NCBI RefSeq assembly: GCF_004010195.1 | Contig: NC_057719.1 | Span: forward strand, 37,118,287-37,182,286 | Direction of reading: 5' to 3' | Length of the DNA: 64,000 nt | Origin: Chiloscyllium plagiosum | Lineage: Eukaryota | In this document: positions 1 through 64,000 of the stretch, piece after piece | How positions within the stretch are numbered: position 1 is the stretch's first letter | Layout: every line of letters begins with the position of its first letter | The notes under the pieces: generated by a model | Told to the model about the DNA's origin: nothing | What the model saw: only the letters and a program-made list of their open reading frames with translations | Databases searched by the model: none | Made by a program: the position numbers and the translations under genes

Positions 1-340
1 GCAGGAAACATGTTTCTGCTGATGGGTGAGTGCCGAACCAGAGGACACAGCTTAAAAGTACGGGGTAGACCATTTAGGACAGATATGAGGAGAAACTTCT
101 TCACCCAGAGAGTGGTGGCTGTGTGAATGCTCTGCCCCAGAGGGCAGTGGAGGGCCAGTCTCTGGATTCATTTAAGAAAGAGTTGGATAGAGCTCTCAAA
201 GATAGTGGAATCAAGGGTTATGGAGATAAGGCAGGAAGAGGATACTGATTAGGAATGATCAGCCATGATCATATTGAATGGTGGTGCAGGCTCGAAGGGC
301 TGAATGGCCTACTCCTGCACCTATTGTCTATTGTCTATTG
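1..340 (+). mobile_element. CR1-clade LINE 3' end (5' part lies outside the window)
   Basis: ORF2 C-terminal motif RRNFFTQRVV (aggagaaacttcttcacccagagagtggtg), 3'UTR stem gaagggctgaatggcctactcc, and a (ctattgt)n tandem tail at 321-340. Confidence 0.85.
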
Positions 341-2005
341 ATACAATGACGATATCAGAAGCATGTCTCTTCGTGGTTTATTGCGTACTAGCTGTGAGAC
401 ATAACACACAGGATGTGGATTATGTGAACTAGCCTGCACCATTAAAAAACATGCTTGAAATTCAGAATTCCCAGGAATAGGATTGTGAATCCTGGATTTA
501 GGACCACCTATCATTTTTAAAGGGCTGTGAAGTCAGCCTGACAAAGTAAATCAAGACCTTAAAAAAGCTATTTAAAGAAATACAGCAAAATGTTAATATT
601 TGAACTTACTGATTTGTTTTAAACAACAGTTGTCTAACTAATTTATTTTAACCAATGACCAATCTTTTTTTGGTAATTATAGTGTTGGCAATGTGGTTAT
701 GCTATAGCGTTAATTGTGTGGCTCCATGGCAAAGTTGTTTTGAGAACATGGCATCGAGAGAGAAAAGTTGACCTCACTACAGTTCACTAAATCAAATTAC
801 CATTCATTAGAAAGGATCAAAATATATTGTTAACAAGTTATTGAAGGTCTTAATAATGATATTACACATAAAATGCAATGAAAGGCAATCCAACATGTGA
901 CAATAAACTCTCGTGCACCCAATCAAACATTTGGGCCATAATCAGATAGACTGAAGTCACATTTTCCATCCCTGTGCATTGCTATGTTCCTATGTAAACA
1001 TTTCCTGCATATAATAACAATATAAATAAGCATAATTCTTACTGACTGGAATGCTTTTGGAATTATTAACATTCACATTGGAGTAAACAGCACTAACTAA
1101 TTCAAGCAGCACAAATCTCTTCTGACACTTAGAGGACAGTGCTAAAAATGTTAATATATAGGAAGAAACAGCAGCAGCTTGTATAAAATATTAAGAGTGA
1201 AAACAAGTTTGATAATTCCACTTTTACTAAAAGAAAGTTGAAAATCCATTCATCAAAAGAGCAAATCACAACACTAGCACTTGGTACAGATGGGAACTCT
1301 CACTCTGCTGTGTCCCCTGTCCCAGCTGTACTGCTGCAGGGAAGTGCTGAGTCCCAGATGGTGATGGAGTATCAACTCTTTAGACTTAATGCAATAATAC
1401 TTTTCAGTTTATGTTTGTTAAACCAAAGATGTAATGGCAGTAATTCAAACCTCTGCAAAACTTGTGCACTGTCACAATGGATTAGCAACTAGACAATGAT
1501 TGCTGTTCAGCCAGAACCACATGGTAACTACAGCTCAACAATGTCCTCATGTTAAAAGACTCCATGCATAGATTCTTGCCAGGAACAAACTTCATTGTTT
1601 TGAGGAACTATTACACATACAAAGACAGAAAAGTGCACTTCAAGTGTGGCCTCAAAGTCTCACATGTTTGCAAAAAGACTTTCTTATTGTTATATTGCAA
1701 CACCCTTGCAGCAAAGATTAATATAGTACTTGTCCTCCAAATTGTTTTGCTATATTTGTGTACAAGGACATGACTCAACATTTGTGATACTCAACATTTA
1801 CTGGTCTCACAATTTAGAAAAAAATTATTCTGGTTTCCATCCTTCTTAAATAAGGGAAAATTGTTACATTATACTCCATATGCCACCTTATATAAACAGT
1901 CAATATCCCGTTGCAGTTTACTTACATCTCCTGCAGCTTAATCTTTCATCTAATTTTGTATCATCAGCAAAATTTAATATATTATGCTAAGTTTACTCAG
2001 CCAAG

Positions 2006-2224
2006 TGTTGTAGCATTTGTAGAGAGAAATCAGAGTTAATGTTTCGTGTTGAGTGACTGTTCCTCAGAACTCAAAACCCAGAGCCCAGTTCTGAGGAAGG
2101 GTCACTCGACCTGAAAAGTTAACTCTGATTTCTCTCTGTAGGTGCTGCTAGATCTGCTGAGCTTGTCCAGCAATTTCTATTTTTGTCTCTGATTTACAAC
2201 ATCTGCAGTTCTTTTTGGCTTTTA
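2006..2224 (+). mobile_element. Fold-back PLE-derived mini-element with hammerhead motif
   Basis: Imperfect inverted arms at ~2021-2071 and 2087-2138. Core ctgagga-agggtcactcgacct-gaaa at 2091-2116. Decayed TSD tttactcagccaag (1992-2005) / ttcactcagctaag (2225-2238). Confidence 0.7.
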
Positions 2225-3736
2225 TTCACTCAGCTAAGCCATTGTTGTCGATTTGCAAATACCTACACTTCCACTATTGATCGCTGTTGTACTCTCCTAG
2301 TTAAACCACACCATCATAAAATGTCCTGATTATTCATACTCTCTCCATTTTGTCCACTAATCAATCTCCAATCCATTCTCACATCTTTGCAAGCCTTTGC
2401 ACCTTAACTATGATTCAACAAAATACCACACAGCACTGGCTTAATAACCTTCAAGCTGAGTTGTTATTTTTGCTTCTGTTAAAGATACTTATATACATTA
2501 AAATTAGAAAAGTTACTCAAATATTCATTGGACATTTGTAACCAAATCAATCCTTGATATTTTATATAATGTAACAGCTTAACTACTCTCCCAACATGAG
2601 GCTCAAAGCAGAGTCATCAGTAGATAATATTTACATTTTCGCTAGCTACAAGATCAGGGTCTAAGGAATACTGCTGGCCATTCACTATAATATCAGCTGC
2701 CCAAAACCTTTTGGGGATTTTGAACAGGAATTTGCTTGTATCAGGCATGTGATCCAGTGCTGCATTCTCTACAAGGCAATTGGGCTGGAGAAAATTACAG
2801 AAACAGAGAGAAGTAAGGCCACTGATTTATTTGAAAAGAGTATGAGAATAAATTAAGATGTTGCTTGACTGGAGCACAGAAATAATAGAAAAATTTGACT
2901 TGCAGGTGGTCAAGAGATGAGCAGCAAGATTTTAGATGAAGGCTATTGACCTAGTGTGGGAAAGTGGGACCAGAATATGTCGTAGAATATTTTTGGTGGT
3001 ACATACCCAATATACAGAAGGGCCTCTTCTGTATTGTATGATTTTATGAATTCAGGGATACGCTAGAATATTTGAGTATGAGTGTAACAATTCACAGTAT
3101 AAAGACAACAAAGTCAGAACGAGAATTTCAGTTGCAGACAAACTGAAGGGACGAGGCTGAATTCAGGCGATATTGCGGAAGTCGAAATAGGCACAAATAC
3201 AAGGTCAGGAGTTCAAATCACGGTCAAGACTGACATCTTGAGAAGCTTAATCTCAGACTAGTGCCAGAGGAAAAGAAAAACAAAATACCACAGACGCAGA
3301 AAATTGAACTATAAACAGAAAATATTGGAAATGCTCAGCAGGTCAGCATTAACTCTTTTCCTCTCTACCTATGCTCCTAGACCTGCCAAGTGCTTCCAGC
3401 AATTTCCTAGTACTACCTTAGACTCTTAGTAATACTTATCCTCCGAGTAATACTCCCGCAATACCTTAGTACTGCCTTCTGTTTACTTATGAATAGTAAG
3501 TCATATTCAATGAATGATCTATCAGTAGGGAAATATTCATCTAACAGTGATTCAGTATATTATTAAATAGAATTAATGTTAGCTTCTAAATGTTCATCAG
3601 GCTAATTTTAATGAGTCAGAACAGAAACTGACAGCAGCAAAACTGTTGCCAGATACAAGGACAGATTAATATGTTCAACACAAACACTAGCTTAAGACTA
3701 GGTCAATATGTACCCAGAAAGAGAAAGAACTATTCT

Positions 3737-4058
3737 GGGCGACACGGTGGCTCAGTGGTTAGCACTGCTGCCTCACAGCTCCAGGGACCTGGGTTCGATT
3801 CTAGCCTCAGGTAACTGTCTGTGTGGAGTTTGCACATTCTCCCAGTGTCTGCATGGGTTTCCTCCCACAATCCAAAGATGTGCAGGTTGGTGAATTGGCC
3901 ATGACAGTATTCAAGGATATGTAGGTTAGGTGCATTAGTTAGGGGAGGTGTAGGATAACAGGGTAGAGGCAAGCATCTGGATGGGTTACTCTTTGGAGGG
4001 TCGATATGGCCTTGTTGGGCCGAAGGGCCAGTTTCCACACTGTAGGGATTCTTTGATT
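3737..4058 (+). mobile_element. HE1-type tRNA-derived V-SINE
   Basis: A box tggctcagtgg, B box ggttcgattc, V-domain ctgtgtggagtttgcacattctccc, LINE-like tail gggccgaagggccagtttccacactgtagggattct. Confidence 0.9.
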
Positions 4059-5109
4059 CTATTCTGATGAAGTAAAACAGCCATGGGTGAGGTGAGAGAT
4101 CACATAAATCCTCAGGAAATAATTTGAGTGCAAGGGATTATATAGATTCCGAGGAATAGCAGAAATATAAAGAAAAGCAAAGGAAAAATTAAAACAAAAT
4201 CTTACAGCCCACATAATGTGATGATGCAAAATTATATGCCATTGGTAGTGGTGGTGCACCTGTCTACTGACTCCTGGAAACTTAATGAATGAATGGTCAC
4301 TTAACAGCCACATTCCATTTCTGCTGAGACATTTCCCATGGGCTTGAGCTGGTTACCAGGCAGAGGAGGGTACTGATACTTTCATTCCAGAAGCAATACA
4401 GTAAAGACAACTAGTAATTTCTTTAAAGTGTCTGTCTGTGGAATTGTATTTCTATTTAAGAACATTTGAAATAACTCAGAAAGTTTACATAAAGGGATCA
4501 AGTGTACCTTTCTTGGATAATAGTAGTCTGTGTGACCTGGTGATACTTCACCTGGAAACACTACAAAATCGAATGATGCTAAGTAAAAAGCTGTGTAGTG
4601 AGCAGAAACAAAGGAGAGCCACAAACAGAGGAGCTGGACAATGAGGGAGGCCAGAACACTGATGCAAGCGTAAAAAGAAAACACGTAGGAGCAGACAGAA
4701 GAACATAGAACTCTTGTGAGAAGAAACAAATCACCCTCAAAAAGCATCTAAGTGAGCTTTCTCTTTGGCAGAAAAGGAAAAGGGGGCTCTAAGAAGTACT
4801 GAGCAAACTGGCTAAAATTATATTACATCTGGAAAGCTATGAGAGTATCTTGAAGATGCTAAGACCACAAACTGGTGTATTATTGATTGGGCACTTGAAA
4901 AACAACTGTGGAAAGCTACACAATCAGGAATATTGTGATGTGAGGGACAGTTGGTTCATAAATGTATGCCTTGTTGATATCGATTGTACCCATTAAATTC
5001 AAAATGAAATCTGTTGTTGGATAGTAGCAAGATGTGGAACATAATGTTTGACAAAAAAAGCTTAATGAATTTCTGGTTGAAGATAGGAGACTTCTAGAGT
5101 AGGTTGAAT

Positions 5110-5880
5110 TCAAAAGACAAACAGATGAGCCACTATCTTATTGAATGATGAAACATGCTCAAGGGACTAAATGGTATATTTTTGTTCCTATTTCGTATGT
5201 TCATATGACGTCCCTCTAGGATCTGAGCTGGGCCATCAGCTATTCACTATATTTATGAAAAATCTATATATCTCCAAAATAATATGATGATTGATAGCAT
5301 AGCATGACAAGTAGGCAGGAACAAAAATGTATAAAGAGACATTAATGCATTTAATGAGTGGGCAAAACTGTGGCAAATGGACTTCAACACAGGCATTTTG
5401 GACCTCGCAAAATCAATCCAAGTATTTTTTAAATTCTGAAAAATAAGATTTAGAGAGGTCCAAAGGGTGGATCATTTATCCAGATATCAGAAATGTAGTG
5501 GCTAGGTGCAAAACAAATCAAAAAGACTTTTGGAATGTTAGCCTTTAGAGCAAAGAAGTAGGATATAAAGAGGAAGAACATTTGTTGCAATTAAACCCTG
5601 ATTAGACAACATCCAGACCACTGTGCACAGTTCCATACTACTCTTTATAAAGTATATTTAGCCTTAGAAAAGCAGCAATGCAGATTTTCCAGGATATCCC
5701 CAGGGATCCAAAGGTTGAACTATGAGGACAGACTACATATACTAGACTTGTATTCCTTAGAATGGAACTATAGAAAGGAACAATGTGATTTGATCAAAGT
5801 GTTTAAGAGTTCGAAAGGATTTGAATGGAGAAACTGCTTACACTGGCAGGAAAACTTAGAGCAAGGCAATATAACTTCAT
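5110..5880 (+). mobile_element. Old, degraded CR1 ORF2 fragments
   Basis: Motifs gagtgggcaaaactgtggcaaatggacttcaac (EWAKLWQMDFN) and NYEDRLHILDLYSLE...DLIKVFK (ORF 5715). Confidence 0.75.
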
Positions 5881-6769
5881 GTAAGGGCTGTAGACATGCA
5901 GACCTCTCACACAAACAACAATAGCCAGAAGTAATGTTATTGAAGTTAGTATTAATAGAGTTATACTGGCCAAGATCATTATTAGATATGGATGGAGCTA
6001 GCGTACCAATTTATCCAGATTTCACAGCATCATGTAAATCGATCAAGGGTTTAGTGGCTTGTTCCTGTTCCTGCAACCAACACATTGGCAACAAGCCACT
6101 TGCAGGAAGTGGGAGTCCAAAGATAGATAACTGAATTTTTGATTAGTAAATAAACACATTAGGCATGTGACCTCAATCCTAGCAATCATACGGTGTGGGA
6201 ATATGATAAATGATGTGAAAAAGAAGCATCTCTTTATGTTAGTCAACAGTCTCAGCAATCATTCTGATGAGGTTCCAGAACTGTTGTGGCTGCTGGATAA
6301 AAAAACCTGGCAGCTGCACCAAGACATACCATTTCTGCTAAACATTTTCCAGAATTCTAGAGCTTGGTGTAAGAGAAGGACATCAGGTTATCTCAATAAT
6401 TTGTGGTAGATGTTTGGTAAATCAGTATAGATGTCAAGGACTTATCTTGTGTCTAAGATGTTTTCTAATAAAATTAGTATGTTTGTCTAAAACTGTTATG
6501 CTTCCACTGCATTCCAGTCAAACAGTGATATCTGTTGAATAACATGTACCCACTCCACCACTCTGCTGTAGTCAATGCTGACAGCTCTATGTCCCAGTTT
6601 TAGATATATATAACAGGTTAGTAGATAATTTTACCACAAAGTGATTCCAGGCATGATAAATGGAGATATGGAATTTGAACAAATGCCAGTATTTTTTAAT
6701 CAGTTGGCTCATATATCATTTCTGAGAGTCAGATTTTTTTTTAAGATGAAGACCTGCAATCTTTGAACT

Positions 6770-6900
6770 TTTTTTTATTCATTCTTGAGACACAGGCATC
6801 ACTGACTGGGCCAGCATTTATTGCCCATCCCCAGTTGTCATTGACAAGGTGATGGTGAGCTGCATTCTTGAACTGCTGCAATCCATTTGTTATAGGGTCG
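6770..6900 (-). mobile_element. 3' tail of a LINE/SINE family ending gggcaataaatgctggcc...
   Basis: The same tail recurs at ~22890, ~26040, 35520, 40850, 45935 and 56400. Confidence 0.6.
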
Positions 6901-7012
6901 TATTCACTGCTGCTGGGTATCTAGTGACTACAAGTGTTTTCAGTATTTTGCAAATATTTCAGAAGTTTGAGCAAAGGAAGGAAAATGTTAAGGTAGGTTG
7001 AAAGACAAGCCA

Positions 7013-7217
7013 GAAAAATGTGTTGCTGGAAAAGTGCAGCAGGTCAGGCAGCATCCAAGGAGCAGGAGAATCGACATTTCGGGCATAAGCCCTGAAGAAG
7101 GGCTTATGCCCGAAACGTCGATTCTTCTGCTCCTTGGATGCTGCCTGACCTGCTGCGCTTTACCAGCAACACATTTTTCAGCTCTGATCTCCAGCATCTG
7201 CAGTCCTCACTTTCTCC
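7013..7217 (+). mobile_element. Young palindromic PLE-derived mini-element, 14-bp TSD
   Basis: TSD tgaaagacaagcca at 6999-7012 and 7218-7231. Near-perfect inverted arms ~7013-7092 and 7100-7179. Hammerhead core at the centre. Confidence 0.85.
7092..7124 (+). ncRNA. Minimal type-I hammerhead ribozyme core
   Basis: CUGAAGA-A-GGGC(UUAU)GCCC-GAAA-CG-UC with predicted cleavage after 7119. The 5' strand of helix I is largely replaced by the inverted arm. Confidence 0.65.
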
Positions 7218-8074
7218 TGAAAGACAAGCCACAAAAACTCAAAGTAAATGGATGACTAACACTGTTAAAAATGCAGTGACTTAATTAGAAAAGCTGCCAG
7301 GAAATTGCAAGCCAAACGTGAGCGATGTCACAGTCTCCCTTATCAGTTTTGTGAGAGGGAAACTAAATTCACACTATGTTGAATGATGTTGGTACTAAGG
7401 AATAAAGTTTCTGGACATACAATTAAGATATACAATTAAGAGGTATTTTCCCCATTTTAGGCACTCAAATCAATATTAAAGCTCCAAGACTAGGTTCAGC
7501 TCAGCCACACTCCCTCCTAATCTGTACCAGCAAAATGATTTCTTACTTCGAAAAGGCATCTTATATGAAACAGGTGCAACATTTTTCACTTCCCCAGCCA
7601 GTTGTTATCTTTTGGCCTTACTGAGTGAGATTGCCAATTAGTGCTAAATCTAGAGCACACTGAGCTAAGACAAATGCCCACCAGAATGTGGATAAGGACC
7701 ATCCAAAGCCATTTCAGATTTGACACTTAGTATCATCAGAAAGCTGACACTTCCATTCCATCACTCTGGGAAGGACTTGGAATTAGCTTCCAGGAAGTGT
7801 TCTCACAAATTGTAAACTGTTGCTAAGATCATACATAACCTCCAGCAAAATTTGTTTTAGTTTTAAAATGGTGAATAGCTGCATCAATAACTGATAATAT
7901 TCCAAAGCAAATACAATAATCCCAAGTTAACAAAATACTGAAAGAAGGCCAGAATTTGACTAGCTTCGGTATGGGGTACACCACTAGCATTAACCTAATT
8001 GACCCCCTATGCATTTCTAGCATTTGCACATAACTTTTATCTTATTCAAAGCATTTCCATTCTTTGTGCTTCGT

Positions 8075-9030
8075 TGTCTCCAGTCAGATCCACTCCAACA
8101 ACGCCAACTTTCATACCAGAAATTTCAACATGTCCTCCTTTCTCTTCAACTTACTGTTCAACCTCACTGTGATTGACAAGGGATTCAAATGTGTGACCCT
8201 ACTTCCTGTATTTTGATCTCATCCCTTTCTTTCCCTCTCAGAACCATGACAGGGTTCAAACTGTCTTCAACTCCCACTTCACCAGACTTCACATTCAACA
8301 GATTTGTCATTTCTGATACTTTTAGCACAAAGCCTCCAAATACAACTACCCATTCCTTCCCAGAATTCTTCCCACACCTTCCCTTCCTTTTTTCTATTTT
8401 CCTTAGACAGTCCAACGTCCCAAACACACCCTCAGGGTGAAAGAGTTGATTTACTTCTTTGAATTTAATTGTTGCCACTCACAATATAGACCAAAAACAG
8501 ATGATCTGACTTCTATAAAAACTGGAGTTCATCTCACAAGCATGATCCCTCAGTCAGTCACCTGCCATTGTAATACTCCATCCCATTCCCAACTTGACCT
8601 CTGACTTCAGCCTCTAAAGCTCTTCTAATGATGTTCACCTCAAGCTCATGGAAGATACTCTGTCTCTCCATTAGTCAATTTACAGCCTTCCGGAGTCAAC
8701 ATTAGAGTATAATCATTGTTCTTATTTCCCCGAAAGCAGATGTTGATAAAAAGTTCTGTTTTACATCTCTTAGACCCATCTTTTGGTTTTTAACTTAACC
8801 ATTGCCAACCTCTTTTACCTTACACTTTAATCCCTGCTCTAATTTAATCACTGGACTAGCAATGTTTAGCAATATCCATTCTATCACAGCCCTTTCTGAT
8901 ACCTTAGGCACCCACTTACCTCCTTTCACTCTTTGCCTGTTAAGTTTTCTGACCAGTTCTACTTCTGATGGAAGGTCATTGGCCTGACACCATAATGGTT
9001 TCTCTTCCCAGAGACATGAGCTGACTTGAA
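8075..9030 (+). mobile_element. Highly decayed Penelope-like element 3' portion
   Basis: Pyrimidine-rich sequence resembling the better-preserved copy at 32465-33512, ending in a decayed hammerhead-like segment (ctgatggaaggtcattggcctga, ~8964). Confidence 0.55.
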
Positions 9031-9171
9031 AAGAAAGCTAACTAAGATGCACAAAGGCATCCCACACAGATACAAATGTGTCTTTGAGACCATGAATGAC
9101 AGTGGTTACCTGATGGTCATTTGTCCAACTTTTTATTACAGTATTTTTAAAAAAAAATTGAATTAACATTT

Positions 9172-9355
9172 CAAAAATGTGCAGGTTAGGCGGATTGGCC
9201 ATGCTAAATTGTCCATAGTGTCCACAAGTTTGCAAGCTAGGTGAATCAGGGATGGGAAATGCAGGGTTACAAGGACAGGGGTGGGGGTGAGGATACTCTT
9301 TGGTAGGGCAACATGGACTTGACAAGCTGAATGGCATGCTTCTATTATGCTGTGA
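9172..9355 (+). mobile_element. 5'-truncated HE1-type SINE
   Basis: gtgcaggttaggcggattggccatgctaaattgtccatagtg matches the full copies at 11551 and 40339. Confidence 0.75.
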
Positions 9356-9579
9356 TCCATCATAATGGGATTCAACCCCATGTTTAAACATTGCTAGTCC
9401 AGTGACATTACCACTAAACCACCACCTCTCCTTATCTGCAGCTGGGGATATTTCGCTTTAATTCTCTTGGACATTTACTTTTTCATGATTGTGGCAAGAG
9501 ACAGTGGTAATGGGATGAGAGGCTCAAAGGTTTCTAGCAAAGTCCAGATTAAGTTTTGTCTAATTTTTAATGAGAACAC

Positions 9580-11105
9580 ATACTATCCCAGGTAACTGAG
9601 GGAAGAAAGAGAGGAAACAGCTGGGGCCTTAATAGATACCTTTGCAGCATCTTTGAACATGAGTGAGGTCCTGGAGGACTGGAGAATCGCTAATGTTGCC
9701 CCCTTGTTTAAGAAGGGTAACAGAGATAATCCAGGTAATTATAGAAGACTGAGCCTCTCGTCAGTGGTGGGGAAGCTGCTGGAGAAGATACTGAGGGATA
9801 GGATCTATTTACATTTGGAAGAAAATGGGCTTATCAGTGATAGGCAGCATGGTTTTGCGCAGGGAGGGTCAGGTTTTACCAACAATAGAATTCTTTGAGG
9901 AAGTGACAAAGTTGATTGATGAGGGAAGGGCTGTAAAAGTAATTTCCATGGATTTCAGTAAGGTGTTTGATAAGGTTCCGCATGGTAGGCTGATGGAGAA
10001 AGTGAAGTTGCATGGGGTCCAGGGTGTACTCGCCAGATGGATAGAGAACTGGCTGGGCAGCAGGAGACAGAGAGTAATAGTGGGAGGGAGTTTCTCAAAA
10101 TGAAGAACTGTGACCAGAGGTGTTCCACAGGGATCCGTGCTGGGACCACTGGTGTTTGTGATATACATAAATGGAAGCTATAGGTGGTCTGATTAGCAAG
10201 TTTGCAGATGATATTAAGATTGGTGGAGTAGCAGATAGTGAAGGGGATTGTCAGAGAATACAGCAGAATATAGATAGATTGGGGAGTTGGGCGGAAAACT
10301 GGCAATGGAGTTCAATCCAGGCAAATGCGAGATGATATATTTTGGAAGATCCAATTCAAGAGTGAACTACATGATAAATGGAAAATCCCTGGGGAAAATT
10401 GATGTACAGAGAGATCTGGGTGTTCAGATCCATTATACCCTAAAGGTGGCAACGCAGGTCGATAGAGTGGTCAAGAAGGCATTGGCATGCTTTCCTTCAT
10501 CAGATGGGGTATTGAGTCCAAGAGTTAGCAGTTGTACAGGACTTTGGTTCAGCTATATTTGGAATACTGCATACAGCTCTGGTCGCCACATTACCAAAAG
10601 GATGTGGATGCTTTGGAGAGGGTGCAGAGGAGGTTCACCAGGATGTTGTCTGTTTTGGAGAGCACTAGCTATGAAGAGAGGTTGAGTAAATTAGGATTAT
10701 TTTCATTAGAAAGACAGAGGTTGAGGAGGGACCTGATTGAGGTCTTCAAAACCATGAGAGGTATAGACAGGGTGGATAGCAAAAAGCTTTTTTACCCCAG
10801 AGAAGGGGACTCAATTACTAAGGGGTCATGAGTTCAAGGTGAGAGGAGAAAAGTTTAAGGGACATATGCATGGAAAGTTCTTTACGTCGAGGGTAGTGGG
10901 TGCCTGGAACACGTTGCCAGTGGAAGTGGTAGAGTGGGCACGATAGTATCACTCAAGATGCATCTAGACAGATATATAAATGGGCAAAGAGCAGAGGGAT
11001 ATAGATCCTTGGAAAATAGGCGACAGGTTTAGATAGAGGATCTGGATCAGCACAGGCTTGGAGGGCTGAAAGGCCTGTTCCTGTGCTGTAATTTTCTTTG
11101 TTCTT
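9580..11105 (+). mobile_element. CR1/HER1-like LINE, 5'-truncated, frameshifted RT pseudo-ORF
   Basis: DWRIANVAPLFKKG..NPGNYR..SLSSVVGKLLE, MDFSKVFDKVPHG, GVPQGSVLGP, SKFADD (agcaagtttgcagatgat), ERVQRRFTRM, GLFSLE. Tail ctttgttcttt. Confidence 0.95.
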
Positions 11106-11550
11106 TATTAACTTGTTTGATTGCACAGTCACTTCAGAGCACAGTCACCTCAGAGCAGCTTCAAAGCTTATTTCTGAATGCTTTTTAGTTTGTTCACATT
11201 CTCTTTGGCAAGTTCAGTTTTCCAGACCAGAGCTGCATATTCACCAATGGATCTTAAGTAATTTAAACACAGTGGTGAGTAGGTCAGTTTGAGACATATT
11301 GTGGTGTACATAAGATATTAAATCTTCCACCTTTTCTTTTAAGCATTTCAATTACTTGTAATATTATTTGAGACTTTGAATGCAAATTCTTAATAATTGA
11401 ATGCTTGTTGAATAATCACAGCATCAAAGATTAGTCATTCGAATTGCCCAAGAAATTTCTGGAATGGTTATATGACCGACAAACATTTTAAAATACTCAG
11501 AATTTACAGTATTAAAAACTGCATATTCACCTCAAGCCGTCTTTACAAAA

Positions 11551-11911
11551 GGGGCAGCACAGTGGCTCAGTGGTTAGCACTGCTTCCTAACAGTGCCAGA
11601 GAACCCGGGTTTGATTCCAGCTTTGGGCGATTGTTTGTGTGGAATTTACACATTCTCCCAGTGTCTGTGTGGGTTTCCTCCAGGTGCTCCGGTTTCCTCC
11701 CACAATCCAAAGATGTGTTGGTTAGGTGAATTGGCTGGGCTAAATTGCCCGTTATGTTCAGAGATGTGTAGGTTAGGTGCATTAGTCAAGGGTAAATGTA
11801 GAGTAATAGGGTAGAGAATGGGTCTAGATAGGTTACCCTTTGGAGGGTCAGTATGGACTTGTTGGGCCAAATGGCCTGTTTCTACACTGTAGCGATTCTA
11901 TGATCTATGAT
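11551..11911 (+). mobile_element. HE1-type V-SINE, full length
   Basis: tRNA-like head, V-domain and (tctatga)n tail. Confidence 0.9.
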
Positions 11912-11934
11912 TATACTTCACTTGAGGATTTTGA

Positions 11935-12290
11935 CATCCTTCTTCATTTTACTCTATCAGCATAAACCACTATCCCTTTCACCCTGACTGGTTTATCTAA
12001 CTTCCCCTTAGATGCATCTAATCTATTCACCTCAGTTTCTTCCACTGACGGTGAGTTCTAGATTCTCATCACCCTCTGGTCAAAAGAAGTTCCTTCTTAA
12101 GTTGCTATATGACTTCTTAGTGACAATCTTGTACAGATAACTTCTAGCTTTGCTCTTCCCCACAAGTGGAAACAGGACATTTGTGTCTACCCTATCAAAC
12201 CCTTTCATAATTGAAAAACCTCAATTAGCTTACTCTCAGTTTTCTCTCTTCAAGAGAAATGAGAGATTGCACTTGTTCCTCTTTTCCCAA
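11935..12290 (-). mobile_element. Old CR1 3' fragment
   Basis: The reverse strand reads aggaacttcttttgaccagagggtgatgagaatc (RNFF.QRV motif) and ttttcaattatgaaagggtttgatagggtagac. Confidence 0.7.
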
Positions 12291-12350
12291 TGCATGTTAC
12301 TGACAGATCTGAAAATGGCAATTTAAAGGAAAATTACATTTGCAACAAGT

Positions 12351-12450
12351 CATCCTGAAGAAGGGCCCTGCCCGAAACCTCAACTCTCTTGTTCCTCGGA
12401 TGCTATCTGACCTGCTGTGCTTTTTCCAGCACCACAGTTTATCCACTCTT
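12351..12450 (+). mobile_element. Truncated PLE pLTR fragment starting at a hammerhead core
   Basis: ctgaaga-agggccctgccc-gaaacctc followed by the ctgacctgctgtgctttttccagc tail shared with the 7013 family. Confidence 0.7.
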
Positions 12451-13568
12451 AATGAACTTGATGTCAATATATGACCAACGGGTTGCAACCAACCATGTTT
12501 CCTGACTCCTGAATGGCTGTGGGGATCAGAGACTACGTATAAAAGTGCAGCCCCATTTGTCTTCCTTTTGGTCCTCCTGACAGGGATTACTCAATGTCAA
12601 GAGCTGAAAATTCAGCCCACGTGTTCTGATCTTCCAGCAATCAATTTCATCCAAGATTTTCTGTTAAACTGATTAGAATACAGCACAGTGAGCTGAGCAA
12701 CAACTCAGAAATTGCACTAAGTCCAATGGACATCAAAGTTGCCAAGGGCAGAAAGAAAAAATAATTAACATTTCATAGGTTGTGTTCCTTTATCTTTAAG
12801 TGTTTTTAATTTTGGAGATTAGCACCTTTTTGAATTGTTTATTTAATAATTGCCCCTAAAACTCTTTGTGACTCCTACCCATACTTAATTACGGACCTCA
12901 ATATCAACAAGTTCAATAAATAGAGGCCTTGAATTTGCTTAAAACCTGTCTCACAACTTCATTTGGCACTGAAGACTTTCCTTTGTCTGTAGTGAAAATG
13001 AGAGAAATAAGATGATGATGAATATATGATTATATTCAATAGTTAACTTTGATAAAAGCAACATATTTATTGAATGGAGTTCTTTTTTTTTACTGATTTC
13101 AACTGCTCCACAACTATTTTGTAATGTTCCAAGTACCTGAGGTGATCATAATAATAACTTGATAGCAGTGATGAATTTAATGAGGACCAAAATCATGATA
13201 CTGCAAAATGACTGCAAAAGACACCCATGCCATAACTTCTTGCGACATGTGCAAAACAATAATCTAATGACATAATTGTGTCATGAATGCAGCATAACTC
13301 TTCAGCTTGTTCCAACGCATCATAATCACTACAATAAGGGACTCAGCAACATAAAAACTGTACTCTGTGGCATTTCAGCAGAGTGTGGAGTGAGGATTCA
13401 GATCTTGTATAATTGCAGTGACTTTGTTCTAAGGAACAGTATTTTTATATCTATCAGATACTTCGGAAAGTAAAGGGCGACAGACAAGAGGTTCTGTGAT
13501 TCAAATAGTCCTGAAAGATTTCTTTTTCCATTTCCTCATGGTGTGCTTCAGAAACTCTGTCTTCTTAA

Positions 13569-13773
13569 TGATTTGGAGGTGCCAGTGCTGGACTGGGGTG
13601 TACAAATCATACAACACCAGGTTATAGTCCAACAGGTTTATTTGGAAGCACTAGCTTTCAGAGCGCTGCTCTTTCATCAGGTCCTCACAATTTCCTGTTG
13701 AAGGAGCAGCACTCCAAAAGCTAGTGCCTCCAAATAAACCTGTTGGACTACAACCTGGTGTTGTGTGATTTTT
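13569..13773 (-). mobile_element. Palindromic PLE-derived mini-element (second family), 16-bp TSD
   Basis: TSD aactctgtcttcttaa at 13553-13568 and 13774-13789. Inverted arms ~13604-13681 and 13694-13771. Hammerhead cores face outward from the centre. Confidence 0.85.
13649..13683 (-). ncRNA. Minimal type-I hammerhead ribozyme motif
   Basis: Minus strand: ac-CUGAUGA-A-AGAGC(AGC)GCUCU-GAAA-GC-UA-gu, with palindromic AGCU in place of helix III. Confidence 0.7.
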
Positions 13774-14230
13774 AACTCTGTCTTCTTAACACTCATTTCC
13801 CACCATTAAACTAACATAACCTGGTAAAATATATCAAGCTTGTAAAACTTGCAAAATCCATTTAAAGAAAAATGAGTTGAAAGCATCCTAAGTCCCTTGA
13901 AAATTGACCCCAGAATTCGGCTGCTCTCTTTGAGGATTTAAGGCCATATTTTCATTATATACATTGTATAATGAAGCTCTAATCCTTATCAGCATTGCAC
14001 AAAATCATTGAAGGATAGGCAGAAGGGAGAATGTAATCCAGCTTGTCATCCCTGTCCTGATTCTTTGAAAGAATTGGTCCCATTCCCTTATTTTTGCTCA
14101 CAGTTGAAAACTTCTTCCAAATGTAACCAAGTGCTAAGATGCACCAGTTAAAAGGTCAGCCTTGTGTTCCTGTGTCTTTTTTTCCCTAGTTAGTTATTTT
14201 CAGTTTAGGCCTTTTAGCCTTCACCCCCTT

Positions 14231-14258
14231 ACACCACACCACACCACACCACCACCCC
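14231..14258. repeat. (ACACC)n microsatellite
   Basis: acaccacaccacaccacacc is read directly from the sequence. Confidence 0.8.
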
Positions 14259-15989
14259 TCCCATATTTGCTCTGTCCACAGCCCCACTTACGCTCCATTG
14301 CCCTCTCCATCCAGCTCCATGGTTCTCCATACCCTCCATGACAACTCATATCTTCCCAGCCACCCCAAATAGTTTATTATACCCACCATGCCAACTCATG
14401 GTACTTCCATGCCCATTCACCCATTATACACTCTGTACAGAACCAATAAGTACTATAGTAACAATGACTTGTAGAGAACAGAAGCTGTAAGCACTTGACA
14501 CATCTTTATCTTGTGCAAATAAAGATTGCACCATTCACAAAGAGGTCACAGAAGGAAAACAGCCTTTTGTAACACCATACTGCTGTCAATCAAGCAAAGT
14601 TTTCACATTTTTTATGCCGTGTCAACAACGTTGATCCTTTAATGAGAGTCTGGGTTTTCAGAAGTTTTCCTGATACCCCACAACAGAGCTGTCAATCTCA
14701 AAAGTGCAACATTCAGCACTGCTCCCTCCACCCTTGTCCTACACCATTGAAAACGAGGTTTTGTGGATAGGGCAGATATTCTGGAAAACTTCTGGCACTC
14801 TGAAAATCCAGAACATTATTCCTTTCCACAGATTCTGCCTTTGTCACTGAGCACTATAAATATTCTCTTTTTAGTATAACTGGTTATAAAACTCAACAGC
14901 ATACCATGAAAGAGAAGGACACAAATCAGAACCAAACCATTATATGTCAATCTGCCTGCAATTCTAACATTAAAGACACTTCCGTTTTAAAGATCTTTAT
15001 GTCTTACTCAGAAGAAAATATATTTTCATTTATGTCATGAGCCCATGTTCACTTCACAAAGGACTTTATAGGGAGAATGAAGACATTAAGTTTGCATTTT
15101 TTCAGGCTCGATTAAACTAAAGCACTGTCCCATACCAAAATATCATGAAGACTATTGTCAAGTTAATTAATAACGTATCAATTAATATTAATTCACACAA
15201 TTGTATCTATCTCTTGTCTTTGATTTTAGCAAGCCAACAACAAAAATAGCACGAAACATCATGAAACACAATGTTAGCAGATGCAACTGCTGAATTTAAC
15301 AAATGCATGAAGGTTTGTGCTCTCTGGGAACAGTGTCATTATATTAAACAAGACCGAAGGAAACCACACCATTGTGGTTGGGTTATGTGCACAGCAAATT
15401 GTCGAAAGTACAACGAATGCAACATTTTTGAGATCTGCAGAAAGCCAACACGGAAATGTTACTTGAATCTCACTAGACGCAACGGTGAATGGGAAATGTA
15501 CTTGATTTCTCACAGACCTAGATTGAAATATTGAAACATGAATTGTTGTATTACAGGAAACTTTTAATGAAACACCACTTAAAATCAGAGCAGAATGGAA
15601 CTCCCCAAATAAATGTGTAACAGAATAGCAAACCATTTGGGCAAGGAAACATAATATTGACATATGTCAATATATAGGGGATGGCAAACATTACATATTT
15701 ACAGGAAAAACAGAGTCACACATATACACACAACCAAGAGAATTAAATGTCCTCCATCCCTGGCAATGAGTTTGGTAATGGTGGTGGTAGTGATGCATTT
15801 AATCACATGGAAGGGTGATGAGTGGTACCCTGCTATCTTCCAACTCTATTAAGGCTATGGAAAGTAAGTTCTGCAGATGGCCCTGGGGACCGGGGTTCCT
15901 CATTGATATGCACACAGTGCCTGATTAATGGCCTGGCATCATGAAGTGGGGGCCTTTAACAGCTATTCCCTTCCTCAGTTCAGAGCTAA

Positions 15990-16110
15990 GGTCCAAAGAA
16001 GAGTCACTGGACTCGAACGGTTAACGTTGTTTTCTCTTCACTGAGTTTCTCCAAGAATTTCAGTTTTTGTTTCAGATCTCCCGAGTTTGCAGTTCTTTGC
16101 TCTATTTTAG
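15990..16110 (+). mobile_element. Decayed PLE pLTR fragment
   Basis: ccaaagaagagtcactggactcgaacggttaac followed by a tail similar to 2091-2220. Confidence 0.55.
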
Positions 16111-16239
16111 AAATTACCTGTATGTGGACAGTTCAAACTTTGGGAAAACTTCCATTGGAGAAATGAAGGCAAGAATATTTAATAAAGAATTTTTAAATTC
16201 TAAGTGGTGTTAACAGATTAAATATGATTCAGTGAATAT

Positions 16240-17180
16240 TAGAGTCATAGAGATGTCCAGCATGAAAACAGACCCTTCGGTCCAACTCGTCCATGCTGAC
16301 CAGATATCCCAACCCAGTCTAGTCCTACCTGCCAGCACCCGGTCCATATCCCTCCAAACCCTTCCTATTCATATACCCATCCAAATGCCTCTTAAATGTT
16401 GCAATTGAACCAGCCTCCACCACTTTCTCTAGCAGCTCATTCCATACACGTACCACCCTCTGTGTGAAAAAGTTGCCCTTTAAGTCTCTTTTATATCTTT
16501 CTCCTCTCACTCTAAACCTATGCCCTCTAGTTCTGAAATCCTCCACCCCAGGGAAAAGACTTTGTCTATTTACCCTATCCATACCCCTCATGATTTTGTA
16601 AACCTCTAAAAGGTCATCCCTCAGCCTCTGACACACCATGGAAAACACTCCCAGCCCGTTCAGCCTCTCCCTATAGCTCACATTCTCCAACCCTGGCAAC
16701 ACCCTTGAAAAATCTTTTCTAAAGCCTTTCCAGTTTCACAACATCTTTCTGATAGGAAGGTGACCGGAATTGCACGCAATATTCCAACAGTGGCCTAACC
16801 AATGTCCTGTACAGCTGCAACATGACCTCCCAACTCCTGTACTCAATACTCTCGCCAATAAAGGAAAGCATACCAAATGCCTTCTTCACTATCCTATCTA
16901 CCTGTGACTCCATTTTCAAGGAGCTATGAACCTGCACTCCAAGGTCTCTTTGTTCAGCAACATTCCCGAGGACCTTACCATTTTAAGTGCATAAGTCCTG
17001 CTAAGATTTGCTTTTCCAAAATACAGCACCTCACATTTATCTAAATTAAACTTGATCTGCCACTTCTTAGCCCATTGGCCCATCTAATCAAGATCCTGTT
17101 GTAATCTGAGATAACTTTCTTCGCCACCCACTACAATTTTGGAGTCATGTGCAAACTTATTAACTATACCTCTTATGCTC
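16240..17180 (-). mobile_element. Young HER1/CR1 LINE 3' fragment
   Basis: ORFs 16325 and 16719 (LYRTLVRPLLEYCVQF, GNFFTQRVVRVWNEL, FKRHLDGYM). Tail ctatgactcta. Closely similar to 42389-43070. Confidence 0.95.
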
Positions 17181-17447
17181 ACATTCAATTTAACAAGGAT
17201 TAATTAATTTGATATTTTCACCAAGTCTATAGAGAGAAGCTAGAAGTAATATCACCATGGAGAAAGTTAATAGAGCCTGCAGAAAGTGGACAGATACTTG
17301 AAACAGAAGAGAATTTGTGGCAATGGTAGAAGTACAACAATGAGATTAGTTGTAGGCTGTTCTAAAATAAGCATCAGCGCAAACACAATATGCATAATGT
17401 GTGTGTGAGAGAGGAGTTCTTCTATGCTAAGTGTCTGGTGTAGTGAT

Positions 17448-17663
17448 TGTAACAAGGTCAGCCAGGTGGACCTCAGAATGAGTTCTCCGATTGTGGCTAT
17501 TAACCTGGTCCAATTAAGGAGCCCTGGCTCACAGATATAAACAGGAGTGTCAGAGGTTCTATTCAATCTGAGAGCTGGCTCTGAGGGAGATGGATCAGTG
17601 TCAAGGACTCTCCATGTGTAAATAAGCAGTGACTTGGTGACAGGATACTGGTCTCTTATTTCA
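17448..17663 (+). mobile_element. Solo-LTR-like element (~215 bp)
   Basis: TG...CA ends (tgtaacaa / ttatttca, 6 of 8 inverted matches), CCAAT, gatataaa and an aaataag poly(A)-like signal. Homologous to 25286-25746. No TSD seen. Confidence 0.6.
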
Positions 17664-18254
17664 CCTGCATGAACAAATCATAATATTCTGCAGGAAAAAT
17701 TCCCTAATCTTGACATGCACATATTTAAATCAAATTAAGCTATGTCTGTCTCAGCAATTTTACTGATTGGCCATTTTTATAACAAAAAAAGGGAGACCAT
17801 CCTCAACTATCTGTTCATGTTCTCAAAATTGAATAATTTTCATGAAAAAGTGAAACCTTGGTGGACGTCTCCAATTTTGAATCTCTCCTCTGCTCTTTAG
17901 GTTACCTGTACTAAGCAGTAACTGGAGAACAGTTCTCTGAAGTATAACTTTAATTTGCTGGTTCACAAGTGTGTGTTGTGGTCCGGAGATCACTCGACTG
18001 CTGCAGTTCTGTTCCTCTGCTTCACAGAGGATGCACTTGCAAATCTTTTTTCGTTTCTAGTCAGAGAGCCAGAGTAGACATAATGAGCCATATAGCTGCC
18101 TTCTGCATTGTAACTTTTCTGTAAATATGCCCTTCTGTGGTTACTCCAAAAACCTATAATTTATATGCTTGTGATAAAATAAATGGGCCAGGGTTTATAA
18201 ATCCTGGATAACACTGAAACCTGTGATCTCATCTTTGCTGATACTTTGATACAT

Positions 18255-18552
18255 TCGGTTCAAATCCCACATGATAGCTGGTGAAAGTTGAATTCAGTTA
18301 TCAAATTTGGAATAAAGAGTTAATCTCAGTGGTGGGGATTACATTCACAATCATCAGTTGTCGTAAAACCCATTAATGTTCTTTAATGAATGAAACCTGT
18401 TGTCCTAACTTGGTCTGACCTAACTGTAATTTCAAATCCACAGCAACATAGTTAACTCTTAACTAGTTTCTGAAATGGCCTAGCAAGAAACTCAGTTAAA
18501 TGGCAATTAAGGGTGGGCTGGCTTTGCTAGTGATGCCCACATCCCATGAAAT
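18255..18552 (+). mobile_element. tRNA-derived SINE (non-HE1 family)
   Basis: B box ggttcaaatcc, body and tail gatgcccacatcccatgaa, shared with 39170 and 45649. Confidence 0.75.
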
Positions 18553-20315
18553 AATAGACATTGATAAACTGGTATAAAATAAAACTTCCCAACATGCTGC
18601 ATGCATTATGTAACCTAACTTCCAAGAATCCACCAGCATTGAACCAACTCTATTGACGTTTTATTTTCGCTTTCACCCCATTACTAAAATATAGATTTCA
18701 TAAAAGTTGGAAGTAAATTTTCCAAAATTTCTCTAACATGATGTTTAAATTAGTTACTCTCTTAAAATAGTGCAAGCATGTATTGTTGAATGCGATGGGC
18801 ATACACAACGAATGAGAGGAGAAATAGGCAGAATAAACATTGAGAAAAATGGCAGCCTTTCCCCCTGTGTTTTATACATCTCTGCTTAGTTCATGGGAGT
18901 AATCAACAAACCTCTCCAAATAGACTTTATATTTAATATTTCCTGGAGGATTTAATTTTTGAAGTTTTGGAGAAACATTTAGAGTGATTTCCTTCATTTG
19001 AAAAAGAAAGCTCATTGAAAGGTCACTGTGGACACTAGGGTTTTATTTACCTGTTTTCTTAGAAATCAAATGACCAATGTTAAATGCTTACTGGGGCTTT
19101 TGAACAGTGACTAGACTTTGAGAGGTTCTTGTTTTATCCTATCTCTAATTGGTGACAAAAGGCCTGCACAGCTGGTCTCTCCTATTTCTGAAAGGCCCTT
19201 GTTGTTGAGTTCAGGGTGAAACTTACTTGTTCGTCTGAAAGAGTGACTGAAGGAACATCTCAATTTCCTGAGCAAGCTGTGTCTGTGAAGAGCGCACATA
19301 GTACTGTGCATGATCAGCAACTGGACCACTTATGTCAGAACATCACACCAATAAACATCAGAACAATCTTTATCCTTTTGTTTTCAAGGGTAAGCCATCG
19401 GCGAACCTGATTTTTTTTCTGACAGCCAATCTTTGTAGAGCAATGCATTTAACTTCTCTTTTCCTGAGGAGTATGTGCATTTGTCGGTGTGTTGGAGGTA
19501 CTCAGAGGAATATGCATTTGTAGTCAAATGATTATCTTTGGTATTGCATAGTTTTGAATAAAATTTATATCACGTTGATAAATGATGGTGTTTATTAGAA
19601 AGTTTGGTTGGTAGCCCTCTTTATTTAAAAGCTGATATGAATAAGGAGCTTAACTGGCCATCTTGGAATCAGGGAGAACTATTTTTATGTTATGTTGGCC
19701 CTATGGAGGATCTGGGTAACAGTGCACCATTCCAGTTTCAGTCATAACTTAGTCATATTGGAAGGGCAGATAAGGAGGGAAAGAATGGGATAGAAGCGAA
19801 ATGGAAGGAAAAGCAGCAATTTCCTGCTTATTCTGATTTGATTTCTTTATTAAAAGAAGTTAAGTTGTATTTTTTGATTTTCTTCCAGTGATTATATTGC
19901 CATTGGTGGACATGCATGTTAATGGGGCTCAAAATCCTCAGTTATACTGTGTTGATATGGAACAGGCTTGAGGCAGAGAGGCACAACATTCCATTAGATA
20001 GAGGATATTTAAAATGTAAATTTGGAATCATGGTTTTCTGAGTTCTTGCACAATAAAATGTCAGATTTTCTGTTAAGTATTATTATTAAAATCTCTGCTA
20101 CCTGATATGGGCTTTTCTACTTCTTTGATAAAGTTCAAGAGTTCACTGAGAATAGCAGTTTGCTATTGGCAACCTCCAAACAATTAGTGAGTAATCTTTC
20201 TAAGCTGTTCACTTAACATGTGTGAACCTCAGAACAACGTATTGGTAACAACTGTGACCCACAAATATAAATTGCTTAGTGCAAAAGTTAACCACTTTAC
20301 AGTTAAAGAGTTCTT

Positions 20316-20655
20316 GAGAGCTATAGAGATGTACAGCATAGAAACAGACCCTTCGATTCAACTCATCCATGTCGATTAGATATCCTAAACTGATCTCGTC
20401 CCATTTTGCCAGCACTTGTCTCATATCCCGATAAACCCTTCCTATTCACATGCCAATTCAAATGCCTTTTAAATGTTACATTGTATCAGCCTCTACCAAT
20501 TCCTCTGGCAGTTCATTCCATACACAAACCACCCTGTTTGTGAAAAATATGCCCCTTATGCCCCTTTTAAATCTTTCCCGTTTCATCTTAAATGTATGCC
20601 CTCTAATTTTGGAGTCCCATATCCTGGGTAAAAGAACTTGGCTATCCACCCTATT
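20316..20655 (-). mobile_element. HER1/CR1 3' end
   Basis: Homologous to 16240-16580. Confidence 0.85.
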
Positions 20656-21000
20656 GAGTATAACCAGGGTGGGAGGTGTCTTTAATTATTGGTTGCTTTC
20701 TCAAGGCAGCAGGAAGGATAGATGGAATCAATGGATGGAAGGCTGATTTGCGTTATAGACTGCAACATAATCAAAGATCCTTCCACTATGGATATAATCT
20801 CTTTCACCCCTTTCCATCAGGCCGAAGATATAAAAGTTTGAATACACACACACACATGAACAGATTCAAGAACAGCTTACTCCCTACTGTTATCAGACTT
20901 TTGAATGGATCTCTTAAATGTCGTGGTCTGTTCTGTTACCCTGATGCACTTATAAGGTATGATCTGCCTGTCAAGCACGTAAGACAACACTTTTCACAAC
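20656..21000 (+). mobile_element. Rex1/Babar-type LINE 3' end, probably with a short 5' inversion
   Basis: LFHPFPSGRRYKSLNT...NRFKNSLLPTVIRLLN matches my recollection of the Rex1 C-terminus LPSGRRYRS..T.RL.NSF.P.A.RLLN. Confidence 0.8.
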
Positions 21001-22869
21001 ACAGGACCCTATTCTAAGCAAGCATATATTGTACATTTTTATTGAGAAAGGGTTATGGAGACGACTGACATTTTTTTTGCTGCATTCCCCATGGCAACAC
21101 CTTGACTAATCAGAGTCTACCTACCTGGTCTGCAGTTGATCCGTTAGCTAAGATTGACAACTAACAGATCCTGCTGCAACTCCATGCAAACCAATCAACA
21201 ACAGTGTCTTGGTGTGTAATTGTGTGCCCTTTCAAAATTTGGTTTTGTGCATCTGAGACCTGATTAGTTCAAGGCAGTACAGCTTCAACTTCATGTCTCT
21301 TTTTAGCGACATTTAGATTCTATTCTACCAACCAATTACTAATGGCTAGTTGTTCTGCAAAAAAGCTATGATTTGATACCTTCCGGATAATGCCAACAGA
21401 AAATTTCTTACTGGAAGAGAGAGTTAGTTCAGCATTTTGTTGGAAGTTATTAGTCTGAAAGGTTCTTACAAAATCACAGATGCCATTTTAAAAATTTGAG
21501 TTGTAAATCTTAGTCGTCACTTTTGTAGCAAGTCAGTCAAGTCTATGACGTGCTGCTGACAGCCAGATAACATACAGTGGCGGACAACCCAAACATGTGA
21601 AAATGTTATCTAATCAATTTTCCATGTTCATAATAACCAGCAAAATAACCCCTTTTCTGTACTGATACTGAATTAGTCACAGAGCTTTGTGCTACACTTT
21701 TTCTTTAGTAAAAGCATTGAAGCTACTTTAGGTCAACAAACTCGCTGTTACAGTCTTAATTCCCAAGCCACAAGGTTTTTCACAAAACAAGTCATCAAGC
21801 TAATGCTTTCTTTTTTTCACAATCACATTAACTCAATAAGTTGAAATGCTAATTTACTGTGATTTACATTGAGCAATATTAAACATTGCTAAAAAAAAGA
21901 TATCAAAGCTTTTTATCTTACACTCATCAGAACTAGGATGGAAGAAACAGATTTGGAAAACAATGAGCAACAAACAAATTACTTGCTCCTTGCATATTCT
22001 GGAAGAAAGAACAGAAATACAATAAATAAAAAGAAATTGGAAATGATGAAGATGATAAATAAATATTTGCAGACTTCAGAATGCACAAAGCTTTTTATTC
22101 TTCTTAGGTACATGTGACTACAGTAAATCAAATCAAAGCAAATATGTCATCAGATGAAAATAGAGAAGATCGCTGAATATTTCAGAGGAACAGTCTCCAC
22201 AGAAACCTTAGCCTACTCGTGGATATGCTGGCTAAATCCCTTCAGGTTGCTATATCACAATTTTCTTTTACATTCAATTGTCTACAGAGAATAAATGGAA
22301 AAGATGAACTGGAGAAGACAAACTGGTCCTTTGATTTTGTCCTATTCAGCCTTAATGCAACTGGACAAGACAATCACAATGCTTCACATACCCTCCAGGA
22401 CAGGCAAAAAAAAAACCTAGACTTTAAGAAAACTCTCAACCAATTACAGGGAAAAGAATCACAAGAAATTACTCACCATTACCTTTGGTAAGTGAAAATG
22501 AAATCCTTGAGATAACAATAACCACATTATCCTACAGATTTCTTGTACACAAGATAAGAAATACCTCCAGGATGGTTGCATGAAGTTATTTTGTGACTCA
22601 TGAACTATGGAAATAAACAGCTACATTCCATACCTGAATCTACGTTAGCTGATGTTTTTTAGGTAAAATCTGTGTGAAGCATAAACAGTCTAACAGTCCA
22701 TCAAGAAAACTGAGTTGCAGGTACAAGTTTGGACAAGGAAAGGAAGAATGAATAAAATTTACACTAAGCCTAAACCTGCCCCAAGACAGTGACAATTTCT
22801 GAAATTATATTAAGTTATATTATATTATGTTAATTGTTAGAAAATATAATATGACTCTGTATTATTTCA

Positions 22870-23345
22870 TAAGCTTTAGAAGTTGCTGACATGGCCAACA
22901 CTTGTTGCTCATTTCTAAGTGCCCTGGAGAAGGTGGTGAACCACCTTCTTAGATTGCTGTAGTTAATCTGATGCAGATACACTCACAACATTGTTAGGAA
23001 TGGAATTCCAGGATGTGGATCCAGTGACAGTGAAAGAATTGCATTATAGTTCAAAATCAGGTCGGTGTGTAGCTTGAAGAGCAATTTACAGGTGGTGCCA
23101 TTCTTATACATCTATCGTGCTTGCTCTTCTAGGTGTTAGAGCTTACAGTTTTGAAGACACTGTTGAAACAAGCTTGGCAAGTTGCTGCAGTACATTTAGT
23201 AAATGGCACAACAATGATGACGGAATGAAGGTTTACACTGGTGAATGGGGTACTGATCAAATGAGTTGCTTTGTCTTAGATGATGTCAAGCTTCTTAAGT
23301 GTTGTTGGAAACAGACTCATGCAGGTATTCCAACACATTGCTGAC
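22870..23345 (-). mobile_element. Decayed LINE 3' region (same family as 26035-26600)
   Basis: Shared blocks gaaggtggtg, ccaggatgtggatccagtgacagtgaa and gtgtgtagctt with 26035-26600. Confidence 0.65.
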
Positions 23346-23369
23346 TCCAGCAAACAAACGCACAAAAGG

Positions 23370-24575
23370 AGCAGCAAGGAGCCACAGAGAGGCTAGGAAT
23401 CTATATAATCGTCAACGTATGCCAGACAAACCAATTATCCAGCAATAATGTGGAAGACACGTTCATAGAATGTATTCAAGATAACTTTTAGATCAATATG
23501 TCAATGAATTAATGAGGGAACAGGTTAATTTAGTCTAGTAGTCCCCAATGAGAACAGGAGAAATTAATTACTGTGTAGTAAAAGTAGCCTCTGGAGAAAT
23601 GTGATAATGATATAATGAAATGTTATATTGTGTTAGAAAATGAATTAGTTAATTCAGAAGCTATGGTCTTAAATCTGAACAAAGCAACTATATAGGTCTG
23701 AGAGGGAGGTTGGTCAACAGATTCTAGAATGGTCAGCATAGACTTGAAGGTTATAGAAGTGTGCTTGCTGTTCAAGAAAGGAAAATAAAAACAGAGGGCC
23801 ATTAGCTAATTCAGCTAACATCAGTAGCAGGGAAAATGCACCAATCTATTATGAAATAATCTGGATTAGTTTCTTGAGGCTGTAGTCAGCAGCACAGGAA
23901 AGAGAGAGCAGCAGTAGACATAGTTTATTTGGATTTTAAAAGGCATTTGATACACATTATTATATAAGATTAAGGCTCACAGGATTGGAGTAATATATTC
24001 ACATAAACTAAGGATTGGTTAATAATATACAAAAAAGAGAAGGAAAAAATGGTTTGTTGTTTGAAGGGATAATTAGTTGGATACTGTAAGGATCAGCATT
24101 TGGGCCTCAGCCATTTACAATAGACAGGGGATTGAGTACAACATATACAGGTTGATGATGATACAAAGTTAAGTGGGGATTGAACTGTAAGGACAGCGCA
24201 AGAAGTCTACAAGAGGAAATAAATTGAGTAACCTAGAAAATGGGGGATAGGAAATAATATGTAGAAATGCATAGTTATCAACTTTAAATAGAAAAGCAGA
24301 TTTTTAAAAAAATAATGAGAACCTGAGAAGTTTCAGTTTTCATAGGAATCTGGGCGTCTTTACATATGAATCATAATGGTTAATATGCAAGTAATGGCAA
24401 ACAATTAGGAAAATAAATGCTGTGTTAGCCTTTTTTACATAGAGATTAGAGTATAAGTAATTCAGGATCTAGGAGACCACACCTGGAGTACTGTGGTTTC
24501 TTTATCTAAGGAATGATATGATTACCACAGACAGAGTGTGACTGAGGTTCATAAACTGGTTTTTGGAACAAGGTA
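23370..24575 (+). mobile_element. Very old CR1 ORF2 remnant
   Basis: gtttatttggattttaaaaggcatttgat (YLDF.KAFD), gatgatgatacaaagtta and ccacacctggagtactgtg (PHLEYC). Confidence 0.7.
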
Positions 24576-24639
24576 CAACAGGGAGCTGGACAGCAGAGGA
24601 GATAAAGGAGGGAACAGTAGTCACCCCTTTAAAAGTTGA

Positions 24640-24940
24640 TGTTTAGAAAGTTCTGACTTCTTGTTTACTGCTAATTTGAATTATTCCACTGGTGATGGCC
24701 AAGCTTTCAGTTTCCTAGGCTCTGAGTTCTGTAATTCTCTGTCCAAGCCTCTGCTTCTCTAACTTGTTTTCTTCCTTTAAGACAACATTTAAAATCTACC
24801 TTTATGACAAGCTTTGAGACACCTGCACTAATATTGACTTATATAGCTCATTGTCAAATTCTGCTTTATAATACTCTTGTGAAACAACTTGAGAGATTTT
24901 GTTTTATTAAAGACACTACATAAACACCAGCTGTTGTAGT
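24640..24940 (+). mobile_element. L2-like 3' tail
   Basis: gctttcagtttcctaggctctgagttctgtaattctct...cctttaagacaacatttaaaatctacctttatgac resembles the L2 ORF2 end (AFS...P.LWNSL, FK..LKT.LF). Confidence 0.6.
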
Positions 24941-25285
24941 TAATACCTTGAAATTGCTTTCTCATTCTATGTACATTGTAGAATTCTAATTTGTTCACAG
25001 TAATGTGTTTCCCATGAGAAACAGGCAGGTTCCTAGGCTGCCCATCCCAAGGTCTAGTTTAAGATGGCAGCAGTGAATCATGAGCCTAAACAGATTGTAA
25101 GGTCAGCCCTAAGTTTTGAGGTATTGTCACCTTAATTATACCAGACAGAGTGCATTGAATATCAGTCTCATGGTGTCAGTCCACCACTACTAGTGGACCT
25201 TTCAGAAATAACTTTATTATTAGGGCCTTGAACGACAACAGTCACGAGTGAGCTGGCATGGGTGATGCTGAAATATCTCCTTGTT

Positions 25286-25746
25286 GTGATTGGAATATGG
25301 GCCAGATGGATCTTATTGACTATGATACCCTGGAATGCGGCTGTTAACCTGGGCCAATCAGCGAGCCCTGGCTGGCATATATAAACAGGAGGTCACTCTG
25401 AGAGCTGGCTCCGAGGGAGCTGGATCAGTGTAAGAAAAAAATTTATAAAGAGAAAACAAAAGAAGAAAAAAAATAAACGGGAGTGTCAGGGATTCTGTTC
25501 ACTCTGACAGCTGGCTCTGAGGGAGCTGGATCAGTGTCAAGGATACAACACGTGCAAATAAAGGGTGACTTGGTGATGGGATATCAGCCTCTGGAGTTAT
25601 TTCAGAAAAAATTTTAAAAAATAAACAGGAGGTTCAGACAGTCTCCTCATTCAGAGAACGGGTGCTGAGCTGGCTGCTCATATACTGTGTACATGTAAAT
25701 AAAGGGCGACTTGGTGACAGGATACCAGCCTCTGTGCACTATTTCA
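25286..25746 (+). repeat. Tandem array of three LTR-like units related to 17448-17663
   Basis: Units restart at ataaac(a/g)gga (25381, 25473, 25621). Two of them end aaataaaggg(t/c)gacttggtga...tatttca. A-rich spacers lie between. Confidence 0.75.
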
Positions 25747-26034
25747 CTACTCTCACACTGAAAAATGCAAAAGCAGCAACAAATCAGTGGACCAATTGAC
25801 TCATCTAATGCAAATTCAGTATCAATTAAATGAATTAAAAAATGAATTTAAAAAGCAATAGTAAACATGAATGGAGCTTTCTGATATTGCCTGTTGGTTC
25901 AGGGTCTGTTGAATTCTAGCTATCTTTGTTGACAAGATGAATGCAGGCATAGCCAGTTTAATAGATGCAGGAGGAACTAAGAACTAGCCCAACAGAAGTT
26001 CTACTTTGAAAATACTCACGCCCTTTTGTTATTA

Positions 26035-26600
26035 CTTGCTCATAGAATGTGGGTGTTACTGGCTGGGCCAGTATTTATTACCCATCCTTAATACCCCTCA
26101 GGAAGGTGGTGGCAGGCTGCTTCATGTACTACCGCAGTCCTTGGGATGTAAGTACCTCCATGATGCTCTAATGGAGGGATGCCTAGGAATGTGACCCAGT
26201 ATCACAGCAATACAAATCCAAGTCAGGATTGTGTGTAGCTCAGAGAGGAACTTGCAGGTGCCCCTTGTTTTTCTAAGTGGTAGGGTTTATGGGTTTGGAA
26301 GGTACTGCCAAAGCAGACTTGGTAATTTACCGCAGTGCATCTTGTAGATAGTACATACTGCTGTCATTGTGCATCAGAGGTGAAGGGAGAGAGTGTTGAA
26401 GGTCGTGGATGGGGTACGAATCAACTACTTTTTCCTGGATGGTGTCAGGTTTGTTGAGTGTTGTTGTTGAAACTGGTCTTACCCTGACAAGAATTCCATA
26501 AACTCCTGATTTGTGCCTTGTCTATTGTGGACAGGTATTGGGGAGTGAAGAAGAGTTACTTGCTGCAAAATTCCTTGCCTCTAACCTGGTCTTTTAAAGC
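26035..26600 (-). mobile_element. LINE 3' region
   Basis: Tail gggtgttactggctgggccagtatttattacccatcc, with a body homologous to 22870-23345. Confidence 0.7.
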
Positions 26601-26659
26601 GGGCTGAGCCTTCCTTTATATTAAAAAAAAATTGAGCTGCTCAAGACTGGCTGTAATTA

Positions 26660-26930
26660 GGTGGAACAAATTACTACAGATGTTGGAATCTGTACCAAAA
26701 ACAACAAATGCTGGCGATCACAGTGGGCCAGGCAGCATATGTAGAGAGAGAGCAAGCTAATGTTTCCAGTCTAGATGATTCTTCATCAGAGCTGAATTGG
26801 CGGGGAGGGGACAGCTTTTATTGTTGGGGGATGGGATTGAGTGTAGAGCGCTGGCAGAGGAAGGATGTTGTTAGTTCAGATTAAGTAATCGGAATATGAG
26901 AATGGTAGAACAATGGTGTGTCTACCTGAC
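26660..26930 (-). mobile_element. PLE pLTR fragment with hammerhead motif
   Basis: Minus strand agct-CUGAUGA-agaatcatctagactg-GAAA-CA-UU-agct at 26755-26793, with a 4-bp helix I. Confidence 0.6.
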
Positions 26931-27465
26931 ATACTGGAAAGAAAAGGCTGGAGGCTGGAAGAACACAGTAAGCCAGGAGGCAACAGGAGGTGGAGAAGTC
27001 AACGTTTCGGGTGTAACGCTTCTGCAAGATTGGGGATGGATTTGGAGGGAGCTGCAGATAAAGGGGATGGCGGGGGCAGGGTGGTGAAGTGGGGATAAGT
27101 GAAGACAGGTAGAGGGTACAACCTGGTTGGTCAATAGGAGGAATGAATCCGGTAGATGCAGGGAGGAGTGGAAGGGATGGGGAGGGGCTGGGGAGGGAGG
27201 CTATTCGAAATTGGAGAACTCAATGTTGAGTCCTCCAGGCTATAGGGTGCCTAGGCGGAAGATAAGTTGTTGTTCCTCCAATAGGAGCAGTGGTTTGTTT
27301 CAGCAAAAGAGGAAGCCAAGGATAGTCATGTTGGAAAGGAAGTGTTGGGGGAATTTAAATGGCCGGTGACTGGGAGGTCCGGTTGGCTCTTGCAGACCCG
27401 GCTGTGATGCTCAGTGAGCCTTTCCCGGAGTTTACTTTGGTCTCCCCAGTGTAGAGACAAGCCGA
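26931..27465 (-). mobile_element. Penelope-like element 3' part (GIY-YIG remnant plus pLTR)
   Basis: LYTGETK (YIG half of GIY-YIG) in ORF 27355. Decayed hammerhead gcgttacacccgaaacgttgac at ~26998-27030. Confidence 0.75.
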
Positions 27466-30400
27466 CTGTACCCCAACCCTTCCACCGTTACATTGATGAG
27501 TGTGATCTTCAGCATGTCTGGTTTTCAGTGTAATTAGTCGGAGTTCACAGTCATCAATGTAACAACGATGTAAGTGCAAAGCCCATTCACTCGTGTACAA
27601 AAAATTGTATGGGTGTCACCTACTAAAGTGGGTCCCAATGTTGCATATTTAATATATCTGACACCTGTTTCAGTCTGCCACTCCATACACCTAAAAATTG
27701 TCAGCTTCCAGGGATGATTTGCTGCCCAAATATTGCAATTAAACACAAAACTGTTTTGGCTGTAATGGAAAATACTGCTTCCTCAAGTAAATCCTGCTCG
27801 ACAGCAAACCACTTCCTAACAATATTATTACCAGTGGGAAACCACTGCAATGTTGAAAAATAATTACATGCAGCACATTCACATACATTTTTACCAAATT
27901 ACTCCAACTAAGCAAAATATATGATTAACAGCATGTTTTTTTGCAATACAAAGCATCCTTTGGACCCACAAAATGAATACTTCACTGCACTAAGTACATA
28001 TTTCGAATCTAGTTATAAGCAGAGGATTATCCCTTTCATGGGCATGAACAACTGAATTTCGAGTTTGTGTCTTGCATGTTGCTGCACCCAACAAACAGTT
28101 GTTCAGGCATTTAGTTACCTGATAATTGTGCAACGTCAGCCAGAAACCCACTACTGCGGCCTCAGAATGGTGAAGAAGTGTTTCCTAACACTAAATGTCA
28201 AACTCTGAAGCAAATTCTACAATAGTAGTAAAGTCTCACAGACATTGGCTAGGAGAAGAAATGGATCACTTATATGCTTGGTTTTAAACATTTATATAAA
28301 CACCGTTAAACATTACGTCCTTAATAACCTGCATTTGTGCTGAATCTGCCACAACAGAGGATTGTGTTCTGAGAGATTAAATCAATATAGCCATAATAAA
28401 AGTAATAAATGTGTGAGAATTTACTCACCCAGCTGGCATAATCTATGCAGGCAGATTTTCTTTTAATATTGCAGCAACTGTCAGTAGGATCAAAATAGTA
28501 TCACACACAGCATCCAACAAAATATTCTACTTATTTTGTTCCAGTTTAGAGGTATGATTTTTCTGCTTTGAAAAGTCAAACAATCAAGCAGGATATAGGA
28601 AGTATAAGAAAACATTAACAGGAAGTTAGACAGGAAGTTGAAAAGCAAAAACCTCATTGAGGTAAAAGAAAAGGAAAAGAAACTCTTCAATCCTTCGTTG
28701 GTTTGAGTAACCAGGCATCTGATGATATAGACTTATAATTCAAATCACAGTAATCTTTAGTAAATGGGATTCGCCCACACAACTATTGACTATGATTCAT
28801 GAGTTATGAAAGTGGTTATTAAATATACCATTAGGCAATTTTCATTAATTAATGATAGATTGTGGCATAATTTTCCAAACTTCTTTCTATGTGTGGCAAT
28901 GAGCAATTAACACTCCACTGACAAGATAACTTGCTTCATCACATGGCAATCAGCTCATTAGGAGCTGACAGGCAGAGCAGAGGCAGGTTTTGTGGCTATC
29001 AAAGGCCATGTCACTGGTGTCCTGGCTAGCCATAAGCTGCTGACCAATAAGAGGGTCTGGGTCCAGCTTGCATCAAGGGCTACTTGTTGTTGGATCCAGT
29101 GGAGGAAAGGTAGGGTTTTTTTAAAAACTGCTTGTCTTGGGGGTCCCATGTGGGTAAAAGGGGTTTACCGCATTTAGATGAAAGAGCAATGGGGTTGCTT
29201 CCACACACTCCTGAATTTCAACAAAGATGGTAACCCAGACCAATCCATTCAACAGAAAACCATTTTATCAAATGGTAATGCTTTGAAATGAATGTATGAT
29301 CATACTGGACCTCCATTAATGTATATAAGCTAACTTGCACCAGCATGTCTCATTCACTAGTTTATTGGGTTTTTTTCCCTCTGGGTAGCCACTTTTCTCA
29401 CCTGCAGGGGAGGCAGGTAATGAGTGAGAGGGCAAGTTGAAGTGTATCTGTAGCCACTAATTGACTACTAAAGGGCTTTAATTGACAGCACATTGAGAAA
29501 GTGCCCAATGGACCCTTTTGCTCAGAACTTAATTGGTCAGATAGTGAGAAGGGGGAATATATCTCTTATACAAACTCACCCAATTATTTCCCCTACTTGC
29601 CACCTCACTTGCTGCCAACTGAAAGGGAAAAAATTCCCCAATGATTATATTTCTCAATTTTTGCATTATTATTCCCTACATTTACATTTTCCACTAATTT
29701 TCAAAAAAGAGTGCAACATTTTCAGAGATGCAGATGTCCACATAAGTGATTACATTTCCAAGACAAACAGAAGCAGGGATTCTTTATGTCACCATTTAGA
29801 TGAAAGATACTACTTCAGTCAATTATGTATAAGGGTTCACATCCAACATACATTTATGATTGCTCAGTCCTAGACATCTTCATAATGTCGAAGGTCATTA
29901 CAAATGTGAGCAGCTGTATCTGCGTTGAAGACAAGACCTGCGACCAATCAGACTTTCCACCTTCATCCCTCCACTAAGCGACATTCCAAAGGGCAAAATT
30001 ATTAAAGCTTACATAATACTCTGTGGTATAACCTGTGTTGAAATGCAATATATGGCAGCATATAATAGTTCCCTTAATTCCAATGTGGTGCTTTCAATTA
30101 TCTATTGCAAAATCAGTGGAAAGCAGTAACCGAAATGTTGCCAAAAACCAATTACAAAATTGCAGAGTAATGACTTTAAAACAACTAGTTTGGCATTTTA
30201 AGTATAGTTTCTCCTCTGTGTGAATGCCAGTACCTGTTAGTATCCAAACACAGCATAGAAAAACTTTACAACAATGTTGACAGTAAAACTCTGCCAAGAT
30301 CTAAGGTATAAGGCAATGTTCTGGCTCTTGCTGCGGAGTGAAGTGTAGAGTTAGCAAAATGGTTATACTCTTAGCAAAGACCAAAAAGAATTGTGATCTC

Positions 30401-31540
30401 AGACAACCTTGGATTTGAAACAAAAAACACATTTTTCTGAAAAAAAAAACTCAGCAGACCTGTTAGCATCAATGGACAGCACAAATATTTAAAGATTTCA
30501 CACACATCCTTTTTGTTAGAGGAGGATAACAGACCAAAAAAAAATTGAAAAGGGAAACAAAGAAGGGAAGAAAAATTACACACTCACATCAGAGACAATA
30601 AAGAGATTGATTTGTCTGTAAAAGGTTTAAAAGTTTTTTAAAAAGAGGAGTAGGTTATGTGATTGCTGCACCAGGAAAGAAAGTAATACTGGAAAGGGTT
30701 TAATAAAGCTAGGACATGTGAATAACAGAGGAACAGAAACACAGGATGGTTGGTGAGGTAGTTCTGAACTGGAAAACCCCAACGGATCTAATGTTCTACC
30801 CATTCTTTGCTACTCAAGAACCCTCCCTAACATCTTTTTTCTGCTTCATTGATCATTGCAGTGCTATCTCTTGCTTTAAAATAGAGATTTTGTTCTCAGT
30901 ATGTTCAGTGATGTTTTTCTGAAATACCTCAACCTCATGTTTTACTTGCCACTACCATTCTGGCCCCCGTCTTTATTCCATTTCAGCTTAATGGAAGTTT
31001 GAGAAATAAAGACTTACCTTTCAATTAGGTGATCGGAACCTTCTAGTCTTAACATTGACTTGAATACCTTCAGAGCTTAACTTTAGCTCACATTTCTTTT
31101 CTGGCAGGACATGCTGGATATATGTTGGTATTTTATGGGGGTCAGGGGAAAAGGCTTCTTCAGACAGAAGGGAAGGTCTGCTACTTTAGCTGCAAACATT
31201 GCTAGTAGGACAAACTATACCCTGGGTCACTCAGGCAACTGGGTTATATTCACACATGTCATTTCTTGTGCTTTACTCTATTGTCTCATGTTACCATCTA
31301 TATAGTCAATTAATAAACTCCTAGTTTTCTTTGAAATATGGTGTAAATATGATTGCTGATTGTTATATGGTATTGTACATGCAATTCAGAAACTGCAAGT
31401 TCAAATCCCGCCACAGCAGGTTATGAAATCAACTCAATAAATCTTAAAATAGCCTAATGTCAAGAAAATAACTGTGATATCTGCCAGATTGCCACCACAA
31501 AATAACTAACTTCAGGAGGGTAACCTGCCATCCTAAAGAT

Positions 31541-31646
31541 ATACTCCACAACCACTAGTGCTTCCAAATAAACCTGCTGGACTATAACCTGGTGTTGTGT
31601 AATGTTTAACTTTGTACACCACAGTCCAATACCAGCACCTCCAAAT
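31541..31646 (+). mobile_element. Single-arm copy of the 13569 family, 12-bp TSD
   Basis: TSD catcctaaagat at 31529-31540 and 31647-31658. Body ctagtgcttccaaataaacctgctggactataacctggtgttgtg. Confidence 0.8.
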
Positions 31647-31704
31647 CATCCTAAAGATGGATCTTCATGTGATTTTATTTTGTATTTATTCATGGGATGC
31701 GGGT

Positions 31705-31765
31705 ATTCCTGATGAAGGGCTTTTGCCTGAAATATCGATTTTCCTGTTCCTAGGGTGCTGCCTGT
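31705..31765 (+). mobile_element. Hammerhead-bearing PLE fragment inserted in a SINE/LINE tail
   Basis: attc-CUGAUGA-A-GGGC(UUUU)GCCU-GAAA-UA-UC-gatt at 31705-31740. Confidence 0.65.
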
Positions 31766-32464
31766 CATTGCTGGCTAAGCCAGCATTCATTGTCTATCCA
31801 TAAGGTGATTTGTGCAATAAGATCCCTGAACAGGATGATTAAATATCTACCCTGAGGAACTCTTGCCGAGATATTCTGGAGCTGAAATGACTAACCTCAA
31901 ACTGCGACACCACCTTCCTTTTTGGTAGGTATGATTCCCCCCAACCCGGCTCCCATTGGCCCCTGCTTTACTAGAGCTTCTTGCTGTATACTTTGTCAAA
32001 TGTGGCCTGGATGTTAAGGGCAGTCACTCTCACTTCCCTCTGGAATCCAGCTCTTTTATCCATGTTGGACTAAGGTTGTAATGAGGTCAGGATTTGGGTA
32101 TCCTGGGCGAAACTGGAACTGAACAATGAGGAAAGATTTTAGCCTCCTGTTTTGCACCAAAATGCTGGGCCCTCCATCCTTGAGGATGGAGGAGTTAGTG
32201 GAAGTTCCTCCTTCAGTAATTGTCAGCTACCATTAACAATTGGATGTAGCAGGACTACAGACTTTAGATCTTATCTGTTGGTTGTGCAATCACATGGCTG
32301 TATCTACCCCTTGCTGTTTATGGTGTTTGGCATGAAAGTAGTCCTGTTTTATCATTCCGCAGATTAACACCTCATTTTTCGGTAGTCCTGGTGCTGCTCC
32401 TCGCATGCCCTTCTGCACTGTCCGTTGAATCAGGGTTGATCCCGTTGCTTGATAGCATCTCTTG

Positions 32465-33512
32465 TGGTGGTAAGGCAAAATGCCTGGAGTGGAGGGTGGA
32501 GTGGTGATGGACCTAATGATAGAGTCGCGGAGGGAATGGTCTCTGCAGAATGCTGAAAGATGCGCTGGATCTCCTCCGCTTCCTGCATCTCCACCCTTGT
32601 ACCCCACCTGATCCTCACCTTCCACTCCACCAATCTCCCGATAAAATGAATCATCCTCCGCCATTTCCACTAATTACAATCAGACTCCACCACCAGAGAT
32701 ATTTCCCTCCCTATCCCTTTCAACATTCCGTAAAGACCATTTCCTCCGCTAGTCCCTCATTAAAAACATGTCTCCATCAACCCACCCTCAATTCCCAGCA
32801 CTTTCTCCTGCCACCACAAGAGGTGTAAAACCTGCACCAACGCCTCCCCCCTCACCTCCATCCAATGCCCTAAAGGATCCTTCCACATCCAGCAGAGATT
32901 TTCCTGCACATCCAAATACCTCATCAACTGTGACCATTACTCTCTACATGGTCTAATCTAACGGGGGAGACAGGACACCAACTTGCAAAACTTTTCAGAG
33001 AACTTATCCAGTACACATGCACTAAACAACCCCACCGCCCTGTAGCCGACAACTTCAACTCATCCTCCCACTCCGCCAAGAACATGCAAATCCTGGGCCT
33101 CCTCTACCACCAAATCCTGGCCATCTAACGACTACTAGAAGAGCACGTCACCTTCCACCTTGGGACCCTCCAACTACACAGAATCAATGTCAATTTCACC
33201 AGTTTCATTGCCATTGCCATTTATCCCAGATCCAACCCTCCAATTTGGCACCATCCTCTTGAGCAGTCCTATCTGTCCATCATCCTTCCCACCTATCCAT
33301 TCCACCCTCTGCTCCGACCTATCACCATCATCTCCCACCTTCATCTACCTATCACATTCCCCCAATCCCATTCCCCCTCCCATTTATCTCTCAGCCCCTT
33401 TAGAATCTCCCCCTACAGTCCTGATGAAGAGCTTATGCTTGAAACGTCGTCTCTCCTGCTCCTCAGATGCTCCCTGACTGGCTATGCTTTTCCAGCGCCA
33501 CACTTTTTGACA
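32465..33512 (+). mobile_element. Penelope-like element 3' part with short 5' inversion
   Basis: GIY-YIG remnant TSKYLINC..SLHGLI..GETGHQLAKLFRE at ~32907-33003. 32470-32545 is an inverted homolog of 32690-32830. pLTR with hammerhead at 33417-33452. Confidence 0.8.
33417..33452 (+). ncRNA. Minimal type-I hammerhead ribozyme motif at the PLE 3' end
   Basis: agtc-CUGAUGA-A-GAGC(UUAU)GCUU-GAAA-CG-UC-gtct, with one mismatch in helix I. Confidence 0.7.
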
Positions 33513-35519
33513 CTGAAGGCTACGCATAGTGTACATTCTGTGCCCTTGCCATCCTCAGAGGTTCCTCCTGGTTTTCAACACGGAGCATCACATGGTGGTG
33601 CGTTTGGGGCAGAGCAGTGAGGTACATGACAAATCAGCTGAAGGTTTTCTTGCAAATGCCTGACCTGATGTCATGAGAGTTCATTGGGTCCTTTAATTTT
33701 TCAGCTCTGGACAAGTTACAAGTCATTGTTTGAGTGCGAGCTGCAAAGTTGGCAACTGGGTCAGGAATTTCTTATTCAACAATCTCCAAATAGTTTTTTC
33801 CTGAAAACTCAAGCTTCACTAATAATCAAATATCCAGATACTACCACAAGATCACCAGATTGTTATGGGGCAGAAGGATCCACTCAGCCCATTGTATTCT
33901 CCAGCTGTACAGCGATACTCTTTTGCCTGAACCAGGTGAAAATTTTGTTTGTCCATTAAAGTTGTTAATTTCATGATTTGGTACAATGGATTTGAGTTAT
34001 TGCCTCCTTCTGGTTCTGTGGGTAGGATTCAATGCCCTTCCATCCAGGACAGTTTAGGGTGTTTAATTAAACAGGAAGTTGTTGGATGGAAAGCCTTTCT
34101 GCCTCTGAATCAACTGAAAGTCTTAAATGGGTAATTAATTTCAATTTAGGCCCTTATTTCACTGCTGCTTGACCAGCTGTGACCCAGGGGACTAGCCAGT
34201 AGTGACCTGAAATGCAAACCTAAATTTCAGATTTAGAGGTATAGGTCCCTCTTTCAAAGACATTCATTACCTAAGCAAAGGTCCCAGCATTGTTATTGCT
34301 GATCCCTTCCCTTGCAAACCCATCTTTACTGACCTTTGACAATTTTCAGCCTCTGGTGAGTGCATTGCTGGTATCTACCACTGCTGTCCTGATGGCATTA
34401 TCTGCAAAGCACAGTTGTCAGCCTCTAATTGACGAGGAGATCTTGGGGAGCAGGTCAGGATTTCAGCCTCGGAATTCCCTGAATGTGGGGAAGGCCTGCC
34501 TCTCACTCACCACTGTATTAAGAAAGCCTTCCCCAACGGAGGTGATGAGGGACTCTTGCCAACTGTCGTGCTGAAGGGCAAGACTCCTGCTGTCTGTATG
34601 GAATATGGCCGCAATTCACAAGACTGTCAGTGCCAGCTGGGATAAAAATAAAAACTGAATTTTATTTTTGAGTGCAGACATAATTTTGAATGGATCTAAC
34701 ATTGGCAGACCTGACTAATACATGCGGAAGGAAAAACTCTTAAAAGTGAATAATGACAATGATTGCTGCTGTTGGTGCAAAAGCAAGCCAGGGTTTTTGC
34801 ACAAATAATCGCCTTTATACTTCTGGCAACCATAAAACCAATGCTTGACATTAATTCTAAAATAAAATTCAAAATATAAACAGTCATTTAAAAACATTGT
34901 AATGTGTTGTTTAGTGTTCTCATAAAATGTAGCTTTTTTGTTTCCTTCTGGATGTTGAGCATTTGGGGAAAGATCACTGTTTTCTCAGGGATGGAGTAAT
35001 TGCTTTTCGAAGATTTTAATTATAATTAGAGTACATTAAGTAGAAGCTTAAGGGAAATAATGTGTGACAAACAGATTTCTGACAGACAAGGACAAAAAAC
35101 CAAAAAAAATCCGATTTGGCGTTAAACATCACCAGGAATTCTACCCCAAAGACCATGCAGTAACCTCAGTTATTACTAAATCTCAATTTGTTTAGTTATT
35201 TAATCTTAGTTTTTATTATTAAACTTAGTATTAGAACAAATACTTTATGCTTTATAGAAAGCCTACAGAAAGTGACCAGAGTTAACAGCGCAGCCCTGAA
35301 ACAGCAGACAGTGATGACATTATTTTCTGGTGCTTTCTCTTGTCTACCTTTCTTCTCTACCTTTTCAATATATAATGTCCCCATACAAGACAGTAACCAG
35401 GCAAATCTGTGTTTAAAGCTGTGAGGCAGCGATTCCAACTTAGTAAGCACAGGTAAGTGAGAGGTGGGAAGTTCATAAAGGAACATTGAACATTGAAATG
35501 CAACATGAGTGCTCACATT

Positions 35520-35815
35520 TTAAAATTCATTTACAGGATGAGGGCATCACTGGCTAGGTCAGCATTTGTTGCCCAGAGGGTAGTTCAAAGTGAACCATAT
35601 TGCTGTGGGTCTCGAGTCACACGTAGGCCAGACCAGCTAAGGAGAGCAATTTCCTTCCCTAAAGATCATTAGTGAACCAGATAGGTCTTTCCTCAACAAT
35701 CAATTCATGGTCAGTAGACTCTTAAAGCCAGATCTTTACTGAATTCAAATTCCAGTATGTACCATGGCAGGATTTGAACATTACCTGCATCTCTGGATTG
35801 GCAATAATACCAGCA
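35520..35815 (-). mobile_element. tRNA-derived SINE (non-HE1 family)
   Basis: Reverse complement of the 45649 family, with B box gttcaaatcc at ~35770-35779. Confidence 0.8.
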
Positions 35816-35972
35816 GGTTGGCTCAGCTGATAGCACTCTGGCCTCAGATGGTCATAAGCTCACTTACTAAAGGGCTGAGAAGTCAATGCAGTATTTCGGA
35901 AGTACTGTAATTTCAGAGGCGATGTTTTTCAGATAAATTAAAATCCATTGCAGGATGTTCTTTTGATGACCT

Positions 35973-36034
35973 GCTGCGCTTCTTCAGCAACACATTTCCA
36001 TCTCTGATCTCCAGCATCTGCAGACCTCATTTTC
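35973..36034 (+). mobile_element. Ultra-short 7013-family tail insertion, ~14-bp TSD, inside a decayed Deu-type SINE
   Basis: tcttttgatgacct at 35959-35972 and 36035-36048 (partly microhomology with the element). The body matches 7150-7217. Confidence 0.75.
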
Positions 36035-36799
36035 TCTTTTGATGACCTAGTCAATCCTGCCACCAATGACACTAAAGCCGATTAATCAATAACTTGTTAG
36101 CTGTAAAATTTTTGGAGGAAATAAAGGGAGCTTATAGGTATTTATAAAAATGCAGTTTTTTTTAATGAATCAGCTTTTATGCATATTTATTTCTTATTCT
36201 GCATATTATATGGCATAAAGCTGGATACAACAAAAAATACTTTAACATAGACTATTAAGAAAGGTGACTTTGACAGTTGCTGTGTGCATTGAAACTAAAC
36301 TGAATTATCATTTGCAAGTGAAATGTAGTCAAATAGCCTAAAGAATGTTTCAGATACACTGGTAGTTTATTGTGCACCAGAACTCCTGTTTCCAAGTGAC
36401 AGGGTCAGGATGATAATGCTATTTTGGAGAGTTCAATAGTGTGAAAATGAAATAAATTAGTGAACCGGATGTTTTAAGTTACCATGTGTTATTGGAATGT
36501 AGTTACTGAAAACATTATTGGCAGCCTTCAGACTCATGAAATGATGGTTTGTGGAAGAGTAAGCATTGTTTGGCCAGAACAGGGAACTGACCTTGACTGA
36601 ATGTTGCAAAGTTCAAAGTTCAGGACTACATGCTGAGGAGTGGGCTGAAGATGCTGGCTTGACAGACCTGCTATTTGGTGTTTTCAGTCAAGTTGTTATG
36701 AACAAGTGTTATTAATTCTATAGTCTTACTCAAGTTGTGGACTTGTAGAAAGCACACTGATATTGGAACATATGTCTGATGCACAAAGCAGAAGATCCA

Positions 36800-36898
36800 G
36801 TTTAACATTGCTTTTACTCCACAGCTGCTGCCAGACCTGCTGAGTTTTTCCAGCAATTTCTGTTTTTGTTTCAGGTATCCAGCATCCACAGTTTTTTT
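36800..36898 (+). mobile_element. PLE pLTR tail fragment
   Basis: gctgccagacctgctgagtttttccagcaatttctgtttttg, similar to 2140-2220. Confidence 0.6.
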
Positions 36899-37404
36899 TT
36901 GGTGATTAATTCACTACATCTCTTCCAGGTATGCCCATCTTGAAGAGATTCTGCTCCTCTCACCCAAAGAAGATTCACTGGATTTGAAACAATAATTCTG
37001 CTTTCTCTCCACTGGCGTTGATAAACCAAGTGAGATTTTCCAGCAATTTCTGTTCATGTGTAGAAGACCAGTTGACTAGCTTCAAGTTTCATTGAACCAG
37101 ACTGGGTTTGATTTGCACCATCGACAAATTTGGCTACTGTATTCCATTGTATTGGAAGAACAGGCTTTGTAGAACAACTCATCTTTCACCAACACTTCAA
37201 GCTTATTTGCCTCAGTGAGAATTGGATGTTATTACTATTCCAAAAACTTAACCGCAGTAATTGCTGAGGATTTTCTGTTACTAAACAATAAAAGTCAGTG
37301 GAAACATCTGGACTAATCTTTCCAACCACATTATTGGTAATATAACCAGTATATTGGCGCTCCAGTGTACTTAACATGGAGAAGTATTTAACATGGGAAG
37401 CTAA

Positions 37405-38680
37405 TGGAGAGAAATCCTAGGGATAGGATGTATGTGCATTTGGAAAAGCATGGCCTAATTAGGGAAAGTCAGCATGGCTTTGTGCGGGATTGGTCATGTC
37501 TTACTAACTTGATTGAAGTTTTCGAGGAGGTGACAAGGGTGACCAATGAGGATAAAGAGTGGATGTTGTCCACAAGATTTTAGTAAGGCTTTCAACAAGG
37601 TTCCTCATGGTCAGCTCATCCCGAAGATGCAAAGAATCCACAATGACTTGGCTGCGTGCATTCAGAATTGGCTTGCCCATAGAAGGCACAGAGTAATGGT
37701 AGTGTTTATCTGGCTGGAGGTTTGTGACTCAAGGTGTCCTCAGGGATCTGTACTGGGACCCCTGCTGTTTGTGATATATATAAATCACTTGGATGGAAAT
37801 GTAGATGGGTGGGTTAGTAAGTTTTCAGATGATACAACTCGATGAAGAAGGTTGTCAAAGTATACAGAGGGATATAGTTCAATTGCAGATATGGGCAGAG
37901 AAATGACAGGTGGAGTTTAATGCAGGTAAGTGCGATGAGCTGCACTTTGGGAAATCAAATGCTAAGGAAAAGTATACAGTTAATGGCAGGACCTGAACAG
38001 CATTGGTATACAGAGGGATTTTGGGGTTCAAGTCCTTAGCTGCCTGAAAGTGGCCACTTAAGTAAATAGGGTGGTAAAGAAGGCATATGGCAAGCTTGCC
38101 TTTATCGGTTGGGTAATTGAGTACTATAGTCAGGATGTCATGCATGTTATAAAGACTTTGGTTAGGCTGTACTTAATGTATTGTTTTAAGTTCTGGTCAC
38201 CACATTACCTGGTTTACTAGGATGCTCTCTGGAGTAGAGGGTCTAAGCTATAAGGAGAGGCTAGAAAAATTCAAGTTGATTTCTCTGGAGCGGCAGAGGC
38301 TGAGGGGAGACTTCATAGAAGTCTAAACAATTATGAGATGCATAGATAGGGTTGACGGTTGGAATCTTTTTCTCCAGAGTTGAAATGTCTAATACTACGG
38401 GGCATGCATTTAAGGTGAGAGGGAGAAAGTTTAAAGGAGTTGTGAGGGGCTAGTTTTTTTTTTACAGAGTGATAGGAGTCTGGAACGCACTGTTCAGGGG
38501 TGGTGGAGGCAGATACAATAGGGTTGTTTATGGGACTTTTAGATAAGCACATGGATACACAAGGAATGAATGGAATTGGACCACAGGCAGGCAGAAGGGA
38601 TTGGTTTAATTTGACATCATATTTGGCACAACATAGTGAGTCAAAGGGTCCGTTCCTGTGCTGTACAGTTCTATGTTCTA
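37405..38680 (+). mobile_element. CR1 LINE 3' 1.3 kb, decayed RT
   Basis: DFSKAFNKVPHG, PQGSVLGPLLFVIYIN, SKFSDDT, and tail gttctatgttcta. Confidence 0.92.
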
Positions 38681-39159
38681 AGTAAAACATGGGTTTGACC
38701 CTGTAGTTTCCATAGGGCTGTGTTTTTATTTCAGTCCTGGAGTGGAGGAAAGCCAGTTGAGTGTAAACCTGACTTTTGTATGTAGGCCTGAGGGTTGATA
38801 CGAGGAACAACGAAGCACAAATAAGCATCAAAATCACATCCTTTATGTAAATTAGCCTATCAGCTTAAAAACTCTCAAAAACTGTTGTCAGTTGACAAAA
38901 CAATGGCCACACGTAGCTTCTGTCATTTGATTAACAAGCATGCTCAGTGCAGACAAATTTAGATGAAACACATGTCACTAGGAAAGCCGAGGCAGATTCA
39001 ACAATATAAATGCTTCATGTTGTTGTAACATTCTCAGGGGCAGCCCGTGTTCCTGCTGTCAGCTGTAGGTTTTCTAACAAATGGAACTACAATGGATCAG
39101 GACTGCTGAATGACAGCTGGTTAGAGTCACAGGGCTTGTCGTCCACAGGCTTTGCCTAA

Positions 39160-39495
39160 GCCTTTGGGCACATGGTTCAAATCCCACCACGGCAGTTCGC
39201 GAAATTTAAATTGATTAACGAAGTAAAGAATTGAAAGCTAGTCACAGCAATTGTGACCACGAAACTATTACTGATTGGTGAATCTGATAAGGTTTTTAGA
39301 CAATGTCTTTTCAGGAATGAGATATGCCATATTTACCAGGTCTGGTCAACATGTCACTCAGACTCCAGCTGTATAATTGCCCCTCAACTGCCGTCTGAAA
39401 CGGTCTAGTGAACCACTGGTCCAAGGGCAATTAATGACAGGCATCAAATGCCGGCCTGCCAACGATGCACATATCCCATGAAAGAATTTTTTAAA
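39160..39495 (+). mobile_element. tRNA-derived SINE (non-HE1 family)
   Basis: ggttcaaatcccaccacggcag ... gatgcacatatcccatgaaagaat. Confidence 0.75.
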
Positions 39496-40305
39496 AAATG
39501 CTGAGGAGTCTCCAAACTTGGGACTCGAGGGAGTGGTGGATGCAGACTGACCAAGTATAATAACACCTGCATTTGGTGGTTCCTACATTAATTTCTGTTT
39601 CTTATCTAAAGTATCTAGTAAGTGCTGTTTAAATGTCTGCAGAAGATACGAGTAAGAATGCAAAGTGCTTTCAAGGTGAGAAACACAATACAAAATTGGT
39701 AGAGTTCTTAGCAACAGCAACTAGGGACAAAGGACAAGCATCACTCGAGGTCTCCAGAAAGCGACCAAGTTAAACAAAAATTAAGAATGGCTGTTCACTT
39801 ATGCCAATCTTTAGGGAACCTATTTGAACCAGGCTGGAACCAAAGTTGTTGGTTCATCTATTACACTTTATAGATCATGTTGCAAGGTTGATTGAAGTGC
39901 TCAATCTCTCAAATTAATACATTTAAACTAGACTTTCACTGCAGAAATAGATTATCAGTAAATTGTGTACTTTGCAACTGAGGTACTGTGGATGAAACTT
40001 GATTTTCTGTCTGTGTGGGACCTCAGCAAATCTACATATTCCCACATGCTTGCATTCAGAACTTTTATCCATACTCCTTAAATACAATCCCTCCAGGACT
40101 TTTCTGAAGCCAGCTGCTTTCATGTTGACTTTGTATTTTCACTCAGCTGCACATTGAATGGCCCTGAGCTATTCAAACTCTATTACAAAATGAAGAGTAA
40201 CAAAACTTCCAATTGCAATTTTCATTGCTCATGCAAGATTATGAGCAGAGGAAACTAACGCTCTAAGAAGCTGTTTATGAAACAGATGTGATGTCTTACT
40301 TACCA

Positions 40306-40778
40306 GTGAGGCCGCAGTGCTAACCACTGTGCCACCCGGGGCGGCACGGTGGCACAGTGGTTAGCACTGCGGCCTCACAGCGCCAAAGACCCGGGTTCAA
40401 TTCCTGCCTCAGGCAGATGCTGTGTGGAGTTTGCACATTCTCCCCGTGTCTGCGTGGGTTTCCTCCGGGTGCTCCGGTTTCCTCCCACAATCCAAAAATG
40501 TGCAGGTTAGGTGAATTGGCCATGCTAAATTGTCCATAGTGGAGGAGAAAGTGAGGTCTGCAGATGCTGGAGATCAGAGCTGGAAATGTGTTGCTGGAAA
40601 AGCGCAGCAGGTCAGGCAGCATCCAGGGAACAGGAGAATCGACGTTTCGGGCATAAGCCCTTCTTCACTATGTGAAGTAAATTGTCCATAGTGTTAGGTG
40701 AAGGGGTAAATGTAGGGAATGGGTCTGGGTGGACTTGTTAAGCCGAAGGGCCTGTTTCCACACTGTAATCTAATCTAA
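40306..40778 (+). mobile_element. HE1-type SINE with 5' fold-back duplication and nested insertion
   Basis: Head at 40339, intact V-domain, (aatct)n tail. Inverted copy at 40306-40336. Insert at 40542-40677. Confidence 0.92.
40542..40677 (-). mobile_element. 7013-family PLE mini-element, 16-bp TSD, nested in HE1
   Basis: TSD taaattgtccatagtg at 40526-40541 and 40678-40693. Truncated at (C)UGAAGA of the hammerhead. Confidence 0.9.
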
Positions 40779-41339
40779 ATTTAAATTTAAATATATCTCA
40801 TTAAACCCAAGCCAAGAAGTATAAAATGCTGAAATGTTGGGCAACTAGGGATAATCAATAAATGCTGGCCAGCCAGTGACACCCATGTCCCGGGACTGAA
40901 TAAAGAATTTTATAAAATTACAATTGCAGGATGTGTAATTGTAATAACTTGGGTCAAACATTCAACACATCATGTTATGGGTTTGTTCCAAGTTGACAAG
41001 ACAATGTTTTCAATTTTTTTAAGACAGTACATATTTATATTACATTTATTTGTTCATTTATTACAATTTTATGTACATATTGTGTTACATAGTGAATTTG
41101 AAGGAAACAATCATATTTAGTTGTCAGTATGTGCACAATGCAGTGATGCAGCAGAGCCTGTTTCTGCAAAATCTAATTTATTGTGCAATTGCTTTCTTAA
41201 ACAAAGGGATACTGAATGTAAGCAAAGGTTTTCAAGTTAATTCCACTGATGAGGTAACTTAGTACTTTAATTACATGTTACAGTGTCAACATGGAAAGAA
41301 ACAAATTGCAGTATGGTTGTTGAACAGAATTTCTTAAAT

Positions 41340-41695
41340 TAGTGGTCTTTCAGATTGAAGCAAGTCCACCTTTGCTCTTTCAGGGACATGTAAAGCTCTC
41401 TCCAATGGATATTAATGAGTCCCTGGCATGATTTTGGAGAAGATGGGCGTTATCCCGAGTGTTCTGGTCAATACTTATCAGTTATCAACATTACTGTGAA
41501 AAGAAATAGATTTTATCCGGTCACTATCAAAGTGCTGCTTGTTGGAGCTTGCTGTGTGCAATTTGGCAGCACTTTTCTTACATTACAAATATTCCTATAT
41601 TTCAAAAGTGCTTCATTTGCTGTAAATCACTTTGGAGAGCACTTTGGAGCATCAGAAGTCATGGAAAGCACGATGTAAATGCATGCCTTTTGTTT
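41340..41695 (+). mobile_element. Deu-domain SINE (SacSINE1/AmnSINE1-like), decayed
   Basis: tccctggcatgattttggagaagatgggcgttatcccgagtgttctggtcaatacttatc and ggagcttgctgtgtgcaatttggc resemble the Deu domain as I recall it. Confidence 0.65.
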
Positions 41696-42388
41696 ATTTT
41701 GAACCTTCAATATACGTTATTATTTGGGAGCTTGTGTTTAAATTAGAGGAAAAAATATCAGTTTATCAGTTCTGTGAAAATCTGACTCATTTTTTAACTC
41801 AAAAGTTATTTTGAACACTTGAGTTCAAACAACATTTACAAAAAAGACATGTGAATTCAACTGAATGACCAGCAGGACATCTGGGAAAACAATTGCTAAA
41901 GTGTTTGGTGACTTGTGTTTTACAACCAAGAGAGAAGAGGTAAGAAACAGGACCATTTAGAGACAGTGAGGCATTCATAGACAACCTATTGTTTTTAGCA
42001 GCCACTAAGCAATCAGGACTGTGGACAAGTCCTGAGTTTCTCAGATGTAAGTGGGGAGAAAGTTCAGAAGCAGAAGGCTATGAGAGTATCAGAGAGGTAT
42101 ACTGCCTATGAGGGTTGTGTCAAAATCGCATCAGCATTGTGGATTTACCTGCAGTACATGGACTGTAGTGGTTCTAAAAGGCAGCTCACTACCACCTTCT
42201 CAACTGAACTGTAACAATCCTTTACAATATATATGAATGACTTGGATGAGGCAAGTGAACATACTGTAACCAAGTTTGCAGATGACAGAAAAACAGATGG
42301 TGAGAATGAGACAGTCTGCAAAGAATATAAATAGATTAAGCAAGTGGGCAAAAACTTGACAAATAGAATACAATGTTGGAAAACGTGA

Positions 42389-43876
42389 CAGAGTCATAGA
42401 GATGTACAGCATGGAAACAGACCCTTCAGTCCAACCTGTTCACGCTGACCAGATATCCCAACCCATCTATTCCCACCTGCCAGCACCCGGCCCATATGCC
42501 TCCAAACCCTTCCTATTCATATACTCATCCAAATGCCTCTTAAATGTTGCAATTATACCAGCCTCCACCACATCCTCTGGCAGCTCATTCCATGCACATA
42601 CCACCCTCTGCATGAAAAAGTTGCCCCGAGGTCTCTTTTATATCTTTCCTCTCTCACTCTAAACCTATGCCCTCTAGTTCTGGATCCCCCGATCCCAGGG
42701 AAAAGACCAATCCATGCCCCTCATAATTTTGTAAACCTCCATAAGGTCCCAGTCTCCGACGCCCCAGGGAAAACAGTCCCAGCCTGTTCAGCCTCTCCCT
42801 GTAGCTCAAATCCTCCAACTCTGACAACATCCTTGTAAATCTTTTCTGAACCCTTCCAAGTTTCACAACATCTTTCCGATAGGAAGGAGACCAGAATTGC
42901 ACGCAATACTCCAACAGCGGCCTAACCAATGTCCTGTACAGCCGCAACATGACCTCCCAACTCCTGTACTCAATACTCTGACCAATAAAGGAAAGCATAC
43001 CAAACGCCTTCTTCACTATCCTATCTACCTGCGACTCCACTTTCAAGGAGCTATGAACCTGCACTCCAAGNNNNNNNNNNNNNNNNNNNNNNNNNNNNNN
43101 NNNNNNNNNNNNNNNNNNNNNNNNNNNNNNNNNNNNNNNNNNNNNNNNNNNNNNNNNNNNNNNNNNNNNNNNNNNNNNNNNNNNNNNNNNNNNNNNNNNN
43201 NNNNNNNNNNNNNNNNNNNNNNNNNNNNNNNNNNNNNNNNNNNNNNNNNNNNNNNNNNNNNNNNNNNNNNNNNNNNNNNNNNNNNNNNNNNNNNNNNNNN
43301 NNNNNNNNNNNNNNNNNNNNNNNNNNNNNNNNNNNNNNNNNNNNNNNNNNNNNNNNNNNNNNNNNNNNNNNNNNNNNNNNNNNNNNNNNNNNNNNNNNNN
43401 NNNNNNNNNNNNNNNNNNNNNNNNNNNNNNNNNNNNNNNNNNNNNNNNNNNNNNNNNNNNNNNNNNNNNNNNNNNNNNNNNNNNNNNNNNNNNNNNNNNN
43501 NNNNNNNNNNNNNNNNNNNNNNNNNNNNNNNNNNNNNNNNNNNNNNNNNNNNNNNNNNNNNNNNNNNNNNNNNNNNNNNNNNNNNNNNNNNNNNNNNNNN
43601 NNNNNNNACCTCACCTGTGACTATTGATGATACAAATATCTCTGCAAGAGGCCCAGCAATCACTTCTCTAACTTCTCACAGAGTTCTCGAGTACACCCGA
43701 TCAGGTCCTGTGGATTTATCCACCTTTAACCATTTCAAGACATCCAGCACTTTCTCCTCTGTAATCTGAACATTTTGCAAGATGTCACCATCTATTTCCC
43801 TAAGTCTAAATCTTCCATATCCTTTTCCACAGTAAATACAGATGCAAAATATTCATTTAGTATCTCCCCCATTTTG
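42389..43876 (-). mobile_element. Young HER1/CR1 LINE spanning an assembly gap
   Basis: ORF 42654 LYRTLVRPLLEYCVQFWSPSYRKDVVKL. After the gap, VDKSTGPDRVYSRTL and EVIAGPLAEIFVSS. Confidence 0.92.
43071..43607. other. Assembly gap (537 N)
   Basis: Run of n. Confidence 1.
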
Positions 43877-44989
43877 TGTACAATGGCAGGAAGAATAAAG
43901 GATCTGAATATTATTTAAATGGAGAAACACTACAGAAATCTACAGAAAGGAGCAAGCATCCTAGTTCAGTAGGTAATAGGAAAGTCAAGTGGGATACTGC
44001 CCTTTACTTCAAAGAGAATGGTACATAAAAGTAGGAAGGCTTTGCTAAAATTATACAAGGCAGACCACAGCTAGAATATCCTGAAGATTTCTGGGTCCCT
44101 TGTTTAAGGAAACTTGTACTGGCATTGAAGTCAGAGGAGATTCACTAAACTGATTCCAGGTACGGAAGGGCTGTCTCATGAGAAGAGGTTCAGTAGGCTA
44201 AGTCTGCACTGATTGGATTTTAAAAGAATGAGAGTTGGCCTTACTGAAACATAAAAGAATCTTTGGAGACTTAACAGTTAAGATGCAGAGAAATTGTTTC
44301 CAATGTGGGAGAGTCTGGGACCCGAGGGCATAATCCCAGAATAACAGGTTGCCCATTGAAAACAAAGATGAGGAGGAATTTCTTCTCTCAATGGGGAGTG
44401 AATCAGTGGACTTCTTTATCATAGAAAACTGTTGAGGCTGTTAAGTATATTCGGGACTCAGTTGGACATACTTTTGTTCAGTAAGGGAAGTAATGATTAA
44501 GGGAGAAAGGTAGGAAGTAGTGTTGTGGGTTACCAGATCATCCTTGATCTCACTGAATGGCATTACAGATTTATGAGCTGAACGGTCTACTTTTGCTCCC
44601 ACAACTTTTGATCTCATTGTTATCTGACTGATCCAGCTTCCTCTTTCCCCAGTCACCCTTTTATATTGTCCACAAAATCAGAATGAGAATCTGCATCTGT
44701 TGTTGCTCTAACCTTCTAAATTACAAAGTAACTAACCATTAGATTAAAAGTATGAATAACATATTAAAAGGGCAAAACTTGCTGTATGATAGCACAAAAT
44801 TTTATCTCCTGACTGTTCCATATGCATAGTTTTCTACAGTTTCTCTTGCAAGCATAGGTAATACCTGTGGCTTTTGTGATTTAGTAATGCAGTCAGAAAG
44901 TCAGTCTCTACCCATTATGTGAGTCCACTGCAGTATAGGTCATGGTGACAGTACTGAATTGGGAAGCCAGATTCCTCCTCTTGAGAAAA

Positions 44990-46150
44990 GATTATGTCCT
45001 CTGCTCCTAGAGTCTTCCACAAAGAAAGACAACCTCTCCACATCTACCACAACTTGCATGTTACAATAAGGTCACTTCCCATTCTTTTAAATTTCAGTAA
45101 GTACAGATCTAACCTACTAAGCCTCTCCTTATCACACAATCCTTCCATACCTAGTTCACTTGGTGTGTACCATCTCAGGACTGCCCCCAATGCCATTCTA
45201 TTGTTCTTTACATAAGGAGTCCAAAACTGTTCACAGTATTCGGGTGTGGTCTGATGAGTGCTTTGCATAGTTTTAGCAAAACCTCCCTACTTATATACGC
45301 CATTCCCTTTGAAATAAAGCCAACATGACATCTGTTTTCCTTATTACCTACTGAATCTGGAGGCTAGCTTTTGTGATTCATGCACAAGGACTCCTAAATT
45401 CGTCTCTTCTGTAGCTTTCTGCAGTCTCCCTTCATTTAAATAATAATCAGCTCTTATACTCTTCCTGCCAAAATGCATAACTTCACATTTTCCCACATTA
45501 TATTCCAGCTACCAAGTTTTTGCCCACTCATTTAACCTGTCTGTATTCCTCTGTGGATTCTTTGTGCCATCCTCACCATTTGACTTCCCAACTATTTTTG
45601 TTTCATCTGGAAACTTGGCTATAATACATTCACTTTCTTCATCCAAGTGGGGATGCACTGGCCTGGTGATATTATCGCTAGACTATTAATTCAGAGATCT
45701 TGGTAATGTTCTGGAGACCTGGGTTCAAATCCCAACATAGTAAATGGTGAAGTTTGAATTCAGTAAAAATCTGGAATTAAGCATTCATTGATGGTCCTGA
45801 AACAAATGCTGATTGTCAGGATACACCCAGCTCATTCACTAAAGTCCTTTAAAGAAGGAAACTGCTGGCCTAAATGTGACAGCAGAATCATAGCAACGTG
45901 GTTAATTCTTGAATGCCCTGTGGGCAATTAGGAATGGGCAATAAATGCTGGCCTAGTCCGCAATGCCTGTATTCCAAAACAAATATATTTTTAAAAAAGG
46001 TAAAGAATTCCACAGATTCACTACCCTCCTTGGCAAAGAAATTCCTCCTCGTCTGTTTTCCCTGGGCAACCCCTTATTCTGGGATGTAGCCCTCTAGTCT
46101 CAGACTCTCCCATGAGGTAAAAACTCTTCCATATCTACCCTGATCTCCTA
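44990..46150 (-). mobile_element. CR1 fragments flanking a SINE
   Basis: PEYCEQFWTPY..., ERLSRLDLYLL in ORF 45044. A further CR1 3' piece lies at 46000-46145. Confidence 0.75.
45649..45998 (+). mobile_element. tRNA-derived SINE (non-HE1 family), full length
   Basis: A-box-like tggcctggtga, B box gggttcaaatccc, tail gggcaataaatgctggcctag. Confidence 0.8.
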
Positions 46151-47020
46151 CGTAAGAGTGATCATAATAACTGTACATTCAATTAGATGGTAAGAAACTT
46201 GGATCTGAAACTAGCATCTGAAATAAAGGGTGAACAGAGATGGCTAAAGTAGACTGGGAAAATAGATTAAAAGATCAGATATAGCAGACAATTTTTGAGA
46301 GTATTCATAACTCTCATTAAGGTACCTTTCATTTAGAAACAGTCATCACAAGGATGCACCATCCTTCACTAAGTAAGTTAAAGATGGTATCATATTGAGA
46401 TGTCATCTCTGCAAAGCAAGTGGTCAAATTAATTAACATACATTGCAAGATTAGATTGATATTTTGAAGTTTAGTACTTCAGACTTTAAGTACAGTTTAC
46501 CCAACTATAATAATATTGTTGAATAAATGGATGCATTTCTAGATGACATGTAATATTAAATATCTAAATTAGGATTGAGAAGTTGATTGCTAATGACTGA
46601 CTACATGGTCTAAATATAACTTTGGGATTGCCTAATGTACACTGTTTGTGTACATTAATTCTCATGCAATCATTTGAACAATTGTTTTTATTGAATGTCT
46701 CAAGTAAAAATAATTTTGCATTTATACATCACGTCATTCACATCCTCAGAACATTTCAACACACTTTAAAACTGATGGATGTACTTGATGTACAGTCATT
46801 GTTCATTCAGGGAATAACCCTGACTAAAACACAAGTAAAACCAATGTTTTTCTTTGACTTGTGCCAGTGGATTCTTTGCAACACTTGAATGGACACACAG
46901 GGCACTTCATTATTTTTGTGGCAATCCAGACTGTGTACTCATTATGAAGTGGGTCTTGAACTGACAACCTCCTGACCCAGTAGTTTGAGAGTTTCAGCAA
47001 ATATGCTAATTTGGAAACAA

Positions 47021-47239
47021 GGAGAAAGTGAGGACTGCAGATGCTGGAGATCGGAGCTGAAAATGTGTTGCTGGAAAAGCACAGCAGGTCAGGCAGCATC
47101 CAAGGAGCAGGAGAATCGACGTTTCGGGCATGAGCCCTTCTTCAGGACTCATGCCCGAAGGGCTCATGCCAGAAACATCGATTCTCCTGCTCCTTGGATG
47201 CTGCCTGACCTGCGGCGCTTTTCCAGCAACACATTTTCA
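47021..47239 (-). mobile_element. Palindromic 7013-family PLE mini-element, 13-bp or longer TSD
   Basis: TSD gctaatttggaaa at 47005-47017 and 47240-47252. Arms ~47055-47140 and 47157-47242. Confidence 0.88.
47113..47150 (-). ncRNA. Best-preserved minimal hammerhead ribozyme
   Basis: GAGUC-CUGAAGA-A-GGGC(UCAU)GCCC-GAAA-CG-UC^GAUUC: 5-bp helix I (one GU pair), 4-bp helix II, ACGU palindrome. Confidence 0.75.
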
Positions 47240-47708
47240 GCTAATTTGGAAATCAAGTCCATGTTTACTAACAATAATCATCCTTTTGGTGAATAGTTTT
47301 GCAATGTACACTTCTTTTGTTTTTAATTAATGTATTTCCATTATAAACTCATTTTCTGTCGACTGTGAGGTACTTCTGTGAAATATCCTCCTGCACTATT
47401 GTCAGTTTACAAAGCTAAAATATTATACTTATGAGTAATCCAAGATATCTGAATAATACTAAAACACATAATCACAAATAATAATATATTTATTCTGGTA
47501 TTTCTACATCACACCAACAGATGGTAATACCAGATAACATTTGCTCGTTAACTATTCTAACTATTTCAGCTTAGCTTTAACTCACACCACAGTAGATCTT
47601 ATCTTCGGTCAGATATGTGGTTTCTAATGACCTTTTATTCAATAATAATAACAATTAGTATTTAAACAGCATTTTTAACACTACAAAATGTTCCAAGCTA
47701 TCAATTTT

Positions 47709-48737
47709 TGAGAAGATTTGTAGTTCAGGTTTATGATAAGTACGTAAGTTAGTTTGCTAAGCTGGAAGATTTTGTTTTCAGACATTTAGTCAGCATACTA
47801 GGTAACATCATCAGTGAGAGTCTCCTGTGAAGCACTGGTGGTATGTCCCGCCTCTATTTATAGGCCTTAGAATAAAGAACAAAGAAAATTTACAGCCCAG
47901 GAACAGCCCCTTCAGCTCTCCAAGCCTGAGCCGATCCAAATGTACTGTCTAAACCTGTCACCCAATTCCTAAGCATCTGATTCCCTCTGCTCCCCACCTA
48001 TTCATGCATCCGTCCAGATGCACCTTAAATGAAGCTACTGTGCCTGCCTCTACCACCTCTGCTGGCAATGCGTTCCAGATGCCCATACCCTCTGTGTGAA
48101 GTACTTGCCTCACGTATGCCCCTTAAACTTTCCACCTCTCACCTTGAATGCCTGACCCCTCATTATTGATTTCTTGGTTTCTTAAGGTGGGTCATGTGTT
48201 TTTTTTAAGGCAAGGTAGATCGGGTCTAAATCAATGTGTTTATTGATGGAGTTCTAATTAGAATGCCATGCCTCTAAGAATTCTCATGTGTGTCTTTGTT
48301 TCACCTGTCCGAGCATGTGTCCCAGTTAAAGTGATGTCCTTCTTTGTCTGTGTGTATGGAAACTTAGTGATAGTGGGTTGTGTCTTTTGGTGGCTAGTTG
48401 GTGTTCATGTATCCTGGTGGCAAGTTTCTTGCTTGTTTGAACAGCGACTAATGAAACTAAAGAATCCATTAAAGTACTGCCATTAAATCTAACATCATTT
48501 ACAAGATACCATGCAAGAACTGTAAAAAGCACTACATTGGACAAACAAGCAGGAATCTTGCCACCAAGATACACGAAAAAAAACACAGAAATGATATCAC
48601 CCACCTTAAGAAACCAAGACCTATAAATAGAGAGGTGGGGCATACCACCAGTGCTTCACTGGAGACTCTCACCTGATATTACCTGGTATAGTGATGAAAC
48701 ATCTGAAAACAAATCTTCCAGCTCAGCGAGCTAACTT
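47709..48737. mobile_element. Inverted (two-arm) Penelope-like element with GIY-YIG remnants
   Basis: + strand IIYKIPCKNCKKHYIGQTSRNLATKIHE at ~48494-48577. - strand QTSKKLATRIHEHQLATKRH (ORF 48326). Inverted pLTRs at 47750-47870 and 48600-48737. Confidence 0.9.
47868..48168 (-). mobile_element. CR1 3' end nested in the PLE pLTR
   Basis: Reverse complement of the 10830-11105 tail (aaagaacaaagaaaatttacagcccaggaacag). Confidence 0.85.
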
Positions 48738-49799
48738 CCTAAACAGTTCCAAGCTGTTTTACTGGACCATAACAAGGCAAGAAATAACACAAAGCTAAAA
48801 ATGTAGATTTCAATTAAATTGACTACAATTTGGGTCAAACAAATAAGCTTTAAGGATTTTCTTAAAAGGAGAGATGAAAGAGGTAGAAAAATAGAGATTT
48901 GTGAATGGAATCCTGGCACATTAGACCTAGGCAGCTGAATTCACCACTACAAATGCAGGAGTGAAGCAAACTGTAACACTCTTAGTTATGAAGGTGTAAG
49001 GGACAAGGACATGACCAGGATGAGAGGTCATGATTTTAGGACAAAAGGTTGCAGATTTAAACCGGGGGTAACGACAAAATACTTCTCTCAAAGGGTCATG
49101 AATCTGTGGAATTCACTACTCCACAATTCACCACCCCAACATGGTTGTTATATTAGCCTATAATGTCCATTTTTATTAAACATTAGTTCATTTGTAAGTG
49201 AAGTAATTCAAAACATTAGGGATATGATCAGCTATTCTTGTGATAATTTTTTTTCAAATAGCTCAAGTGATCTCTACTCCTTAAATTTGAGTTATTTTCC
49301 AAATAATTATCACTGTGATGCCTGATGAATAATCTTTTTTAGAATTAACATTCATTTCAAAAATGAGTTCTAGCTGAGGCTATTCCTTGGAGCATTATTG
49401 TGGGTTTCGAGTGCTTAACACATGCTACATGAAACGCACAGTTCAGAGTCAGAATGCACTGGTGGACAATATTTTATCTCAATTAGTCTTTTACTGCTTC
49501 ACCAATAAAGGCAGCTACTAAGTGCATCTGATACAGTCTACATAATTTAAATAAACCTCAATTTAACATGCTTCCTCAATCAAAAACAGTCATACAGCTG
49601 TTAGAGATGCTTTTTAAAATATATTATTCATGTTTTTAACCTCAGACAGGCAACATATGACCTCAAACTCAATTTGAATCCCTATTTAGACTCTTATGTC
49701 TCCGCATTGTGTTTTTAGCACTACCTAAACTGCTTGTGTTCTTTTCATAGTTTTTATGACTTTAGGAGCACTGCTGTCATCACAGTTTTAATGTTAAGT

Positions 49800-51420
49800 T
49801 GCCTAAGCAGAATAAATTTAATACCAAAACATCACCCTCAAACTCAAGTCAAGGACATGATGTTATTATGTGCTCCATTGTTTGGTCCAGATTTCTGTCA
49901 TTGCATCCACGTGAGCTGTTAAGTTTCCACTTGTGCATCAGGTGGTCACATCAGTCATGTTCAGACCATACTTTATTGAATGTTTTCAGCGTGCTCTGGA
50001 GGAAATTATTGGGTGGCATACAATGTGTTTCTTTGAGAGGGTATTTTCTGTCCAAGCTTCCCTCTAGGTTTCATCTTTTTTACAGAGTTGGAGATCTGCA
50101 ATTCACATCCTCGTGAGTTTAGTGGAGCCCTATGAAATTTTGGAGACAATTTTCTTGTCCATAGACAAGGAAATCCAAGTCACGGCTTTGTTGAGTTATT
50201 TTTCTGTGTTGCTGCTTCCCACTGAATGGAGCAATGGGAGATATTTGAGAGGACTGTAACTTCTGAACTAGAGTTAATCTCTGAGTTTCAGAGATTTCAC
50301 TACTGATGAACTGTCTGTCATTGCATTGCGTGTGGAAACATGTGGCCCATATACGTGCAGAGTTAGAACAAACTAATTTTTGTGTAGTTTTAACATTGCA
50401 ACGTTTTTGCATCTGTTTCACCTGTATCAAGCTTCTTTCTAGTTCTCATGATGTACATATTGTGAATAAAACAGGGCAATCACCAAAGTGAAATCTATAG
50501 ATGTGGGTAGTATTTCTGAAAATTCTCTTCTTTCTCTCAGGCACTCCCTCAGGATTGAGTATGCCCTTTTTACAATCCCATCATTGGGTTCTGAAGTAGC
50601 TGCTATGTCCAATATGCAGTTTACAGATCCTGCCCATGCACAGTTGGATAGATTGGTTGTCGACAGGTTTGTATGATCCCTCTGATGCCTCAGTTTCACC
50701 TCTGCACATTCACGACAAAGTCTCGCGTGTGCTTTGTGCCTTCCCGAAACAGCCTCCTATAATTTTGGTCAGTCATGAGCCAGGCCCTTTTTTATGTGGG
50801 TGGGTATATCTGACCTCTTTAGTGATGCTTTGTGGTCATAGCTAAAATATTTTGGTTGTCCTCCTAGGAATCATCTACTGCAACCAAGTTGAGCAGAGAG
50901 TATTTGATCAGGATTTGGGTGCCAGCTTATAAATGACATGTCCAGCCTTGTGGAACTGGTTTGGATCATTAGCACCTCAATATTAGGCTGGTTTGGGAGA
51001 GGAGGTTGTTTTTGGACAGCCTTTCTTGCTCCAGGATTTGGAGGAGCAAGTGCTGGTTCTTCAATGCTTTGAGGTGATCACTGTAAGAAGCTCCAAAGTA
51101 TAAAGGAGAACAGGGATCCCTGCTGCTGGGTCAACTACGGCATTTAGTCCATGAATTATAGCAGTGACCGTAACAGAGATAATGATTTAAGCTAAAAGCC
51201 AGACACAGGTCATGGGTTTTACAGTAGGGTTTTTTTGTGGACTCTGTGAATGTGTGTTTGTCATGGTTTCTGTACTGCATGTTTAAGTGTGCTGTTAGCC
51301 TGGGCTCATTACTGTTTTGAGGATAACAATGTTTACAAGAGACCGTCTCGGTGGTTGTCCTCTCAGGGTTTCCTGGAACCTCTAATAGGCCACAGGCAAA
51401 ACTTTGCTTGGTTCTGCTAA
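49800..51420 (-). pseudogene. Decayed Vingi/Ingi-like (I-group) non-LTR retrotransposon RT ORF
   Basis: Colinear motifs across frameshifts: LKALKN, ANDPNQF (50953-50973), VIYKL, DQILS, THIKKG, VIA..LF.NMYI, DAKTL, ARIW...HT, IAP, and C-terminal HLMHKWKL...C...QTMEHIITSCP*LEFEG (49944-49835). Confidence 0.7.
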
Positions 51421-52929
51421 CTCAAGCTTATTGGTCGTGGTCTCTTGCTCATTTTATTAATTATAATTCACAGAGCTGACCAAAGGTTATTCAAAATTTG
51501 AAATAACAACAAAGAACGTTTGAAAAACTCAACAGGTCAGAAAACAATTAATATTTCAGGTTGAACTGAAGAAGGATAGAAATATTTAATTTAAGCTCGG
51601 AGAAGGAAGGGGAACTCATGTAGAATGAAGGGGAGGATCTGTGACAGGGTAAAGGCCAAGGTGATTGTGCCTGAGAATCCACACTGAAGTTGAAGTATGT
51701 GAAAGTATGTTATATTGGCTGCCATCAGATCTGTCAATGGCCAGGCAGATTATTTCGCACAATCTGTACTTCTCTGCTCATTGTATATGAAATAGAGATG
51801 GCGTATGAGTTGCTTTATAATGTGAGATGGCACCATCTTCTCACTGCTACCTCACACTCACAAGGGCACCACTCAGTCCATCTCTGCCACTGTACAGGCA
51901 TCTCATGAAAACCCATTGCCTGCAAGCAGAGGGATCAAACGCTCGATATGCACTCAAGCGCTCACACCCTCCTCATCCTCTCAAACTACTCAATCCTTCC
52001 TGGCTCTGTGCTTTCTACCCACTCACTGGGGATACCTCACCACCTCACATCGTTCTGCATGCTCACAAACTGCTGTTGCACTCATTCCCATCATACTCAA
52101 TCCTTCTGTATCTCTCACTGCAGGCAAATTTGGCCCATAACCAGGCAGAGGGAGGTGGATGGTTAGACTGGCAGGGAGTGCTGGATATCAAAATCCTCTG
52201 CCACTTTAAAAAAGTCAAGCTGCTGGGGAAAGAACAGAACTGTTCCTGTGGGGACAGTTAGGCACCAGGTGGGCCAGCTACTTTGCACTTGATCCTTCTT
52301 GGATGTGCAAAATAGCAAAAACATTGCACTGCTTAAACAATTCTGTATCCTCAGCAACCAATTCTTTCTCTGCTAATTAAGCGCGAGTGACATGCATGTT
52401 GGAACAGACTACAGCCTGCGTCCTTCTGCATCAGCACCATTTTTGAAGAAGAAACCTGGTCAAGCCTCAGAGGATATACCACGAGGTATCCACCCACACC
52501 CTCCACCAAAACAGAGACTGTCACCTTGGTGTGTTCCTTAGTTACTGTAGATTCGAAGATAAAAATTGAGTCAGCACCTCGCAGATATGCATTCATAACT
52601 GATGGAGAAAGGAATGCCAGAGGACTCTGATGCTCACAGAATGGCCGGAGATTAGGCACCTTTTACAGAAGATGTGCCTCTGTAGGTGGCCATAATTGTC
52701 ATGCTCAACCTGCTGAGAGGGAGCAGGAGAATATCAAGCAGGGGAGAGAGTGACATCATAGTAGTGTCTCTGGACCAAACCTGCAGGAGCCCAGGGAGAT
52801 TTAAATGCCATCACAGCAGCTGATGGAATTTGAATTCAATTAGAAAATCTGGAATATATAGTTAATTTCAGTAATCTCATTCTTGAACTGGTTCAGGCAC
52901 CTAGCCTCCATGCAGAATCCACAGGTTGA

Positions 52930-53115
52930 CTACCCTCCGAGTGGAAATATTTTCTCATTTCAGTCGTAAATGCTTTACCATGTATCCTCTGGTTATGACC
53001 CCTGGTTTTAAACTCTGCAGCCAGTGAAATGTTCTCCCTGCATCTGTTCTGTCCAGCTCTGTTAGAATTTTATATGTTTCAATCAGATTCCCTCTCATTC
53101 TTCTAAACCTTGAGG
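52930..53115 (-). mobile_element. CR1 3' fragment
   Basis: FRRMRGNLIETYKILTELDRTDAGR in ORF 52955. Confidence 0.8.
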
Positions 53116-53464
53116 GGTTGAATGGTCTACTGCTTCTCCCATTTCTTATGTTTGTATGCAAATGCATGTTTATGGGCTTATTGGCACCTGCTGTGAAAAA
53201 GACCATCTTAAGAGATAAGACTTAATTTTTATTTGATGGCAAGAAACTGATCATGCTTGCCATTATTCTCACTACCTCAGAGAGTGAGAAATCTGCAGAA
53301 GATGTACAACAAAAGACTTCATAACACAAAGCCAAAGAGAGTGACAGTGGACATAGTAATGAAAACAAAGGTTGTGTTGAAGTATGATGCAAATTATTGA
53401 ATTAAAGCCATCTGAAACCAACATGAAAGGATAAGGAAAGAAACCCTTAACACTTACTCCATAA

Positions 53465-53630
53465 CTAGAGCAAAATACTGTGAACATTGGAAACCTGAAT
53501 CAAACAGAATGCTGCAGAAACACGGCAAGTCTGAGTTTAAACTGTATTCTGAAGAAGAACTCAAAACGTGACTGTTGTTTCTCTCTCCACAGACACTACC
53601 AGATTTGCTGAGTTTCTCTAGCATTCTTTA
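53465..53630. mobile_element. Decayed fold-back PLE pLTR fragment
   Basis: ctgaagaagaactcaaaacgtg core remnant, with tail-like arms on both sides. Confidence 0.5.
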
Positions 53631-55669
53631 ACTTGAATGTTGTCTAAAAAAAAGAACAAAAATTAATTCTCATTGGAACACAATTATCTCACAAGTAAAA
53701 TATTTACTTCAACAAATGGAAAAAAAGGAGACAAAACTAAGGCAACAACAACACTTTGATACAGCCCTGCAGACAAATACAATGCATGCATTGCTAATCA
53801 GAGATGACAACTGCAAATTGGTACTCAGTAGTGATCTAGGGGCATTTGTTGTAATCAACTCACTCAGATATATTATGTCACAACTCCAGTGCAAGTAGGA
53901 CTTGAGGCCAAAGATAAGAACACTATTACTATGCCATAAGAGCCTTCCAGTGGCAATATCTAATTTTGAAAGCAGGCCAACTACAACCTTGTATAGCCGA
54001 GACATCAGCTTCATAACTGCAAACCTACTTTGGTGTTAATGTCTCATTGCAGGAGAGAGGGTTTTAGATAGATACACTGTGTTTGACTATTAATCAATAA
54101 TATAATCTTTGTGAAGGAAACAAAAATGGATGCCAAGAAGGATAGAGAAACTATATGTGTCCCTTCGGGCAACAAAGACAAAACCTCAATGGGACATGTA
54201 TAGAAAATATAAACTGAGAAAATATTTTTCTCGACTAGCTACAAAAATTAAAGAGAGGTGCACAAAAATAGCTGAGCTGGACTAAACCCAACATTAGAAA
54301 TGCTAAAATTGTAGATCAGAAGATGAAACAACAATTGTGGTAGTAATGGCAACATCTATTTCAGTATTTTAGCAGGCAGACAAGAGAACAATATAATTGG
54401 TTCTTTGAATGACTTGCCAAGATACATTAGGTATGACAAAAAGGAAATGGCTGATGAGCTAAAATAGAGATATTATTTTATTTGCTTGCATTTCTGAACA
54501 TACATTGTGTCACAATTACAGATAAGGCATTTATTTAAAATTACTTCAGGGAAAGTGACTGTGAAAATACTGTTAGCCAAGACTGATGATCAGACAACTA
54601 ATACTGCAGCAGGAACTGATGTAATTTACCCTAGACTGCTTTAAGAAACAGACAGTCATGCTGTGAGTCAATGGCTTATGTCTTAAATAACTCATTGTAT
54701 CCAGGAATTTCTGTGAATTAAATAATGGCTATAAATAACCATCTACACGGGAAGGAATGAAACAAACCTGGCAATCATAAGAATAATTTTTTCAAGGATA
54801 CATGTTTGGATCCAATGCAAGAGACGGACATTTAAGAAACACAGGGCCTGAATCACCATTATTTGAGTTCTGATGAATAACCACAACAGTAGTTGAAAGT
54901 AATAACTATGTTAATCATAACCTCTTCTCCTGGTGGCATTATGGTCACCTCCATTGCTCTTTATTTTGAATTCAAATAGAAGATCAGACAATTGGATACA
55001 AATCGGTGAAGAAAGGAAGGTGACCATGATGTTACCAGACCTTTGAACTCTGAATTAGAATTGATTACCTTGGAGTGAAGAGCAAGCATACAGGATATTA
55101 GACAATATTTTAAAAATAATCAATGCATTGAATACAATCTGGCAAAATACATTAGTTGAACTGAAGAGGAGCAGTAAGATTGCATGTTATTCCTGTAAAA
55201 TCCATATACAACAGTTAAAGCAGATATGAGAAAATAATGGCTTAAGTTTTTCCGTTTCCAGATAATCAGAGATGAGACAACTGTCCTGGCACACATGTTG
55301 CTAATACTTAGAAAGTTTAAACTCTGGTGAACTGATTTCTGCTTCCGAAGAATATCTGTGAAAATCTGTGAAAATACTGTGCTCAGTTTCGGAAACTTGG
55401 AGCAGGTAGACAAGAATTATCTACGTAGCCTGGACATTTTTAAACCTGGTTCTGAGTAGCCTGCATAATTAAACTAAGCAGCAGACCCAATGATCTGCCT
55501 AACCAGTTGAATACAACTTGACTAGCTGGCTACCCAACCTGATCATTTTAGCCAATCATCCAACTCCATCCCAGAACACCCAACTAACATCATCCAAGCC
55601 GCCCAATGTTGCTGAAATACCCTGTAATCAGCCAACAAACTAACTCAACTATAATCTCTGACCACCCAA

Positions 55670-57250
55670 ATAAGGCAGAGACAACATGGTTTTCTGAAAG
55701 GGAAATCATGTTTGATCAGTTAGTTGGAGTTCTATGAGGATGCAACACTTCTTATGGATAAAGGAATCCCAGTGGATGTACTGTACCTAGACTTCCACAA
55801 GGCACTTGTGGTTAATTTGTCAACAATATTTGTCCTCAAAGGTTACTACAAAAATATAAACTAATGGCATATTGGTAACATATTGGCATGGATAGAAGTT
55901 TGGTGGCTAACAGGAAGCAGAGACTTGGTTTTCAAGTTGGTAAGATGCAAGAGTGGTGTACTACAATGGTCAGTGCTGGGCCCTCAAATATTTACAACTT
56001 ATATAAGTGATTTAGATGAAGGGACAGAAGACATGGTTGCCAATTTTGCTATTAACACAAGAACAGGAGGGAAATTAAATTGTGAAGAGAACACAAAGAG
56101 ACTACACCAAGATATTGATAGGTTAAGTGAGTGGGCAAAGATGTGACAAATGGAGTATAATGTGGGAAAATGTGAAATTGTCAATTTTAGCAGCTTTCAG
56201 TTCAGATGGATCTGGATGTCCTCCTATGTGAATAATAAAAGGTTAGGTGCAGTACAAAATTAGATCGGTTAACAGAATGTTAAATTTGTCACAAGGGGAC
56301 CTGAATACAAAAGAAGGGAGATTATGCTTGAGTTATGTACAGAGCAATGGTCAATTGCATCTGGATTACTGTTTGCACTAATTGGGTGTATTTTTTTAAA
56401 ATTAATTCACAGGAAGCCAGACCAGCATTTATTGCAGAGGACAGTTAAGAGTCAACCACATTTCTGTGGGTCTGGGATCACCTGTAGTCCAGATCAGGTA
56501 AGGATGACAGTTTCCTTCCCTAATAGATATTTATGAACCAGATGGATTTTTCCAACCTTCAACAATGGATTCAAGATCATTACTAATCTCTTAATTCCAG
56601 ATTCTTATTGGATTCAAATTCCACCATCTGTCATGTTAGAATTCGAACTTGGGTCCGCAGAACATTTCTTGGGCCTCTGGGCTAACAGTCCAGCGATAAC
56701 GCCACTAGGACATCACCTCCCTTATTTAGGGAAAAATGTAAACACATTAGAGGCAGTTCAAAAAAACATTGGACAAACTAATACCTGGTAAGAGCAAACA
56801 GTTTTATGATGGAAGATTGGACAGGTTAGGCTTTTATCTGCTGGAGTTCAGAAGAGTAAAAGGTGACTTGATTAAAACAATTAAAACCTGAAATGTCTTG
56901 ACAGGGTAGTAGCAAAATATGGTTCCTCTTATGGGAGAATCTACAACAAAGGGCTAATGTTCCAAAAATCAGGGTCACCTCTAAAAAAAAAACGAGATTA
57001 TTTTCTTTCTCTCAGAACGCCATGAGTTTATGAAACCCTCTTCCTGTAACGGTGATGACAGCAGAGGTCTTGAATATTATTAAGGCTAGTAGATAGATTC
57101 TTGTTAATCAAAAGGTGAACAGGGTTAGGAATCAGGGGTAGGCAGAAATGGAGACTGGAGGTGACTACCAAATCGCCTGTCATCCTATTGAATAGTGAAG
57201 CCGACTTAAAAGGGCTGATTGGCCTATTCCTGCTTCTGTTTCAATTGTTT
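55670..57250 (+). mobile_element. Old CR1 RT fragment with nested antisense SINE (56395-56720)
   Basis: VDVLYLDFHKAL, GVLQWSVLGPQIF, DIDRLSEWAK. The SINE matches 35520-35815. Confidence 0.85.
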
Positions 57251-57533
57251 GTGTAGATATAACTGGTTCCCCCAACCCAAATACACCCCCACACTCCAAT
57301 CCATTATCTAACTCACCCATTCAATAACTAATTCACTAGCCCACTTTCATTCATTAAAACACTTGAGACTTTCAGATATTTAAACTCTATACAGCAGGTA
57401 CTGTGTAAGAAGGGAGTATGTCTGCTCCCCACCCTGACTCTCCCACAATTACTGATCTTAAGCAAGAAAGGATTCACTCGTCCATTTTTATATTTCGGAC
57501 AGAATTTGAAAACGGTTCAGAAAACTTCACTGG

Positions 57534-57845
57534 TAGATTAGATTAGGTTCCCTACAATGTGGAAACAGGCCCTTCAGCCCAACCATTCCACACCGACCCT
57601 CCAAAGAGTAACCCATCCAGACCCATTTCCCTCTGACTAATGCACTTAACACTATGGGCAATTTAGCACGGCCAATTCACCTGACCTGCACATCTTTGGA
57701 CTGTGGGAGGAAACCAGAGCACCCAGAGGATACCCATGCAGACTCCGGGAGAATGTGCAAACTCCACACAGACAGTCACCCGAGGCTGTAATTGAACCTG
57801 GGACCCTGGTGCTGTGAGGCAGCAGTGCTAACCACTGACCGCCCT
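57534..57845 (-). mobile_element. HE1-type V-SINE
   Basis: Reverse complement of head, V-domain and (aatct)n tail. Confidence 0.9.
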
Positions 57846-59888
57846 AGTGGTGGGTAGTGGCAACGAGGTGACAATTGCTGCTGACCAGAAGATCAGCACC
57901 ATTATTTTCATACTGGGGACTTAGCTTATGATAAAATTAATTCATGGAAACTGGTGAATCTGGAACTGAAACAGACAGTTAAAATGGAAATGAATGTGTT
58001 TGTGGGAAGAGGGCATTAACAATTACAGGAAATAAGTGACTAGTTAGTTTGGCTCTTAATGCTGCAAGACTACCTCCAATCTCCAGGAGTCTTGTCAATT
58101 GCATTAGGAATTTTCCGGAGCTATTCCCTGAATAACCACAAACTTTTCTTTTCTACATTTGGCTCTCTGAACAGAAAGCATTGTTGAGAACATGAGGATA
58201 GTGAATATGGCCACACCTTTCATTAGTCCTCTTTTGCTTGTATGTTGACACTACACAAACTAGCAATAATCATATTTCTACTCCTACCTTGAGCAAATTT
58301 CACACCCTCTGTAACTGCTTTCCACAAACAAAAATTCTGACTATAAAACCCTTTGAGATATTTCAAGGTCACAAAGCCCTGATGATACAAATTTGTTATT
58401 TTTCTTTCTAGACAAATTCGCCAATTATCAACAACAGTATTTGAAGTATAATATTACAGCTACAATGAAAAGTTGAATGTCATTTTACATGGCAAGACAT
58501 TACATTGAATAAATGACTTAACGGAAAGAATATAAAGCAAGAAATAAGAACAGGCCGTTCAATCCATCTGTAGTGTTCCTAGCTACAGTCATTGTCCAGG
58601 GACAATCTAGATAACTATGGACAAAACTATAATTACTTTATCTCCCTTTGAAAAGTTCCACAATTGCTGTGGTACTTTGCTGTGAATATCTCAGAAATGT
58701 GGCTGCCAGGGGGATCAGGGCTGGGAACTGAGTATCCAAGGAAACACATACTATTAAGAGGACAGGCAGATAGCAAAGAGGTGTGCTTACCTTATTAGTA
58801 AGAAGTGAAATTAAATCAATAGCAAGAAGCAATATAGCGTCAGAAGGCATAGAATCTGCGTGGGTAGACTTGAGGAACTCCAAAGGTAAAATAGGGAAGA
58901 AATTCAGTCAGGAGATAGAATTGGCATGTAACAAAGGCAGTATTACAATATCATGGGGGACTTCAATGTAGTCTGGGAAATCAAGTTGTTAGTCGATGTC
59001 AAGAAAAGGAATTTGTGAAATGTCTATGAGAGGTTTTATTTGAAGCAGCTTGTAGTATAGCCCACTAGGGAACAGGCAATTCTCAGTTTAGTGATGTGTA
59101 ATGTGGCACACTTGATTAGGAAACTGAAAGTGAAGGAACGTTTAGGGACCAGTGATCATAATATGATAGAATTCATCCTGCAGTTTGAGAGGGAGATGAT
59201 TGAATCAGATGTAACAATATTACAATTAAGTAAAAGTATCTACAAAGACATGGGGAAGGAGCTGGCCAGAGCTGACTGGAAGAGAGCCTAGCAGGGAAGA
59301 CATTGGCACTGTAGCAGCAGGAATCTCTGGGGTAATTTGGGAGGCAGAGCAGAAATTCAACCAATGGGAGAAGAAACAAGCTAAGGGAGAAGAAGGCAAC
59401 TATAGCTGATAAGGGGAATTAGGGACAGCATAAAAAAACAAAAGAAAAAAACATACAGTGGGAAGCCAGAGGATTTGGAAGCCTTTAAAAACCTGCAGAG
59501 GTTAACAAAAAGACAAAAAAATTGGGAGGAAGTGAAATATGATGGTACGCTAGCTTGTAATATAAAAGAAGATTGCAAGAATTTTTTAAATATCTAAAAG
59601 ATAAGAGAGAGGCAAGAATCAACATTAAACCACTGAAAAATGAGGCTGGAGAAATTATAATAGAACACAAAGAAATAGTGGAGATTTTGTAGAAGAACTG
59701 AATGAGTACTTTATATAAATCTTTACACTGAAAGATACAAGCAACATTCCAGAACTTCAGAGAGTCAGGGGCAGAGGTAAATGCAGTGGCCATCACAAAG
59801 GAGAAGATGCTGGGGAAGCTGAAAGGTCTGGGGTGGATAAATCAACCAGACCCCACAGTTCTAAAGGATAGCTGAAAGGATTGTGAAG

Positions 59889-59982
59889 TAGACAAGCAGG
59901 AGGCTGGAAGAGCACAGCAAGCCAGGCAGCATCGGGGGTTGGAGAAGTCGTCGTTTTGGGTGTAACCCTTCTTCAGGACTGG
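59889..59982 (-). mobile_element. PLE pLTR mini-insertion in CR1
   Basis: Minus strand agtc-CUGAAGA-A-GGGU(UAC)ACCC-AAAA-CG-AC-gact. The core is mutated at two positions. Confidence 0.7.
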
Positions 59983-60960
59983 GAAGGCATTGATAGTGAT
60001 CTTTCAGGAATCACTGGAGTCAGGGAGGGTGCCAGAGTATTATGGCTAATGTTACAGCCCTGTCTATGAAAGGATGGAAGCAGAAGACCGGAAACTACAG
60101 GCCAGTTAGCCTGACTTCATTTGTTGGTAAAACTTTAGAGTCCATTATTAAGGAAGAGACTGCTGAGCACGTGACAGTGCCTGGTAAAATAGGACAGTCA
60201 GCATGGATTTGTTAAGAAGAAGTCATGCCTGACAAATTTGTTAGAATTTTTTTGAGTAGGTAACAAGCAAGTTAACAAAGGAGAATCAGTGGATGTGGTT
60301 AATTTGGATTTCTGGAAGATCTTTGAAAAGGTCCCGCACAGAGGGCTGCGAAATAAGACTCCATAGTGTCCAGAGCAAGGTACTGGCATAGATGGAGGAT
60401 TGGCTGACTGGCAGAAGGCAGAGAGTAAGGATAAAGGGGTCTTTCTCAGGACGGTGGCTGGTGATTAGTGGAGTCCCGCAGGGGTCCTTGTTGGGAGCAC
60501 AATGATTCATGTGATACATTAAGGATCCGGACAAAGAAAGTGAGGGTATTGTTGCGAAATTGCAGATAATAAATATTAAGTGGAGGGACAGGGCAGGCTG
60601 CAGAAGGACTTGGGTGCACCGGGGAGTGCGGGCAAAGAATTGGCAGATGGAATACAATGTGGGAAAGTGTGAGGTTATCACTTTGGTGGAAAGAGTAGAG
60701 GTATTAACTATTTTCTAAATGGGGGAAGGCTGCAGAAATCTGAAATACAAAGGATCTTGGGAGTTCTAGTTCAGGATTCTCTTAAGGTTAACATGCAGGT
60801 TCAGTTAGCAGTTAGGAAGCAAATGCAATGTTAGCATTCATTTCAAGAGGCTGTGAATACAAGAGCAGAGATGTACTGCTGAGGGTGTATAAGGCTCTGC
60901 ATTTGGAAGATTGTGGGCAGTTTTGGGCCTTTTATCTAAGGAAGGATTTACTGGCTTTAG

Positions 60961-61570
60961 AGAGTCAGAGTCATACAGCATGATCCAACTAGTCTCTGTG
61001 GACCAAATTCCCAAACCAAACTAGTCCCACTTGCCTGCATTTGGCCCATATCCTTGTAAACCTTTCCTATTCATGTACTTATCCAAATGTCTTTTAAATA
61101 TTGTAACTGTACCTCCATCCATACTTCCTCTAGCAGTTTATTCCACATACGGACCAGTCTCTAGGTAAAAAAGTTACTCATGTCCTTTTTAAATCTTTCC
61201 TCTCTCACCTGAAAAATATGCACCCTAGTTTGGAGCTCCCCCATCCTAAGGAAAATACCTTTACTATTCACCTTATCTATGCCCCTCATGATTTTATAAA
61301 TCTTTATAAAGGTCACCCCTCAACTACCTGCACTCCAGTGAGAAAAGTCCCAGCCTATTCAAAGTATCTTTATAACTCAGACCCTCCATTCTCAGTCCTA
61401 GTCTATCCAGCCTTTCTTTATAGTTCAAACCTTCCATACAAGGCAACATTCTGGTCAATCTTCTCTGATCCTTCTTCAATTTAATAATATCCTTCCAGTC
61501 CACAGTATTCCAGAAGAGGCCTCACCAATGTCCTGTACAACCTCAACATGACATCCAAACTTTTATACTT
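60961..61570 (-). mobile_element. HER1/CR1 3' fragment nested in CR1
   Basis: Homologous to 16240-16840. The host sequence resumes at gagggggtccag. Confidence 0.85.
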
Positions 61571-62726
61571 GAGGGGGTCCAGAGAAGGTTTATGAGCGTG
61601 ATCCCAGGAATGAAGAGTTTGTTACACGAAGGGCAGTTGAGGATTCTGGGTCTGTATTTGATGCAGTTTAGAAGGCTGAGAAAGGATCGGATTGAAACTT
61701 ACAGAATACTGAAGGGCCTGGATAGAGTGTATATGTTTCTGGTAGGAGGAAAGACTTGCATTCAAGGGCACAGCCTCACAGTGAAGGGATGGCCTTTTTG
61801 AATTGAGATGAGGAGGAATATCTTCAGCCAGAGGTTGGTTAATCTGTGGAACTCATTGCCACAGTAGGGTGTGGAGTCCAAGTCAGATGAGTATAATTAA
61901 GACAGAGATGGATAAGTTCTTGATGAGTCATGTGATCAGGTGAAGAAGGCAGGAGAATGAGATGGAGAAACATATCAACTGTGATCAAATCTTGGAACAG
62001 ACTCAATGAGCCGAATGACCTAATTCTGCTCTTATAAATTGCAGTTTTATGGTCTAATTGAATTCTGACCAGTAAGTATAGCAAAAATATGGAGGGTGAA
62101 AATATTTTAACTCTCCTGGAATCTAGGTGACTCCCCCAGCTTCAGACTTAGAGTATATTTATGCTTTTTACACAAGTGCACACTTCAGTTTTATGATACA
62201 GTACTTGACATCTACAATGTTTCCAATTCACAAGAATGCTAATGCCAACCAATTTGCACTCTCCTCCTGTGCAGTATAATTGTGGTGTTACTTTGGAGTG
62301 TCATTCTTGCCAATTGACCCGATGAAAAGCTTCGACAAAGTGTGCTTTTTGTTTTAAGCGATGCCCAAGTTCTGTAAAATCAAACAACATTTTTTCCAAT
62401 ATTGACAAGGCCCAGTTACTGCTCCTCTCTTAACCAGACAATAGTTATGTGGTAAGGGGAAAGCTTTAAAAAGGAAAGAGGCGACACTAAAAATAACAAC
62501 ACTGTGAACAAACAGGCACTTCTTTAAACTACAGTGATTATAATAAAATCGTGTCGAGGTTTTATGCCACCTAAATTAGAAAGGGTGAAAATAGGATCAT
62601 GTGTCTTTCATATGCATACTTAATTTCTAGAGATTGTACAACCAGTTTAGCCTATATAGTTATACAGTAATTGAATTATAGTCTGTATTGGTCCTCTACG
62701 ACTAGCACCATAGTGCTGGTAGTAGA

Positions 62727-63062
62727 GGCCGGGTGGCACAGTGGTTAGCACTGTTGCCTCACAGCGCCAAGGACCTTGGTTCAATTCTAGCCTCAGGTGA
62801 CAATCTATGTGGAGTTTGCACATTCTCCCCATGTCTGCGTGGGTTTCCTCCAGTTGCTCTGATGTCCTCCCGCAATCCCAATATGTGCAGATTAGGTGAA
62901 TTGGCCATGCTAAATTGTTCGTGGTGTTCAGGAATGTGTAGGTTGGGTGCATTAGTCAGGGGTAAATGTAGGGGAATGGGTCTGGGTAGGTCACTCTTTG
63001 GAGGTTTGGTGTGGACTTGTTGGACTGAAGGGCCTTTTCCCACACTTCAGGGATTCTGTGAT
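62727..63062 (+). mobile_element. HE1-type V-SINE
   Basis: tRNA-like head, V-domain and tail. Confidence 0.9.
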
Positions 63063-63079
63063 TTTACCACTCCGATGTC

Positions 63080-63945
63080 TTCTTACACCACTCTGCATAT
63101 CTTTGTCTTTGGATGTTTATCCAATTCTCTTTAGAAAGCCACAATGGAATTCTGCTCTAGCATCCTCCCAGGCAGTGATTCCATATCATAACTACACATA
63201 CTGCATTAAAAAAAATTGTATTGCTATCACCTCTAAGTCATTGCTAATCTCCTTAAATGTCTGTCCTTGAGTTCTTGTCTGAAAGGGTACAGTTTCTCAT
63301 CCATTCTTTCTCTGCTCTTCATGATTTTGAGCATTTTTATCAAATATTCTCTAAATCTTCTCTACTCTAAGGTCAACAACACTTGTGTTTATTGTGAGCA
63401 AAATGGAATAATGAAGGACAGAAGTTTTACTGCAGCTATACATGCCCTTGGTGAACTCGCAGCTGTGTTCAGTTTTGGTCTATTATTTGAGAAAAGAATA
63501 TAATTACTTTAGAAGCAGTTAAGAGAATGTTCACTTAATCTATTCTTGGGATGAAGGCCTTGTCTTACAAGGAAAACTTGAACATACTGGGCCTACATCC
63601 TTTGAAGTTTAGAGAAATGAGAGGTAATTTTGCTGAAACATATGATCCTGAGGTGACCTGAAAGCATGGATATGAATGCAATGATTTCTTTTAATGGGGA
63701 GGCTAGAACTAGGAGACATAAGTTAAGAATAAATTGTGTCCTCTTTCACATGGAGATGAGGTTTTCTTTCCCTCAAAGAGCTCTTAGTCTGCAGACATTT
63801 CTTCAGAAAGTAGTGGAGGCTAGTCATTGAATTCAGTTGAGGCAAAGTTTTGATCGAAAAGAAAATCAAGGGTTATGGGTGCAAGTAGGAAAGTGGAAAT
63901 GTCAAGACAATAATCAAATCAGCCACAGTCTTATTGAATAGTGAG
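63080..63945. mobile_element. Old CR1 fragments (- 63080-63375; + 63440-63945)
   Basis: tttgaagtttagagaaatgagaggtaattttgctgaaacatat and related CR1 motifs. Confidence 0.65.
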
Positions 63946-64000
63946 TACACAAACAGGAGACTGGAAGAACACATCGTGCCAGGCAGCATCAGGAGGTGGA
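63946..64000 (-). mobile_element. Start of another PLE pLTR tail (continues beyond the window)
   Basis: Matches 59889-59945 and 26940-26995. Confidence 0.65.

Follow-up and report, generated by a model that had tools for sequence, protein, structure and literature searches.

The window, a 64-kb stretch of Chiloscyllium plagiosum DNA (contig NC_057719.1), had been initially annotated as carrying about ten minimal hammerhead ribozymes (HHRs). A position check of all 11 sites found a CUGANGA box at each, with C3 at 2091(+), 7092(+), 12355(+), 13680(-), 26789(-), 31709(+), 33421(+), 47145(-), 47814(-), 59976(-) and 21930(-). Ten of these are real minimal type-I HHRs, and they lie in the pLTRs of Penelope-like retroelements (PLEs). 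The remaining site, 21930(-), was rejected as a hammerhead: it lacks both G12 and helix II, and a 584 kb genome sample holds no homologue of it. Decayed or truncated copies beyond the annotated sites were found at 40667(-), 27032(-) and 48664(+), together with inverted arms and fragments. The features of the window are listed below.

2021..2230 (+): pLTR stub of a family B PLE, carrying an inverted arm (self-inverted over 2021-2137)
2087-2124 (+): family B HHR relic (C3 2091); pair 10.1-11.1 is G.U, and AAGU is not a palindrome
7013..7217 (+): family A insertion, head-to-head, its inverted arm short and its sense arm long
6999-7012 and 7218-7231: 14-bp target-site duplication of 7013..7217
7092-7123 (+): HHR of 7013..7217, core intact, helix I 5′ strand lost and 1 bp kept
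12351..12440 (+): family A solo stub; HHR relic (C3 12355) with ACCU and without helix I
13569..13773 (-): family E insertion, head-to-head, arms unequal (one long, one short)
13774-13789 and 13553-13568: 16-bp duplication of 13569..13773
13648-13683 (-): family E HHR (C3 13680) with AGCU, A-U replacing G10.1-C11.1
21901..21932 (-): chance CUGAUGA match, neither hammerhead nor repeat
26700..26793 (-): family C stub; HHR relic 26755-26793, helix II broken, ACAU
26947..27042 (-): family D decayed stub, core box lost; absent from the initial annotation (27032-)
31705..31785 (+): family A (TTTT subfamily) solo stub with near-complete HHR 31705-31740
32608..33506 (+): 5′-truncated family A2 PLE, linker/GIY-YIG remnant followed by 3′ UTR and pLTR
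32608-33173 (+): broken linker and GIY-YIG remnant of the A2 PLE (tblastn E 1e-13 to 3e-23)
33417-33452 (+): A2 PLE HHR relic (C3 33421), helix I down to 1 bp
40543..40667 (-): solo stub of family A that begins at +6 and lacks C3; absent from the initial annotation
40678-40693 and 40526-40541: 16-bp duplication of 40543..40667
47020..47242 (-): family A head-to-head insertion with the sole complete HHR of the window, 47114-47150
47240-47252 and 47005-47017: 13-bp exact duplication of 47020..47242
47746..47868 (-): family F stub; HHR relic 47778-47817 (C3 47814) with U at G12
48616-48737 (+): second, decayed family F copy
59887..59991 (-): family D stub; in its HHR relic (59946-59980) G12 and U16.1 are both replaced by A

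An HHR descriptor (core, GAAA and helix II of at least 4 bp) gave 8 matches in the window, compared with a mean of 0.37 and a maximum of 2 in 30 dinucleotide shuffles. The complete motif, defined as core, G10.1-C11.1, palindromic helix III, NUH and helix I of at least 2 bp, was present at 1 of the 11 sites, 47145(-), where a fold-back is predicted to sequester the HHR fully (helix II probability 0.0, MFE -204 kcal/mol). The helix I and helix II pairings quoted earlier were found in the sequence; the 5 bp of helix I at 47145(-) (gaguc/gauuc) arose by chance at the junction, as the family sequence begins UC and the inverted arm supplies GAG. The only site combining full core, palindrome and 2-bp helix I with a helix II predicted in context (P 0.96-0.98) was 31709(+), which has G.U at 10.1-11.1 and AUAU. 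The predicted helix II probability was 0.0 at the family C site 26789(-), and four window sites lie in fold-backs predicted to abolish helix II. Nearly all HHR copies in the window are broken or folded shut. Rfam returned no family at gathering score and 0 matches within the window. A non-LTR retrozyme array was ruled out, there being no tandem array of type-I HHR units in the window; partial tandems (~204 bp) of only two or three units occur elsewhere in the genome. The stub at 40543..40667(-) sits inside another short repeat.

Family structure, coding remnants and helix covariation

The several unrelated families initially proposed are three pLTR lineages: families A, B, C and D have the downstream pLTR in common, and only E and F are separate. 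The proposed link to PLE pLTRs was borne out by coding remnants upstream of families A, B, D, E and F, with family C tied to PLEs only through the common pLTR. In family A, a copy related to the A2 PLE (L022) matches GIY-YIG (PF01541) above cut-off and adjoins a family A pLTR. Family B copies elsewhere stand 3′ of a GIY-YIG C-terminal remnant (L227), a family D copy (L054) stands 3′ of an endonuclease C-terminal remnant, and family F copies stand 3′ of a Penelope/Poseidon-like GIY-YIG remnant (L064, L207) whose Pfam match is weak (E 0.044). The family E pLTR was found 3′ of a PLE reverse transcriptase (RT) frame with YIDD, across an assembly gap, in three of the four loci fetched. This RT (L273) matches RVT_1 (E 3e-8), its closest proteins are shark sequences, and many of its relatives (740-770 aa) have both RVT_1 and GIY-YIG; a PDB sequence search with it gave no match. 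A zinc-finger-like CxxC linker between RT and endonuclease, together with RT phylogeny, would distinguish the Neptune clade, a candidate home for families A-D, from the Penelope-Poseidon clade, a candidate for family F; a CxxxxCxxC linker was seen in family A remnants and none before the family F endonuclease. All four long frames fetched are broken by assembly gaps, and no intact full-length element was recovered among them. A genome search with Pfam GIY-YIG gave one weak match and was uninformative. When 69 of the window's 90 frames of at least 85 aa were compared with Pfam, only RT fragments and one weak sub-threshold match were detected, and therefore no host gene was placed in the window.

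The minimal type-I architecture and the between-family helix covariation were upheld, with modal pairs changing on both strands; covariation is here a count of modal pairs without an R-scape statistic, and families C, D and F are represented by 5, 3 and 12 copies. The modal pair at 2.1-1.1 is C-G in A, D and E, U-A in B and C, and A-U in F; at 10.4-11.4 it is C-G in A, U-A in B, C and D, G-C in E, and A-U in F; at 15.2-16.2 it is C-G in A and F versus G-C in E. Three Watson-Crick types occur at helix I pairs 1 and 2, and four at helix II pair 4. G10.1-C11.1 is modal in A, B and E and level with G.U in F, G.U at this pair being the CpG decay product of G-C. The modal state in A, B, C, E and F has CUGANGA, GAAA and NUH in that order plus a helix II, whose length of 4-5 bp in families A-E is a difference from the published motifs; in family D one of three copies has G12. 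One base is inserted between A9 and 10.1, A in 95-98% of A and E copies and U in 92% of F copies. The palindromic helix III that had been described holds for families A and F (ACGU) and E (AGCU), but B, C and D have mostly CpG decay products of ACGU. In the commonest subfamilies helix I is 2 bp long and accompanied by a U.U mismatch.

In the accessible part of the literature on known minimal PLE hammerheads (the 2017 description as cited in PMC6765202), the same core boxes, single base between A9 and 10.1, G10.1-C11.1 pair, palindromic 15.2-16.2 without loop 3 and short helix I are reported, as are several covarying families per genome, mostly solo, with close pairs on opposite strands. Non-LTR retrozymes, reported in one chondrichthyan (PMC7229834; bioRxiv 10.64898/2026.07.22.740005), are likewise short PLE-related units that code for no protein and contain type-I hammerheads. 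Those units differ in forming tandem arrays of mostly canonical HHRs, whereas the window units are solo or head-to-head with target-site duplications. The window copies are quite probably pLTR stubs of several endonuclease-bearing PLE families, with an HHR that is conserved between families and decays after insertion, and with the short stubs likely derived from the front end of capped, uncleaved RNA.

Insertion geometry

The motif and its host element are of already known kinds, and the insertion geometry is the more informative signal. The 5′ ends were mapped in 141 young copies of 184 family A copies (35 references; 3 rows classed as read-through), leaving out 35 of the 184 that fell below 90% identity and 8 whose ends lay at or past +50. 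The chance of an end per base was 0.062 at +1..+11 and 0.063 at -8..-1, compared with 0.0068 at +12..+49 and 0.0038 at -119..-9, so that 5′ ends are enriched ~tenfold at the HHR 5′ edge and weakly at the cut site. The pile-up is broad, from -8 to +11, with 13 of the 141 ends exactly at +1. Five of the 141 lie exactly at the cut site (+33), above local background, and therefore a few percent of templates may be cleaved RNA. A cut-site junction pattern, which admits ~1/6 of random flanks, occurred 230 times versus 56 four bases further on; 62 of the first 100 cut-site junctions listed are CAG|GA fold-back microhomologies.

The base preceding ATTCCTGAAGAAGGGCTYATGCC genome-wide is C in 31,365 copies, G in 7,390, A in 3,395 and T in 1,347, G thus making up 61% of non-C bases at -1 versus ~25% expected from composition. 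None of 30 G copies continued into the element UTR, and most of 30 C copies did. The extra G is templated by neither the target nor the inverted arm in six copies (L110, L112, L124, L125, L127 and L131), and in L055 both arms reach +1 with G. In several target-joined G copies (L109, L114/115, L118, L120 and L121) the target itself supplies G or GAT, and therefore nick-site preference could contribute to the extra G; fold-back microhomology accounts for L105, L108, L113 and L132. In an unbiased sample, G was present at only two of seven non-fold-back ends at +1, and the 11 simple insertions defined by a target-site duplication are too few for an extra-G test. Splicing was ruled out as the source of the extra G, there being no AG before ATTCC in family A. 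Fold-backs make up 49 of 112 near-motif junctions, and the tandem junctions themselves begin at G-ATTCC.

The 3′ ends form two classes ~35 nt apart, at +87..+100 (20/48) and +126..+136 (28/48). Head-to-head pairs numbered 27 among the 184 family A copies, with a detectable duplication in 16, and 26 of the 27 combine one long and one short arm (p ~2e-7), as do 21 of 21 family E pairs (p ~5e-7). The members of one family E pair (L264), which lie 246 bp from each other, may belong to two separate insertions. Such elements resemble the EN+ PLEs Penelope of Drosophila virilis, Pen2a of Adineta vaga and PAc (Poseidon) of Anolis (PMC2377424, PMC3846280, PMC8557442 and PMC11167929) in having RT with C-terminal GIY-YIG, 5′ truncation, partial tandems, an inverted 5′ pLTR, an optional one-sided 30-40-nt tail, target-site duplication and an initiator-like pLTR sequence. 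They differ in that most copies are mere 5′ UTR stubs, 90-230 bp long, and in duplications of mostly 13-17 bp rather than the 8-10 bp of Adineta; strict long/short arm pairing and an extra G at the HHR 5′ edge are not described in the accessible parts of those papers.

Genomic load, proposed mechanism and alternatives

One 32-mer has 48,693 exact copies genome-wide. There were 66 complete motifs in 1,529,156 sampled bases (~43 per Mb), giving a genome-wide estimate of ~150,000 (95% interval 119,000-195,000). The genomic load is very large, as anticipated, but amounts to about one complete motif per 23 kb rather than one per 6 kb. By comparison, ~4,000 minimal PLE hammerheads per genome are given for coelacanth and ~9,000 for Xenopus in the part of the literature available, and PMC7229834 gives 126,247 type-I HHRs in the 28-Gb axolotl genome (size from bioRxiv 2026), all counted with descriptors that differ from ours. 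No shark hammerhead count or shark PLE-hammerhead description was found in the literature, of which subscription papers and supplements could hold counts. Fold-backs predicted to abolish helix II contain 17 of the 66 complete motifs, and same-strand pairs of complete motifs occur in 3 of 160 10-kb pieces. Among 37 read-through copies, differences were seen at 13/370 catalytic non-CpG positions (3.5%), 30/222 CpG positions (13.5%) and 18/259 non-ribozyme positions, or 8/222 (3.6%) minus one probable subfamily site. The copies decay at the neutral rate, with neither excess nor deficit of change at catalytic bases.

The insertion geometry fits a capped, uncleaved RNA copied from both cut DNA ends. 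Transcription would start four bases upstream of C3, at the A in TCATTCC, an initiator-like sequence, and the hammerhead would therefore occupy nucleotides 1-36 of the mRNA; an internal promoter is known in Penelope (PMC2377424). The endonuclease would nick both strands ~13-17 bp apart, and reverse transcription would start at +130 on one DNA end and +95 on the other. The cDNA would reach the cap or nearly so, leaving the extra G, and the products would join the target or each other by microhomology; priming in the 3′ repeat would give longer 5′-truncated elements. The PLE protein of the anole cuts both strands and extends them, begins synthesis at two neighbouring internal sites and uses unprocessed RNA (PMC11167929). 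At the 5′ junctions of full-length L1 copies an additional G is a trace of the cap (PMC11702581), though R2 adds G and T that are untemplated and owe nothing to a cap (PMC13000458). No description of an untemplated G, cap or twin priming in PLEs was found in the literature searched. Solo pLTRs, the one-sided tail and head-to-head repeats would all follow from two-site priming on capped, uncleaved RNA. Only RNA of the element itself would be a substrate of the hammerhead, through two copies in cis and probably with an element protein; most insertions would arise without this step, and the genomic stubs would be inert passengers. We rate as evenly balanced a broader reading, in which the ~150,000 complete motifs place this genome among those with the highest recorded hammerhead density and its insertions document the PLE mechanism in vivo: mRNA would begin at helix I, a dimeric RT-endonuclease would prime two cut ends at two fixed sites on capped, uncleaved RNA to give strong-stop-like cDNAs, and the hammerhead would be a decapping or template-limiting switch, not a processing step. 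According to PMC8557442 and PMC11167929, the role of the hammerhead in PLEs and the origin of tails and inverted pLTRs are unclear. With stubs that are young, near-identical and present in the tens of thousands, junction statistics separate a cleaved-circle from a capped-linear twin-priming model, and the junction data give exact positions at +1, +33, +95 and +130.

The same elements could instead produce the pile-up by RT stalling at the hammerhead fold with self-priming (fold-back), the one-sided tail by endonuclease resolution and the extra G by terminal-transferase noise or target preference. The breadth of the pile-up across the motif, the fold-backs among near-motif junctions and the target-supplied GAT point this way; PMC3846280 reads palindromes at inverted junctions as self-priming, and PMC8557442 ascribes the tail to EN-mediated resolution. 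However, ends are rare in helices II and III (+12..+32), where a stall is expected, and drop again beyond -8, while the G excess at -1, the two arms of L055 at +1 with G, and arm ends matching two sites that resemble the RT start points measured in the anole element also argue against stalling, which we regard as unlikely. Tandem hammerhead cleavage, circularisation and rolling-circle reverse transcription of element RNA (the model of PMC4209133) would account for the small 5′-end excess at +33 and the partial tandems, and core conservation and covariation imply that active lineages are under selection for cleavage. A circle has neither an end at +1 nor a cap, though, the G-ATTCC junctions far exceed the cut-site junctions and open the tandems too, and cleavage was dispensable in vitro (PMC11167929), making this route very improbable.

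Cleavage of host intronic or read-through RNA by dispersed motifs acting as trans-dimers, as initially suggested, was poorly supported. The number of complete motifs, most of one family with the same ACGU palindrome, speaks for it, as do family reads in both orientations, mapped to a family A copy, in one 2026 poly(A) RNA run. That run, a fragmented library from a differently coded organism, had no read-end pile-up and is uninformative on start and cut sites; a second RNA run had no reads on the family A copy. Against such cleavage stand the neutral decay of catalytic bases, the 2-bp helix I with U.U mismatch, the predicted fold-back sequestration, the rarity of same-strand pairs and a 4-bp helix III duplex predicted to be weak (-1.7 to -2.5 kcal/mol). 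In published assays monomers were inactive and dimers weak (PMC4209133), protein was needed (PMC11167929), and 8 of 9 Xenopus dimers were inactive (bioRxiv 10.64898/2026.07.22.740005). Trans-cleavage to a degree that would matter to the host is accordingly most doubtful of all, and a host function of the stubs was rejected. Motif counts overstate the ribozyme load because most copies are CpG-decayed or locked in long hairpins, and the long-hairpin copies are more likely sources of dsRNA than ribozymes.

Hammerhead families and their elements

All eleven CUGANGA boxes reported in the initial annotation were present at the positions claimed, and a descriptor combining CUGANGA, GAAA and a helix II of at least 4 bp matched eight times in the window, where shuffled sequences gave 0.37 matches. 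The sites were sorted into families by self-comparison of the window and by sequence context.

Hammerhead families of the window (position and strand)
Family A: 7092(+), 12355(+), 31709(+), 33421(+), 47145(-) and 40667(-), the last absent from the initial annotation
Family B: 2091(+)
Family C: 26789(-)
Family D: 59976(-) and 27032(-)
Family E: 13680(-), a separate family
Family F: 47814(-) and 48664(+), a separate family

Families A, B, C and D have a downstream repeat in common that sets them apart from E and F. The box at 21930(-) was ruled out as a hammerhead ribozyme (HHR), as it lacks G12 and helix II and had no relative in a 584 kb genome sample. An Rfam scan of the window gave no match at the gathering score. 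The initial annotation rightly picked out a motif of known type within elements of known type, but it overstated the share of working ribozymes, with 47145(-) the only window site complete by a five-part test (core, G10.1-C11.1, palindromic helix III, NUH and a helix I of at least 2 bp).

Copies related to 33421(+) continue 5′ into an interrupted frame that includes a CxxC linker and GIY-YIG, the latter of which scores above the cut-off for PF01541 in one sampled copy (L022), and the window copy at 33421(+) retains a broken linker/GIY-YIG remnant at 32608-33173. A reverse transcriptase (RT) frame with YIDD, matching RVT_1, precedes family E across an assembly gap at 3 of 4 loci; the proteins closest to it come from sharks, and in many relatives a single frame encodes both RT and GIY-YIG. 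Endonuclease remnants also precede families B, D and F in sampled copies. Because of these upstream remnants, the window families are assigned as end repeats (pLTRs) of endonuclease-bearing Penelope-like elements (PLEs). Judged by the linker only, A-D would be Neptune-like and F Penelope/Poseidon-like.

Covariation, decay and genomic load

Copies were assigned to families by the downstream repeat, and the helix pairs were then read off. Between families, both partners of modal pairs change in helices I, II and III against a constant core and inserted base, bearing out the helix covariation claimed initially; this covariation reflects selection in active source lineages. Departures within families trace to CpG decay at C11.1-G12, C15.2-G16.2 and C17-G1.1. 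Of 38 read-through copies, whose match continues into the element 5′ of the HHR, 37 were compared, and differences stood at 3.5% for non-CpG catalytic bases, 13.5% for CpG bases and 6.9% for non-ribozyme bases (Fisher p 0.06 when one probable subfamily site is included; leaving it out lowers the last figure to 3.6%). This low-powered comparison did not reveal selection acting on inserted copies.

The 3.56 Gb genome contains 48,693 exact matches to one 32-letter family A pattern and none to the reversed control. In a sample of 160 10-kb pieces drawn from large contigs at round positions (1,529,156 called bases), a family-blind descriptor found 66 complete motifs against none in five shuffles, which is 43 per Mb or, if the sample is typical, about 153,000 genome-wide (119,000-195,000). 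Natural motifs in the complete state include those of family E, of the TTAT subfamily and of the CCTGT subfamily, whose helix I has 4 bp. Relics of any state are denser, with 177 in the first 584 kb sampled. Minimal HHRs are put at about 4,000 in coelacanth and 9,000 in Xenopus (PMC4209133), and type-I HHRs at 126,247 in axolotl (PMC7229834), although descriptors differ between these studies and ours. The load and the junction statistics offer a test of how PLEs use their own RNA, which makes them of interest to specialists.

Insertion ends and head-to-head pairs

With the A of CATTCCTGA as +1, C3 lies at +5 and the predicted cut at +32/+33. Family A 3′ ends, which represent the known tail, fell at +87 to +100 in 20 of 48 copies and at +126 to +136 in 28. 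Among 141 young copies, 5′ ends were about 10 times likelier per base at -8 to +11 than on either side. At -1, exact genome matches carried C 31,365 times, G 7,390 times, A 3,395 times and T 1,347 times, and all 30 inspected copies with G were junctions, none being read-through. In five or six of these the extra G came from the target and in at least four from the inverted arm, while at least six had no template for it in target or arm; a search of the remaining copies for continuation into target or arm found none.

A likely reading is that RNA starts at +1 and that its cap gives rise to the G. TCATTCC of family A fits the initiator consensus, YYANWYY. An internal promoter is described in Penelope (PMC2377424), and the extra G at full-length L1 junctions has been ascribed to the cap (PMC11702581). 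Against a sharp version of this reading, only 13 of 141 ends lay at +1, G was present at just 2 of 7 non-fold-back ends there, and R2 is described as also adding untemplated G and T (PMC13000458). Self-cleaved RNA as the insertion template would place ends at the cut site, where 5 of the 141 young copies ended. The junction pattern matched 230 times at the cut site versus 56 at +37; of the first 100 cut-site matches listed, however, 62 were microhomologies of fold-backs (two inverted pLTR arms), so cleaved templates account for at most a small minority of insertions.

Head-to-head pairs combined one long-end and one short-end arm in 26 of 27 cases in family A and 21 of 21 in family E, and 16 of the 27 family A pairs were flanked by target-site duplications, most of them 13-17 bp long. 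Earlier work on PLEs describes one-sided tails and inverted pLTRs (PMC8557442, PMC3846280), the latter source reading inverted pLTRs as self-priming, and the anole PLE protein is reported to extend both strands, using two adjacent start sites (PMC11167929). We infer, as the simplest explanation of the strict long/short pairing, that each of the two DNA ends would be primed at a different one of two starts. At the fold-back centre at 47143-47165, a small nested hairpin carries three copies of the helix II sequence, which implies that one more template switch took place there.

Host RNA and neighbouring features

The proposal that dispersed HHRs cleave host RNA as trans-dimers found no support, given fold-back sequestration, few same-strand pairs and a weak helix III. 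Sites 2091, 7092, 13680 and 47145 lie inside head-to-head insertions, and their predicted helix II probability drops to 0.0 when 150-nt flanks are included. Cleavage by 47113-47150(-) would, on this prediction, fail as long as its native fold-back is present. Fold-backs held 17 of the 66 complete motifs in the 160-piece sample, only 3 of the 160 pieces had two complete motifs on one strand, and the helix III duplex is worth a computed -1.7 to -2.5 kcal/mol. In the work described in PMC4209133 no activity was seen for monomers and little for dimers, cleavage is reported as absent for 8 of 9 Xenopus dimers (bioRxiv 10.64898/2026.07.22.740005), and the anole HHR is described as cleaving only with the element protein and as dispensable for insertion (PMC11167929).

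A short repeat family of about 330 bp with A-box/B-box-like ends (40338-40778, 11551-11908, 3737-4062, 57539-57838 and 62732-63066) is probably a tRNA-derived SINE, perhaps the one named HE1; the family A stub 40543-40667 sits within its first-listed copy. Decayed RT frames (RVT_1) at 9596-10100 and 37543-37842 belong to repeats that recur at 16241-17107, 20317-20654, 42390-43070 and 60982-61569 and are probably LINE remnants. Long frames spanning 43071-43607 are artefacts of a 537-N assembly gap.

Partial tandems of about 204 bp recur in sampled loci L084-L103 (e.g. L085, L091, L094) and join a third fixed end near +205 (ORF start) to G-ATTCC, which suggests template jumping after the RNA 5′ end; they are a possible seed of retrozyme-like units. 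At G000:C16:42817618-42817933, an array of about 47-bp units, each starting at the predicted family A cut site, accounts for six cut-pattern matches. A pyrimidine tract and CAG, resembling a 3′ splice site, abut the 5′ side of helix I in families B, C and D (2087, 26793, 59980) and at 33417; in D. virilis an intron is mapped as ending where helix I begins (PMC4209133). In the region upstream of family F (47830-47868; sampled copies L064, L071), the conserved TATAAATAG, about 40 nt 5′ of the hammerhead, is TATA-box-like in sequence, unlike families A-E.
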